A DNA stretch of 64,000 bases from the NCBI GenBank assembly GCA_964199315.1, contig OZ116709.1, forward strand, positions 5,704,001 to 5,768,000. Reading direction: 5' to 3'. This DNA comes from Orbicella franksi. Taxonomy: Eukaryota. Under the pieces are notes generated by a model. It searched no databases, was not told the origin of the DNA, and saw only the letters and a list, made by a program, of their open reading frames with translations. Within the stretch, counting starts at the first letter, position 1; each line of letters opens with the position of its first letter. Below are positions 1 to 64,000 of this stretch, piece by piece. The translations under genes were made by a program, and so were the position numbers.

Positions 1-91
1 ACTTCTAGTCGCTTCATGCTACAGAAACCGGGATAAGCTCCGGCCTGATGGGCCACTTGGCTCGTATGCAGACTTTACCTTTACCTTTACC
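1..91 (+). mobile_element. 3' end of tRNA-derived SINE family A with (TTTACC)n tail
   Basis: Near-identical to 52700-52773 and 57795-57882 (ctagtc.cttcatgctacagaaaccgggataagctccggcctgatgggccacttggctcg); ends in ctttacctttacctttacc. Confidence 0.8.
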
Positions 92-696
92 AATTTCAAA
101 AGCTATGTATTTGACATTTTATCAGTCACAACAGGCATAGTATGTAATTTGTTTCAATTTGGACACGATTGTTTTAGACAAACACTATAACTGCTTTGAC
201 CGTAGCTAAATTTAAAATTAGCGGTGTCTACTGTCCTAATCATGATATCCCGCGATATCAAGTCACTAAACCCTGATATGGCCATTGCTACGTGCGATAT
301 CGTAGTCACTTGGCAGAAATTGGGTACGGTAGATACTTAATCTACCTTTTTAGGTGCTCTTCGATTCGTTTGGTCCCGCCATGAGTATTTTGGCTCGACT
401 ATGTCTCGCCAAAATAAGAACCATGGCTCGACCAAACTCGCCATAAATACTGCTGAAACTGACCAAAAAAGCTACGTGATTAGGTGCAAATATTAATTTT
501 AATAGCATCTTATACTCCAAATGACAGTTTGATTTGCACTTACAATTGTAAATTCTTCTATTTAATTTGGATAAAAAAAGCTTTATGGCGAGAGATACAG
601 ACAAAAAAAATCTGCTTTAACTGTTGATTGGAAGAAATAAAAAGCGTAAGAACGCAAAAATACCATCAAGATCCTAAAGATTTTGCGACGTTTCAG

Positions 697-896
697 ATCA
701 ACTGACTGCGTGACTGATCCTGCGCACAAACTCAAACACTGCGGTGTGCGCATATACGGGGTAGGAGTGGGGTATAACTTCGACATCAAACAGCTGGAAA
801 GAATGTCTTCTAGACCGGTCAGCGAAAATGTGTTCATTGGTCCGTTTAATAAGTTGCAGTATATCAGAGATGACCTCGTGAAAAGTGTATGTTATG
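697..896 (+). CDS. Upstream gene: exon encoding C-terminal part of a VWA domain
   Basis: tttcag|...|gtaagc, phase 2 to 1; STDCVTDPAHKLKHCGVRIYGVGVG...QLERMSS...KSVCYG resembles the end of V1 ([10 protein letters not shown]...QLDIMAS...NAICLG). Confidence 0.8.
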
Positions 897-1321
897 GTAA
901 GCTGATATCATTTTTTATCATGAGCAAAGTAAACCGTTCTTTTAGACGAGGTATTATATTCTCCTGAGATACGAAAACACATGCTCTTTAATAGTTTTAC
1001 TCAGTCTTATTTTGCTCCTTTTCTTCTTTAAAGACAGTCCTGCAATTTTATCATGCATTTACGTATATGTTTTACCTATTGGCTCTTTCCTTCTACCATC
1101 AGTTGGACATAATTGTCATAATTTTAAGTAGAAAAATTTTCTCAACATTCCGTTTCTTTTGTCCAGTTCCTGACAACTCTGAGATAATTAACCACTCCAT
1201 TTTTTCTCTGAACGAAATGTTTGGTGACATTCAGCAAGTACCCTATTTCTTATAGAGTAGTTTGCAGCTGTTTGAAACAAGGTTCTGCCTATAACTGTTT
1301 TTATCCATTGTTGATTTTCAG

Positions 1322-1390
1322 GCGTTGGTGGTTTCTTGAAGAAGCCTGGGAATAAACAGTGCCTCTGCAAACATGGAAGTAAAAAACCAA
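1322..1390 (+). CDS. Upstream gene: 69-nt GxGG...CLC linker exon
   Basis: ttttcag|...|gtaagt, phase 1-1; GVGGFLKKPGNKQCLCKHGSKKP, similar to the giant-gene exon at 13350-13415. Confidence 0.7.
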
Positions 1391-1872
1391 GTAAGTCATG
1401 AGATTGTACTTCACGGTCTTTAGTCATTTACCATGTATGTAATAAAGCTTAGCGTAAAAGGACATTCAGCAAAGCCGGGGCAGCTTGCCTAGTAAGGTCT
1501 AGTAATTGTCGTGTATATTGCGAGTGGTGTCAGAATGCTCTTGTTAAGGTTGTTTCTGATGAAAATAAATGTTAAAAATAAGAAAACGACGTTGATCAAA
1601 ATCAAACCCCTCTATTGAGGTCGATCTGGGTCGCGAATTGGACATTTCTCAGTAACTGTTATTAAACGATTGCTCAGGCGATCATATGGAATTAACTACC
1701 TTTAAGAACTTACACGAAAAGAAAGGGTATAACCAGTCCTGGAGGGAGTAAGAGAGTTCTTTCTGTTTTCCGGACCTCAATTATTTTAGTTTTTGTTTGA
1801 TGATCATCACACTTACCGTGTAGCTGCAGTCAGACTAATTACAGTTGTTTTTATTATTTTATTATTCCTTAG

Positions 1873-1928
1873 TTTGTAATTCTGACACTTCAAGATCCAC
1901 TGATGAAGAAGTTGAATGTGATCTGTGA
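1873..1928 (+). CDS. Upstream gene: probable terminal coding exon
   Basis: ttccttag| acceptor, phase 1 in frame: ICNSDTSRSTDEEVECDL then TGA at 1926-1928. Confidence 0.55.
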
Positions 1929-1967
1929 GGACACGGGACCAGAAGCTCTTGCTGTTGATAAAGTAAT

Positions 1968-2158
1968 AATAGACCAGATATCGATATATCAATACGGACA
2001 TGGCTCCGTGGCTTTCAGGACAATTTGGTGGTCTTCTCTTTGTATCGAAGTTCTTTAGGTAATTGAGGGACAACACAAACTTGACTGACAAATTTGAAAG
2101 TTTGTCCTGAAAAACTCGGAGCGATGTTATAATTTTGATATATCGAACTTGGCTTATT
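1968..2158. mobile_element. MITE with imperfect terminal inverted repeats
   Basis: Left aatagaccagatatcgatatatcaa; right end reverse-complements to aataagccaagttcgatatatcaa. Confidence 0.55.
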
Positions 2159-5100
2159 TAAAGACGCAGAACTACTTGAAACCGTTTAACTCCTTTCCCC
2201 TCCCACTCTTCCCATCTTCCATTCGCCTCTCTCCTCCCGCACGCTATCGTAATTGAAAATGCGTTATGTCAACTTGTGCCCGGGTATTGATTTTGCTAAT
2301 GAAAAGGCTTTTCAATGTTATCTCATTGTGTTTTGAAATAAAACGGTTTTGATAAAAGCGTATCGTGTTCTTTATAACTTTACCCGGCATTTCCTTTCTA
2401 CGTCGTCCTTTTGCTTTATGTAAAGAGAGATCGAATCCAAGAAGAGTCATCAGTCGTCTGTCCGTCAAGTGGCAGTGAAGACTCTCCCACCCATATATCT
2501 TTCGTTAGCTTTCCACTTCAATTGGAAGTGCGAAAGAGAGCGAATTTTCAGTCCAATTTGAACAAGGCTTGGGGTTTCATTAATCAAAGTGTACATTAAA
2601 AGCTTAGAGTGATTTGTATTCCTTAATGTTTTGCATGTTTGTTTGGATGATGCGATCAAAAAAAAAAAAAAAAAAAAGGCGCTCCCCTGCCCCCTAGGAT
2701 ATGCGTAGATACCAAAGAAATCTCTGGGGAGTGGGAAAGAGGCAATTTCTTATGATTTTCAAAAGGTCACTTGCCTCATGATCAAGAGGAGTTCATATGC
2801 GCCCTCAGCTACCCTTACGCGAAGTTAACAATGAAAAGTGAAATAGATTTCTGCTACTGTCTTTTAGCATGTCATCATATTGTGTCCAGCTGACGAAAAT
2901 ATTGACATCTGAAGGCCACATGGGCTCAATTACCAGCCGCTATTCGGTAAAGGAGCCCGACGTAGACCGGAATCGAGAGAGCGGCGCTCAGGAACTATCA
3001 TTTCGCTTACTTGAATTCCTTTCCCAATATGCGCGCTAACCCCAATAGTCCTCCGTCCTACGGACTTCGCATTAATTAACCATTATATTTCCAGTTAATT
3101 ATTATGTTATATTGTAAAACAGTGGTAATTAATTATTAAAATTTCAGTTTACCGTAACGGGAAAATTTAACCGTTAGCCGTGAAAGCCACTACCCCAGTG
3201 AGACCCTCTTTGTACAGTGCAAGTTGTCGTAAGAAATACAAATCCAGGATTTTTGCCGAGAGGCTAGCTGATCCAATATATCAATCAATATATCAGATGG
3301 TGCTAGAGAGCCGACATGACAACTTTTTGAGTACTCGGAACTATTCGTGCTCCATTTTGATTGGGCAATAATAATTCGGAGGTGTCCGAGAGAGTTTGAT
3401 TCACCTAGCACTTGTTGCATGTGGCTCCCTGCTGATTGCTGACTGAAAGACCTGCCTTGCACGTTCAGACAAACGAAAGTAACCACAAATGACTACAAGG
3501 ACATTTCAATTCTGAAAGTGACGCATAACACACTTGAAAAACGTCAGTTTACAGTTAATCAAACCGAAAATGACTGTTGACATATATTTCGAAGTTCTTG
3601 CCTTACCGACAAGTTTTTAAAAGATTTCAAAAAAGACCTGTCCTTCTTGTAAACATGTGGATAAACATCAAAACATACATGAACGTAACTACGAAAAATA
3701 TTTCTGATAATGTATTTCAAGGCTGTTAGCTACATGGCAAAAAAAACTCAATTTGCAATCCTTTGAAAGATCACTAAGAAAGTAATTTATTAGTAGTGTG
3801 TGGAACAGAACATAATTGACCGTGCATGCTAAAGATGTTACAGGACTTTTCGAATAATATCAGTTGTTTAGATCAAACTGTGCTGGTTGTTTATCGTAAC
3901 TGACCTTTCCTAAGCAAGCTGTTAACAAGTACCAGGTTAAGACCAATATTTTGGAATTAACCCTAAATTGTGAAAGCACCTCTTAATAAATGAAAAGGAA
4001 AACTCTTCCTTTGTTTGCGTGAAAATTCAAATTGCCTTTTAACATGGATTAACGCAAGAAACGGTTTCAGTTTTTATGAGGTAAGTGAAATTAAGCTCGA
4101 GAATTATTAGATTTCAAGACTGTGAAGACGAATTAAAGTAATTTAAACATTTAACTCGCCCGGCTAAACTTTATACAATATACATTTTCAATTATCGTCA
4201 AATTGATTTTCAGTGGTCGGTGGAAATGATTATAATGCAACTTTGGTTCAAAATTGTCCAGAGGTTTGAGCTTTGTCTGATCATGAAATTAACGAGATAG
4301 TAAAGTTTTCGCCGGATTATTTAATGTTTAAAAAATTTATCGAATGGAGAATTAACCCTTCTACCTTGAATTAATAGAGTATAAGTAGCCAAAACTGAGG
4401 AGAAAAGACAGGAAAAGTTAATTGTTAATTTTATTTTATTTTTTCTGTCTAAAACCTCGACACTCATGTTGAAATCTTCGTGATTAAATTCAATATACGA
4501 TATTTTGATATTAAAGGTATTTGTTAATCGAAAACTGTTGCCATTGCAGCGATATTACTTTTGAGAAGTACCTCTGAACACTGGACCTTTTCGATTTTGG
4601 TGTTGATTTAATTACAATACTGGGTGCTATTTCATTGGATATCTAAAATACTACCATTAATTATGATATTGAGTTTTTGCTGCGAGAGAATGAAATTTGG
4701 TCGATGTTCCACTAAAATTATTACATGATTACTGAAGGCCTTGCTTGCTTTTATCATTTATTAACTCTAACTTAATACAATTAATCCGTTTTGTTGTGCT
4801 AGTAAGTGTTAGTATATTGGTGGTTATCGGAGGTCCTTGTTCCAGCTTTGGGCAGTTTCAGTATCTCGCTGGAATCTGTTGATGATCCCAGCAAAGGATT
4901 ACTGGGATTACTGCTGGGACTAGTTTTAAAAGGCTTATTAATAACTCGTCTAACTGAAGTCCATAAGCACTGCGAAGTGCAATGTAAAAAGGAAAGAAGC
5001 ATTGTAGAGACGTGGGATAAACAATGAAACGTTTCCACTCAAATTCGTATCTATCTAACTCATATAAAAATGGCAACAAATGGCATATTTTATCATTGCA

Positions 5101-6130
5101 GCTAAGCTAAAATTTATTTACAGAATGCAATATTGGTTGTACATGGATTGTTTATTAAACCGTGTCTGCAAAATGAAGTTTTTTGATTGTTTTAAATGCA
5201 TCTCATCAGTTTTTTTTTCTTGTTACCTAAGAGTTTATGCTAACGGCTCCTTTCAGTTATGGCTAACGCAGTAACGGAAGATAATTTCGAAACAAAGTGA
5301 AACATGAACATTTACCACCCGCTGAAATTGTCGTCAAAAACTGGAAGGGTGTTTTAGTGGTTTTCTTTTAGTAGAGTAGCTTTATTCTGAGTTTGTGTCC
5401 CTTTAGGATGTTTTTTTATATAAACTGGATCATTGCGTTTGAATTAAAATATAATTCTATTCAAGAGATATGTAGTCGGTAAATAGAGTAATCTTAAAAA
5501 TTTCTAACAACGACTGACATTTATTTTCACCTTACATAACATCAATATAATACTTTGCCAAGTTGAAGAAATCAAGAGTAGAACAGCTAGGAGACATTGT
5601 CTTTATAATGACGTATCAAAAAATTCTTAGAACTAAACTCTAAGGTTAAAAGGTAATAACTAAGGAGAATTAAAATTTCTAGCAAAACGTTCATCATTCA
5701 TGTTTGTTTTCAAAGATCATGAGGCGCCATGTTTTAATTACGTTTTAAAATATACATTAGTTATGCAACACTTTCGAGTGGTATATCTTGGAATATTCCA
5801 TGAGTCACTTGTATTTTCTCGGTACACACACAAGTCTTTATTTTACAACGAGAGAGCATTGCATACATGTAATTAGTATATACCACACAAGTGAATAGTG
5901 CTTTTCGCGCGCTCTAATTGGTTAACTCGGAGGTGATCAGCAAGTACTACTCACCTCCGAGCGGCCGGCGCGAGAGATTGTAAAATTTCCGACCGCTTGT
6001 CACACTTAAAATAACGTTTTGGTCGGCTAATTATTCAGCTTGTGTGGTATATGCTAAAACAATTATTCACCTCAGTGTTGGTGAAAGTGATGGATATTTA
6101 CCTCCACTTCATTGAATAATTGTTAACTAT

Positions 6131-6268
6131 TTTATACCATGCCATAGAACATACAGTGGCCAGCACAATCAACGCGGCGCATGATGGGAAGATTGGACGT
6201 AATACTGTCGAATATACAACGGCTTTCCTATATTTTGATTGGCTCTATTTTCTATGGCATGGTATAAA
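6131..6268. mobile_element. 138-bp MITE with perfect 19-bp TIR
   Basis: tttataccatgccatagaa (6131-6149) and ttctatggcatggtataaa (6250-6268). Confidence 0.7.
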
Positions 6269-6298
6269 TATAGATATATTTTTTACTTCCAGGTGAGA

Positions 6299-6431
6299 AT
6301 GCTCAGCTCTTCGCTGTTAAGAGCGCTATTGTTCTTGCTAGTTACTAGCCATGTGTCTGCCAAGAAAAATAAGACATCCTCCTCAAATCAAGATGTCAAA
6401 AATCAAACTGCGTATAAACGTCAATATATAG
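6299..6431 (+). CDS. First coding exon: signal peptide
   Basis: Acceptor ttacttccag at 6292, ATG at 6299; [28 protein letters not shown]...; donor gtaagt at 6432, phase 1. The acceptor implies a non-coding exon further upstream. Confidence 0.8.
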
Positions 6432-9400
6432 GTAAGTGGTTATTGACTGCCGCGCCTTGAGCTCAGCTGTATTGTCTAGATGTTTTGTTGAGTGTCTTGA
6501 ATGTGTTCAGTCATGTATTTAAGAGGCAACAGCGTAAAAAACTGCATGATTTAATTAACAAAATATCGTTGGTTTTTAAGGTGGTCATATATAAAACAAA
6601 CAAAAAATGAAACTCGAAACAAAAACATCTATGAAGTCATTATTGTAAATGTGGTTTGTAGTTACATGAAATTCAGATTAATTTACTAACCAATTTGTTT
6701 TCAGACTAAGAATCTACACCTTTACGGCCCATAACCTTGCGCTACGGGAAAACAAAACAAGACAGATCACGTGATCACTCAGTAATGTGTCAGCTTTCGA
6801 AAAAGCATGATATAAAACTCAAGTAACTCAGTTTTGAAAAGACATCACATATACCTTTCGAAAAGTAATTATCAATTATCCACTAAGTGACCTTTTCTTC
6901 TTCCAGTGACATTATGTTTGTTAAATTTTCCGCAGCTTATAACTATCCAAACCCTGTAAATCAGTACGGTGCTGATGGTCGTCCTTGTTGTCCGGCCAAC
7001 ACGTTTTGTACAGGTGCGTGACTTTCTCACTTTTCACAGGTGGATTCTTCGTTTGTCCAAAAGTATTTTATTACCACTAAACGCCTATCATGAATAGCCA
7101 ATACTAGCATCGGGGAGGGGGGGGGGGGAGAGGGGGAGGGGAAAGTCTGGTGCATGTGCCAAGTGTGTTTTAGGTCTGCTGCGTTTAGAAACAGGAATGG
7201 ATGCCTTTGAGAGGAAGCTCCCTAACGCCCAGACAGCCCTGGAACTTCCTGTTACCCTGGAGTGATCTATTATAGCTTTGGAGTCAGTGCGGTTACGAAT
7301 AAGTAGAGACGGGGCAATTTTAGTCAGTTCGGTCCCTTCATTCAGATTTACTAAAGAATAAAATGTTGACTCTTTTTCTCTTTGTCTATTCTTTCTCTCT
7401 TTGTGTATTCTGAAGAAAATAAACATTGATACGATTTTCACAGACAAGCCACCATGCCCACCAAGGGAGATGTCGGACTTGCCAAGCGCTCCATTGGATA
7501 CCGGGTTGCCGTTCAACATGGTACCTGGTGGTGTTCAGGTGGCTACACCCCCATCACAATCAGCGGTGCTCTCTGTGCCCATTCAAGATCAGATGGAAAG
7601 GCCGACGCAACCGCAGATTCCATTACACCATAAGCACTCTGAAGATGATAAAGAAAACCAGGAGTTGCAGCCCAACAGGGACCAAGTGTATCACATCAGA
7701 GGAAAACGTACGTATAATGCATCGCAACTTATATACAGTCGAACTTCCACTAACGAACACCTCTCGAGCTCTCTACAGCGGCCCCTCTTAATGGTCCCGG
7801 CCGGCAGTCCATTTAACCTCTAAACAACAGACATCTCTCCACAACGGCAACGGCCACTAAAACTCGTCCCAACTAGCAAAATAACCTCTTGTCAACGGCC
7901 AAAAATGTTGCACCCCACCCCCCCCCCAAAAAAAAACATAAAATAATAATAACAATAATAATAAAAAAAACACAGGTGTCATCCTACCTTTACCTCTCCA
8001 TAACGGCCACCCCTCTGCAACGGCCACTTTCCTCTGTCCCCAACTGTGGCTGTTGTGGAGAGGTTCCACTGTGATAAATTACTTTAGTTAACTTTTTCAA
8101 GACCATCTGTGCTGACACTCAATTGATTTGTCTCATTCAGAATTTAAGAGTCTCGGTTGTTGGAAAGACACATGGGATCGAGCAATTCCTCTGATGGAAA
8201 AGAAACACGCGATGCTGTTTGAGGCTGACTACAAGAAGAGAAGTAACGCCTTGATGAAATGTGCTGAGGCAGCTTTGGACAACAAGTTCACCATCTTCTC
8301 TCTTGAAAATGGAGGCCAGTGTTTCTCTGGGAAAGACGCGGACAAGACTTACATGAAATACGGTGTCAGTTATACCTGCAAAGGTGATATTAACATGTAC
8401 AAGATATCAGCTAGACTGTAGATATAATATATTTAGAAACAGCGGCGAAAGAGCCACTTCTTCACATTGATGAGAAACTAAATGAATGCGTTTTCTTTCT
8501 TTAGCTGATGGCGAAGGAGGGCCTTGGGGAAACGAGGTTTATCAGTAAGTAAAATACTTCCCTTTGGCTTTAATTTGCATTGTAAACATTCTGAACATTT
8601 TTATCGCTGTATAACAGCGCGCATTTCTAGTGACCTTTTGTGAAAGCCTCGTAATTGACCTGTGAAGTTGCCATCACCTATTTCTTGTTCAAAAGCGGGC
8701 CTGGTCCGGAAATGCAAACTTTGTTTTTAAACGGTGGATAACTGTTTTAACTCGTTCTCAAAGGCCTTTGTGTCCTCTGATAGATTCCTCAAAGACAACT
8801 CCTCTGTCACTGCGAAGAGCGACGAAACAGAAAGTGGTATTTCTAAAGAAAGTATCGCCCAAGCAAATCTGACCCCCACGACGGTTCCACCGACGACCCC
8901 CGCGGCGACCCCAACAGCAACCCCCTCAGTGACCCCCACAGCTTCCCCCACAGCAACACCATCAGTGCAGCCCACTACCGGCGCTCCTGAGGTAAACAAA
9001 GTTGAAGTAAACAAGTCGGAAAGCACTAATCCCTGGGCACAGATTCCTGAAGAAAAGTCCATTGATGAAGCTAGGAAACCCGATTTGAATCCCTTCAGAG
9101 ATGAGGTAGAACAGGATGCCGTTATTGCGGAGAATGAGGCAGATAAACAAGCCCTGTTGAACGAAGTTGCTGGTGCGAAGGGAAACAAAACAGAAGTAGA
9201 TGTGGACGAAGAGAGTGACGATGCTATTAGCGAGGAAATTCCATCCAGTCAAACGGATCTAGAAGTTCTTAATGCCCGTCCACCGAGACCCAGGCTGGTC
9301 ACTCCTTTTAGAGGGAGATGCCCTGTTTGCCGTAAGTACGCCTTGCTCTACAACTTCAATTTTTTTACAGATGTCTTTGTTCATGATCCGGCACTAATTT

Positions 9401-12400
9401 TCTCATATCGTAACCGTTCTCGATCTTGTTCTTTTTTGAGTGTTTTTTTTTTTCATCTGTGATGATTTTCACTCTTTATTAAATAATTGGGTTTGTTTTT
9501 TTTTTTAAGATGTCCTTTGATTTTTGTCCTAATTTTCCATCTTATGATATGAGGTTTGTAAGGACTAAGTGAATCGAAAGATGGCGTTTCATAGGTAAAA
9601 GAAAAAAAAAATCAAGAAAAAAAGGAAATTAAATAATAAAAACTATCGTTGCGTAAAAAATCAGTGACAAAATAATAAAATATTGGCAAAGGCTTGGAAA
9701 AAACAAATCATTTTGTTCTTAGTCTTTGCGTCTTCATATCCTGATATTTCGTGACAATCGTTTACTGCACTTCCGTGTTTGGGCAGCGGCTACTTGACCT
9801 GTCACATCTGTCACAGCTGTCACGCTCGTTCTCGCTCGTACTGAATGAACTCAAGCAATCACTGACCGCTTATAGTGCGTTGAATTTCTCGGTTATTTTA
9901 CGGAAAATTGGACGTTTGTTTTAAGTTCTAAGTGGACAGTATCGATCTCTCTAAGCGAGATGAATGGCTTGAGAAATTTCAGAAGAAAGGAAAGGTATTT
10001 AGATTTGTTTATCTCGTCCTGTCTTGATACGAAGTTGTGCACGTGGCGATCGACTTGCCTGCAGTTGCAATGTTCTGCGTGATTTTTTGAGCTGATTTTT
10101 GGGTAATGTTGATACGAAAGTTAAACATCGTTTTGAAGATTATCGTGGTGTAGTAGGAAAAACGGGGTATTGGAAGCAATAATTTTAAAGACTACCTCAG
10201 CCCTTCAGTTTTCATAAAAGTATTTTCACGACTTGCACGTCTGCATGTATATTCTGATGTCGATCGATGGTGTATGGAATTGCCTGGTAAAAGCAGAACA
10301 ATGAGCAAATGAGTTAGGGTAAAGAGAAAAATTGGAATTGATGTATGTAATTATACAGTCCGGTAATCTTTCTTGCAGACAGGCTGAAGTAACGCAATCT
10401 GCAAATGAACAGTGTCATGCTTTGCATACTGATACCCATGAAATGCTAATTTCTTTGTTTATTCTTGATCTAATAATTTTATCGTCGTGTTTTTATGCTT
10501 TACTGTCTCAGTAGATTAACTCTTGATGCCATTATTTTGTATTTTCTTCTAATTATTCAATTGGTTAACATCATTTTGGATGTTGTTTACCAGTTCCCTC
10601 CCTACCCCCTTGTCCAGCCCTTGACCATTAGCAGTAGGCCATTTATGAGTTGCCTTTTGCCTCTGTGTCAAAATGAGTCTTTGAGCAAAACCATTCATAT
10701 CGAAATATGTGCTGCCTGCATGTTCATCGTCTTGCAAATTGAACTCATTTTCATACGAAAGGTTTTGCACATAGACTCACCTTGAAACAGAGGCACAATT
10801 GCCTATTATTTTTTGCCCCCCCAAAAGGGGAAATTCTCTGGGGTGGGGACAAATTAATGGTTCTAACGTACCGGGGCTTAGAACATTCCATGGTTACATT
10901 TTAGTCAGGACGAGAGCATTACATGTCTCCATGTGCTTTTATGTTCCATTGGTCACAACACTGATTGTGTAAAAGTTTCTTTGATAACACTACGATAGTT
11001 GCTCTTGAATTATTATTTTGCGCAGTTTTTACAGTGAACAAATTATGTACTTTTACTGTTACAAAATCTTTAAGTAATAGGCCAGTTCCCAGTTACCTTT
11101 TGCCTCTGTGTCAAAATGAGGCCTCGTGCAAAACTTTTCCCATGAAATTGAGATTGATTTGCATGAAAATGAACATACAGTACAGTTTATTTTTCATAAC
11201 AATGGTTTTGCACAAAAACTCGTTTTGACATAGAGGCAAAGGGCAACTCTTAAATGGCCTAATAAAGAGGATATACTCAATAAAATTGTTGCATGTCACT
11301 GAAAATTTAAGACATATGGTATGACCCTAATCTGTAACAATCTGCCACATTCGAGACTGCCTAATATGCCACATTCGAGACCTGAACACCACAAGGGTGC
11401 CAAATTTTCTGGGCCAGGGTTGTCCCCACGATGAGGGTAGGCAAATAAATGCTTGCCTCTCCCCTGTCCCCTGGCAGTAAAATAAAATTCCAACTGCCCC
11501 ACCCCTGGGAGCAAATGCCTGGCTATGGAATCTCTAACAAACTTTATTTTCTTTTTTCTAGCAACCTTAAAGCCTACAGCTCCGATGAGTAAGTAGGATG
11601 CCATAATAATTGTTATCTTGAAGCCCTAACAAAGAAAACTGATGGTTGGTTATATATCTTAACACTTAAGTTTCATCTTCGGTAACAATAAAACTTGCTG
11701 AATAATAAACTGGGAGCTTCAAACTACGTAACTGCCCAAACGCTGGCATATGGGTATTGGATGGTTGTATCACAGCAGTTACATACAGGGTTTGTCCTTT
11801 AGGCTTATCACACAATTTTCTCTTCCACCTTTTGGTAGGTCAAAGAGAAGGGTGAATTGTATGGCATTAACCAAACAGGAGTCTGTGTTTGGGGCTGCTG
11901 TAGGTCCCCGGTCACCTTGTGAGCCTGGAACGGACTTTAACATCCATTTCTTAGAAAAAAAAACTCACCAAAAAATATCCCACAGCAATGCAACATGCAA
12001 ACTTATAGTTTCTTATCTGAAAGGAAAGTTAAAAGAATTTAGTCAGGGGTTTCAGTTTTGCCCACCTTTGGGTCAACGTTTGGTGAAAGACTAAGCCAGA
12101 TCCTTTTCAAATCGTAATTTTTATTTTGAGCTAGCTAGGAGCTTGTTTTAATAAGTATTTGAGCGAAGGAGTAAAACCGGCAGCACCGTGCAGTGCGACA
12201 TACAGTATAGTTGTGGTCACAGGCTAATTCTGGTCTCTCTGGGACCAAGTGAACCTTTTGCCATATATAGGTGTCTGTATTAAGGAGGGGACCGTGAGGA
12301 GAGGTTTGATTGTTTTTGTTTGTTTCTCAACAGCCTGCCACACAGCCATAGATCTCGCTTTCCTGATCGACGGCTCCGCCAGTGTCGAGCGATATGGCAT

Positions 12401-15400
12401 TGGCAACTTCCGCCGATTGGTCGACTTTGTCCGTGACGTAATGCTCGGTTTTACAGTCTCACGGACAAATACACGGGTTGGAACAATCGTGTTTGGTACC
12501 AAGCCCTATGTGCTCTTTGGCTTCAACAGTTACACGAACAACGGCGCTTTGTTCAACAGGTTCAATAAGGGTGTCCATTATCCGAAATCAGGGAGCCGTA
12601 TTGGCAGGGCCTTGTTGATGGCCCAAAATCAGCTGTTTCGCAGGAACCCCAGACGGTCAAGGACCACCAAAGTTGTCGTAGTTATCACTGACGGTAGCTC
12701 GATGGATGACGTCGCAGCTCCTTCAAATGCCTTAAAGGCCCGTGGTGTGAGGATCTACTGTGTAGGGGTGGGACGGTACATTAATGGTCGTCAGTTAGAT
12801 ATCATGGCTTCCCCACCTCGCAAGAATCACATCTTCACCGCAGATTGGACTCACTTAGGGATTGTGGTGAACGAACTTAGAAACGCAATTTGCTTAGGTA
12901 GGTTTAAAGTGATGTTGTTTTCAAGTGAACATGTCGAACAGCGCAAGCTTCTAGTCAATAATAGAAGCGTTCGGTACCAACAGTGGCCCGACTGTATTAC
13001 GTGCGATTTTTCTGAGTGAATGTTAAAAGCAGCTTTAAACTGGATGTGAGTAAACATGCTTCAGTGAGAATTATCAAAGCTTACCACAGTGTAAAACCAT
13101 TCTTTTCATAACACTTCTTGTTTTGGGTGGTCATTTACATTTTCAGTGAAATTACTGCGCGCGCACGTCGAAATGACGTCATATTGTGAGAATAAAATGC
13201 ATGGCTTAGGAGAGTAGCCTCCGGCTCATTGCTGTTTCCATTGGAACAATTTTTTGTGTAGAATGGCGTGAAACATAAAACTAGTTTGTTTTTCACCAAT
13301 GAGTTTCTATTAAACATAATCCGTATCAATTGTTGCGTCTCACTTGCAGGTACTGGAGGAAATCTTTTACCAGCGAAGCATCGTGTATGTCTTTGTCCAA
13401 TAACTAGACCAACAAGTAAGTATTTAGTTTCCATTAGACGCGTGAGGGAACAGACATGTCTCCCACGCAATTCCTTTACTTGCCAATACCACCTCAGAGA
13501 TTCGTGCCGAAAAATACTGCACTGATATTGCCTTCCCTGCATGAGAAAAGTTCCAGATTCGAACCGAAAAAATTTCATGCCGATAACGCAGGACCCTGTG
13601 GTTGGAACCTCCCATGTGAAAAGGTCGCGGATACTCCTCCGAAAAATCAAATTAAACCCTTAAAAGAGACCAAGCTAGGCGTGGCTCGAGCTTTATTTGA
13701 CCTCTAAACTCTCAAAGATGCCACTTTGAAACGGAAATACATCGGTTTTTGTTGTTTCTTCACGTCCAACCCTAAAAGATACTTTGCCGGCTGAAATAGT
13801 GGCCTTTCGTCCTGAGCTCCCTAAGTGAGACAGAATTCTTGATTTTTACCCCTAAGCGAGACGACGAACATCCCCGAGCTTTTCAGATGGAAGTCCTCCC
13901 CCCGTGTGCAGAACTGCAGACATTCGTGTTATGTTCCAGATTGTTTGTTGTTCGGTTATGAGTTATCGGCGGTACGTAAGCAAAATGTGATCGTAGACAC
14001 TGCTGGGATCTACTATATAAATAGCGCTACTTCGCCAGGGTGACGACCTCGTCTTGGTTGTCTGTCTTACGGGAAATGGAAATGAGAGCGAGCGAAGTGA
14101 CGTTGGTTTCTTAGGCCAGACACGTTTATATACTATTGCGTCGTCGCTCCTTAGAGAAGACTGAAGTAGAATCAAGTTAAATTAATACATATCCCTTTTA
14201 CTTTTAGGACCGACAACGAAACCAACTAAAAGGCCGCGTAAGTAAATTTAATTGTGGTTGGTCTCTTAATCGTCTTTGTGCGTGCCCGTTAATAAGGCCG
14301 TTGTTCTTGGTATACCATACTGTTTTGACGATAATTTAATTGAACATGTCAAAGTTTTACGTTGTCAAGTTCGTTAAGGGATCTACGAAACTTTTGAAGG
14401 ACTAAACACATTTTCAAAAACATCTGAAATTGTTTACTTGTCAAAACGTTTACTCTTTGAAAAGAACTTATCAAACAATGGTACAGCAATCGTATGCAAT
14501 ATTGTACTGTTTAAACAGGATACGTTGGAAGTTATAATGTTGCTTGGTTTTGAGACGTTTGCGATATCTAGAGTTACTTACTTTAAATCTATTTCTCACT
14601 ATCTATGACTTTGGGAAGGAACAAGAATGAGTGATAATCTTTAAGAGAAGAGATTTTGAAGCGATTTTCAAAGTGATTTTCAAAGCGTGCTCTGTCTGCC
14701 TTGTTGTCCTTGTTGGCGTGTGATAACGAAGTCATGATTTTTTTTTTCATAGGCTTCCCTCGTATTGTTGCATTTTACCCGCTCAGCAGGAAAACAAGAG
14801 GCAGAGACATCAGTTCCAGTCAAAACCCCGAGGGAAAGCTTCATAACGTACGACCGGCACCGGGCCCCGACGGGCTCCCTGATGGCTCTTACTACTTCCA
14901 CGGAACAAAGACCAGCTACATAGATTTTCCTAACAACGGCAAGCTCGACTCAAGATACTCACTGACCCTCCTTGCCTGGGTTTATCCAGAGGGTTCCGGA
15001 CCGATCTTTCACTTCGCCCCCGGTGGAGTTCGCTTCTGGGTCGTTAGGCCCAATACTCTGTTTGTGCGTTTTGTTCGCCGCACAGGGAGACCAACCCGAC
15101 AGCTGATTAGTCGCACGTTGATCCCAAAGCAGTGGAACTACGTTGGAGCATCTTATGACGAGAAGACAGGAATTGCAACCCTGTGGCGCAATTCGCAACC
15201 TGTCAAGTCAGTGTTTATCGGTCGCATTCGCCTCGCTACCAACCGACCGGTCAGGATGGGTGCCTTACCACGTGACTTGCGGTACTACCGTGGTAGGATC
15301 TCTTGCATGCAGGTGTATAGCGTACCTCTGTCTGGACCAGAGATAAAGAGGGCTAAAAGGGTCTGCTTCCGAGGACGTAAGTGATATTTTCAATCTAAGA

Positions 15401-18400
15401 TATATTATTGCATATTACTACGCTTCCAATAGGAAAGAGCAACAGTCGTAAAGCGTTTCAAAGCGTATTTTGCTGTGGTTTTATCGTTATGTTTCTAATC
15501 TTGAAGATAATACTAATCGTGCTATTGGGGCAGGCAACCCTGAAGTTGCCTTAAGTTAACCTCTGAGACAAATTGTGCAATATCTTTTTTCGAACATAGT
15601 CCTTACATTTGATTTCTTTTTTTGTCTGTGTAGGTCCAACGGTAAAACCAACGAAACCTCCACGTAAGTAATTAACAGTCATGTCAGAAATTGCTTAATT
15701 AAATGACAGACTCCTTCGAACCCGTTGTTTGGGATTTAGAAAAAAAGTTGAAACTGGAGGTGGCTGCTTGCGAGAATGAAATTTCGTTAGCGACCACGAT
15801 TTGAAAAGGCAGAGGTTGGGCGTCTACGGTAGCGTCTAACACGTCAGAGATTGGTAGGGCATTAGGTCTGTTCTGAATCTTATAAAGGCCTTTTTTCAGC
15901 TGTGGAATTAAACTGGTTGTTCTTAATTGGTCTGGACTCTAACGTTAAACGCAATCCTAGATGACTCGCAAGTTGCTATATTTTTACCCGTTTTAATTGT
16001 AAAAGTTTCCAAGTACAAACTGAGCATGTTTTGTGTTACGTTAGGTCTTCCGGATGCCGTCGCTTTCTATCCATTGACGGTGAACTATCGCGGTTATGAC
16101 GTCGGTCCTAAAAGAAACCCACCGGGAAAACTATTCAACGTGAGACTAGCACCAGGCCCCGATGGGAGGCGCGGTGGCTCGTACAGTTTCCTTGGATCAC
16201 CCGACAGCTTTATCGAGTTTCCCAACACCGGACCGCTGGACGCTCGGAACTCTATAACACTCCTGGTATGGATCAACCCCAAGGGAGGTGCCGGACCTAT
16301 TTTCAACTACGATCCCAGGGGCTTCGGTGTCCATCTTTGGGTCACACGTGCTGGGAGACTGTTCGCGAGGTTCGTTCGACGCACGCGCGCTCTTACACAA
16401 CCGCTGATCAGTCGAAGACTGAGACGCAAATCGTGGAGTTTTGTCGGTGCCACCTACGACCAGACCACAGGGATTGGGAAATTGTACGTCAACGATAAAG
16501 AAGTCGTTACCAAAGCCATTGGTCGAATACGTTTAGCGACAAACTATCCCGTCAGGATGGGAGCAAGGATACGAGATCGCCGCTACTTCCGGGGCTGGAT
16601 CACATGCATGCAGGTGTATGACGTGGCACTTCCGCTGCGGCTTATCAGGATCGCAAAGAAACTTTGTTTTAAAGGTAGCTGGCTCTCTAACATGTCCATT
16701 TGTTGTTTTAGTCTTGTGAACTGTTTATCACACACAGGCTATAATCAAGAAAATCTTTTCGTCTCTTCAAGAAATAATGCATTGTTTTATCCTAATTGTT
16801 GTATTTTGATTTTCATCAGCTTTCCCTACCCCTGCGCCGCCGACTCCAGAACCATCCCTGCCGCCCGGGAAAAGTAAGTGCTTGTGCTGTTTCTGAAACT
16901 CTTTAAACCTTGATGATAGCATGAATATTGTCATTATTTGTCTCAAACTACTTCTATTGACCGCATTGGTGAGAGAATTTGATTAGACGGATACTAGTGT
17001 AAATGTAGTATTCCTTTTGTGACCAGCTGCTTAATTCTCGTGATGTTTTAACGAGACTTAAATGGTCGGTAAAAGTTAGGGGTAAAAAGGAGAAGTAAAC
17101 CGTCTTTCGAGAGTACGAGGCACCCATTTTACCCTCAACTGGTAGGCGATGTATAAGAATGATCTTTTTAATTACGCCGTCTAACCCAGTTTTTGTGGAT
17201 TGAAGTGAACAGGATTATTTTCTCTTCCCTTTGATTTGAACGGTAGTGTAGGTTAACACTTCCTTCTCCCCGAGTATTTGCTAGCTTACAACCAACAAAT
17301 TGTCGGTGTTCACTTATACACATGATTGAAGACACCCTACGCATGGAAACTGTTGACTTCTGGTGCTTGTAGCTTAACATTCCTACGAGAAGTGAATAGG
17401 GTTATAATTTCAATTTGTTCCAGTCTGCAGAGCTCGCATCGATCTTGGTCTCCTTATTGACGGCAGTGGCAGTCGATACAGATTTAGCCAGATCCTCGCT
17501 CTTGTGCGCCAACTCATCCGATATTTCGACGTCTCCAGAATCTACACCCGCGTGGGTATCATCACATATTCAACCAGTCCCATACCGGTCTCCAACTTTG
17601 CCAGCTACTCGCGCCGATACGACTTATTGAAAGTCATCAGAAAGATAAGATTTCCTCGTGGACGCTCCTACACCGGACGGGCGCTACGCTTTGCCGGGAG
17701 ATACCTGTTTACCGGACGGCGGTCATCTACGCGCGCCAGAGTCCTCGTGGTCGTCATGGGTAGTCGGTCGTCAGATCGCATCAGAAGACCTGCAGAGATG
17801 CTAAGACAAGCCGGGATTGAGATCTTTGCGGTTGAAATGGGTGGAGGGGTCAGGATGACCTCGTTATCTGCCATAGCGACCGATCGCTTCCACGTGTTCT
17901 CGGGAGTAAGGCTGGGACTAAGAAATCTTCTGTCAAAATTGGTGGCTAAGATATGTGCGGCTACTCCAAGAACAAAACCAACAACGAAGGGTAAGTTTGG
18001 CATTTTCGTTTGTGTTGCCATCTTTGGATATGTGCTTTCGATTGAACGTTAACTTCCTTTGTGAGAGAGACTTATTCTTATAGCTAATGCTAACGTAAAT
18101 ATGAATATGTACCAAAATGACCGCTAAAAGGTCAGAAAAGTCTCCCTAAGCTAAGTGGCCTCAGATTCTAAAAGTTAAAAAAATTCAGGCAGACTCAAGA
18201 GAAAGTTGGGAGAATTCATATTTTTAAGCATTCTCCGCCAGCGGTTCATTTGTACTTAGAAGAGGAAGGCAGGAAGACTACACGACTGAGAGATTAAACA
18301 TTTGTGTCTTTATATGGCCCTCACTGCCGGTGAGGGAATTTTGTGATTTAAATTTCAGTATTGCAAGTTGATGATTGTTGTTCTGGGTTTGTATTCTTAC

Positions 18401-21400
18401 AGCACCTACTCCATATGTTACATCTAAGCCAACACAAAAGTTAGGTAAGAAATATTAGTTGTTTGTTTGTTTGTTTGTTATTTTTGGAAACGGGTGTTCG
18501 GTAACCTCCTAGAGGTTTTCTCGAACTCGAATTTCAGCTTTCCCGAACGATTGTCAGTTCCCCTTGAGCTTTGGCGACGCCACATGGTGGAAGAGTCAAC
18601 AGAACTTGAAAGAATGAAGAAGCCAACAGACGCTATTAAAAATGAACTGTCGTTTGTACTCTACTTTATCACTGTTACAGCTCCTCAGGCCGACTAAAAT
18701 CAGCCAATTAGAATACTTTATCATTGAGTAGAGTTTCAGCGTTTCAGAGTTTTCAATCAAAAATTTTTAAGCGTTTGTACCAACCTCGCTACGCTCTATC
18801 CGTAATGTTTAGACCTCTGTCCATGCGCGTGGTTTATAAGATGATACTTGTCCTTTAGGTAGCCTCTAGTGTTCCACCTGATATCTGACCGCGTGTTTCG
18901 TTCTTCCCAACAGTTCCACCTCCGGCAATGGCCATCTATCCGCTCAATGGTATGGAACGCGGAAAGGACATTGGACCCTTTAAAAACCCAAGCGCCAAAC
19001 TTGTCAACGTTGTGTCCAAGAACGGACCAGATGGGCTCCCGGCGGGATCCTACCAGCTCCAAGGATTTGCTAACAGTTTCATATACTTCCCAAATACTGG
19101 TCGCCTGGATACACAGCGTTCCATAACTATCCTACTATGGCTGTGGCCGGAAAGTGCAGGACCGATCTTTCATTACATGCCGCGGGGCATCGGCGTCAAC
19201 CTGCGAATGATCAGCCGCAAGGTTATCCGCGCGGAGTTTGTCAGTCGCGATCGAAAGATAACCAGGAGAATTTCCAGGAGGATACGATCTCGAGTGTGGA
19301 ATTATATAGCTGCTACTTATGATTACCACACTGGTCTTGCCACGATGTGGCTGGATTCAATTCCCATAACCCAGAGGAATATCGGAAGGGTTCGGTTAGC
19401 AACTAATTACCCGGCGATTTCGGGACGGAGGCCCGGAGATCCCCGGCATTTCCGAGGTCGTATCTCATGCCTTCATATTTACAACCTCGCACTGAATTCC
19501 TACCAGATCAGGAAACTTAAGAGATTTTGCTTCCGTGCAAGTAAGTTGATAAAAGTTAACTTGAATTGTTTTTGTTCGTTCGCCCAAGAACAAGAAGAAT
19601 GATTTAAAAGTATCAATGTTGATTCTCGTTTTTCCTGGTGGTCGCTCAGTTATGAAAATTTATTCTGAAACTATTTGCTACACCTCTGCTCGCTTATTAT
19701 CTAGCTAACCAAATAATTTTGAAGGAGCACTTGTAGTAGGCCTATATATGGCTTCAGCTAGTTACATACATGTTGGTTTTAGCAGTTTTGGTAATATATT
19801 TTAACAATACTTTTATTTCTCTGGTTTTTAGGGCCTGTGACACCAAAGCCAACGCCAAGTAAGGTTTAATTAGAAAGTAGAAAATAAAGGAAAAATGCTA
19901 ATTGTAGAAAGTGTATATGTTGCATTTATGTATCCTGTTGGCAAATTCAGAGTGTAGTGTTTTGCGTGTTCCATGCTTTATTTCTCGTTGAGATAGTGGA
20001 TTTTCATTTGAGAAATAGCCCATTTCCGAGTTGCCTTAAGCCTCTCTATCAGAGCGAGGCCTGGTGCACAATCATTCATATGAAAATGGGTTCAGTTTGC
20101 ATGTGAATGAAATCTAATTTTGATATGAAAGGGACATCAAGACTCGCTTTGAGAAAGAGTCTTGAGGTAATTCGGAATTGGCCTGTTATCACACGGTGTT
20201 CTTTCTTACGTTTTGAAATGTTCTAGTTGTTAAATAACCTCCAGAATTAAAAGCATTCAATAACATCACTCAACTTTCACTCCCATGCTGTAATTCACTA
20301 TTTCTTTCGTTTTTAACCCGTGGATTGCATAAGCAAGCTACGGGTTATTGTGGTCGATCAGATTATGCGATGATATGCAAATGAGTGTCCATCTATCATC
20401 CATAAAGTTTTTGGGGTAATTCTGCCGACCTGTAGATATATTTTTCTAAATTTTGATATTATAGGCCTCCCACGTATTGTTGCTATATACCCACTCGATG
20501 AACAATATCAAGGCCGTGACATCAGCAAAAACCGCAACCCAACTGGCAGACTCGTTGGTGTAAGAACAGGTCCAGGCCCCGACGGATGGCCGAACACGGC
20601 TACAGAGTTCTTCGGGAACGCAAACAGCTACATCGAGATCTCGAACACTGGGAAGCTTGACACAAGTCGTTCGATAACCGTTCTGGCTTGGATCCTGCAC
20701 TTGGGGCAAGCGGGACCAATATTTAATTACAACCCCGGTCCTCAATGGGGCGTTCACCTGTGGATGACGAAACCACGGCAGTTCTTCGCACGGTTTGTGA
20801 AACGGAACGGTCGCTTCACCACGCCTCTCGTCACCCATGGCAACAACGTTCGATACAAGGCGTGGAATTACATCGGTGCAACGTACGATGGAAACACGGG
20901 AATGGCGACTCTATGGGTGAATAATCGCCCAGTGGTTCGGACCAACATCGGGCGTATTCGCCTAGCAACGAATCGTCCCGTGCGAATGGGCGCGAAGATT
21001 GGTGATCGACGCTATTTCCGCGGCAGGGTGTCTTGTGTTCAGGTCTACAGTGTGGCGTTGAACCGGAAGCAGATCATCAACGCTGCCAAGAGATGTTTCA
21101 AACGTAAGAATGACCAAGTGTTTCTTATCTTGTGAATATTGACTATATTATATTTCTTTGTTAATATGGCCGTCCCGGCGCGACCCGTGTAATGTCGCCC
21201 AAGAGGCCGAAACAATACTAATAGGACATTTTTTCTCTAATCACTAATCATTCACCGTCCAAGATTACATAACTGCCGAGTGCGTTTGTTTGACGTGATG
21301 ATCGTCACCCCATTGTATGGCTTTATAGACAATATCTGTTGTCCAACGGGGAAGCCCAACACTGACTTAGAGGAATTCCATAGCTTCGAAAACTTTGTTG

Positions 21401-23306
21401 ATCGCGCTGGGAGGTATATAGACAGAAGTTTAAAATCTTTGTATTCCTTTTATTTCGTTAGGACACCCACCCCCAACACCTCCACCACCAGGTATGGATA
21501 TTCTTTTGTTACTTTAAACATTTAGGTGAAACTCAAAATTCTCCTTATCTATTCCATACATGCATTTGTTTTATGTGATGTGCGTTTGTAGTATTTAGTT
21601 TCTAAGTCAGGTCCATTTATATGGTATGATCAGGTTCTTCTTTCCTCTGAGCGATGTACTTGAATTTATTGGAACTATGTAGGGGGAAGGTAGAAATTAC
21701 TCAAAAGTTTTCGCTCATCCTGTCCTTCATTGATCGAACCCACCCTTCTTACTTAAAGGTGGATCCCATAGTTTCTAAATAACTTTTATACTCTTCTTTC
21801 TCAGCCTGCAAAACCTTTGTAGACGTAGGATTCCTGATCGATGGCTCTGGAAGCATTGAATACCATGGTCGTGGTAACTTCAAGCTGATGCTTAACTTCA
21901 TCAAGTCCATTGTCGTCACGCTACCTATTTCAAGAACTCAGTCACGCGTTGGCGCAGTTCTCTTCTCCACGAGTCCCATTCCACTGTTTAGGTTTGGCCA
22001 GCTGAACACTGTCACGCATATACAGCAAGCTATCGACAGCATCCGGTACCCGCGGGGTAGAACGTACATCGGCAAGGCGCTAGCCTTCACCAGGAGATAC
22101 CTATTTAGAGGACGCAGACGCCGTAATCGCAAGCGTATTCTAATCATACTTACAGACGGCATATCACAGGATCGCGTTGCCAGGCAGGCTTCACTGTTGA
22201 GAGCTAAACAGGTGGAGATTTTTACGGTTGGTATCGGAAAAGCGCTCAAAAGGCGTCAACTACTGCGGATTGCTACAGATAGGAATCACGTTTCTGTTGT
22301 ATCATTCAGAGGACTGGCCGCATTGTCCAAGGCGATACGGTCAAAAATATGTCAACTTATCACCCCTACAGGTTGGTACATGTCCTTATCGTGGGGTTGT
22401 TTAAACTATTCTGCGAAAAGTTATCAACGGAAAGATAGTGTTAATTCTGTTGCACCTTAGTAGTTAAAGGGTGAGGATGGCTACTGAAGAAACGGCCCAA
22501 AGTTCTAGCTTTAACTCAGTTTAGTTTTATAGATAGTTTTATAAATTATAGCTACTGATTACGATATCTTCTATAGCCTTACCTGCACCTTGACTTTAAG
22601 TCACCATCATATTCAATGTTCCTCTTAGGGATACGTCTCACGATATTTCTTTATTATTTTCCCCAAATAATCCTCTAAACACTTGCGCCGATTTGGTCGG
22701 ACCAGTTCATCACTCGTTTTCAAAGTGACCTATAATTACAGATCGTAACGGTGAAAACGCATAATTCTGCGTGGGTTTGTTTTGTAGGTTTTAATGTGCT
22801 CCTATTTCCACCTCCCTTCGCATTTGTTATAGCGACCTTCAGTACAACTTTGAACAAGGGCAAATTTAGTGAATAAAAACTTAAGTATGCAGTTATTGCA
22901 TTTAAAATGCGTTGAACTGCTGCTACACACGTGTCCAAATAGAGTATTTATTTTATTTTCTTCTTTTTTAGTTGGACCAATTATACCTACGCCAACTAGA
23001 AGTAAGTCTATATGTTTTCGTTCTCGACTTCTTGCTTGGTATACTGAGAGTATAGGAACGTTGTTTTATTATCTTGATCATTGGAACTGTCCTTATAAAG
23101 TTAAACACGATGATATGGTACCAGAAGCTTATCACTCGACGAGGTGATAAGCTTCTGACGATACTTCTGAAGGTACAATCGTTAACTTATTATTATTTGA
23201 AAATAATTGTAAGTAATAAATAGTAGACCGGGTGGAGTACAATTCAGGGAATAACCGGAAGATCGGAAGAGGGCGCACTACAAGGCCGATTTGAAATTAC
23301 GAGCAT

Positions 23307-23354
<48 letters not shown>

Positions 23355-26300
23355 TAGCAATAACAAATTTTGAGATTGTCAAAATAGTATTTTAAGAACT
23401 TCTTTTGAGCCAAAAAATAGTGTTTTCCGTAAGCTTTAAAAACTGTAGGCAACATTAAGAAGGAAGCTATTGAAGTGCACGTAATTGTCGTGCCAATAGT
23501 GTAGGTATCCAATTACAGATATCCAGTTACAAACAGTTGTAATTGGATACCTATAATTGGACACCCATGTGATTGCGCACCGATTACGTGACAAATGAGC
23601 TCGCGGAGAACCGATCACGTTCGAGAATTTTTTATAAATGCGACTATACAAAATATAGCTTACATGGTAATATCTGTTGCAGTTGTTATACCACAATCCT
23701 TACTCGTGTACGCATTAGACGGTTTGAGACGTGGAAGAGACATCAGCCGAACTAAGGCCCCATCAGCTTCTCTCATGGGTGTGGGTACTGCCCAAGGCCC
23801 AGATGGTCGCCGGGACGGATCTTTACGGTTCTATGGGCGACGAAACAGCTACGTTGAAATTCCTAACACTGGAAAATTGGACGTTAGATACTCAATAACC
23901 ATCCTTATTTGGGTGTTCCATGAAGGCGTATCAGGGCCTATCTTTAATTACAATCCACGAGGCTTCGGCGTCCACTTATGGATGACAGGTCGGCGCCAAC
24001 TTTTCGCGCGCTTTGTGACACGGTCGCGGCGTTTTACGAGGCCGATTACAAGTGGACGTATGAAATACAAGGCTTGGAACTATGTGGGTGCAACCTACGA
24101 CCGAAGGACTCGCATTGCCACCCTGTACATTAACTCGATACCAGTTGCATATAGAAGAATCGGCCGCATACAGTTATCCACCAACTATCCCGTGAGGCTT
24201 GGCGCTCGGATTGGCGACAGGCGTTACTTCCATGGAAGACTCTTTTGTGCGCAGGTCTACAGCCGTGCGCTTAAGAAGAAACAGATTTTCCGGGCCAAGA
24301 GGAGGTGCTTTCTACCAGGTTTGCGTTTGCTGTGTTCTGTTTATAATTGCAGTAAACTATACCCGATTAGGGAAAGAGGGCTTAAGTAGTTTCGTTTTCC
24401 TTAATTTATCTCCTTCGCAGCCTTTATTTAACCCTCACGTTACGTGACGAAGGTAACGCTCCTCTCCACTAAGTAGAGAACAAGGAAACCGTTGTGTGGC
24501 GACCCAAGTAACGGCTATGAAGAATTCAACTCCGCCCCATTCGCCTTTATAACAACAACAAAAGACTTTTGTACTTACTTTGTACTAAGATCAAAAACTG
24601 GAAAAAAAGAAAGAAAAAAGGAAAATAACCATTTTTTCACTGCATGAGAATTATACTACGTGACGAAGAAAGGTGATTTCAAGAATTATACTGAGACTAG
24701 TATGTTTGAATTTACCATCTGACCTCGGTTTCTAGGAGGCTGGATGACACAATCCACCGAGTAAATCTCTATCCAGCGGATAAGTGTTCACAAAACAAAC
24801 CATGGATAGTGATTTATCCAGTGGATAGCGTTACCCACCTTTCGAACTACCGGGCCCTGGGGCCCGTTTCTAGAAAGCCCCGGAAACTTTTCGGGACCGG
24901 AACGAACCTTACGATTACAAAGCTGTTTTGTTCACGTATTCTTAATATGAACAGAGGCTCCCTTCATAGAAGAAGTTTCAGGCGTATACACTTCTCCGTT
25001 TGTAGACACAGATGAACTACAAATGGTTCTACGGGCCCGAAAGGTTTCCGGGGCTTTCGAGAAACGGGCCCCTGGACTACTATATACATTTGGACTTCAA
25101 GCAACTTGTTAAGTTTAGCAAACACCTAAGCCGAGGTAAGGGTTGTCATATATGATTTTCTTTTGCAGTTCCACCTCCTACTGTTCCTCCCAAACCTAGT
25201 CCAACACCAGCCCCACGTGGTAAGGCTGACTTTGTATTTATCTTAGTGAGAGTAATTTATTAACATCATTCGGTCGAAAGCCAAAAAGTAGCGTGTTACA
25301 AAAGATCGTTAGGAAAGACTAAGAACAACAACTAATTATTCCTAGTACGAGGCATTCAGTTGCTGTAAAGCACAGGCCATGCTAAACGAAACTGACGGAT
25401 TTTGATAAGACTTTGTTTTTCTGACTGCCCTACCGTTGGTGTCTACATCATTTTATGCAACTTCTCACGAATGTTAAAGAGCTAAAAAGTATATTCACTG
25501 TGAAAGCCGTAACCTTACTTTCTTTCCCATAAAATGTTTAGTTTGTAGGCAGCGAATCGATCTTGGCTTCCTCGTTGACGCATCCCGCAGCAGATACGGT
25601 TCCCGCGCGATCCTGCGATTCATCAAGGACACAATCAGGCGTTTTGAAGTATCCGTCTCCAAAACGAGAATCGGCATCGTACAGTTCACCTCTAGAGTCA
25701 GGCTGATCTTGCGCTTTGGGAGAACTTACAATCCAGTACGAACTGGCAGACTAATAGACCAGATCCAATTGAACGGTCACGGGGGTAGATACCTAGGAAA
25801 AGCTCTGAGTTACACAGAGCGGTATCTGTTTAGAAGCAGACCTCGTTGCGGACGCAGAAGGGTCCTCATTGTTTTGACAACAGGAGAGTCGCGCGATGCC
25901 GTAAAAATGCCGGCAGGACGCTTGTTTTCATCCGGTGTTGAAATTTATGCGATTGGTCTGGGTACGGTGAGGAGGAAATCACTGCAGCGTATTGCTACTG
26001 TGTGTAAACAGGTGTTTAGAGTCCATACAAGACAACTGGTGTCACTTAGTAGAATAATCCAAGACAAGATTTGCAGTTCAACAGGTTAGCGAGTTTAACG
26101 TTGTTATCATGATAGATCTTGGTAAACTCTTAGTGTAAATCCTTAATATGCACTCCCATTCATACGATTACCTATACTAATACCAGTGCAAGAGGCATAC
26201 TTATTTGGGATTCTTCTCATTGTATAGTAATCGTATCAAGTGGAGCTGTGGCTCTTTACCCATTCACGAGTGCCTCAAGCGGACGTGACGCTAGCAAGTA

Positions 26301-29300
26301 CAGGAACCCGACGGCAAAGATAAAGGGGCTCTCATTCATTCAAGGCCCGGACGGACATCCACAGGGAGCTTACTATTTCCCAGGGCTACGAAGAACAAGA
26401 GGGAGAAGAAGAAGAGGAAGCTATGCTTTGATTCCAAACGACGGGTGTCTAGACACACGGTACTCTATAACGATCATTGCCTGGATCTACCCGGAGAAAC
26501 CTGGACCCATAGTACACTACAATCCCAAGGGATGGGGCCTCCATTTGTGGCTGACCCATCCCAACGAACTCTACTTCCGGTTGATGCCGAGGCGAGGCTC
26601 GCGTCGTAATGTGAAACCGCTGACAACCCGAAGCCTAAAGCGGTACACTTGGAACTACATCACTGCTACTTACGACCATCGCACAGGTCTTGCAACTCTT
26701 TGGATCAATGGGAACCCTGTATCTCAAAGGAATGTCGGAAAATTCACTCTGGGGCTCGCTACTAACTATCCTGTCGTTGTGGGTCAGAGGCCTGGGGACC
26801 GTCGCGTGTTTCGTGGGCGTATTGCGTGTTTGCAGATATATAACAGGGCCTTAACGCGAGCACAGATTGTTGCCAGGCAGAGGCAGTGCTTCAGAACAGG
26901 TACGTAAAAGATACTGAAGAGGTTGTCTGCTCCTTTTAAAATTAGCAACGAAGGAATAGGAGATGAGACTTTAAACGAGATTTTAACGAGATTCAAGCAT
27001 AATAACTCTACTTGACCTCCCCACAGTGATATTCTTCCAACAGAGAATATCTATATCTACACTGGGAGCTTCAAATAACAGCTTTTATTAAAAGTTAATT
27101 TGTTTGTCGGTCAAATTTCTTTCGTCAGTATTCGCCGCCAGACTCTCTAATCTATGAACTGAAGTGGCAGTTGTAGTGAAACTCACGTTATAACCAAACA
27201 AACTTAATCACATTAGCTAACCTAATGTTGCCACTGCAACGATTTTTCAAAGATAGTGCAGAAGCTATCCCGATTAGACGGCCTGGTGACCAGCTAGAAG
27301 ACAACACACTGTAAAAGTCCCTTATTGATTTGGATCGAAGGCTAATATTGATTAAAGTGTCTTATTAACACAGAGAAGTCAGCCAAATGTGTTTGGTTGG
27401 GTTTATGTTTTGAAAATGGCTATTTATAGGTTTTTGTTTAATACTGACGTGCAAGTATAGTAGATATACTGCATAGTTAAGTCTATTACATGGACTTAGA
27501 TTTCTGTACCAAATTGAGAGTTACAATTTTGGACAGGATTTACAATGCTATGAAAGATTTTCCGGAGGGCCCATGATGGCAGAATGGGATGGAAAGGTGA
27601 TCGTTTAGCTATAAGGCAGCTTAACCTAATCTTATTTCCTCCGTCTATTTTCAGTACCTACGCCAAGACCAACGCAAAAGCCAACTACCGCTCGACCAGG
27701 TTTGTCATTAGTGGATCAAAGAGTCTTTCTTCCTTATTTCACAACGTGGTTGACTACTTTGGCCGCTATTATATTATAAAATATCTATTATAAAATATGC
27801 TCAGGTGAAAATTACCGCAGGTCCTGGTTATACCAAACACTCTAATTAAACGTCATTTCCTTAATTACTTGCAATAGTCTATTTTACAGTTGTGTGCTCA
27901 GTTACCTGACCCATGAAGCAAGCGAGGCTGGAGGTGACCTTGCTTTGATACAAACCTCTCTGCTTTTCTCATCTGAATGCAAACTAGTTAGCGTAAGAAT
28001 AATTTGATTTACACTTCGAAAGCAATGAGGTGTGTATCAAAACAAGGTCACCTCGATATAGCCTCGCTGCTATTCAAAGGCTGGGTCATTGAGCAGACAA
28101 CTGTAAAATGGTCTCTCTTTAGTTTGTGTTATGTCCGTCCCTCACTAACTTATATTTTCATTTATTTTTCTGTCTTTCTCTTTAGTTTGTGCGATATCCG
28201 TAGATCTGGGATTTCTCATTGATGGCTCGTCCAGTATCGAGCGTTATGGCAGAGGAAACTTTGCGCGCCTGCTCAACTTCGTCAAGTCTCTCGTGAGTTT
28301 CTTTCCAATATCTCGCCAAGAAACACATGTCGGTGTCGTCCTGTACACGCGCCGGTCTATACCCATCTTCAACTTCAACCGGTACTATACTAGAGCCCTC
28401 ATCTTGAGAGCTATTGACAACTTGAGGTATCCTCGCGGTGGTACCTACATCGGCAAGGCACTGTCATTTGCCCGACGCTATCTTTACAGAGGAAGACCTG
28501 CATCTGGTAGGAAACGGGTGCTTGTTGTGCTCACTGATGGCGTTTCCCAGGACAGTGTAAGCTCGCCGGCGCGCCGTCTCCGAGCTTCAGGCTGCGAGAT
28601 CTTCGTGTTAGGAATTGGACGAGGATACAGGAAATCACAGCTGAGGCAGATAGCCACTGATAACAGTCATGTGTTTACGGTCTCCTTCCGATCCCTTGGA
28701 AAAGTGATACAAAATATTAAAACCAAAGCCTGCCAGAAGCCTCTGCCTACGCCAAGTAAGGGTCCGATATTGCATTCATTTTCCCTCTAAGCAACGTTAG
28801 CTAATTTATCGTAGGAAGGTCTTTTTTGTGAACATCTTTCTGACTCTGTTATATAGAACGCGTTTTTTATTACATCGGCATATCAATACTAATCACATTG
28901 TCTTATGTGATTCGCTCAAATATTTAAGCAGTTTTTGTCACTGTTGTGTTACTTGCGTAACACGTACAACCTTACATTCAGTTTCTCAGCGTGTGGCCAT
29001 ACCACATCCCCTTCCTCTCAGACCAGCTTGATTTTCGTTTAGACGCAAGAAATGGGACGACATTAAAGAGTAAAAACTAATGAAAACATGTGTTGTGCGG
29101 GGGGTATCGCACTTTACCTAGTCTGGTGTTTATCAAACATTTTTCCTGTCTTTGTTTTTTCAGTACCAACAACACCAAGGGGTAAGTTTATCTCTTAGTA
29201 AAATACGTGGCAAGTTATGTTTTGACAGTGCAACTGTAAAAGTTTAGTTGATATCCTTTTGATGTCAATGGCTCTATTTGTATGTCTCAAGTTATGAAAG

Positions 29301-32300
29301 TCGACTTACCTGCCAGTTAGCTATTTTCTTTTAAACCTTTTTAAATGTACGGATTGAATCATTAACGTTTTGTTTGCTTGTTGTTCTTTTTTCATTCAGT
29401 GCGTCTACCAAGTACCCTGGCTGTCTATCCCTTTGATCGTCGGAGACAAGGACGAGACATCAGTCGGAGTAGAAACCCGAGCGCACGAATTGTAGGCGTG
29501 AAATACGGACAGGGCCCTGATGGCCGTACAGACGGCTCCACCGTATTCTTCGGAAGACGCACCAGCTACGTTGAAATTTCTAACACTGGAAGACTGGACG
29601 CGAGGTATTCAATTACTATCTTGATCTGGGTGTACCACGATGGGAATCGGGGTCCGATTGTCAATTATAATCCGAATGGATTTGGTGTTCATCTGTGGAT
29701 GACGGGCAGGCGGCAATTATTCGTTCGCTTTATGCACCGCAATGGGCGAAGGACTCCGCCTTTACGGAGCAACCGGTTTAAATACCGTGCTTGGAATTAC
29801 GTCGGTGCCACTTATGACGAGCGATCTGGTGTCGCGACGCTGTGGGTAAACTCGCATCCGGTAGCGAGGCGTAGACTAGGGAGAGTACGTCTCTCCACCA
29901 ACTATCCTATTCGACTTGGTGCTATCAGAAGAAGTCGAAGCTATTTCCGGGGAAAGCTCTTCTGTTTGCAGCTTTATAGCGTACCCTTGACCAAGAAACA
30001 GATCTTTGAGGCAAAGAAAAAGTGCTTCCTGCCAGGTAAGTTTGCGAGATTCTTCATTCAGTACAACCGAGCTAAGTCCGTAGTTAGTTGTACAAAAGAC
30101 CACGACTGGAGAGCGTTAATTTTGCATGCCGTTGTGAAGTTCATCGTTCGGCGTGATCCTTCAAGCTGTAAATCCTCCTTTTTGCTTAGTTTATTAAAAT
30201 TTGGGCTTTCCTATGAGTATTAGCGATAGCCCACAAACGATTAAAGTACTTCAACTATTTAGCTAGGGCCTTGGTTTTGCACATCGAAAACTTTAGAGAA
30301 AAGCCATCGAGCATCATATGTACTTGTCCCGTTCTAACCAAATCACTGGTCGGTCTGAACAAAAATGTACATATGGCAACGAATAACTTATCAGTGATAA
30401 TGTATATGAAATATCATACGCAAAAATTCCCATTATATCACACCTTTTTGTTTTTATTTCAAGTACCTACACCAACGAGACCGCCTATCCGTACCGTACC
30501 GTCCACTCCGCCTCCAAGAAGTAAGTGTAAATCAGTTGTTGCAGTTCATTCCTCGTTTATGTTGCCAGCACCACTGAACCGTCTGTGTTAGTAAGGTAGC
30601 TGCTTTAGATGGAGCCAGAGTAGCCCAGCTGAAAGTCCGAAATGTTGCAATATGTGTGTTTGTGTCGGTCTGTCGGTCTGTCTATCTGTCTGTCTGTCTG
30701 CCTGCCTGCCTTCTACAAGTGGAACCTTGATTTAACGAAGTCGCTAGGGATCGGCCAAATTTGTTCGTTAAATCGAGTGTTCGTTATATCGAAAACCTCG
30801 ATATAACGAATTTGAGGGAAACGACCAAAATGTTCGTTATATCGAAGTCGTAGTTAATCCTTGATTTGCAACACAGGTGACTTCTGTCACGCAATTCAAT
30901 GCAATTTTCGTCACCCAGAAGTGCCGCGTTTTGAGATGCAATTCATTAAGCGTGGGGGCTTTCAGTATCAATTATTTTCACTTTTGAGGAGATGCGCAGC
31001 TTTTGTTTACAAAGAACGACACTTTCAGAGCAGCGATTTAAAAATGTTGCGACATAGAGGTTATACAGAAAATTGTCTATGTAAACAAGGAAACGGGCTT
31101 TATGTTGCACTACCCAACATTTCCGGAATTCAAAGAAGATAGAGCAAAAGGTATGGGTCGCACTTGGGAAATCTTTGCGAGAATTTGTTTACTTTGCGGT
31201 GGAAATCTCTCATCGCGGGCCTTTGCCTAGTGCGACCTTAAGTTTTCCGCTTTGGCAAAAACTTTGCGAAGCGGCAAAACAACAAAGACGCCGTAGTGCT
31301 TGGGAATCACAGCGGTTACTGTCAACGCTTGTCAGCGTAACATGAAAAACGATACGGGCGGGAAGTTCAGTTCTAGAGGGTTGCCTTACTAGACGGTGTC
31401 CCAGGATGTTAAAATGCCGTTGAATGAATTTCTTGTAACTCGAAGCTGCTGACGAAAAAAATCTTCCGGTATTGTTACGTCATAGTAGTGAAGATCAAAC
31501 CACGACTCTACCAATATGGTGATCGAGCTATTCTTCGTCGACGTCGATTTCTTCCTTTGATCATGGCCGCTGTTGAAACCGTCAAACATTCGTCTGCCCA
31601 TCGTTCATACATCAAGTGAAAGACAACAAACTGCTGTAGGTTAAGCTGAACAAACAGAAGGAGAACCACCGCAATAGCTATGAGCACTCCTTTAATCAAC
31701 CTCCCCTTGCTTCTCTTAAAATAAGGACAACAACAACTTTGTGTGGCTGAAAATGGGGAAGTGGGTGACAGAGTGCTCAGTTAATATTTTAGCCCCATGA
31801 ACCCCTGGAGTGTCAAAAAAACAAAACCTACAGCCCAAGGAGATGTAGACAGTGGATGGAGAGAAGGAAGTAAGCCTTCACTCAGGGCCACTGTAAACAT
31901 TCCTGGGTAGAGAGGAGGGAGTGGGCCTCCTCTCTGACTGGAGGGAGTGGGCCTCCACTAACCTAACTCGAGGGAGTAAAATTGGAGGGAGTTTGCCTCC
32001 GAAAATCGAGTCTATGGGGGCAAGAGTGTGACGAGAGGAGCACTTCATCCCCATTCCCGTGTTTATTTGACCAACCTTAACAGAACTTGCAAAGAACGGT
32101 AACAATATAAAAAAGTATAAATTGTGAATTATGATCTCAAGTATGTATTACTGGACTGGCAGACTGTTCTAATCGACATAAGCAAACCTAAGCGAGGTAC
32201 TTAGTTTCTATAGTTCGTTCAGATAAGTAACATACTTAAGTGTCTCTGAGAATCGTGAAGATCCTTCAATAGATTGACATGTCTAAACCACCTCAAATGT

Positions 32301-35300
32301 GGTATGTAATTGCTCTAAAAGTTATAAATGTTCGTTTTGGTAATTTTAATTTAAGTGTACACAAAGAAACCTCAAAAGAGGTACTTATTCTAAGAGTCCC
32401 ACTGCTTATCTTAACAATTAACGCATCTATTAAATACTACTAAAAGTGGTGCTTGAACCCTCAAGATTTACATGTTATGCCAGGAGTTTTTATTAATCGT
32501 GTACATTACAACTTAGGTGTCAAACTGATGTCGCCCTACAATTTAAGTTGTATTACAAAATATCCTAGATGATTGGAAAAGCCCTTAGGCAAACTATATT
32601 ACTACGGAGACCTATGAGGGGGCAAGTGCTTTGGGTGGGTGGGAGGGAATAGAAAATATTCTGGACAAAATGTCGCACTGTAGTCTATTTCGTGTGAGAG
32701 CAAAAGACACTGGCGAAATTTAGCAAGCACGTATCAAGATGCTAAAGTTCACTCTGATTGGCTGGTTTTCAGGATTCTCACGTGAGGCCATCCAAGGTCG
32801 ATGAACGGATGATTAGCAAAGCACATAGCTCAAAATAGAAACAAGAGTTGTTGATTAACTGAAATTTATTTCATATGGTCAATAAATTGTGATTCAATGG
32901 GAAGCATGCTTGTTTCGGTTTAGATCGCGATCAATATCAGTCTTTCGAAAGCACGTAGGTAAAGAACGTGGTATCTAGTATCTGGTTCCTGAAAATTATC
33001 TCCCACTAGTGCGACCCTCCGTTTTCTGTCTAAAAGTTTTCCTTTCCGGTTGCGGTTTCTAATTTTTGTGGTTTTTTAGCCGGCAAAGATGAAAACTTTT
33101 CCCAAGTGCGACCCATACCTTTAATTGATGTCGAAATACTATAGTGCCAATGTCTATGACATATAATAAGCCGTTGACTGAAAGGTTGCTGTCTCTTTAC
33201 CATAAGGATTACAAGGATTTGTTGACTGTTGATGTGTTCAGCGTTTATCTTCTGTCGCAAGTTGACATTGTAATTCGTTATGTCGAGGTAGATTTTGCGT
33301 TTGGGCTTCCGGATTATGTTCGTTATATCGAAGAATTCGTTATATCGAGGTTCTATTCCATACAATTTACTGTAACTTTGGCCGGGACATTTAATATCGT
33401 TCGTTATATCGAGGACTTCGTTAAATAGAGGTTCGTTAAATCGAGGTTCCACTGTAGTAGCTGCTATATATATGTCTCTTTTTCTGTTGTTCTGTCTCTC
33501 TATCGAGACTGTCTGTCTGCTGCTCGGTTCGTTGATTGGTCAGCCAGTCAGTGGCTCGGTCAGTAGGTCGGTCATTCTGCTGTATGTGCATGTCTGTCTG
33601 CCATTGTGCAGCCAGACACATATATTGTGGTAGATTTTTTTATTAATCTCACTTAACCACCAGTTTGCAGAGCCCGCATCGACCTTGGCTTCCTTATCGA
33701 TGGATCTCGCCGAACCGGCACCGCCACTTTTCAACGCATTATCGAATACGTGAAAGAAACAGTCAGACGATTTAACGTCCAGGGTTCTCAAACAAGAATA
33801 GGTCTGACTCTATTCGCTTCCAGGCAACGACCGATCTTCGGTTTCCGTCGATCTCACAGTCGCGCGCAGGTCTACCAAGAGTTGAAGAGATTGAGACTTC
33901 TACGGGGAGGAACGAGGAGGACAGCTAGAGCCCTGATGTTTGTCAAGAGGTTCCTCTTTCGAGGTAAACCCACGTGTGGTCGTAGGAGAGTCCTCGTCCT
34001 AGTTACTACTGGTGTATCGCGTGATGACGTCGTGCGTCCAGCGAGGATCTTGCACGCCGCGGGAGTCGAAGTTTACACGGTAGGAGTTGGTCGTGTTAGT
34101 GTGAGGTATCTGAGGAAGATAGCTACAGATCGGTTCCACGTGTTCTCTGCCAATGTCGGTAGCTTGCTGACTATAGTCAGGACACTCAAGGACAAGATGT
34201 GCCATTCTCCAGGTAAGTCCGCTCAGAGCTTACTTTCAAATTCTCTTTACCTCCTCCGGTAATATGTTTATTATTCCCCGGAGAATTTAGGGCGCCATCA
34301 ACATGTTTGTAGCGCCAAATTGGAATGCAGGTTTGTCATCAATTATTGCCTCTCGAATTTTGATTTTGCCTCTCGTATTTTTATCCAACTTTGGACAGTG
34401 TCAAATTGTAACTTAGATAATTCTTAGAAAATGTTATATCTCTGTAGCAGCTTGGTACGGGTCTTGTTTCCCTGCTAGAGATAATTACTCGAATTTCAAA
34501 TACGATGGTATGGGAAAGGGCATTGTGGCTTACTGGGGTTCGCTGTTGCAGCCACGAGAAACAACGCTACTCTGATGAGAATTCTAATGCAATTTCAAAG
34601 AAAACAAGGCATTCATAATTCTGTTGTTTCGCGCACTTGAATTATCTACAATGTATCAGCGAATCAGGGCTAATGATGCTACCCGTTTTGACGGAATTGC
34701 GGATTCACACTAAACCCACTAATATTATAGTCCTCTGAAAGACTGAACCTAAAGTTGCTCGATCGACAGCAGTGAGCGTTTCATGTAAGTTCAATATTTT
34801 ATTTTTATTCTAGTGATCATATCCAGAGGAGCTGTGGCCACCTACCCCTTCACAAGTGCAGTAAGAGGCGGAGACATCAGTCAATATAAGAACCCTCCGG
34901 CGCGACTTGTAGGGGTATCGTACATCCAAGGACCCGACGGACACCCGCAGGGGGCTTATTACTTCCCAGGGAGGACCCGAATAAGAGGAAGGACGAGAGT
35001 AAGCTATGCCATCATTCCTAACAATGGCTGCCTTGACACACGTTACTCGTTGACGATGATATTCTGGGTGTTCCCCGAATCTCCGGGACCTTTAATCCAT
35101 TTCAACCCGAAGGGATGGGGGGTTCATTTATGGATAACTCGTCTGAATCAGCTCTACTTCCGGTTGATGCCCAGGAGAAGGACCGGCCGCCGGGTGAAGC
35201 CGCTGATTGGCCGCGGGCTTAAACCGAGGACTTGGAACTACGTCGCGGCGACTTATAACCACCGAACAGGTTTGGCGACCTTGTGGTGTAATGGCTACCC

Positions 35301-38300
35301 AATAGCGCAGCGAAATGTTGGTAGGTTCCCAAGTGGACTGGCGACCAATTATCCCATCATTATTGGTCGGAGACCGGGTTCTCGTCGCGTGTTTCGTGGA
35401 CGACTCGCGTGCCTGCAGCTGTTCAACGTGGCGCTAACGCGGCCTCAGATTCTCGCTCTGCAGAAGAAATGCTTTCGTCCAAGTATGTATTGACCAATCA
35501 ATAACAGATTTGAGTTGCCCTTGCCCTTGTCTGGTTTACATTTTTGCTGTTACTTCGTTTAATATTGATATTCCTGAACATTTTTTTTCTTTTTAGTTCC
35601 AACTCCCGCGCCAACTCCAAAACCAGGTACCTTACTTATACTGTTCAATATTTTATTTTTTTAGTTAATAATTCCGGCCTTTTTCGGATGGTAGGGAGTT
35701 TGTAGCGTGATTGTAGAAGTCTTGACAAAGTCTTTCAGTAGAAATTTCAGGTCATATCTTAACCTGTCTTCCAGTCTCATGTGAATCGATAATAAAAGGA
35801 CAACATAACGCGCGAAGATATTTTACGTGGAGACTCCGTGAAGCGCTTACCACATCGTCGGAAACGCACGTGTGGTTGTCCTAACTCTTTATATTTGTTA
35901 CCGTTAGTTTGCAGATCTCGTGTGGATCTTGTTATCCTTATTGATGGCTCTAGAAGTGTTGGACGAAGTAACTTCCGAAAAGTCATCGACTTCGTGAAGT
36001 CTTTTGTTAGTTTCTTCCCGCTCTCTGCACGAGAAACACGTGTAGGTGTGATGGTGTTCTCTTCTCGGTCTCGACTCGAATTTGGTTTGAACAGATATGG
36101 CTCACGAACTCAAGTTGTGAGAGCGATTAACCGCATCAGGTTTGTACAACAGAACAGTTAAGGTTCATAGAGTGCTAGTACAGTCCATGAACTCTCCCTT
36201 CGCCTCTCTATATAAGGTGAAACCAGACGCCTAGGTTCAGCCCATAGAGGGGTTTTCATTTGAGTGTGGAAAAGTAATTGGGTTTGTACTTACTATGTCA
36301 CACGATTGGCTTAAAAACTCGCAGCAAATTTTCATCAATTCAGGAGTAAAACTGAAACCAATCGTGACTCGTTCGCACACGTTTTTCCGCGCTTCTTGTC
36401 ATCTACATATACATGTAATTACTTCGAAACTTGATTGATACCGTCTGTGTCCTTGTGATTGGCTAGACGGATTACTTTGGTTTTTTGTTTTGGGACACTT
36501 AATTGAAAACCGCTATAGTGTCATGTGTGGGGAAGGGAGAGGTCAGGGACAAGACTAACAGACTGCTTGAACTATTTTTACTCTGTTCTCGTGCATTTTG
36601 TAGTTTCCCTTGTGCGAAGAAAACCTTCAACTATTTGCTTAAAACGACACTACTGTCAAAATGATCGAGCATTTGGTACAGTATTCTTTGCGACAAATTG
36701 AAGCAAGTTATCTAGTTATTATTTTGACAATGAGTTGATGTAAATGTCAAGATGCTGTATCGCATATTCAAGGAAAAGAAGTCTGTAGACAAAATCGTAT
36801 ATTTGAAAAGAATAGCTGTGTATGTCAAGCGCCTCCTTTCACAGCTGTGGTAACATAAGATATTTATAAACCGACTAATGTAAAAATTTCCAGATACAGA
36901 CCACTTCGACGAGGCACTTACATTGGAAGAGCGTTAAGAAATGCTAGAAGGAGTCTGTTCCGTCGCCGGGTATTGCGTGGACGAAAACGCACCTTGCTCA
37001 TCATAACGGACGGCAAGTCATCCGATGGTGTTTCAGGAGCGGCATCAAGCCTGAAAAAAGACGGTGTTGAGCTGTTTGCTTTGGGTATCGGCTCTCGTTA
37101 CAGCAGGAGTCAGCTGATCAGGATTGCATCAAGCCCTCTCAATGTATTCACCGCTGGTTTTAGTCGGCTTGGTACAGTTGTTCGCGCTGTTAAAGAGAAA
37201 GTATGCCGACCTACACCTACACGTAAGTTTTTCTGAGCGTTCTGAATGTTTGGTCGCGAGGTACAGTACATGCACTGAATGACATTAGCGTTGGTCTATG
37301 TTAAAGTTTGCCATTACGATTAACGTCATGATGGTCTCTAGTCAAGCATTATAAAAACGTGTGTTACTACCATGTATGTGTTACTAATGATATTCTTGAA
37401 TTGGACAGTTCAATAATCACTCTTGTTAGGCCTAAAATGACTTTAATTTCGTTACATTAGAAAACAGAAAAAGCTACATAAAAGACGTATGAAGAGATAT
37501 CTGACAGCTGCGTCTCATTTTGCTCTCCTTCTATCGATTTGAGACCAAGGGAGAAACGATTATTCGTTGACCTCGCAAATAAGTGAGCCGATCCAGGTTT
37601 GAAGGGTACCTTTCCCAATACCTTGCCACTTTTACTTCGAGCTTCAACATACTTAGAGGATTTGGTTATTTAGACCCAGCTCAATCGCTTATAACTGACA
37701 CGAGTTGATTTTCTTTTACAGCTACTGTTCCAACACCAACAAGTAAGTTCATTTTGGTGAATTGCAGCAGTATTCTTAAAAAAAACAAATTTCGAGGGCT
37801 CGAGAAATTGGGGTTCAACTGTTTATGCCCTTATGCTTCCTATCGATAGTCTGGTTTCTAGTTAGGTAATCCTGGAGAGGGTTGGGGAGAGGGTACTTCT
37901 CACATTTCGACTGTACAAGTTTGATGTGTCTGGACTTCGATGTCTAACTGGATTGGTGTACTCAGTTGCACAATTTCAGTGTCACATTGATGTCTAGTGA
38001 TCAGCTGATGTAGATAAAAAGGAAACAATGTTGTTGAAATGGTTTGCTATGGTTTCAGGTTATTTCCAAACATCCACATTTGAATTTGCCTGAATTCTGG
38101 GTTTTTTCATCGTGACACAAAGCTGTATGTTAATGGCTTAATCTATTTTACGCAGGACCACCACGTGCTGTTGCATTGTACCCACTCAACAGCAGGACAC
38201 AGGGACGTGACATTGGTCCAAGAAAGAACAAACCCGGTCGTCCTAGCCAGGTGAGTCTGGCTCCTGGACCTGACCGATTTCCCCGAGGTTCCTTCTACTT

Positions 38301-41300
38301 CACTGGTCGACGCGGTAGTTACGTCTATTTCCCCAACAACGGCGGCATCGACACCAGGAACTCCATCACCCTGCTGGCCTGGGTCTACCCTCTAGGAGGC
38401 GGGCCTATATTCCACTATAAGCCGCAAGGCTCCGGCGTAGGCCTGTGGGTTATCAGACGGAACATCTTGTACGTGAAGTTTGTCCGGCGCTCCGGCCGTG
38501 GCTCCTTCGTTCTAAGAGCTCGAGGTATTCGTCCAAGGCGGTGGAACTACGTCGCTGCAAGCTACGACTGTAAAACTGGGTTGGCTACCCTCTGGCGTGA
38601 GTCTACCCCCATTGCACAGAGGAACATCGGAAGAGGGCTGAGGCTTGCCACCAACTATCCTGCTGTCATGGGAAGCAGACCTGGTTCGACGACCCGTTTC
38701 CGTGGCCGAGTCGCTTGTATGCAGGTGTTTGATGTGGCTCTCAATGGACCGCAGATGCAGAAACGCAGGAATGTCTGTTTCAGACGTAAGCACTAATGAC
38801 TAGTAATTACATAGACAGGTGTTATAATGTAAAGAAACTCAAGCTTCTTGAATGTTCTCCAATGTGTTAAGTGTATCATAGCTCTATAGCAACCAAGATC
38901 GGAAATGAGGAAGGAAAGACCTTTATTTGCGACGATGAAATTGATTTGGTCATCACAGTGATTTTTCTTTTTATGCGTGTTGCAGATAACAGACTACTGC
39001 GCCGTTTTCATTGCCTTTGTCTACGTCAGATCTTCACTTATCGTTTCGAAATTTTAACAGGGAATTGGCTTTTTAAGACCGAATGAAAAAAGATCTGGCT
39101 ATAGTTTTGTAATTTGCCCACGTCATTTTATTGAACACGGCCTTGTTTCCACTCAGTGGTGGATGCGCACAGGAGCTATCGATGTAGATCGCGCGGATTC
39201 ACTGGCTATATAATAATCATTTTTGGTTGAAATTGACTGTGAGGTTTAGAGTATTTAAGTCGAGGTTTGAGTTATCTTTCTGAAGCAATAATTCCGTCTC
39301 GTCGTAAAAGAGCTCAGTCAGTAATTTTGGCCGCGTACAAAATTACCTTTAATTGAAGGAAACCTGAAAATAGTAGTTTACTAAGAAAAACACCAAAGAG
39401 ATTACAGTACATCATAAAGAAACAAGGATGGTTAAAGTGCATATGACATGAAAAATAATTTCTGCTTATTTGAAAGGCCTTTCAAAATTCAGAAGAACCG
39501 CGTTTTCGAAGTAGATTAGCACGGATTTCGAATGACGAGCTTGAAAGATTTAGGCTTAACTCTTCAAGATACGCTAACCGTGATGTAGCTCCTTTAACTA
39601 TCATTGTATCGATTTCTCTTCTAGGTGGCCCTCCACCAACACCTCATCCACCTGGTAAGTATAATTATAATCGTCTTTATACGATTGTTTCTGGAAAGTG
39701 TTACTCTTGCATCAGGCCATGGTACTCTTTCTGATCTGCTCGCGTGATTTATCGTCTTTTAGAGTTACCACCTCTTGTGGCCATATACGCCCTCGATGAC
39801 GAAACCAAAACCAAAGATCTCACAGGGAATAACCCACCGGGCACACCATCAAATGTCAGTCCGGCACCAGGCCCCGACGGACGTCCTCGTGGATCAACCC
39901 TCTTCATCGGATCGTCAAACAGTTACATCGAGTTCCCAAACAATGGCCAACTAGACACCAGGCGATCCATGACCATCTTGGCCTGGATCTATCACAACGG
40001 GAGATCTGGACCTATCTTCAACTACGACCGGCGCGGCTTTGGAGTTCATCTATGGATGGTTGGGCCCAGGGTGCTCTTTGTACGCTTTGTGAGACGCTCT
40101 CGCGGAAGAACCTCCTCAGTGGCGACCTACTCCAAGAAGCCGCGTTATCGCGCGTGGAATTACATCGGAGCCACATATGATTACAATACAGGCGTCGCGA
40201 CGTTATGGCTCGACTCCAAGCCTGTAGCGAGGCAAAGTATTGGAAGATTTGACTTGGCTACCAATTATCCAGTCAGGATGGGTGCACGAATAGGCGATCG
40301 GAGGGCTTTCCGTGGGAAAATCTCCTGCCTTCAGGTTTATAGTATTGCTCTGAACCAGAAACAGATTCGAGCAGCAAGGAAGCGGTGTTTCAAAAAACGT
40401 AAGTCAAACGTTTGTGGTGTACAGGCTTGAGATGTTTGTGAAGATGGACAGCTTTTAATAGGTCTACAATTGTAATGGTTGCAAAGTTGTTTGTGTTTAT
40501 TTGAATTAATAACTTATTTTCTTTCTGTTGTGCTTCTTCTTTCCAGTGCCCGTCACGAAACCAACAATTCCTAGTGAGTATATTTCCATGATTGAAATTA
40601 ATAGGTCTAAATTTAAGGAGGTCTCATAAAGAAGTGAGAGAGGGGAGGAGGACTTTTTGATTTGTAGACTTTATGGCAAGATTTTTCTGTGAACAAAGGA
40701 TATTTCAAAAGTCATTACATATATACTCAGAAAGCATTTTTCTCCTTTTGAATAACGTTCATATTGCCACGTACAACTTGTTGCATTCTTGAATTGACAA
40801 GCTCTTGGTTGAGGTTAGAATCTGAAGTTTAACAAGTGTTAAGATTGTATTGTTGAATGTGACATTTCTCTGTTGTTGCATTTTTCAGTCACACCAACCA
40901 CGCCGCGAATCCCAGAAAGTAAGCATTTTCGTTTCATCATATTTTGAAATATTTAAACGATAGTGTGAAACATATGTATTGTGATAATTGGAATCCTTTT
41001 AAAAATAATAACGTAATGTGTGTCTTCTTTTCCGTGTTTATCTAGTGTGCAAGATTGGTGTGGACCTCGGTTTTCTGGTTGACGGGTCAGGAAGCATCGA
41101 ATACCAAGGAAAAGGAAACTTTGGTCGCATGCTTAACTACATCAAGTCTGTCATAAGCTTCTTCCAGGTATCACGAGGAAAATCCCGAATCGGCTTCGTG
41201 TTGTTCTCGTCTCGACCGATTCCAATCTTCGGTCTTAAACGCTATTCGTCGAGGGCAGACGTCCTTCGGGCGATCGACCGCATCCGTTATCCCAGAGGAG

Positions 41301-53800: not shown

Positions 53801-56800
53801 GAAAAGTAATCTTTAGTGATGTATGATGGGCGAATTTGTAATGCCCATATTTTGGGTATTTGCAAAACAGTTGCCTATTTGGCGAAGTGCTAAATTAACT
53901 CTTTCACGTTAAGCGTCGAAGTCATCACCCTTGTTCCCTATTTGCGTTTAAGGACGGTGCCTACTTTTGTTGGTGCGCACGAGTTCTGCGCATCACACAA
54001 GCCATGGTTTAGCTCCACGCGCGCGCTGGGGGTGACATTGACGCAATCAACTACGCTATCACGTACACGACAAAATGAAAGCAAAATTTTCCTACTGTGA
54101 CCAAATCAAGTTTAATGAACCTGCACTTAAACCAGGAACATCAGAATAGCAGTATATCACTAACCACTAACTGTTTACATCTTCCAACTGAAAACCTAAC
54201 TGTTATCTGTCGAAAATTATACTGAAAACCAACTGTAAACATGTACCTGCAGATGGCGTGGTGCGCGCGCAAGACAAGTGCGAGATACGCAAATGTCTTA
54301 CTTACTGGGGAGGTGACAGGAAAAAATGTAACCGGCATCGTAAACGTTTTCAAAAAAGATCAATAACTTTAAAAAACGCGTGGTTACCCCCTATATTTTA
54401 TGTTATGAAATGGAAGTGGCAAATCTATTCAACGCGTGATTAGTTTCTGGTTGTGAGCAAAAGGTATTTAGACTGTATTTTAGCTGAACCAGAGGAAGGC
54501 TGTCAGATACGCTGAAAGCGCTTTTGCAACAATTTTGTCATTAAAAACATATCAAAAATGTTTTTTATAACCATTTGCCATGTAGTTTAAAGATCTTTTT
54601 AAATGAGTTTGCTTTTCTGTATGTAAAGGCGAATTCTATGGAAATCTGTGAAGAAATATCCTTTCCTTCTTTTTTCAGGAAAATGCTGATGTCAGCATTT
54701 TTGTTGAGATTCAAGGCTAATTATCTCGAAAAAATGCGTGGCTACCCCCATTTTTCTTTGTAGATTCCAACAGCCCTTGCAAAGATCTACTTTTTCCGCG
54801 TGGTCCTAACCTGGCGTAAAAACCTTTCAATTAGTAGGCACCGCCCTTAAGGGGAAAAAATCCTAAGTAACCGTGCGTCTCTAAGCTAAGGTTCCAGTTG
54901 TCCCATATCCGACTTACGCTAATCCAGTTTTCGAAGTCAAGCCACAGAATTTAGTTCGTTTACCTAAAAAGTGTTTGTCAGTTTTTTTCGCTGTAAGTTA
55001 CAATTTAAGATAAGCCAAACCGTAATATGAAGGACGAAACTTATGGAACAGATTTGTTATGATACTCTCATATGATGGTAACCCTGTGTTAGCCTTATAC
55101 GCCATTTGAAACACTGGTTCCAGCGATTGGTACACGCCTTTAAAATGACAGCAAGTTACCCCTGTAAATGACTAAGGGGATGTCTGCATTGCTAGCTGCT
55201 TAAAAAGTACTTTCAAAATCTAGCGAGGTAGAGAAAATTAAGGTCTTAAAGTAAAACTTTTAGTACAATTCAGACCACGATACGTACTTATCTCTCTCCA
55301 GGTACTTATTTGGCCGAGGCAAGAGAACAGGAAGAAAACCAGTTCTTGTTATCATAACGGACGGCATTTCGCAAGACAATGTCCTCATCCCTGTCAACAG
55401 TTTGAAACAGAAGGGAGTGGAAATTTTTTCCTTGGGGATTGGTAAAAAGTTTAGAAGACTGCAACTGCAACAAATGGCGTCCAGTCCATCGCACGTGTTC
55501 ACGGCCGGTTTCAGGAGACTGAGTAGTGTACTTGCCGCCATTAAGAACAAGGCGTGTCTACCTTTCGTTCCACGTAAGTAATTTTTTCTAAGTTCTTCTC
55601 CACTGAGTTCAGCTCTCGAGTACTCGCGAACGACGTGATCCACAGTGTTAGGTAGCGTTCTAATTCGGTAGTTTTCCAGAAAAATTTCAGTAAGATAGGG
55701 TTAGCTCGTAATTTTCCGTTATAATCCGAAATCAAAATAATGTTAAGTAATGTAATGTAAGAAAGTAAAGTAATGCAAAGTGAACTTTTGAACCATTGAT
55801 AGCTATACAGGGTTATTTTTCATAAGCTTCAACAATGCATATTTAGCTTGAGATCGTAACATCCACTCGCATATCACGTGATCCACAAAGCCAGTAACAG
55901 TCCCATGAAACGATTTTGGATATCACTGTCCTTCCAGATCGTAGATTAGTTTTATTTCATTTTAAATTGGTTTTGTTTTTACTTTTTACTTCCAGCGACA
56001 AAGCGACCTACACCACCAGGTAAGCTATGCAAAGTCGACACTTGTTAATCTAGCCAACACAGGGGAAACCGAGTGTTCACATCACAGAAGTAGTTCATAC
56101 CAGTTACTGCTGGTTGGTGTCTAGACGACATGTTTAACTGCATGTCTGTCATTCTCTGTTCTAGCAATCATGCTATTCTTCAACAGCTGTGTATTAATAA
56201 GGTTCTGGATCCCATGGCACGATCATTTAAAAAGATAACGTTGCAATAAAACTTCAGCCATTCTCCTGTACTTTCTTTCTGTTGAGAGAAAGAGCGTTTT
56301 GAACTAAATCGTTCTTTAGATTATTATATATTGCCATATATATAATAATTCTCCTGTACTTTCTTTCTGTTGAGAGAAAGAGCGTTTTGAACTAAATCGT
56401 TCTTTAGATTATTATATATTGCCATCCCAACTGAGGCCTATCTCCCTGTAGAACGGTTTAAATTTGTATCTTAATTTATTCCATAGAATTGCGCAACGAT
56501 TTGTGTCATGTTTGCCTACGTAGATGCATACCCTGTTATGTTTTCTTTTTCAAATCTCACTTTGTATCCTTGTTTCTAATTCAGCTTGCAGCCTAGCCAT
56601 TGATATTGGTTTTCTCCTGGACGCCTCTGGGAGACGCGGTCTATACAACTTCAGGCGAATCAAAGAGTTTGTCGCACTCATTTCCCGCTCATTCTCGATC
56701 TCTCGAAGCCGAGCTCGTGTGGGAGTCATCGTGTACGGATCCACCGTTCGGATGGAATTCGGACTCAATTCGTACACTAATTCACGCAGCCTCAATCGTG

Positions 56801-59800
56801 CTATCAAGAGATTACGTTATACGCGAGGGTCAAGAAAAACTGGAAAAGCCTTGCGGCTTGTAGTTGGAGAGCTGTTTAGACGCAGCCGAAAAAAGCGGGT
56901 GTTGATAGTGGTAACAAATGGTCAATCCTACGACAGCGTTAAAATACCAAGCTTTCAGATACACCAAGCCGGAATTGAAGCCTTTGCAGTTGGTGTTGGA
57001 ACTCGAGTTAGGAACAGCGAGCTGAGTACAATAGCCACAGACTCTCGCCACATATACATGGTGAACTTCAAGACGCTTAATGGCATCGTCAAGAGCATTG
57101 TCAGGAAAGCTTGCAGAGGTATTTAACACTACCTGACTGTTTATTGTTGCCACATTTTTTATTAACACAGTATATCCCTTGCGGAACAGGAAATTACGAC
57201 TTGTACTGCAGGGGAGCCAGCAAAATATACTATTCGACAGTTTCTGAAAATTACCTTTTAATTTAACGAGTCTATTCATCGTTTTCGGAGTTTTGAATTT
57301 CTAAAGACAGGGGTGGAGCTTCTTTTTTTTATTTTGGTTTCTCGCAGGACTAAGAGTAGTAGTACTTAATAGTTTTGCTCGCTGTAATTCGTCAGGGATA
57401 TAAGCTAATTGCAAACTGGCATCTTTCTTTCAGCACAAATTACGACACGGCCAACAGTTCGACCAACCAAGCCGTCTCCAACCAGAAAACCAAGTAAGTT
57501 TGTTATGGAAATACTGTAATCATGTAGTTATGTTGTTCGAGAACAGTAGACAATTGTTTGCAGTTTTCTTAAGTTTCTGGCCGTTAGCGCAGTTTCCGCG
57601 GTGGCCTCATGGTTAGAGCGCTCCGGATCACTGAAGCGGTCACTGCTAAGTGCTCAAGGGGACGCTGCCTTGTGTTCTTGGGTAGGACACCTAACTCTCC
57701 CAGTGCCTCTCTCCAGGTGTATAGATGGGTACCGGCGAATTTAATGTTGTGGTTACCTTGCGATGGACTAGCATACGATCTATGGGGGAGTAGAAATACT
57801 CCTAGTCGGTCATGCTACAGAAACCGGGATAAACTCCAGTCTGATGGGTCACTTGGCTCGTATGCAGACTTTAACTTTTACCGCTATTTATTGTGAACTT
57901 AGTCTTTTTGTTTTTTGTTTTTTTTCTGTCAGGTTTTCCTACGCCCATCGCCATCTACACACTCGATCGCAAGACTCGCGCACGCGACATAAGCCCAGCG
58001 AAAAACCTTCCAGGTCGAAGCTACAACATCCGGTACGCTCCTGGTCCTTATGGACAGCCTGGCGAATCAACAGAATTCTTTGGTCGCCGTAACAGCTACA
58101 TCCGGTTTCCAAATAACGGCAGACTGGACGCTAAGGACTCTATAACTCTTCTAGCCTGGATTCTACCGTTTGGTCGCGGTCCAATCTTCGAGTACTTTCG
58201 GGGAGTAAGGTTTTGGGTTGTGCGCTCGGACACGTTATACGTTCACTTCATCCGCCGGAACGGGCGGCGCACGAGGGTGTTGATGAAACGACGCCTCAGA
58301 CCACGCCGTTGGAATTACGTCGGTGCCACGTACGACAAACGAACTGGTATGGCTACCCTGTGGCTGGATTCAAGGCCGATATTGTCGCAGAATATCAAAC
58401 GAATTCAATTGGCGACCAAAAAGACTGCTTACATGGGTGGAACATTCCGAGGTCGCATCGCTTGTATGCAGGTTTATTCTGACCCTCTGACTGGACCTCA
58501 GATTAAGAAGGTCAAGAACCTTTGTAATAAACCAGGTAAGTCATATAAGTCTTGAAGTGGAATCCGTAAAATTCTCATGTAGGCTTGTAGCATGCGGTTG
58601 CAATAGATAAATTTCCAGCGAATAATATTTGTTTTTGCATGCGGATTATTACTTAAGGGATTAGACGAGTGACTCTTATGGGGTAAATATTTTCTTCTCT
58701 CACCCACTCTCCCCAGCCCCCATAGGCGAAGCCCCAGCTTACCCTCCAAGAAAGTAATTTATCTAAAACCTTTCGTTCTTCTACATTGATTTCAAACTTG
58801 ATAAAGGGATTCTACTATTTTGTTCCCGGACTTCAGAAGAGATTACGCTCTCACTCTGTCAAGCAGTAAATATATACATCAGTTGCAATACTTTTTTTAA
58901 TCTTTTTTTTTATGGTTTTTCTGAATTTTAAATCTACTGATCCTATTTAAATTACTTACAGGTCCTTACACGCCAACAACACCATCTCCTGGTAAGTGTT
59001 TGATTTGTATATATTTCAATTTGTGTTAATTACTGTAATGTTCTATAAATCATTCAATTTGTCACGGTTAAGGTGTGTCTGAATAGTGCGAAAGGATCAT
59101 TTTTTTCTCTCTTTCTGTTCCCTAGCATTGCCTCCAGCTCTGGCTTTCTATCCCTTAAACGTGCGTTACAACACCCGTGACGTCAGCAGGAGCAAAAACC
59201 CGTCAGGGCGCATGGCAAATGTGCGACCTGGCCTGGGTCCAGACGGAAGGCCTGGTGGCTCCTTTAGGTTCAAGGGTCGTGCAGACAGTTACATACAGTT
59301 CCTGAATAAAGGTCGTCTGGACGCCCGGAATTCCATCTCTATCTTGGCTTGGATAAATCCGGATGGACCAGTTGGTCCAATCTTCAATTACAAGCCTGAC
59401 GGGTTTGGCGTGCACTTGTGGATGGTCCGTCGGCGAGTGTTGCTGGTACGTTTCGTGACGCGTACACGAAAGTTTACAAAGCCAGTGCAAACGAACCTCA
59501 TTAAACCAAAGGCTTGGAATTTCGTCACCGCTACCTATGATCAACGTTCGGGAATTGCCCGATTGTACATCGATTACAGGGAAGTTGCGTGGACGAGAAT
59601 CGGCCGGATACGACTGGCTACGAACTATCCAGCAAGAATGGGAGCCCGTATTGGAGACAAGCGTTATTTCCGTGGACGAATAACTTGCCTGCAGATTTAC
59701 GACGTCCCACTTCGACCGATACAAATCAAAGCCGCCAAGAGACTCTGCTTGAAGACAAGTAAGCAAAGCAATTCTTAATTAAATTTGCATTCGTATTACA

Positions 59801-62800
59801 CAAGCATCTCAGAAAGATTTGAGGTGTGTTCCAAGAAACCTTTTTTCCTTTCTTTACTTGTTATCAGTTGATGAATCGATTCAAGAGTGATTCGTATTGA
59901 ATAATTGATCGATAGCTTGATAGATCGAATTGATTGATTTGTTTGTTTGTTGTTTATTAATGCTTTCATTGCTTGGTCCATTACTGATCGATCGATTGAT
60001 TTTTTTTTTTTGGCAAAATTTCTGCATCTAACTTAAGCTACATAGTCGTTAAAAGTTTTTACGTTATCACTATCGTGCTTTTCATTCTTTAAACAGAGGT
60101 TATAACCAAACCAACAACGCGACCGACACCTACCAAGCCCACCCCACCAAGGCGTAAGTAACCAATCAGCAATGCTCTTTCTCCATTTTTCCCGTCTCTC
60201 TATAGGCGACCAGAGGAGAAAGGAAGAAGTCGCCTTTACTAAAAATGAAGTCACCTTTACCAATTAGTGGAAAATCTGATTTTTCGTTTTCCGTGTTTTC
60301 TTTTTTCTTTTATCCCGATTCCTTCACCTCAGTTTATCCCTTAATTGACATACTTTTAGATATGTATATTCACGAATCTTAAAAGTGTGCGGTTTTAGTT
60401 AACGGTAATAAAAAAACTCCTCTGCTTTCATGCGAAAAAAGCAAAACATAAAATTTGAAAATTGGTTTGCTTTATGATGACATTTTAATTTGAGTTCTCA
60501 ATGTTTGATTATTAAAACATTCTCGTCATAGCAATCTTCTCAAGTTCAAAATGCGCTTTGCTTGAATTTATTGTTCTCTATATTTTCTTTCTGTAGCTTG
60601 CCGAGCGAATATGGATCTTGGATTCCTTATCGACAGCTCCTACAACTTGCGACGAGTAGGGCGCGGAGCTTTCAGACTTCTTACACGTTACATTGCAAGA
60701 CTTCTTTACACGCTTCGCATTTCCACTCAAGAGACCCGAGTCGGCATGGTTACGTACGCGTCAAGACCCAGGCCCCTGTTCCGCTTTAACCGGTTTTTCA
60801 GGGCGTCTTCCATGTTGTCGGCCATACGAAGAATTCGCCTTCAAAGGGGTCCTCTTAGGATAGGAAAAGCTCTGTACTACGCTCGTAGGTACCTGTTCAG
60901 AAGAAGGCGTCAATGTGGACGCAAGCGCGTTCTCGTGGTGTTTGCAAGTGCACGCTCAGTAGACAGAGTGCAAAGAGTGGGACGCGTTTTAAGGCGCATG
61001 GGAATTGAAGTGTTCGTTGTTGGCTTTGGTAGACGATTTAGCAAGGCGCAGTTATTCAAAATCGCTACAAATGGGCTGCACGTGTTCACGGCGACGCCGA
61101 GGACGTTGGCTGCAGTTCTGGGCGCCATACGAGCTAAAGCGTGTTCAGGTATCTTATGGGTTAAATTTGTGATCAATAATTCACAGTCATGTTCACACAC
61201 ACTATCCTGCTTAAGAATAGTCTTTAACCCACTTAATCGAACAGTGACAGTTTACAAGTTGATATCATTAATAACAATCTCAACGGTTCTATTTGCAACA
61301 GTTAAAAAAGCAATTACGTTTAACGGTTATAATCAGCCCTGGATCACTTTACAGATCAGCCGCCTTTTAAGCCATCGGAATATAATTCAAGTAACAACGC
61401 GTTAAATTTGATGTTTGGTTTAAATTGGCCCTCAGCCTCTTCTTAACTTACCATTGATTCATTTAAAGATCTTTGTGACCTCCTTACCTTGCTTACCACA
61501 AGCGATTCAATCGTTGTCGTTTTTATTCTGTTTAGTAACCGGATCAGCAGCCGCCAGAGCTATATTCCCATTTAACGGTGTGACAAGAGGACGAGATATA
61601 AGCATCAACCGCAACACTGCTGCAAGACTTGTCAACGTCAAGCCTGCACCAGGCCCAGACGGCCTTCCTCTTGGATCGTACTATCTCCAGGGCATCGCAA
61701 ACAGCTACATATACTTTCCCAACAAGGGCTGCCTAGATACAAAGAATTCCCTCACCATAGTGGTTTGGGTCTACCCTGAGGGCAGCGGACCGATCTTCCA
61801 CTTCTTCCCTCGCGGCTGGGGGGTACATCTTTGGATGAAGAATCCGCGCACCCTACTGGTGAAGTTCGTGCCTAGGTCCTTGCAGACCATCAGCGTTGTT
61901 ACAAGCCGGCGAATCAAACCGAAGGCCTGGAACTACATAGCGGCAACCTACGATTACGTCACTGGTTTGGCCACTCTGTGGAATGATGCCATACCTATAT
62001 CTCAGAGGAATATTGGAAAGATCCAACTGGCGACTAACTACCCAGCTATATCAGGGAAAAAGCCAAGAGATCGAAAGATTTTCCGTGGCCGGATAGCATG
62101 TCTTCAGATTTACGATCGAGCATTGAATGGGAGACAACTCGGAGCTCTGAAAAAGAAGTGTTTCAGAGGTTTGTTTTCAGAATTATCGTTAAAAGAAGTT
62201 TTCAATTTAATATCGATATCGCGCTATTGATATTGATCTTTTGAAATTTTCTTTGTTCTTCGTCAGCTCGACCCACGCCTACTCGTCCACCACCAGGTAA
62301 GACCAACTTTTCTATCTCACTTACCATATTCAATGAAAACTCTTGAGATTTGAAAGTTCGGTAAAAATGTAAATGGTAAGACAATTTTGGCTCGACCGAC
62401 CGGAAAATCTTCGAAATAAAAGGAACGTCTTGAAAGGTAGTCAAAAATTTCCAACTGAAATATCCGAGTGGAAAATGTACTTACCATTTGCAATTATTCG
62501 CCGCCCTCTTGGAATTATGATCAGGTTTAACTCGTCAGTAGTCTATCTCGGTAAATTAGGGGGTTTGGGGTAGATGGTAAGTGGCCAATCCGAATGAAAG
62601 TCACCATCAGGCATTTTTGCTTACCATTTGCACAACCGTTGACGAACCGCTTTCTTCATGTAAATGGCAAACAACCGGCATCTCTTTAGATTTTGACATC
62701 CATATTTTCAGCCTCCTTCGTCAGTGTTGACGGCATGTCCGTATTATTTTATCACCTTCTCATACATCTTTTCTCCTTTCAGCTCTTCCACTTCTAGTCG

Positions 62801-63424
62801 CTGTTTATCCACTGGACAGAATTAATGGCGGCCGTGACATCAGCCCACGAAAATGCCCGACCGCAAGGCGAGTTGGCGTGAGAATCGCCCCAGGTCCAGA
62901 CGGACGAAAATACGGATCCACCCAATTCTATGGCAACCGCAACAGCTACGTCGAAATCCCGAACAACGGCAAACTTGACACCGTGGCCTCCATTTCCATT
63001 CTGACCTGGGTTTATCACGAGGGCATCAAAGGTCCTATCGTCAACTACAGACCAGGTCCCGGATGGGGCGTTCACTTGTGGATGGTTGGACCACGCACGT
63101 TATTTGCACGGTTCGTCCGCAGGGATGGAGTGTTTACCAAAGCAGTGGTCGTCACGAGCAGAAAGATACGGTACAGAGCCTGGAATTACATCGGTGCTAC
63201 ATACGACTACAAGAGTGGTGTTGCCAAACTATGGGTGAACTCGAGGTTGCTTGTGGTGAAGAGTATTGGACGATTCCGATTGGCTACGAACTATCCAATC
63301 AGAATTGGTGCGCGTCGTGGTGACAAACGGTACTTCAAGGGAAGGATTTTCTGTGTGCAAATCTACAGTCGTGCGCTAAACCGGAAACAAATTTTGGCGG
63401 CTAGTAAAACGTGCTTCAGGCCGT
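6299..63424 (+). CDS. Giant secreted Arg-rich multi-VWA / LamG-like repeat protein, at least 7,017 aa, 66 coding exons, 3' end beyond window
   Basis: Hand-spliced chain of GT-AG exons with compatible phases and no in-frame stop: signal peptide, WSC-like domain, 13 VWA, 18 LamG-like, 27 microexons. The join across the 3-kb intron 9332-12333 is inferred from phase compatibility and the lack of another start/signal peptide. Confidence 0.85.
6936..7013 (+). CDS. Exon: short Cys-containing segment
   Basis: ttttccgcag|...|gtgcgt, 78 nt, phase 1-1; [26 protein letters not shown]. Confidence 0.7.
7444..7707 (+). CDS. Exon: Pro/Gln-rich low-complexity segment
   Basis: ttttcacag|...|gtacgt, 264 nt, phase 1-1; [17 protein letters not shown]...YHIRGK. 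Confidence 0.7.
7736..8071. mobile_element. Tc1/mariner(pogo)-type MITE
   Basis: Left TA|cagtcgaacttccactaac; right end reverse-complements to cagtggaacctctccacaac; same terminal motif as the 30716-33454 element. Confidence 0.55.
8141..8383 (+). CDS. Exon: WSC-like domain (main part)
   Basis: tctcattcag|...|gtgata, 243 nt; FKSLGCWKD...MKCAEAA...[12 protein letters not shown]...YTCK fits the WSC Cys pattern. Confidence 0.8.
8505..8544 (+). CDS. Exon: end of WSC-like domain
   Basis: ttctttag|...|gtaagt, 40 nt, phase 1 to 2; [13 protein letters not shown] matches the WSC C-terminal GG.W...VY motif. Confidence 0.8.
8784..9331 (+). CDS. Exon: Thr/Pro-rich then acidic spacer ending RPPRPR...CPVC
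   Basis: tgatag| phase 2 matches the preceding exon; donor gtaagt at 9332; lies in ORF 8734..9462. Confidence 0.75.
10633..10807. mobile_element. MITE family B copy
   Basis: taggcc...ttgcctctgtgtcaaaatgag shared with 11076-11263; ends gcctatt. Confidence 0.6.
11076..11263. mobile_element. MITE family B copy
   Basis: aataggcc...ttgcctctgtgtcaaaatgag and inverted ctcgttttgacatagaggcaa...ggcctaat. Confidence 0.65.
12334..12897 (+). CDS. VWA domain V1 (MIDAS near-intact)
   Basis: cag|...|gtaggt, 564 nt, phase 1-1; [16 protein letters not shown]...VITDG...AICL. Confidence 0.92.
13350..13415 (+). CDS. Linker microexon m1 (CLC motif)
   Basis: ttgcag|66 nt|gtaagt; [22 protein letters not shown]. 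Confidence 0.75.
14208..14237 (+). CDS. Linker microexon m2
   Basis: cttttag|30 nt|gtaagt; [10 protein letters not shown]. Confidence 0.8.
14753..15376 (+). CDS. LamG/ConA-like domain L1
   Basis: catag|624 nt|gtaagt; GPDG...SYIDFPNNG...WNYVGASYD...CMQVY...CF. Confidence 0.9.
15634..15663 (+). CDS. Linker microexon m3
   Basis: tgtag|30 nt|gtaagt; [10 protein letters not shown]. Confidence 0.8.
16045..16674 (+). CDS. LamG/ConA-like domain L2
   Basis: ttag|630 nt|gtagct; LPDAVAFYP...KKLCFK. Confidence 0.9.
16820..16873 (+). CDS. Linker microexon m4
   Basis: catcag|54 nt|gtaagt; [18 protein letters not shown]. Confidence 0.8.
17424..17990 (+). CDS. VWA domain V2 (MIDAS degenerate)
   Basis: ttccag|567 nt|gtaagt; [16 protein letters not shown]...VVMGSRS...KIC. 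Confidence 0.9.
18403..18444 (+). CDS. Linker microexon m5
   Basis: ttacag|42 nt|gtaaga; [14 protein letters not shown]. Confidence 0.8.
   Translation, partial: HLLHMLHLSQHKS
18914..19540 (+). CDS. LamG/ConA-like domain L3
   Basis: caacag|627 nt|gtaagt; [10 protein letters not shown]...RFCFRA. Confidence 0.9.
19832..19858 (+). CDS. Linker microexon m6
   Basis: ttttag|27 nt|gtaagg; RPVTPKPTP. Confidence 0.8.
20014..20187. mobile_element. MITE family B copy (diverged)
   Basis: aatagcccatttccgagttgcct...gaggtaattcggaattggcctgtt; similar layout to 10633 and 11076. Confidence 0.55.
20465..21103 (+). CDS. LamG/ConA-like domain L4
   Basis: tatag|639 nt|gtaaga; LPRIVAIYP...[10 protein letters not shown]...RCFK. 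Confidence 0.9.
21462..21491 (+). CDS. Linker microexon m7
   Basis: cgttag|30 nt|gtatgg; [10 protein letters not shown]. Confidence 0.8.
21805..22371 (+). CDS. VWA domain V3 (MIDAS intact)
   Basis: tctcag|567 nt|gttggt; DGSGS...GRTYIG...LTDG. Confidence 0.9.
22972..23001 (+). CDS. Linker microexon m8
   Basis: ttttag|30 nt|gtaagt; [10 protein letters not shown]. Confidence 0.8.
23683..24318 (+). CDS. LamG/ConA-like domain L5
   Basis: ttgcag|636 nt|gtttgc; [12 protein letters not shown]...RCFLP. Confidence 0.9.
24722..24856. mobile_element. Degenerate MITE flanked by CTG
   Basis: Internal inverted motifs atccac..gtaaatctctatccag / ggatagtgatttatccagtggat; CTG at 24719-21 and 24857-59. Confidence 0.5.
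24860..25071. mobile_element. PIF/Harbinger-type MITE with CTG target duplication
   Basis: TIR gggcccgtttct(a/c)gaaagccccggaaac, one mismatch in about 28 bp; CTG on both sides. Confidence 0.75.
25169..25219 (+). CDS. Linker microexon m9
   Basis: ttgcag|51 nt|gtaagg; [17 protein letters not shown]. Confidence 0.8.
25542..26084 (+). CDS. VWA domain V4 (MIDAS degenerate, extra Cys)
   Basis: gtttag|543 nt|gttagc; [16 protein letters not shown]...PRCGRRRVL...LTTGES. Confidence 0.88.
26228..26899 (+). CDS. LamG/ConA-like domain L6 (GCLDT type)
   Basis: gtatag|672 nt|gtacgt; [12 protein letters not shown]...QCFRT. Confidence 0.9.
27655..27699 (+). CDS. Linker microexon m10
   Basis: tttcag|45 nt|gtttgt; [15 protein letters not shown]. 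Confidence 0.8.
27873..28117. mobile_element. Foldback MITE with long inverted arms
   Basis: attttacagttg...agcgaggctggaggtgaccttgctttgataca mirrored by tgtatcaaaacaaggtcacctc...agcctcgct...caactgtaaaat. Confidence 0.7.
28186..28755 (+). CDS. VWA domain V5 (MIDAS intact)
   Basis: ctttag|570 nt|gtaagg; DGSSS...GGTYIG...LTDG. Confidence 0.9.
29164..29181 (+). CDS. Linker microexon m11 (18 nt, smallest)
   Basis: tttttcag|18 nt|gtaagt; IPTTPR. Confidence 0.75.
29400..30035 (+). CDS. LamG/ConA-like domain L7
   Basis: attcag|636 nt|gtaagt; [11 protein letters not shown]...KCFLP. Confidence 0.9.
30464..30520 (+). CDS. Linker microexon m12
   Basis: ttcaag|57 nt|gtaagt; [19 protein letters not shown]. 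Confidence 0.8.
30716..33454. mobile_element. Tc1/mariner(pogo)-type non-autonomous element with nested insertion
   Basis: TA|caagtggaaccttgatttaacgaa ... ttcgttaaatcgaggttccactg|TA; many subterminal cgatataacgaa repeats. Confidence 0.75.
31147..33122 (-). mobile_element. Decayed PIF/Harbinger-like element nested in the previous element
   Basis: Perfect 25-bp inverted repeat aaaggtatgggtcgcacttgggaaa; frameshifted minus-strand remnant 31390-31699 ([14 protein letters not shown] / [28 protein letters not shown]) resembles a Harbinger transposase N-terminus. Confidence 0.6.
33664..34212 (+). CDS. VWA domain V6 (MIDAS degenerate, extra Cys)
   Basis: caccag|549 nt|gtaagt; DGSRR...PTCGRRRVL...VTTGVS. 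Confidence 0.9.
34814..35482 (+). CDS. LamG/ConA-like domain L8 (GCLDT type)
   Basis: ttctag|669 nt|gtatgt; [12 protein letters not shown]...KCFRP. Confidence 0.9.
35597..35626 (+). CDS. Linker microexon m13
   Basis: ttttag|30 nt|gtacct; [10 protein letters not shown]. Confidence 0.8.
35908..36139 (+). CDS. VWA domain V7, first half
   Basis: cgttag|232 nt|gtttgt, phase 1 to 2; [16 protein letters not shown]...AINRIR. Confidence 0.85.
36245..36517. mobile_element. MITE family C inside the V7 intron
   Basis: tagaggggttttcatttgagtgt...acacttaattgaaaaccgctata; homologous to 49702-49976 in opposite orientation. Confidence 0.7.
36894..37222 (+). CDS. VWA domain V7, second half (MIDAS intact)
   Basis: ttccag|329 nt|gtaagt, phase 2 to 1; [11 protein letters not shown]...ITDG...KVCRPTPT. 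Confidence 0.85.
37722..37742 (+). CDS. Linker microexon m14
   Basis: ttacag|21 nt|gtaagt; PTVPTPT. Confidence 0.75.
38156..38785 (+). CDS. LamG/ConA-like domain L9
   Basis: acgcag|630 nt|gtaagc; PPRAVALYP...VCFR. Confidence 0.9.
39625..39654 (+). CDS. Linker microexon m15
   Basis: ttctag|30 nt|gtaagt; [10 protein letters not shown]. Confidence 0.8.
39763..40398 (+). CDS. LamG/ConA-like domain L10
   Basis: ttttag|636 nt|gtaagt; [10 protein letters not shown]...RCFKK. Confidence 0.9.
40547..40573 (+). CDS. Linker microexon m16
   Basis: ttccag|27 nt|gtgagt; LPVTKPTIP. Confidence 0.78.
40889..40918 (+). CDS. Linker microexon m17
   Basis: tttcag|30 nt|gtaagc; [10 protein letters not shown]. 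Confidence 0.78.
41046..41609 (+). CDS. VWA domain V8 (MIDAS intact)
   Basis: atctag|564 nt|gtgagt; [14 protein letters not shown]...GGTKIG...LTDG. Confidence 0.88.
41906..41938 (+). CDS. Linker microexon m18
   Basis: tttcag|33 nt|gtaaca; [11 protein letters not shown]. Confidence 0.78.
42075..43228. mobile_element. TA-flanked non-autonomous DNA transposon (Tc1/mariner-like)
   Basis: TIR c(c/t)ttattggtactaattttcgcg at both ends, TA on each side, subterminal ttcgcg repeats. Confidence 0.75.
43602..44243 (+). CDS. LamG/ConA-like domain L11
   Basis: ttgcag|642 nt|gtatga; [11 protein letters not shown]...RCFLK. Confidence 0.9.
45237..45290 (+). CDS. Linker microexon m19
   Basis: ttttag|54 nt|gtaagt; [18 protein letters not shown]. 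Confidence 0.85.
45593..46135 (+). CDS. VWA domain V9 (MIDAS degenerate, extra Cys)
   Basis: ctatag|543 nt|gtaagc; DATSS...PQCGRRRVL...AAGRS. Confidence 0.9.
46544..47179 (+). CDS. LamG/ConA-like domain L12 (GCLDT type)
   Basis: tcttag|636 nt|gtttgt; [11 protein letters not shown]...QCFRQ. Confidence 0.9.
47283..47327 (+). CDS. Linker microexon m20
   Basis: gtcaag|45 nt|gtaagc; [15 protein letters not shown]. Confidence 0.8.
47468..47761 (+). mobile_element. tRNA-derived SINE family B with (TTA)/(TAA) tail
   Basis: Pol III A-box-like tggccgggtggtt and B-box ggttcaaatcc, then a non-tRNA body (gccaactggtcagcctccaaccagttgggattcttaa) and simple-repeat tail; absent from the duplicated intron. 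Confidence 0.75.
47732..47816. repeat. (TTA)n/(TAA)n microsatellite with an orientation switch
   Basis: ttattattattat, then aataataataataataa, then about 18 att units. Confidence 0.95.
47817..48720 (-). mobile_element. 5'-truncated non-LTR retrotransposon with restriction-like endonuclease (R4/Dong-like), frameshifted
   Basis: [18 protein letters not shown] (CX2CX8HX4C), RPDIVIKDH...[13 protein letters not shown], terminal [13 protein letters not shown]; 1-nt frameshift near 48175; no RT domain retained. Confidence 0.85.
49017..49658 (+). CDS. LamG/ConA-like domain L13 (duplicate of L11)
   Basis: ttgtag|642 nt|gtatga. Confidence 0.9.
49702..49976. mobile_element. MITE family C, inserted after the duplication
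   Basis: tagagcgattttcaattgagt...ctcaaataaaaaccgctcta; absent at the homologous site near 44290. Confidence 0.8.
50120..50173 (+). CDS. Linker microexon m21
   Basis: tcttag|54 nt|gtaagt; [18 protein letters not shown]. Confidence 0.85.
50478..51020 (+). CDS. VWA domain V10 (duplicate of V9)
   Basis: ctacag|543 nt|gtaagc. Confidence 0.9.
51426..52061 (+). CDS. LamG/ConA-like domain L14 (duplicate of L12)
   Basis: tcttag|636 nt|gtttgt. Confidence 0.9.
52151..52204 (+). CDS. Linker microexon m22
   Basis: ttctag|54 nt|gtaagt; [18 protein letters not shown]. Confidence 0.8.
52484..52773 (+). mobile_element. Full-length tRNA-derived SINE family A with 16-bp TSD
   Basis: A box tggcctcatggtt and B box ggttcgagccc; TSD tttattataacagctc at 52468-52483 and 52774-52789. 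Confidence 0.9.
52979..53270 (+). CDS. VWA domain V11, first half
   Basis: atacag|292 nt|gtgtgc, phase 1 to 2; [14 protein letters not shown]...[14 protein letters not shown]. Confidence 0.87.
53312..53763. mobile_element. TTAA-flanked MITE (Kolobok-like GG termini)
   Basis: TTAA|ggtcattcc ... ggaatgacc|TTAA. Confidence 0.65.
53952..54846. mobile_element. TTAA-flanked non-autonomous element (Kolobok-like)
   Basis: TTAA|ggacggtgcctact ... agtaggcaccgccc|TTAA (13/14 match). Confidence 0.7.
55302..55573 (+). CDS. VWA domain V11, second half (MIDAS intact)
   Basis: ctccag|272 nt|gtaagt, phase 2 to 1; [21 protein letters not shown]...KACLPFVP. Missed by the ORF track in the coding frame. Confidence 0.87.
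55996..56019 (+). CDS. Linker microexon m23
   Basis: ttccag|24 nt|gtaagc; PTKRPTPP. Confidence 0.78.
56260..56425. repeat. Perfect 78-bp tandem duplication with 10-bp spacer
   Basis: attctcctgtactttc...tatattgccat at 56260-56337 and 56348-56425. Confidence 0.9.
56585..57118 (+). CDS. VWA domain V12 (MIDAS degenerate)
   Basis: attcag|534 nt|gtattt; DASGR...VTNGQS...KACR. Confidence 0.9.
57434..57493 (+). CDS. Linker microexon m24
   Basis: tttcag|60 nt|gtaagt; [20 protein letters not shown]. Confidence 0.8.
57596..57882 (+). mobile_element. Diverged SINE family A copy
   Basis: Collinear with 52484-52773 (gtggcctcatggttag...gggtaccggcgaa...cgatggactagcat...acttggctcgtatgcagacttt). Confidence 0.85.
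57933..58535 (+). CDS. LamG/ConA-like domain L15
   Basis: tgtcag|603 nt|gtaagt; FPTPIAIY...NLCNKP. Confidence 0.9.
58962..58991 (+). CDS. Linker microexon m25
   Basis: ttacag|30 nt|gtaagt; [10 protein letters not shown]. Confidence 0.8.
59126..59758 (+). CDS. LamG/ConA-like domain L16
   Basis: ccctag|633 nt|gtaagc; [10 protein letters not shown]...RLCLKT. Confidence 0.9.
60097..60153 (+). CDS. Linker microexon m26
   Basis: aaacag|57 nt|gtaagt; [19 protein letters not shown]. Confidence 0.8.
60597..61148 (+). CDS. VWA domain V13 (MIDAS degenerate, extra Cys)
   Basis: ctgtag|552 nt|gtatct; DSSYN...RQCGRKRVL...ASARS. Confidence 0.9.
61536..62168 (+). CDS. LamG/ConA-like domain L17 (GCLDT type)
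   Basis: gtttag|633 nt|gtttgt; [12 protein letters not shown]...KCFR. Confidence 0.9.
62267..62296 (+). CDS. Linker microexon m27
   Basis: cgtcag|30 nt|gtaaga; [10 protein letters not shown]. Confidence 0.8.
62783..63424 (+). CDS. LamG/ConA-like domain L18 (last exon in window; gene continues)
   Basis: tttcag|642 nt|gtaagt; [10 protein letters not shown]...[10 protein letters not shown]...TCFRP. Confidence 0.9.
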
Positions 63425-64000
63425 GTAAGTAGTTGTATGTGTGGCAAGTGCTTATGCGTAACGTAATATCATGGTTGAAAAATTACGCCTTATTTTTGGC
63501 GCGAACTTTCAGCGTTAATTTACAATTTTACGTGAAATACAATAAAATACAATAAGCCAGTCATAAGCCCGCAATCGTAAGCGTAATATGTCACCCACGA
63601 TATTATAAGGTAATCAAATGGTACTGACTCGAGAAATTAGGAAATGATTCCTGTTGCGTTTTGTCAAAATTCTAATTATTTCCTAATTTCACGCGCCACT
63701 ATTTGATTACTTATACTAATTCTGTAAGTGTAGTACGAGCCGAACGTCTCACTACCGTGAAAGCAATTATCCGTGTTTCACAAGAAATTAATTGTAAACG
63801 GATTAATTGTAAACGCTGTTTTGTGTAATGCGAGAAGTAGACGTTACCTTCAATTACCGTAATTGCGCTATGCATATGAAAAAACAATCGTTTACTAATA
63901 ATTTTCGAGAGGCGGCTCCTTCAGTATCTCAGAGATGAGATTCGAGTCAATACCCTTGTCTGCAGGATGGAATGATGAGGTTGCTTAGCAGAAAGACGTC

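Follow-up and report, generated by a model that had tools for sequence, protein, structure and literature searches.

On the forward strand of the window, which is the whole 64,000-nucleotide stretch of Orbicella franksi DNA analysed here, 66 exons are located between positions 6299 and 63424, splicing into 21,052 nt (7,017 codons) with no stop. All introns are of the GT-AG type, and downstream of position 12334 all exons are of phase 1-1, the only exceptions being the junctions within two split VWA domains. The first-pass annotation had given the same exon count, spliced length and open frame, and an independent rebuild returned identical figures; it had also let the model run off the window, and the GTAAGT donor that closes the last exon at 63424 shows that the gene does continue beyond it. 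Curation of the final exon model relied on domain homology, exon phase and comparison with an orthologous locus of a distant coral (contig ERZ25073780 ctg155015, of which the stretches L001, L004 and L005 are cited below in their own coordinates). The model contained 64 exons at first, until tblastx against the ortholog added the conserved exons 7444–7707 and 13350–13415. Ab initio exon chaining was set aside, its first pass having missed or mis-split several domain exons and its second having over-called small exons. The region probably represents the 5' part of one very large stony-coral protein-coding gene, and its product, as predicted from sequence, would be a secreted, extended, multivalent polycation that condenses or cross-links polyanionic partners.

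Along the predicted protein, a signal peptide, a WSC domain and a mucin-like, acidic head are followed by 13 VWA and 18 Laminin_G_3 domains. Local HMMs find the 18 LamG-type exons and the 13 VWA domains, two of which are each spread over two exons, between 12.3 and 63.4 kb, all on the plus strand and none on the minus strand. Pfam assigns the families: VWA (PF00092) scores 89–126 bits in the four exons tested (cut-off 23.8), Laminin_G_3 (PF13385) 46–73 bits (cut-off 27.6) and WSC (PF01822) 30.8 bits (cut-off 27.8), the last on exon 8141–8383 alone. The WSC-like, 13 VWA and 18 LamG/ConA-like domains claimed earlier are thus borne out, in number by the local HMMs and in family by Pfam. The domains of the array are linked by 26 Pro/Thr microexons, which encode hinges of 6–20 residues. 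When microexons were called by a chance-control rule (AG..GT, phase 1-1, at least 50% Pro+Thr, 15–69 nt), 25 of the 26 hinges were recovered, together with three extra matches in 36 kb of introns and seven on the opposite strand.

The head is encoded by six exons. Exon 1 (6299–6431) contains the start codon at 6299 and ends in a phase-1 GT donor; a basic residue and a hydrophobic core, with small residues at positions −3 and −1, mark its peptide as a putative signal peptide. Its ortholog, starting at L004 4301, has the same layout with a GC donor. Exon 2 (6936–7013) encodes a short Cys-rich piece, 62% identical in amino acids to L004 4620–4697 with coinciding splice sites, and exon 3 (7444–7707) a Pro-rich piece with no Pfam match, aligned by tblastx to L004 6566–6835 and bounded by AG and GT, phase 1-1, in both species. 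The WSC domain occupies exon 4 (8141–8383; 82% amino acid identity to L004 7362–7598) and ends in exon 5 (8505–8544), where 12 of 12 residues are identical to L004 8444–8479. In exon 6 (8784–9331), which has a net charge of −15, a mucin-like Thr/Pro stretch gives way to an acidic block; similarity to L004 ends exactly at the donor of this exon, and homologous ORFs of 42–99% identity are present in many coral assemblies. In the head exons and upstream ORFs, Pfam revealed nothing further but a sub-threshold VWA piece at 650–964.

The array begins with VWA1 (12334–12897, net +15; 121 bits to PF00092), which shares 87% amino acid identity and a conserved acceptor with L004 15203–15763, and continues with a 66-nt exon of phase 1-1 containing two cysteines (13350–13415; 81% amino acid identity to L004 16111–16173). 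Three hinges with orthologs in L004 come next: 14208–14237 (L004 16304–16333), leading to Lam1 (14753–15376, net +25; 58.6 bits to PF13385); 15634–15663 (L004 18663–18704), leading to Lam2 (16045–16674; 53.5 bits); and 16820–16873 (L004 20444–20497), leading to VWA2 (17424–17990; 89 bits to PF00092). Hinge 18403–18444 precedes Lam3 (18914–19540; 45.8 bits to PF13385 and 365 bits with the local HMM), and hinge 19832–19858 precedes Lam4 (20465–21103), placed by a local HMM score of 317 bits and its splice sites. VWA3 (21805–22371; 125.7 bits to PF00092) follows hinge 21462–21491, and Lam5 (23683–24318, net +33; 51.3 bits to PF13385) follows hinge 22972–23001. After hinge 25169–25219, VWA4 (25542–26084) is joined without a hinge to Lam6 (26228–26899; 73 bits to PF13385), and hinge 27655–27699 then leads to VWA5 (28186–28755; local HMM 355 bits).

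From Lam7 onwards, the array can be compared with L001. Lam7 (29400–30035) corresponds to L001 1760–2389 with a dN/dS of 0.13; for the 18-nt hinge preceding it (29164–29181) no ortholog was found in L001. Hinge 30464–30520 (L001 2860–2913) is followed by VWA6 (33664–34212) and Lam8 (34814–35482), with dN/dS values of 0.08 and 0.18, joined without a hinge in both loci. Hinge 35597–35626 leads to VWA7, split over 35908–36139 and 36894–37222 (phases 1-2 and 2-1), a split shared by L001 (6429–6656 and 7664–7999). The peptide of hinge 37722–37742 is identical in L001 (9599–9619) and precedes Lam9 (38156–38785, dN/dS 0.09); hinge 39625–39654 (L001 11063–11092) precedes Lam10 (39763–40398, dN/dS 0.08). 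VWA8 (41046–41609, dN/dS 0.14) is preceded by two hinges, 40547–40573 and 40889–40918, and two hinge microexons occupy this slot in L001 too. Lam11 (43602–44243, dN/dS 0.22) follows hinge 41906–41938 (L001 14841–14879), and after hinge 45237–45290 (L001 16538–16591) another hinge-less pair is formed by VWA9 (45593–46135) and Lam12 (46544–47179), with dN/dS values of 0.26 and 0.19.

Two recent copies are then located in succession. Lam13 (49017–49658, after hinge 47283–47327) is a copy of Lam11, with 93% amino acid identity, a dS of 0.27 and a dN/dS of 0.13, while hinge 50120–50173, VWA10 (50478–51020) and Lam14 (51426–52061) replicate the VWA9-Lam12 block with 84–91% nucleotide identity, introns included (dN/dS 0.22 and 0.38). 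One 5.4-kb tandem duplication is visible within the window. Hinge 52151–52204 precedes VWA11, split over 52979–53270 and 55302–55573, the two pieces covering positions 6–109 and 108–196 of the local HMM profile. The distal part is matched by L005. VWA12 (56585–57118, after hinge 55996–56019) is collinear with L005 1862–2403 at 67% nucleotide identity; hinge 57434–57493 aligns with L005 2686–2760 (75% nucleotide identity) and Lam15 (57933–58535) with L005 3089–3715; hinge 58962–58991 has its ortholog at L005 3818–3847 and Lam16 (59126–59758) at L005 4171–4821 (78% nucleotide identity). Hinge 60097–60153, nearly identical in L005 (6076–6132), leads to the hinge-less pair of VWA13 (60597–61148) and Lam17 (61536–62168), and hinge 62267–62296 to Lam18 (62783–63424; ortholog L005 10038–10700). 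Downstream of the Lam18 ortholog, L005 contains another hinge and more domains.

Extra cysteines co-occur in both partners of the directly joined pairs VWA4-Lam6, VWA6-Lam8, VWA9-Lam12 and VWA13-Lam17, and those of VWA6-Lam8 and VWA9-Lam12 are also kept in L001. In the alignment of the VWA domains, the MIDAS residues (DxSxS, the Thr and the Asp of the TDG strand) are complete in VWA1, 3, 5, 7, 8 and 11, while at least one is replaced in the degenerate VWA2 and in VWA4, 6, 9, 10, 12 and 13. An AlphaFold2 model of Lam9 (pLDDT 92) is an all-beta jelly roll. Foldseek groups it with ConA-like jelly rolls, namely pentraxins, the TSPN domains of collagens XV and XVIII and, at 9–14% identity, the lectin-like subdomain of clostridial neurotoxin binding regions, all of them no more than generic fold matches; a look-up in the ESM Atlas returned only generic Laminin_G_3 clusters. 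The only match to the pentraxin family (PF00354) is 18.6 bits in one domain, below the cut-off of 25, and in the six LamG exons scanned there is no match at E ≤ 0.01 to classical laminin G or neurexin LNS domains (PF00054, PF02210).

Five consecutive Gly-X-Y triplets occur nowhere in the 7,017 residues, unlike in the collagen VI family, where VWA domains flank a triple-helical Gly-X-Y region, and this 5' part of the protein contains neither a transmembrane-like segment nor EGF domains. Pfam finds no VWD, C8 or SEA domain, as would place it among the gel-forming or membrane mucins; the Pro/Thr/Ser domains of mucins extend over hundreds of residues, whereas the coral protein has a Thr/Pro stretch of about 45 residues and its short hinges.

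In the orthologous locus the exons align and the introns are unalignable. Domain order, split VWA domains and microexon slots are kept, with positional orthologs for 16 of the 17 hinges tested, and three hinge-less junctions are retained. The head exons, including that of the signal peptide, are all conserved in the same order, and the splice sites of exon 2, exon 3 and VWA1 are at the same positions in both species. In 11 exons compared with the ortholog, dN/dS is 0.08–0.26 at a dS above 1. The ortholog array extends at least 37 kb past the point that matches the end of the window. Judged by these comparisons, exon structure and reading frame, and with them the charge and the scarcity of sequons discussed below, are under purifying selection in the distant coral. 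A decaying, unexpressed relic, with an open frame that is an accident of recent origin, would agree with the failure to see spliced RNA in the runs mapped; it is nevertheless extremely improbable, given a spliced frame of 21 kb without a stop, the low dN/dS against a species this diverged, the conservation of splice sites, phases and microexons amid unalignable introns, and the conserved charge and avoidance of sequons.

That the exons belong to one gene is less directly apparent: since exons of phase 1-1 can be joined in whatever combination, the open spliced frame alone is weak evidence for it. The locus could instead comprise several smaller VWA/LamG genes in tandem, each transcribed on its own. 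RefSeq does model a 692-residue piece as a gene of its own, and no read or contig was seen joining exons. This RefSeq fragment begins just after a gap of Ns, though, and the only signal-peptide and head cassette in the window and the 100 kb of ortholog loci is that at 6299–9331. Where array exons align at the nucleotide level, the alignment breaks off within about 15 nt of a predicted boundary. As protein similarity ends exactly at the exon 6 donor, and the acceptors of VWA1 and of the head exons coincide in the two species, the array exons would have no start of their own and would need the exons upstream. Conserved Pro/Thr microexons are present in nearly every gap between domains, which is sensible only if the neighbours are joined. 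Nor does a WSC exon in the downstream array of the ortholog mark a new N-terminus, since it opens with a hinge and is cationic like its neighbours. Separate genes are consequently improbable, and the single giant secreted protein with the architecture first proposed is supported by both the rebuilt model and the ortholog locus.

The public counterpart of the gene is XP_020613493.1 (LOC110051761, Orbicella faveolata, "uncharacterized protein"), of 692 residues and 99.5% identical over 614 residues. It covers VWA13-Lam17-hinge-Lam18 and lends independent support to three junctions of the 66-exon model, namely the VWA13-Lam17 junction and both junctions of the last hinge. Its first residue is an internal methionine right after the assembly gap, and its C-terminal tail does not belong to the array; in the older Orbicella assembly, Ns lie upstream of the fragment and the array is not continued downstream. 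Public annotation thus covers just a fragment of the gene, broadly as had been anticipated. The other relatives fetched are all single-exon ORFs of genomic contigs. A profile search of 1.84 billion protein representatives returned no long coral protein; however, clustering can hide long proteins behind short representatives (the 692-residue RefSeq protein itself is clustered behind one of 246 residues), so absence from this search does not prove absence of annotation. A literature search found no paper on this protein or on LOC110051761, and neither search turned up a characterised protein of this architecture, in agreement with the first reading. The laminin-G proteins described from the Acropora skeleton are of the neurexin type and not related to it.

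The RNA runs mapped showed unspliced coverage only and no junction reads. Contigs of three RNA-labelled runs (Logan) cover introns and exons alike and cross the predicted splice sites with no joints, and in a polyA raw-read run none of 10 million reads falls on the 5' exons; polyA libraries under-sample very long mRNAs at their 5' ends. Other RNA runs (X8, X10 and X13) have a higher word share on the exon-dense stretch, which was not counted as evidence of expression, as the cause may simply be that exons are better conserved from strain to strain. Expression is probably limited to one stage or a rare cell type.

Analysis of the composition shows that the 7,017-residue model has a pI of 11.47, 13% arginine and a net charge (K+R−D−E) of +911, in keeping with its first description as polycationic. 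Taken one by one, the array domains have net charges of +15 to +37, mostly from arginine, and pI values of 10.6–12. This strong positive charge is conserved in at least 50 ortholog domains, whereas the closest LamG_3 relatives, from amphioxus, Lingula, Ptychodera and Nematostella, have net charges of −18 to +5. In the LamG alignment, only 20 of 228 columns are at least 70% basic despite about 38 basic residues per domain, which argues for selection on charge density and not on fixed sites. The array of 6,560 residues contains one N-glycosylation sequon against 31.6 ± 5.2 expected, and its near-absence of sequons is also conserved in the distant coral; most of the protein's sequons, six, are in the head. 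The negative charge of the head (−12) is much too low to balance a body of this charge, so that packaging would need another polyanion. Charge density and near-purged sequons together point clearly to selection that acts on a physical property and not on single binding sites. Folded extracellular domains are rarely so basic, and here some fifty VWA and LamG domains per gene appear to have been shifted by about 30–40 charges with respect to their nearest relatives.

As proposed here, the protein would be secreted as an extended, flexible and multivalent polycation, with sulfated glycans or mucus, matrix proteins rich in acidic residues, and surfaces of negative charge as candidates for its polyanionic partners. 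Through the six VWA domains with a complete MIDAS, it could also bind acidic residues of protein ligands in a metal-dependent way, and the LamG and WSC modules may contribute lectin-type binding. The hinges are probably O-glycosylated and would act as spacers, while charged surfaces free of N-glycans would make dense contact or packing possible. Because nearly all exons are of phase 1-1, the array can grow by tandem duplication of exon blocks; such exons could also be skipped without a frame shift.

The closest solved relative of VWA3 is COL6A3 (PDB entry 9han; 256 bits, five matched stretches). Collagen VI alpha3 and other VWA-array matrix proteins, such as the matrilins, are secreted like the coral protein and string together many VWA domains of this sequence type, and in them, as in the coral array, the MIDAS is kept in some domains and lost in others. 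The coral protein differs from them in lacking a Gly-X-Y helix in its 7,017 residues, in its interleaved LamG_3 domains and Pro/Thr microexon hinges and in the pI of its array domains. The second-best solved relative (121 bits) is proximal thread matrix protein 1 of the mussel byssus, PTMP1 (PDB entry 4cn8), a VWA-only matrix protein of a secreted holdfast, and a known case of VWA domains acting between fibres as glue or matrix; it has two domains where the coral protein has dozens, and no LamG, WSC or supercharging. The same Laminin_G_3 subtype is present in two to five tandem copies in uncharacterized mosaic proteins of amphioxus, Lingula, Ptychodera and Nematostella (for example XP_019624450.1, XP_013421969.1, XP_070543443.1 and XP_032240504.2). 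That of amphioxus also begins with WSC and one of the mosaics has VWA, but they are 600–4,400 residues long, combine LamG domains that are acidic to neutral with F5/8C, pentraxin, C-type lectin, PAN and D8C domains, and in none of those compared is there an alternating VWA/LamG array. The precursor of eosinophil major basic protein consists of an acidic N-terminal piece and a lectin-fold domain with a pI of about 11, which binds polyanions and is stored condensed. It is not homologous, and there a single small domain is neutralised by its propiece, while the coral head cannot balance the array.

The function as a multivalent polycationic matrix or adhesive scaffold is inferred, and the lineage-specific structural glue or fibre first suggested is still a reasonable reading on the same footing. 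Among the specific roles named with it was the acidophilic adhesive thread material of spirocysts, which are, to our knowledge, present in all Hexacorallia. Spirocysts stain with acid dyes in classical histology, as a giant polycation would, and multivalent adhesion modules would fit an ensnaring thread. The role is disfavoured and highly improbable, however, as the Nematostella matches to the LamG profile hold one or two near-neutral LamG_3 domains in unrelated architectures, and the literature on spirocyte transcriptomes that was searched never names VWA or laminin-G proteins; structural genes of cnidae are also usually high in polyps, at odds with a polyA run without reads on the 5' exons, although this is a weak point.

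Alternatively, the protein could function in the calcifying, or skeletal organic, matrix of stony corals, where it would pair as a polycation with acid-rich proteins. The homologous exon ORFs at 74–99% amino acid identity all come from ENA or Logan assemblies, the two placeable ones being the Orbicella RefSeq fragment and scaffolds labelled Tara, and the RNA runs containing words of the gene are labelled coral metagenome. The LamG model resembles a fragment of the Mytilus shell-matrix protein P86860, and so poorly annotated a gene would escape proteomics searches. VWA proteins are, moreover, regular members of coral skeletal proteomes (PMC4890752). Even so, the protein is absent from the skeletal proteins described, a matrix gene of the calicoblast would normally show good expression in adult tissue, where this one yielded no reads, and the taxonomic range rests on ENA/Logan assemblies; we consider a skeletal role rather unlikely.

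More tentatively, the 66 exons may be less than half of one gene of well over 110 kb, encoding a protein of more than 11,000 and possibly about 14,000 residues with at least 29 LamG domains, at least 21 VWA domains and further WSC domains, all with a pI of about 11–12 and free of N-glycans. Such a protein would be among the largest known from animals and might supply the polycation of a charge-driven material, be it adhesive, matrix or mineralising coacervate, evolved in stony corals from ordinarily acidic lectin-type domains. Nearly absent from the Orbicella annotation, the gene could not surface in transcript counts, single-cell atlases or the proteomes of skeleton, mucus and cnidae. The exon model makes transcript, single-cell and proteome data sets searchable for it, and the selection on charge and naked surface points to a charge-driven extracellular material of reef-building corals that has so far gone undescribed.

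Between 6.3 and 63.4 kb, long open reading frames are nearly confined to the plus strand, where hidden Markov models built locally from a few of the window's exons detect 18 LamG-type exons and 13 VWA domains; the minus strand contains none. Two of the 13 VWA domains are split over two exons each. The domain exons start at an AG, end at a GT and are in phase 1, and between them short AG..GT microexons of phase 1-1 encode Pro- and Thr-rich hinges of 6–20 residues. Two rounds of automated chaining, followed by curation, led to a 64-exon model, to which tblastx against a coral ortholog added the conserved exons 7444–7707 and 13350–13415. The final model (6299–63424, running off the window end) consists of 66 exons and is stop-free over 21,052 nt or 7,017 codons, with all introns GT-AG. 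These are exactly the figures of the first-pass annotation (66 exons, 21,052 nt, no stop), so that its exon chain is reproducible. When applied as a control, a simple microexon rule retrieved 25 of 26 hinges, with three extra matches in 36 kb of introns and seven on the opposite strand. A 5.4-kb block (LamG-hinge-VWA-LamG-hinge) is tandemly duplicated inside the window, with dS 0.08–0.27 and dN/dS 0.13–0.38.

Three intronic plus-strand open frames (47420–47632, 52478–52693 and 57588–57893) drew the exon chainer into false microexons; they look like copies, in differing frames, of one interspersed repeat family. The intron after the hinge at 47283–47327 contains a simple repeat (around 47750–47826), of which the translation is a long Ile run. 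Upstream, 5.3 kb before the start codon, an open frame at 650–964 (plus strand) encodes the carboxy-terminal half of a VWA domain (local model positions 117–195; Pfam VWA 22.4 bits, slightly below the cut-off) and ends at a GT donor. No counterpart precedes exon 1 in the ortholog piece that carries the start of the gene, and the frame may belong to the end of a neighbouring gene or have arisen as a stray copy of an exon.

Pfam searches of the frames give 89–126 bits for the VWA domains, 46–73 bits for Laminin_G_3 and a single WSC match (30.8 bits against a cut-off of 27.8); together with the local models, they bear out the domain types and the counts of 13 and 18 proposed earlier. The chain begins with a signal peptide, followed by a head of about 415 residues (pI around 5, six N-glycosylation sequons) whose parts are a small Cys-rich segment, a segment rich in Pro, the WSC domain, a stretch of Thr and Pro, and an acidic block rich in Asp and Glu. 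The array that follows is ordered VWA1, Lam1, Lam2, VWA2, Lam3, Lam4, VWA3, Lam5, VWA4.Lam6, VWA5, Lam7, VWA6.Lam8, VWA7, Lam9, Lam10, VWA8, Lam11, VWA9.Lam12, Lam13, VWA10.Lam14, VWA11, VWA12, Lam15, Lam16, VWA13.Lam17, Lam18; dots stand for junctions that lack a hinge microexon. By alignment, six VWA domains (1, 3, 5, 7, 8 and 11) have the full set of MIDAS residues, and the remaining seven have replacements. The five VWA domains abutting a LamG domain without a hinge contain an extra cysteine, as do exactly their five LamG partners. The 7,017 residues contain no Gly-X-Y run, transmembrane-like segment or EGF pattern.

Homologous exon-sized open frames for Lam9, Lam18 and the head exon 8784–9331 are present in many coral assemblies, including Tara-labelled metagenome scaffolds, at 42–99% identity, and the whole locus lies on a single strand of a 953-kb contig (ENA ERZ25073780 ctg155015). 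When six pieces of this contig (L004, L001, L005, L007, L008 and L009) are compared with the window, only exons align at the nucleotide level (66–78%, and 90% for the sole aligning microexon), and the introns do not. Except for two partially aligned VWA exons, the alignments stop a few bases, and at most about 15 nt, from the model's exon boundaries. Eleven domain exons are stop-free in the ortholog, with dN/dS 0.08–0.26 at dS 0.8–2.7. The domain order is shared, down to the two halves into which VWA7 is split. A Pro/Thr, phase 1-1, AG..GT microexon is present in 16 of 17 hinge slots tested, one slot containing two in both species, while three hinge-less junctions are kept hinge-less. All six head exons, the signal-peptide exon among them, are found in the same order with coinciding splice sites; one 12-residue exon is identical, and similarity ends at the donor of exon 8784–9331.

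The signal-peptide exon donor of the ortholog reads GCAAGT (L004, around 4430–4445) where the window has GTAAGT, so its first intron is likely GC-AG, judging from the sequence. The ortholog of Lam17 (L005, 7948) lacks the extra cysteine by a strict motif test, which could be a motif variant; its partner VWA13 retains its own, and the cysteine pair is retained in both other cassettes tested. The orthologs of Lam12 and VWA12 are about 83 kb apart (between L001 and L005), versus 9.4 kb in the window, which could reflect lineage-specific array expansion or large insertions. Two opposite-strand open frames in ortholog introns (L004 13530–13904 and L008 19935–20180) with weak phage-integrase and DEAD/helicase matches are probably transposon remnants.

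Neither the window nor the fetched ortholog loci contain a second head or signal-peptide cassette, and the sole extra WSC exon in the ortholog loci begins with a hinge, is cationic and is flanked by LamG and VWA exons. The array extends 37 kb or more past the Lam18 ortholog and includes at least 11 further LamG and at least eight further VWA exons there, the last one seen still ending in a GTAAGT donor. Comparative genomics thus strongly supports the proposal that the 66 exons form a single giant gene. Coral RNA-labelled runs contain about a quarter of the short sequence words of 6299–16298, and Logan contigs of three of them (X1, X3 and X2) fall in introns too, not only in exons, crossing predicted splice sites (for example 8730–9453 and 8510–8895), with no exon joints reported. 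In other runs, the word share on the exon-dense stretch 25542–26899 is two to four times that on the mixed stretch (0.57 versus 0.13 in run X10, 0.50 versus 0.17 in X8), which is not counted as proof, since DNA runs also rise, from 0.61 to 0.85, and strains differ less in exons than elsewhere. In a polyA raw-read run, none of the 10 million reads examined falls on the 5' exons, a weak sign of silence because polyA libraries sample the 5' end poorly when an mRNA exceeds 30 kb. Two intronic stretches (around 7785–7984 and 10585–10784) have a summed contig depth above 100 in RNA-labelled runs, with neighbours at 0–40, and are probably interspersed repeats transcribed elsewhere.

The polycationic character noted at first pass is pronounced: the whole model has a pI of 11.47, 13% Arg and a net charge (K+R-D-E) of +911, and each VWA and LamG exon is basic (net +15 to +37, pI 10.6–12.0). 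The 6,560-residue array contains one N-x-S/T sequon, against 31.6 ± 5.2 in shuffled sequences, none of which has fewer than 17. More than 50 ortholog domains are likewise positively charged and sequon-avoiding. The LamG net charge is +21 to +34 in the window and +21 to +36 in the ortholog, against -18 to +5 in relatives from amphioxus, Lingula, Ptychodera and Nematostella. Consistently basic positions are few in the alignment: of 228 columns, only 20 reach 70% basic residues or more, against about 38 basic residues per coral domain. The positive charge is therefore a derived property of the domain in bulk, and selection acts on it.

When 1.84 billion representatives were searched with a profile built from the 18 LamG domains, this subtype turned up in uncharacterized mosaic proteins of the same four animals, where its partners are WSC, F5/8C, pentraxin, C-type lectin, PAN or one VWA. 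None of these contains an alternating VWA/LamG array, in line with the earlier statement that no characterised protein with this architecture was recognised. The nearest relatives of the VWA domains are collagen VI alpha3 and the mussel byssal protein PTMP1. Scans of the model revealed none of the hallmarks that define collagen VI, pentraxins, classical laminin-G/neurexin domains or mucins. Both the architecture and the supercharged, sequon-free domains are new among described proteins. A different coral protein (Pocillopora verrucosa XP_058964439.1, 599 aa) has a single, moderately basic LamG_3 domain (net +10) and a carboxy-terminal part that looked like a C-type lectin; it shows that the subtype also serves singly in corals. 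An AlphaFold2 model of Lam9 (pLDDT 92) is a jelly roll, with ConA-like lectin folds as structural neighbours at 9–19% identity: the lectin-like subdomain of clostridial neurotoxin binding regions, pentraxins, the TSPN domains of collagens XV and XVIII and a Mytilus shell-matrix fragment. The predicted structure points to a shared fold class and to no kinship with toxins.

The public annotation of the gene is a fragment only; the first-pass annotation had expected automated annotation to split the gene or drop its microexons. RefSeq XP_020613493.1 ("uncharacterized protein LOC110051761", Orbicella faveolata, 692 aa) is 99.5% identical to the model over 614 residues; the matching part starts at an internal Met of VWA13 and covers Lam17, the hinge 62267–62296 and Lam18. 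It uses three junctions of the model and is the sole fetched protein to cross any. Its scaffold in the 2017 assembly (MZGG01001328.1) matches the window at 98.9% over 3.7 kb; in the piece compared (1486752–1510771), a 1.4-kb gap of Ns immediately precedes VWA13, unrelated sequence lies on both sides and no array follows, hence the truncation. One part of this piece matches the window intron 53308–53767 in reverse. These identities place the window in Orbicella faveolata or a sibling species. The literature searched mentions neither LOC110051761 nor the locus.

The model unites a predicted secretory signal with modules of adhesion and lectin type; its positive charge is extreme and, like the loss of N-glycan sites, conserved. 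The first-pass candidate role, material of the spirocyst thread, is disfavoured, as there is no comparable Nematostella protein and polyA RNA is blank. The protein may act beside the acid-rich skeletal proteins or in attachment: the matches with a nameable source are stony corals, and the gene is so poorly annotated that proteomics would have missed it. In secreted material, it would be a long, hinged, multivalent polycation, which may bind and condense polyanions such as sulfated glycans, acid-rich proteins and charged surfaces.

What the first reader, a model, noticed from the sequence alone, without database searches (positions are those of the whole stretch)
12334..63424. Arginine-saturated versions of normally ordinary domains
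Hand counts: L11 has 38 Arg + 9 Lys versus 13 Asp/Glu in 214 aa; V9 has 35 Arg + 5 Lys versus 7 Asp/Glu in 181 aa. Runs such as [18 protein letters not shown] and [11 protein letters not shown] recur while the core motifs are kept. This occurs across diverged repeats of two unrelated folds, which implies selection for a polycationic, guanidinium-rich surface. Inference: binding or coacervation with polyanions (sulfated glycans, acidic mucins or skeletal proteins, cnidocyst poly-gamma-glutamate, microbial surfaces), as in marine wet adhesives.
Basis: partly seen in the sequence, partly recalled or inferred. Interest (0 to 1): 0.8.

Follow-up and report, generated by a model that had tools for sequence, protein, structure and literature searches.

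The report
Arginine-saturated giant coral matrix protein
A stony-coral gene encodes a huge secreted chain of ordinary adhesion domains (VWA and LamG-like) whose surfaces are packed with arginine. Each domain carries about +30 charge, and selection has held that charge constant between coral species, which points to an undescribed polycation that binds negatively charged material.

Summary
The + strand of window 12,334-63,424 holds 18 Laminin_G_3 and 13 VWA domains, one per phase-1 exon. Each has 9-20% Arg, 2-6% Asp+Glu, net charge +15 to +41 and pI 11-12. The array runs about 48 kb past the window: at least 32 LamG, about 25 VWA, an Arg-rich WSC-like exon and (Arg-Pro)n linkers.

- Paralogous domains in the same genome have median 4.7% Arg, against 14-16% in the array.
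- Only Arg (x3), Glu (x0.25), Asp and Gln change. Gly/Ala/Pro and the AT-codon residues do not, and flanking non-coding GC is 0.40.

Arg sits at columns that are polar in paralogues and avoids core columns. Both folds are still predicted with pLDDT 94-97. The exons are under purifying selection (dN/dS 0.07-0.38). Orthologous domains in another coral keep the same net charge although 15-30% of Arg positions differ. RNA runs from several studies hold the exons but apparently not the introns.

Selection for a polycationic surface is therefore supported. The target (mucus glycans, acidic skeletal proteins, microbes) is untested. The wet-adhesive analogy is weak. The Arg runs are no more frequent than composition predicts, and about half of the window's VWA domains have lost MIDAS.

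The parts
6299..6431 (+). Candidate first exon: ATG, signal-peptide-like [21 protein letters not shown], strong phase-1 donor
   Evidence: link to the array inferred from phase compatibility only
8141..8383 (+). WSC domain exon of ordinary composition, phase 1-1
   Evidence: Pfam PF01822 30.8 bits, above the 27.8 cut-off; splice sites
8795..9331 (+). Pro/Thr-rich then acidic exon (the only acidic part), phase 1-1
   Evidence: no Pfam match
12334..12899 (+). VWA 1 (R 10.6%, net +15), MIDAS intact
14753..15376 (+). LamG_3 (R26 K9 DE11 of 207)
16044..16676 (+). LamG_3 (R27 K10 DE12 of 211)
   Evidence: HMM envelope
17424..17990 (+). VWA, MIDAS degenerate (R31 of 188)
18913..19539 (+). LamG_3 (R26 of 209)
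20465..21103 (+). LamG_3 (R23 of 212)
21805..22371 (+). VWA, MIDAS intact; holds [10 protein letters not shown]
23683..24318 (+). LamG_3 (R34 of 211, net +33)
25171..25239 (+). Candidate Pro-rich linker exon ([18 protein letters not shown])
   Evidence: not confirmed by RNA
25542..26084 (+). VWA, MIDAS degenerate (R31 of 180)
26228..26899 (+). LamG_3 (R29 of 223)
28186..28755 (+). VWA, MIDAS intact (R24 of 189)
29400..30035 (+). LamG_3 (R34 of 211); query of the homologue searches
30466..30534 (+). Candidate Pro-rich linker exon ([20 protein letters not shown])
33664..34212 (+). VWA, MIDAS degenerate (R32 of 182)
34814..35482 (+). LamG_3 (R29, DE4 of 222)
35908..36158 (+). VWA N-terminal half (split domain)
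36865..37215 (+). VWA C-terminal half (split domain)
38156..38787 (+). LamG_3 (R32 of 210); ortholog L061:43-708, dN/dS 0.15
39763..40398 (+). LamG_3; ortholog L061:2588-3310, dN/dS 0.07
41046..41599 (+). VWA, MIDAS intact; ortholog in L061, dN/dS 0.10
43602..44243 (+). LamG_3 'L11' (R38 K9 D7 E6 of 213, pI 11.6); folded, pLDDT 97
45593..46135 (+). VWA 'V9' (R35 K5 D5 E2 of 180, pI 12.0), MIDAS lost; folded, pLDDT 94
46544..47179 (+). LamG_3 (R24 K13 of 211)
49017..49658 (+). LamG_3, recent duplicate of 43602-44243 (dN/dS 0.13)
50478..51020 (+). VWA, recent duplicate of 45593-46135 (dN/dS 0.22)
51426..52060 (+). LamG_3, recent duplicate of 46544-47179 (dN/dS 0.38)
52156..52221 (+). Candidate Pro-rich linker exon
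52979..53283 (+). VWA N-terminal half (split domain)
55282..55563 (+). VWA C-terminal half (split domain)
56585..57118 (+). VWA, MIDAS degenerate (R25 K10 of 177)
57932..58534 (+). LamG_3 (R28 of 201)
59126..59758 (+). LamG_3 (R29 K12 of 210)
60096..60158 (+). Candidate Pro-rich linker exon
60597..61148 (+). VWA, MIDAS lost (R37 of 183, net +37); holds [11 protein letters not shown]
61544..62170 (+). LamG_3, least Arg-rich of the array (R18 K14 of 209, net +24)
62783..63424 (+). LamG_3 (R27 K13 of 213); the array continues beyond the window

Best explanation
This is one very large (or a few tandem) transcribed stony-coral gene for a secreted beads-on-a-string protein. Its probable layout is a signal peptide, a normal WSC domain and a short Pro/Thr-rich acidic segment, followed by at least 57 VWA, Laminin_G_3 and WSC-like domains joined by Pro-rich linkers, some of them (Arg-Pro)n. 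In an ancestor of this gene lineage the exposed, formerly polar or acidic positions of each domain type were replaced by arginine. Selection has since held the charge at about +30 per domain, on the order of +1,500 for the chain, while individual Arg positions drift. SHOWN: the composition, its specificity to this lineage, its independence from GC, its location at surface-type columns, retention of both folds, purifying selection, conservation of charge between species, and presence of the exons in RNA runs. INFERRED: the protein acts as a polyvalent polycation that binds and cross-links polyanionic extracellular material such as sulfated mucus or matrix glycans, acid-rich skeletal proteins or microbial envelopes. 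Guanidinium would be preferred over Lys because its bidentate pairing with sulfate, carboxylate and phosphate survives seawater ionic strength; this last point rests on general physical chemistry, not on a test here. Which polyanion is the target is not known.
For: Domain identity and exact counts. Array versus same-genome paralogues: R 13.9 vs 4.7% (LamG) and 15.8 vs 4.7% (VWA), net charge +31/+28 vs +3/-3. Only charge-related residues shift: R x3.1-3.2, E x0.23-0.27, D x0.41-0.72, Q x0.6-0.7. G+A+P is 22.1 vs 22.9% and 17.5 vs 17.4%, and FYMINK is unchanged. Non-coding GC is 0.40, which gives an expected R of 7.3%; all six Arg codons are used. Array Arg falls at columns where paralogues have K/R/E/Q/N/H and is 2-10x depleted at I/L/V/F/Y/W/M/C columns. 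In the models, L11 loops are 25% R and strands 9.5%, and V9 helices are 25% R. AlphaFold pLDDT is 97 and 94. dN/dS is 0.13-0.38 between in-window duplicates whose introns are only 68-75% alike, and 0.07-0.23 against orthologous exons of another coral at dS about 1. Net charge per orthologous domain is 32/33, 27/24, 25/25, 37/34, 33/33, 33/28 and 14/12 despite 289 differing columns; 87 of these involve Arg and 34 are K<->R. All cationic LamG domains form one clade (SH-aLRT 94) nested among neutral paralogues. In this genome the clade is confined to two C12 loci. A third fold (WSC-like, 20% R) and (RP)n linkers are also cationic. Fourteen RNA runs from at least 7 studies hold 46-71% of the words of one exon but only 20-38% of an exon+intron stretch that is 48% exon, as expected if introns are absent. 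Extracellular hallmarks are a signal-peptide-like first exon, phase-1 exons throughout and conserved flanking Cys pairs.
Against: No binding, localisation or cell-type data exist, so the functional step is inference. GC at four-fold sites of non-Arg codons is somewhat higher in array exons (0.48/0.51 vs 0.39/0.46), so a small mutational contribution to the choice of Arg over Lys cannot be excluded. The sister gene on C12 reaches a similar charge with more Lys, so guanidinium as such may not be essential. The background sample (21 LamG, 25 VWA) is the best-scoring subset of a much larger family, and several paralogue clusters could not be fetched.
Confidence: 0.6

Rival explanations
1. Host-defence polycation. 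The chain works like eosinophil cationic protein or major basic protein written large: Arg-coated folded domains in mucus or epithelium that agglutinate and permeabilise microbes, with the acidic N-terminal segment acting as a partial neutralising pro-piece. This is a specific version of polyanion binding, not a denial of it.
For: The same evolutionary recipe is documented for RNase3/ECP: an ordinary fold that acquired abundant surface Arg, reached pI >10, and binds LPS and agglutinates bacteria (PMC5964141, read). The (Arg-Pro)n linkers downstream resemble Pro/Arg-rich antimicrobial peptides (the resemblance is from my own knowledge). An acidic exon precedes the cationic body. The gene is transcribed in adult colonies.
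Against: dN/dS of 0.07-0.23 with one-to-one domain orthology is conservative, unlike the rapid evolution typical of antimicrobial effectors. The acidic exon (net about -20) is tiny beside a charge of about +1,500. No induction or activity data exist.
Confidence: 0.2
2. Skeletal or adhesive counter-polyelectrolyte. The protein is the missing cationic partner of coral acid-rich proteins or sulfated matrix glycans and forms complex coacervates at the calcifying or attachment interface.
For: Extreme, conserved positive charge on a polyvalent chain. The VWA profile's nearest solved relatives are collagen VI and the mussel byssal proximal thread matrix protein 1, which are structural matrix VWA domains. 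Oppositely charged protein pairs are an established principle of marine cements (review PMC11277488, listed, not read in detail).
Against: The paper searches run here, and the one skeletal-proteome paper read (PMC4890752), turned up no such protein, although an in-silico tryptic digest gives about 9 detectable peptides per domain. The domains are folded, not disordered, with no clear Tyr/DOPA signature (x0.96 LamG, x1.35 VWA). No cell-type data exist.
Confidence: 0.15
3. The composition is a by-product of mutation bias, of repeat inheritance without selection on charge, or of a decaying pseudo-exon array, and has no functional meaning.
For: Slightly raised synonymous GC in the array exons. A single origin of the cationic LamG clade followed by duplication. 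Arg positions are no better conserved than other residues among repeats (0.46 vs 0.49).
Against: GC-rich-codon residues G/A/P are unchanged and Glu falls fourfold, which GC bias does not predict. Introns are 40% GC. About 60 exons are intact with conserved splice sites. dN/dS is 0.07-0.38. Per-domain charge is equal between species despite Arg turnover. The enrichment arose separately in VWA, LamG, WSC-like and linker sequences. RNA evidence supports transcription.
Confidence: 0.04
4. Polyprotein precursor. Furin-type convertases cut at the many RX[K/R]R sites and release single cationic domains or peptides, so the giant chain is only a delivery form.
For: 18 RX[KR]R motifs in 21 domains. Basic clusters lie next to the last Cys of many LamG domains.
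Against: The motif count equals the shuffled expectation of 17.8+-4.0. Many sites lie inside secondary-structure elements or the disulfide-closed domain, for example just before VWA strand beta-4. The linkers in the window carry no conserved dibasic site.
Confidence: 0.06

Closest known systems
Collagen VI / matrilin-type extracellular VWA domains; mussel proximal thread matrix protein 1
   Same: Best solved sequence relatives of the VWA profile: collagen VI alpha-3 E 5e-302 over 10 domains, and PTMP1 E 3e-81. They share the Cys at both domain ends, one domain per phase-1 exon and the beads-on-a-string design.
   Different: Same-genome VWA paralogues of this matrix type are near neutral (net -14 to +17). 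Here each domain is 11-20% Arg and net +15 to +37, and about half of the window's copies have lost MIDAS. There is no collagen helix, and the VWA domains alternate with LamG_3.
Laminin_G_3 / pentraxin-like jelly-roll domains of amphioxus, hemichordate, Hydra and Nematostella 'uncharacterized' mosaic proteins
   Same: The same LamG subfamily, 33-46% identical over the whole domain, and sometimes in one chain with VWA or WSC. The fold is a ConA-like jelly roll.
   Different: Those proteins have 3-6% Arg and 9-12% Asp+Glu. No predicted protein longer than about 335 aa in either protein library carries an Arg-rich domain of this clade.
[quoted passage not shown]
   Same: An ordinary folded extracellular domain that became coated with surface Arg after duplication and reached pI >10, and that binds anionic microbial or glycan surfaces (PMC5964141). 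That major basic protein has a C-type-lectin fold and an acidic pro-piece is from my own knowledge.
   Different: Those are single small domains that evolve fast. This is a conserved chain of about 60 domains of other folds. No activity is known.
Polycationic marine adhesive proteins (sandcastle-worm cement, mussel foot proteins)
   Same: Secreted, strongly basic, and thought to pair with polyanions (review PMC11277488).
   Different: Those are short, low-complexity, Lys/Gly/Tyr(DOPA)-rich chains. Here the domains are folded, the cation is Arg, and Tyr is at most mildly raised (x0.96 LamG, x1.35 VWA).

Membership tests
VWA (Pfam PF00092) | Profile match above the curated cut-off (23.8 bits) | tested here: met
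   89-126 bits for six window domains; 18 array places over the cut-off
VWA (Pfam PF00092) | Alpha/beta Rossmann-like fold with a central sheet | tested here: met
   AlphaFold model of V9: pLDDT 94.3, pTM 0.92, six strands alternating with helices
VWA (Pfam PF00092) | MIDAS metal site DxSxS...T...D | tested here: inconclusive
   Intact in 21807, 28186, 41046, 12334 and most downstream copies. Degenerate in 17424, 25542, 33664, 45593, 50478, 56585 and 60597, for example T->R and TDG->AAG
Laminin_G_3 (Pfam PF13385, ConA-like lectin/glucanase clan) | Profile match above the curated cut-off (27.6 bits) | tested here: met
   37-73 bits; 27 array places over the cut-off
Laminin_G_3 (Pfam PF13385, ConA-like lectin/glucanase clan) | Beta-sandwich jelly-roll fold | tested here: met
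   Model of L11: pLDDT 97.0, all-beta. Foldseek TM 0.7-0.78 to lectin-like jelly-roll domains at about 11% identity, a match at fold level only
Pentraxin (Pfam PF00354) | Profile match above the cut-off (25 bits) | tested here: not met
   18.6 bits, E 0.0016, on one domain only. PDB profile hits to pentraxins are E 2e-7 to 5e-6, so these are remote relatives, not members
WSC (Pfam PF01822) | Profile match above the cut-off (27.8 bits) | tested here: inconclusive
   The N-terminal exon 8116-8418 scores 30.8 bits (met). The Arg-rich downstream exon L064:8336-8722 scores 21.6 bits, E 2.5e-4 (below the cut-off)
Marine wet-adhesive polycations | Low-complexity or disordered chain rich in Lys/Gly/Tyr (DOPA), made in adhesive glands | tested here: not met
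   Folded domains; Tyr x0.96 (LamG) and x1.35 (VWA), Lys x0.8-0.9 against paralogues. Gland expression is not testable here
Arg-coated host-defence proteins (ECP/MBP type) | Folded domain with Arg gained at exposed positions, pI >10 | tested here: met
   pI 10.9-12.0; Arg at polar columns, loops and helices
Arg-coated host-defence proteins (ECP/MBP type) | Antimicrobial or cytotoxic activity; storage with a neutralising acidic partner | not testable with these tools
   Only a small acidic exon at 8795-9331

The most novel reading that the evidence does not exclude
Corals make a conserved, supercharged (about +1,500) chain of folded domains that serves as the cationic half of an extracellular polyelectrolyte pair. 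Its partner would be acid-rich skeletal proteins, sulfated mucus glycans or microbial surfaces, with which it would form condensates or gels that still hold at seawater salinity. No protein of this kind, a polycation built from Arg-saturated globular modules rather than from disordered repeats, turned up in the papers I searched.
Probability: 0.3. Interest if true: 0.8.

Novelty: new variant of a known kind. Interest (0 to 1): 0.6.

Why it matters
Coral extracellular chemistry is described almost entirely in terms of polyanions: acid-rich skeletal proteins, sulfated mucus and glycosaminoglycans. A conserved, transcribed, giant polycation would be an obvious missing partner. It makes concrete experiments possible, such as heparin or poly-Glu binding and coacervation at 0.5 M salt, bacterial agglutination, and localisation to calicoblasts, mucocytes or cnidocytes. 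It is also a clean natural case of selection acting on the net surface charge of several unrelated folds at once while their cores are kept, which is useful for protein-supercharging and polyelectrolyte-material design. Finally, the gene appears to be absent as a multi-exon model from the protein libraries searched, so it is probably missed or fragmented in coral gene catalogues.

Tried and rejected
Those places were not sent to any search tool afterwards.
As a result C12:5778-5788, 5798-5808 and 5694-5704 kb and several paralogue clusters were read only through 3.5-kb loci or not at all.
- I looked for spliced products among the database ORFs. All are unspliced single-exon calls that run into introns, and one (P0033) looks chimeric.
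- I searched for long annotated coral models. The exhaustive representative search and a long-protein search seeded with an amphioxus relative both found none.
- The idea that the Arg runs or furin-like sites are a selected motif is rejected: the counts equal the shuffled expectation.
- The idea that trypsin would shred the protein and hide it from proteomics is rejected: about 9 peptides of 7-30 aa per domain.
- GC bias is rejected as the cause.
- Long antisense ORFs over LamG exons are a by-product of codon content, since Pfam matches lie on the + strand only.
- The ESM Atlas feature search returned only generic VWA clusters.
- Paper searches for arginine-rich, polycationic or Laminin_G_3 coral proteins, and a word search (von Willebrand, laminin G, pentraxin, VWA, mucus) of the main text of the Stylophora cell-atlas paper, found nothing relevant.
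- The Foldseek similarity of the LamG model to the lectin-like subdomain of clostridial neurotoxin binding domains is a generic jelly-roll match at about 11% identity and has no functional meaning here.
Full report
WHAT IS THERE. The window is eukaryotic DNA of about 42% GC. Runs that hold it are stony corals or 'coral metagenomes'. It is G000:C12:5,704,001-5,768,000 of a 497-Mb assembly. From 12.3 kb to the window end the + strand carries long stop-free stretches. Pfam assigns them alternately to VWA (PF00092, E 1e-25 to 1e-36) and Laminin_G_3 (PF13385, E 1e-9 to 1e-20).

Each domain is one exon with a polypyrimidine tract and AG in front and a consensus GT donor behind, always in phase 1. 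HMMs built from the window's own domains find 18 LamG_3 and 13 VWA in the window, two of the VWA split by an intron.

The array continues to about C12:5,815,700. In total it has 32 LamG_3 places and about 25 VWA. It also has an Arg-rich WSC-like exon (Pfam E 2.5e-4, below the cut-off) and short Pro-rich linker exons. Downstream these linkers become (Arg-Pro)n, for example RPRPRPSPRPTRPR.

Upstream lie three more exons: a signal-peptide-like exon (ATG at 6299 with a strong phase-1 donor), a normal WSC exon (30.8 bits) and a Pro/Thr-rich acidic exon. All are phase-compatible with the first VWA. That these belong to the same gene is inferred, not shown.

THE OBSERVATION. V9 (45593-46135) has R35 K5 D5 E2 in 180 aa. 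L11 (43602-44243) has R38 K9 D7 E6 in 213 aa. Every cleanly bounded domain has pI 10.9-12.0 and net charge +23 to +37. The 29 complete domains in the window sum to +812 over 5,820 aa.

The quoted Arg runs exist and use mixed codons. However, runs and RX[KR]R motifs are exactly as frequent as in shuffled domains. They follow from composition and are not a separate motif.

IS IT UNUSUAL, AND IS IT GC? I scanned the whole genome with both Pfam models and translated 60 fetched loci.
- LamG paralogues of the same subfamily (same SYIEFPNxGxLDT core) have median R 4.7%, range 0.5-6.8%, and net -9 to +8. Array domains have 13.9%, range 8.6-19.4%, and net +22 to +41 (p 1e-9).
- VWA paralogues have R 4.7% and net -14 to +17. 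Array VWA have 15.8% and net +15 to +37 (p 6e-9).
- Residue by residue, only Arg (x3.1-3.2), Glu (x0.23-0.27), Asp (x0.41-0.72) and Gln (x0.6-0.7) move. Gly+Ala+Pro (22.1 vs 22.9%; 17.5 vs 17.4%) and the AT-codon residues do not.
- Non-coding DNA of the locus is 40% GC, which would give 7.3% Arg from random codons. All six Arg codons are used.
- Synonymous GC of non-Arg codons is 5-10 points higher than in paralogous exons. That is too little to triple Arg, and it cannot explain the loss of Glu.

One limit remains: the background is the best-scoring subset of the family, and several paralogue clusters could not be fetched. A search with L11 itself shows that all close relatives in this genome lie at two C12 loci.

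WHERE THE ARGININES SIT. In joint alignments, array Arg occupies columns where neutral paralogues have K, R, E, Q, N, H, D, S or T. It is 2-10-fold depleted at I/L/V/F/Y/W/M/C columns. AlphaFold models built on these alignments are confident: LamG pLDDT 97.0 and VWA 94.3. In L11, loops are 25% Arg and strands 9.5%. In V9, the amphipathic helices are 25% Arg. I had no coordinates, so exposure is inferred from these two proxies.

The fold and the flanking cysteines are kept. About half of the window's VWA domains, the most Arg-rich ones, have lost MIDAS residues, in places to Arg.

SELECTION.
- Recent in-window duplicates (43.6-47.2 kb and 49.0-52.1 kb) give dN/dS 0.13, 0.22 and 0.38, while their introns are only 68-75% alike.
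- A 5.4-Mb contig of another coral (L061) carries one-to-one orthologues of window domains in the same order. At dS 0.8-1.3, dN/dS is 0.07-0.23.
- Arg numbers match between the species (32/32, 25/26, 19/22, 34/38, 34/35, 24/26), although only 70-85% of Arg positions are shared.
- Net charge per domain is 32/33, 27/24, 25/25, 37/34, 33/33, 33/28 and 14/12. Of 289 differing columns, 87 involve Arg and 34 are K<->R.
- Among repeats within the gene (median identity 48% for LamG and 40% for VWA), Arg is conserved no better than other residues. It is spread over about 90 columns per fold, and only 3-5 columns are nearly invariant Arg. Even so, nearly every repeat stays above 10% (one window LamG is at 8.6%).

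This is the signature of constraint on charge rather than on particular residues.

ORIGIN. In a maximum-likelihood tree, all cationic LamG domains form one clade (SH-aLRT 94). This clade contains the array, a second gene at C12:2.69-2.71 Mb and two other-coral contigs. It is sister to two mildly basic C12 domains and is nested among neutral coral paralogues, with Nematostella, Hydra, hemichordate and amphioxus domains outside.

The cationic state of LamG thus arose once and was multiplied by duplication. The independent events are one each for LamG, VWA, the WSC-like domain and the linkers. The outgroup proteins are annotated only as 'uncharacterized' and have 3-6% Arg; some already combine this LamG type with VWA or WSC.

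EXPRESSION. Fourteen RNA runs from at least seven studies, some poly-A selected, hold 46-71% of the sampled words of exon 43602-44243. The same runs hold only 20-38% of 43500-47300, which is 48% exon. That is the ratio expected if introns are missing from the RNA contigs. Contigs cannot prove splicing.

WHAT IS KNOWN. By sequence, the closest solved relatives of the VWA are collagen VI and mussel proximal thread matrix protein 1. For LamG they are pentraxins, pappalysin LamG-like modules and an S-layer domain. Foldseek gives only generic jelly-roll matches.

No predicted protein longer than about 335 aa in the 1.84-billion-representative library or in the word-indexed library carries an Arg-rich domain of this clade. 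All 76 close hits are unnamed single-exon ORFs on coral or metagenome contigs, and nearly all are themselves Arg-rich (73 of 76 at 9% Arg or more). Full-text searches found no description.

The nearest conceptual precedent is eosinophil cationic protein, an ordinary fold that acquired abundant surface Arg and binds and agglutinates bacteria (PMC5964141).

INTERPRETATION. Shown: a real, conserved, transcribed gene whose folded extracellular modules have been recoated with arginine and are held at about +30 each.

Inferred: it works as a polyvalent polycation that binds or cross-links extracellular polyanions. The target is open. Mucus or matrix sulfated glycans, acid-rich skeletal proteins and microbial surfaces are all compatible. 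Conservative evolution and the matrix-type VWA lean towards a structural partner. The (RP)n linkers and the ECP precedent lean towards defence.

Mutation bias, pseudogene decay and a convertase-processed polyprotein are unlikely.

VERDICT. This is a new variant of a known kind, a VWA/LamG modular matrix protein with a conserved, extreme, fold-independent arginine supercharge. It is of moderate to high interest because it offers a testable cationic counterpart to the polyanion-centred picture of coral extracellular chemistry.

Noticed in passing
G000:C12:2,692,000-2,707,000 (+); loci L066, L028: A second cationic VWA/LamG gene with 8 LamG_3 domains of net +23 to +29. It reaches this charge with about 10% Arg plus about 8% Lys. 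Its domains interleave with array subtypes in the tree, so it looks like a block duplicate of the array.
   Followed up: partly
G000:C5:9,714,000-9,775,000 (-): About 60 near-identical VWA exons spaced exactly 998 bp apart (E 7e-31 each). This is a very young tandem exon array inside a larger VWA gene region, with ordinary charge.
   Followed up: no
L063:5944-6048, L063:8632-8733, L064:3208-3282, L064:4861-4983, L064:9353-9451 (array downstream of the window): Linker exons made of (Arg-Pro)n, for example RPRPRPGPRPRPKPLPRPKPRPRPKP. They resemble proline/arginine-rich antimicrobial peptides. The linkers inside the window are Pro/Thr-rich instead.
   Followed up: partly
window 47997-48314 (+ frame), in the intron between the duplicated blocks: A 55-aa stretch 98% identical to L061:7641-8069 of another coral, where it lies next to an RVT_1/HTH_animal retroelement ORF. 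It is probably a retroelement fragment, and it is far better conserved than the host gene's exons.
   Followed up: no
window 59203-59766 (-), 56830-57279 (-); L063:6492-7019 (-); L065:2312-2803 (-): Long antisense open frames (150-190 aa) lie over LamG/VWA exons. This is expected when the sense strand is rich in Arg codons and poor in TTA/CTA/TCA. No Pfam support.
   Followed up: partly
window 650-901 (+): The C-terminal half of a VWA domain (HMM positions 107-181; R8 K9 DE8 of 84) lies upstream of the candidate signal-peptide exon. It probably belongs to a neighbouring gene.
   Followed up: no
window 8795-9331 (+): A Pro/Thr-rich (mucin-like) then strongly acidic exon (the open stretch that holds it, 8731-9459, has 36 Asp+Glu in 243 aa) stands just before the polycationic body. 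It may be an O-glycosylated or neutralising N-terminal segment.
   Followed up: partly
protein P0033: A database ORF that joins the N-terminal half of the 57.9-kb LamG exon to the C-terminal half of the 29.4-kb LamG exon. It is most likely an assembly chimera in a short-read contig.
   Followed up: no

Follow-up and report, generated by a model that had tools for sequence, protein, structure and literature searches.

Five VWA-LamG pairs in one giant coral gene were found to form a distinct cassette, in which the two domain exons are spliced together without a hinge and each domain carries one matched extra cysteine. These data give good support to a rigid, hinge-less didomain in a row of beads with flexible hinges. 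On balance, we favour an intramolecular inter-domain disulfide stapling the VWA to its LamG as the best explanation for the matched cysteines, and we infer this bond with modest confidence.

A giant gene of VWA and LamG beads

The analysed window (64 kb) is the middle part of one giant stony-coral gene. The gene lies on the + strand of Orbicella franksi, spans ~117 kb, and has one domain per exon, with at least 27 VWA and at least 32 Laminin_G_3 (LamG) domains. For the alignments, 27 VWA and 32 LamG were used, taken from the 64-kb window plus 70 kb downstream. Every bead corresponded to one phase 1-1 exon, with borders read from the splice signals. The limits given for the cassette region in the initial annotation, 25542 and 62168, turned out to be exact exon borders. 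A summary of the cassette exons, the control pair and the linker microexons is found in Table 1.

Table 1 Exons of the five Cys cassettes, the non-Cys control pair and the Pro/Thr microexons, in window positions.
Feature	Position	Strand	Details
V4 exon	25542..26084	+	VWA; loop Cys codon 25847-25849; degenerate MIDAS LTTGES; phase-1 donor CAG/GTTAGC (exon/intron)
L6 exon	26228..26899	+	Laminin_G_3; GCLDT Cys codon 26446-26448; 143-nt intron after V4
V6 exon	33664..34212	+	VWA; loop Cys codon 33975-33977, fold residue 104
L8 exon	34814..35482	+	Laminin_G_3; GCLDT Cys codon 35029-35031; 601-nt intron after V6
V9 exon	45593..46135	+	VWA; loop Cys codon 45898-45900
L12 exon	46544..47179	+	Laminin_G_3; GCLDT Cys codon 46735-46737; 408-nt intron after V9
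V10 exon	50478..51020	+	VWA; loop Cys codon 50783-50785; recent V9 duplicate
L14 exon	51426..52061	+	GCLDT Cys codon 51617-51619; recent L12 duplicate; 405-nt intron after V10
V13 exon	60597..61148	+	VWA; loop Cys codon 60914-60916; most divergent in the Cys-VWA clade
L17 exon	61536..62168	+	Laminin_G_3; GCLDT Cys codon 61730-61732; 387-nt intron after V13
V2-L3 pair	17426..19536	+	Natural control; V2 Ser, L3 Arg, both without Cys
V2-L3 linker microexon	18403-18444	+	Hinge at the non-Cys control joint
L7 to V6 Pro/Thr linker microexon	30464..30520	+	Conserved in Desmophyllum
Pro/Thr microexon	25169-25219	+	Flanks a Cys cassette
Pro/Thr microexon	27655-27699	+	Flanks a Cys cassette
Pro/Thr microexon	35597-35626	+	Flanks a Cys cassette
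Pro/Thr microexon	45237-45290	+	Flanks a Cys cassette
Pro/Thr microexon	47283-47327	+	Flanks a Cys cassette
Pro/Thr microexon	50120-50173	+	Flanks a Cys cassette
Pro/Thr microexon	52151-52204	+	Flanks a Cys cassette
Pro/Thr microexon	60097-60153	+	Flanks a Cys cassette
Pro/Thr microexon	62267-62296	+	Flanks a Cys cassette

The VWA domains matched Pfam PF00092 with E values from 1e-29 to 1e-38 (V6, 3e-32; V13, 1.3e-29; V5, 1.2e-38), all exceeding the gathering score. Matches to Laminin_G_3 (PF13385) were at ~1e-14 (L8, 1.5e-14; L17, 6e-14), and the LamG domain had a family-specific N-terminal extension (AVAxYPL...GRDIS...NP). The beads were extremely basic, with a domain pI of ~11.7, and ~11.6 for the Laminin_G_3 domain. 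The gene product is presumably secreted. Across 134 kb read in all frames, no Gly-X-Y run reached six triplets. The identity "collagen XII-like" or FACIT collagen XII, after the name of the Actinia homolog, was dropped because the collagen helix is absent. The label "skeletal matrix protein" was dropped as well, since the gene is present in sea anemones, which have no skeleton.

Matched cysteines at hinge-less joints

Among the 27 aligned VWA, an extra Cys in column 122, three residues ahead of strand beta4, was found only in V4, V6, V9, V10 and V13. Among the 32 aligned LamG, an extra Cys in column 68 (GCLDT) was restricted to L6, L8, L12, L14 and L17. Each Cys-VWA was directly followed by a Cys-LamG (5/5 pairs). 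The initial annotation had described both restrictions and this adjacency, and the alignments upheld all of it. The chance of five and five coinciding among the 12 direct V to L joints of the window is 1/792 if independence is assumed, an assumption that fails because the cassettes are related. At the loop-Cys column, Arg was the commonest residue in the non-Cys VWA of the gene, with Ser, Thr, Pro or a gap in the others. Throughout the 497-Mb genome, the only Cys-type LamG were these five (370-411 bits, versus ≤275 for the rest), and neither Cys was present in the paralogous VWA/LamG loci elsewhere.

Ordinary domains contained two cysteines and Cys-type domains typically three. Whether or not they had the loop Cys, the 27 VWA all had the N/C-terminal Cys pair, and every LamG of the gene had two C-terminal Cys. 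The Cys number was thus odd (three) in the ten cassette domains, except for V4 and L8, each with one additional private Cys. With counts of 3 + 3, an even total is reached only as a pair. Partnerless cysteines also occurred outside the matched set, as a third Cys in helix alpha1 of eleven downstream VWA and as private Cys in V4, L8, L9, L18 and L29.

The MIDAS was degenerate in the Cys-type VWA of the window: TDG was replaced by TTG, AAG or ASA, and DxSxS was partly degenerate. The other VWA of the gene retained DGSGS...TDG. In other species, two divergent Cys-type VWA retained TDG. An intact MIDAS is no requirement for VWA family membership.

Splicing was deduced from splice signals and conservation. 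From V0 to L18, the five Cys/Cys joints were the only ones that had no Pro/Thr-rich microexon (phase 1-1, canonical AG/GT), in agreement with the earlier claim that only these junctions have no linker microexon. The microexon at L15 to L16 (58962-58991) was picked up under a relaxed filter only. The five Cys/Cys joints of the window were spliced directly, with a fixed linker of 8-10 residues, and Pro/Thr microexons flanked every Cys cassette. A Pro/Thr microexon was absent at 19/20 equivalent Cys/Cys joints of other cnidarians and present at 84/92 other joints; by their splice signals, 20/20 Cys/Cys joints had direct splicing and the conserved 8-10-residue linker. Four hinge microexons were conserved with Desmophyllum.

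Metatranscriptome contigs contained no splice joints between domain exons, and they covered introns like exons, which gave them a DNA-like look. The sole joint listed in the RNA evidence was a 61-nt skip inside an intron (57748-57810). Two polyA raw-read runs had almost no reads from the gene, and clear expression was not seen in them. The stretch 57664-58051, which had a very high depth, gave no match in an Rfam scan. In protein databases, a V13 query of extended length retrieved single-exon products only, none above 264 aa, and a representative search for a V to L protein returned none.

Descent and conservation of the cassette

The same cassette was found in Desmophyllum pertusum, Nematostella vectensis, Actinia tenebrosa, and six further cnidarian or coral-metagenome assemblies. 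Together with the window, these contained 28 Cys/Cys joints and no discordant ones, so that no ortholog had one Cys and not the other. The Cys was present in 86/86 clusters of Cys-type VWA and in 88/88 clusters of Cys-type LamG. The cassette was thus conserved in Hexacorallia, and both cysteines were invariant across the Actiniaria-Scleractinia split, while the adjacent loop residues varied. Judged from these sequences, the cassette is older than the split between stony corals and sea anemones. Tandem amplification of the cassette occurred repeatedly: one species has five copies, and two lineages duplicated it separately.

In the trees, the Cys-VWA formed one clade, and branch lengths of ~0.03 between V9-L12 and V10-L14 marked them as recent duplicates, as the initial annotation had stated. 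The L3-type LamG was nested inside the Cys-LamG clade, as starred sister of the L17 type, and an AU test rejected Cys-LamG monophyly (p = 0.03). In the V2-L3 type, the Cys was missing from both partners and the joint had a hinge microexon. The phylogeny suggests that the cassette pattern arose essentially once, and that there were about two independent events, one gain and, for V2-L3, a coupled absence. The earlier estimate of at most four independent cases was therefore too generous, as the trees give one origin and one coupled event. Phylogenetically corrected covariation had two contrasts only (sign test p 0.5) and thus no statistical power. The co-occurrence of the two cysteines is largely explained by shared descent.

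Structural models, candidate bonds and known systems

The AlphaFold2 (AF2) model of V6 (pLDDT 95.3, pTM 0.92) had alternating strands and helices, as in the VWA Rossmann fold of six strands flanked by helices, with the Cys in the alpha3-beta4 loop, three residues before beta4. A Foldseek TM of 0.87 was obtained against collagen VI alpha3 N5. The L8 model was an all-beta jelly roll (pLDDT 94.1); its Cys falls within the ordered loop of 11 residues that links strand 64-67 to strand 79-87. A two-chain complex prediction of V6 and L8 had a score of 0.13, which was counted neither for nor against binding. In human VWA2, the site before beta4 lies opposite the MIDAS and close to the cysteines of both termini, and is exposed in part (PMC5774751). 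The V6 model and this description place the coral loop Cys on the predicted face that bears the domain termini. An unpaired Cys introduced at the human site leads to disulfide-linked aggregates of VWA2 (PMC5774751), so one that is conserved in such a position is expected to have a partner.

Overall, the protein is built from VWA and Laminin_G_3 beads strung together by short Pro/Thr-rich hinges, and every hinge has its own microexon. The five VWA-LamG pairs represent a different, ancient module, with the VWA exon spliced straight onto the LamG exon and the metal-binding MIDAS Asp usually lost. The VWA Cys sits at the base of its domain, opposite the MIDAS face and beside the N/C-terminal clasp, where the LamG emerges. 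The LamG Cys lies in the well-ordered surface loop PNNGCLDT, and with the favoured staple the two loops would face each other. A bond between the two cysteines would fix the LamG to the base of its VWA, making the pair one rigid body in a chain that is freely hinged elsewhere. From the original proposal of a disulfide-locked rigid unit, the rigid didomain has stood, through the missing hinge and the fixed linker; the putative disulfide is consistent with all that was seen.

The two cysteines could instead have been co-inherited only, in a fixed didomain whose short linker and protein-protein interface keep it together, and have separate roles as free thiols, in metal or cofactor binding, or none. 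The single origin of the cassette, with its two independent contrasts, and the odd, partnerless Cys elsewhere in the gene fit this reading. However, it does not sit well with cysteines that stayed invariant in 86/86 and 88/88 clusters and at 28/28 joints while their neighbours varied, nor with a V2-L3 type in which both are gone together. Conserved free thiols are also uncommon in extracellular domains, and we consider co-inheritance alone rather unlikely. Similarly unlikely is an intermolecular cross-link, in which the exposed cysteines bond other chains or distant cassettes of their own chain. In that case, the giant protein would polymerise through its five cassettes, as nodes of a covalent network like those of von Willebrand factor or mucins. 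Both Cys are held by surface loops in the AF2 models, repeated tandem amplification would multiply such nodes, and human VWA2 does aggregate through disulfides when an unpaired Cys is at the equivalent site (PMC5774751). Cross-linking leaves unexplained, however, why the hinge is missing at exactly these joints and the linker length is fixed; moreover, one Cys per chain would be enough, and strict pairing in adjacent domains would not be needed.

It is quite improbable that the matched cysteines are designed cross-linking or latch sites rather than a passive intramolecular staple. The VWA Cys would then bond the LamG Cys of another chain, or the bond would be one that force or a redox change could open. 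If true, the amplifiable cassettes would determine how many covalent nodes a polycationic, Hexacorallia-specific fibre network has. A reshuffled connectivity would still be an inter-domain lock, formed by another Cys pair: within the VWA, the loop Cys would take one of the two terminal Cys as its partner, leaving the other to bond the LamG Cys. The loop is close to the terminal pair (PMC5774751), and the C-terminal VWA Cys is merely 8-10 residues from the LamG start. We nevertheless regard this as very unlikely, as the terminal pair is invariant in 27/27 VWA and presumably keeps its usual partner.

The data define a concrete structural module, a VWA and a Laminin_G_3 domain with no hinge and one matched Cys each. 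In giant matrix proteins, linker microexons can serve as a map of the joints, flexible where one is present and rigid where it is missing. Disulfides between the domains of modular extracellular proteins are familiar, so no concept is overturned. In the literature searched, neither this protein family nor a VWA inter-domain disulfide was described.

Models from Actinia, Nematostella and Desmophyllum, named "Collagen alpha-1(XII) chain-like" or "hypothetical protein", are true orthologs or homologs, sharing the VWA/LamG order and the Cys cassette with the coral gene. The collagen names are automatic, and the coral gene has no Gly-X-Y helix; this giant bead-chain protein has been both fragmented and mislabelled by gene catalogues. 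The nearest solved folds to V6 were the collagen VI alpha3 N-terminal VWA, VWF A3 and mussel PTMP1, with a common Rossmann-type VWA fold (Foldseek TM 0.87-0.91, 22-26% identity), an N/C-terminal Cys clasp, and repeated beads in matrix proteins. Unlike these three, the coral Cys-VWA had no MIDAS Asp, an extra Cys before beta4, and a hinge-less fusion to LamG, in a locus with no collagen helix. The best PDB folds for the predicted jelly roll were generic ConA-like lectin-type domains (12-18% identity); in contrast to Laminin_G_3/ConA-like (pentraxin-like) jelly rolls, the coral LamG were very basic, and five copies had the Cys in the PNNGCLDT loop. In human VWA2 (AMACO), Arg446Cys likewise places a Cys just before beta4, opposite the MIDAS and near the terminal pair (PMC5774751), with the equivalence of the columns judged by description and not by alignment. 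The VWA2 variant is pathogenic, new, unpaired and aggregating, whereas the coral Cys is ancient and invariant, and has a second Cys in the next domain.

Domains and cysteines of the gene

The plus strand of the window carried a long row of open exons, 180-230 codons each, which matched the Pfam domains VWA (PF00092, E 1e-29 to 1e-38) and Laminin_G_3 (PF13385, E about 1e-14). Profile HMMs made from the gene's own exons mapped 27 VWA (V) and 32 LamG (L) domains, and one more VWA, split, begins upstream of the mapped series. Both are ordinary members of their families. Most VWA domains were single exons; V7, V11 and the downstream V23-V27 were divided by an extra intron, whose position differed among them. 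The V7 split is common to Actinia and other corals. Median domain pI was 11.7 (range 10.4-12.0), with about 20% R+K and about 4% D+E. With such an extreme basic charge on all 59 domains, the gene product would be a giant polycation, presumably polyanion-binding.

In an alignment of all 27 VWA and 32 LamG domains, every VWA began and ended with a cysteine, and two cysteines lay near the C-terminus of every LamG. A third cysteine was present at VWA column 122 (xCGRR/KR) only in V4, V6, V9, V10 and V13, and at LamG column 68 (GCLDT) only in L6, L8, L12, L14 and L17. The codons of both sets were checked in the DNA. This restriction had been described in the initial annotation, and it held for the full domain set. 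So did the order, with each Cys-VWA directly followed by a Cys-LamG (V4-L6, V6-L8, V9-L12, V10-L14, V13-L17), the recent duplication of V9-L12 and V10-L14, and the domain numbering; the start at 25542 and the end at 62168 fall on exon borders. In the whole 497-Mb genome, the only Cys-type LamG domains were these five (370-411 bits against the type profile, versus 275 bits for the next-best LamG), and the paralogous loci with VWA and LamG domains on the gene's own chromosome had neither cysteine.

Private odd cysteines without a partner were found in V4, L8, L9, L18 and L29. Eleven VWA domains (V15, V16, V18-V20, V22-V27), all past window position 64000 on the 3' side (loci L001-L005), had a different third cysteine, in helix alpha1 (NFxRCL). 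No matching cysteine was found in their neighbouring LamG domains in the alignment of all domains; the alpha1 cysteine may stay free as a buried thiol or may bond to another partner.

Table. Features of the gene and of related loci (window positions unless a locus is named; three-digit L handles are loci).
Feature	Position	Strand	Remark
Mapped domains	12336 to about 52.7 kb past the window's end	+	loci L001-L006
Linker microexon	18403-18444	+	Desmophyllum comparison
Linker microexon	30464-30520	+	18-residue peptide; Desmophyllum comparison
V7, split	35910-37206	+	
Tandem units L11-V9-L12 / L13-V10-L14	43616-52061	+	
V11, split	52981-55557	+	
Stretch of V12-L15 intron	57664-58051		probably high-copy repeat
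Divergent Cys-type VWA, other species	L023:399-929		intact TDG MIDAS and loop Cys
Divergent Cys-type VWA, other species	L025:1069-1968		intact TDG MIDAS and loop Cys

Linker microexons and direct joints

Apart from short blocks, the introns were unalignable with the orthologous Desmophyllum contig. The aligned blocks contained short exons (30-57 nt, phase 1-1, canonical AG/GT borders) that encode Pro/Thr-rich peptides conserved between Orbicella franksi and Desmophyllum. One uniform microexon scan was applied to all joints from V0 to L18. It detected a microexon at every joint save the five Cys/Cys joints, the one between L15 and L16 only with a relaxed filter. The proposed lack of linker microexons at these five junctions was thereby confirmed, with no hidden ones found. 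Over ten sources, microexons were absent from 19 of 20 Cys/Cys joints and present in 84 of 92 other joints. All 20 Cys/Cys joints had a phase-1 donor and a strong acceptor that allow direct in-frame splicing. Such splicing gives a linker of constant length (8-10 residues), which takes either the form C-[YHS]SP-V-I[IR]RRG-AVA... or a second one opening with a ten-residue motif. Splice signals and conservation suggest these exon joins.

No joint between domain exons was seen in the RNA data examined. For window 56500-62300, contigs of an 'RNA' run spanned introns and exons alike, without exon-exon splice joints, and reads were nearly absent from two polyA raw-read runs. Either the sampled adult tissue may not express the gene, or its expression may be confined to particular stages. 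Its spliced product was not found in protein collections. In metatranscriptome contigs, a stretch of the V12-L15 intron reached a word depth of about 1,200-4,700-fold, versus 10-100 elsewhere. The stretch had no match in an Rfam scan.

Age and inheritance of the paired cysteines

A profile of the five Cys-VWA domains retrieved 100 exon-sized proteins, 86 of Cys type, including products of Nematostella vectensis, Actinia tenebrosa and Desmophyllum pertusum. The cysteine was kept in all 86. Of 120 proteins retrieved with the corresponding LamG profile, the 81 best all had the cysteine, as did seven more divergent ones, and the remainder were L9-type (Gly) or L3-type (Arg). In contigs around 12 Cys-type proteins, scanned for VWA-LamG joints, 28 direct joints had both cysteines and more than 30 had neither. 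No true single-Cys case was found; the sole apparent discordant joint had a VWA broken by an assembly gap. The both-Cys joints in these cnidarian contigs indicate that the cassette is older than the split between sea anemones and stony corals.

Cys-VWA domains formed one clade, with support of 89/87 among the gene's own domains and 96/94 once orthologs were included. This indicates that the cassette arose once and then spread by duplication. Inside the Cys-LamG clade, the L3 type (Arg; coral, Desmophyllum, Nematostella) grouped as sister to the L17 type with strong support. The AU test rejected Cys-LamG monophyly (p = 0.03), the group having been chosen once the tree had been seen. V2, the VWA partner of L3, has no extra cysteine, and the V2-L3 joint has a hinge microexon. 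Placement of V2 with the Cys-VWA domains was neither supported nor rejected (p = 0.31-0.52). Both cysteines would have been either gained once, with joint loss in the V2-L3 type, or gained on two occasions. The trees thus point to about two coupled events, fewer than the limit of four independent cases initially proposed. A paired-contrast test was concordant in 2/2, two contrasts being too few to reach significance.

Across the window and loci L008, L021, L026 and L027, taken together, the unit LamG - Cys-VWA - Cys-LamG was repeatedly amplified in tandem. One assembly lacked the duplication and another had five copies in a row. The window's two copies, and two of another species, paired within species on trees, suggesting separate duplications or gene conversion.

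A probable rigid didomain and its alternatives

Single-domain AF2 models were confident (pLDDT 95.3 for V6, 94.1 for L8). In V6 the cysteine is residue 104, on the loop that leads from helix 86-96 into strand 107-114 (beta4); in L8 it is model residue 72, within an 11-residue ordered loop joining strands 64-67 and 79-87. The solved folds nearest to V6 were collagen VI alpha3 N5/N2, mussel PTMP1 and VWF A3, and L8 matched generic ConA-like jelly rolls. In human VWA2, the pre-beta4 site is exposed in part and lies opposite the MIDAS, near the N- and C-terminal cysteines (PMC5774751). By analogy, the coral cysteine would sit at the VWA base, where the 8-10 residue linker to LamG begins. The LamG cysteine loop may face it. 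The window's Cys-type VWA domains lack an intact MIDAS, which VWA membership does not require. Two divergent Cys-type VWA domains keep TDG, so MIDAS loss is no precondition of the cassette.

With modest confidence, we consider the best explanation to be that each VWA-LamG pair forms a rigid didomain, stapled by an inter-domain disulfide, within a bead chain that is otherwise freely hinged. The hinge-less didomain itself is highly probable. An unpaired cysteine put at the VWA2 site led to disulfide-linked aggregates (PMC5774751), and the coral cysteine would likewise be reactive if unpaired. Intermolecular cross-linking via the two extra cysteines is unlikely. Co-inheritance of both cysteines without a bond is improbable to much the same degree. 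Shuffled connectivity involving the VWA terminal cysteines, which lie near the site in VWA2, is the least probable. The other, unpartnered cysteines of the gene (11 alpha1, five private) argue against over-reading the paired pattern.

The literature search returned no paper on this protein family. Gene models orthologous to it go by the names 'collagen alpha-1(XII) chain-like' or 'hypothetical protein'. Despite the former name, the gene has no collagen helix: no collagen-type Gly-X-Y run was found in the 134 kb examined. Inter-domain disulfides are a known device in modular extracellular proteins; the new details are the VWA-LamG pairing, its strict tie to the absent hinge exon, and its age.
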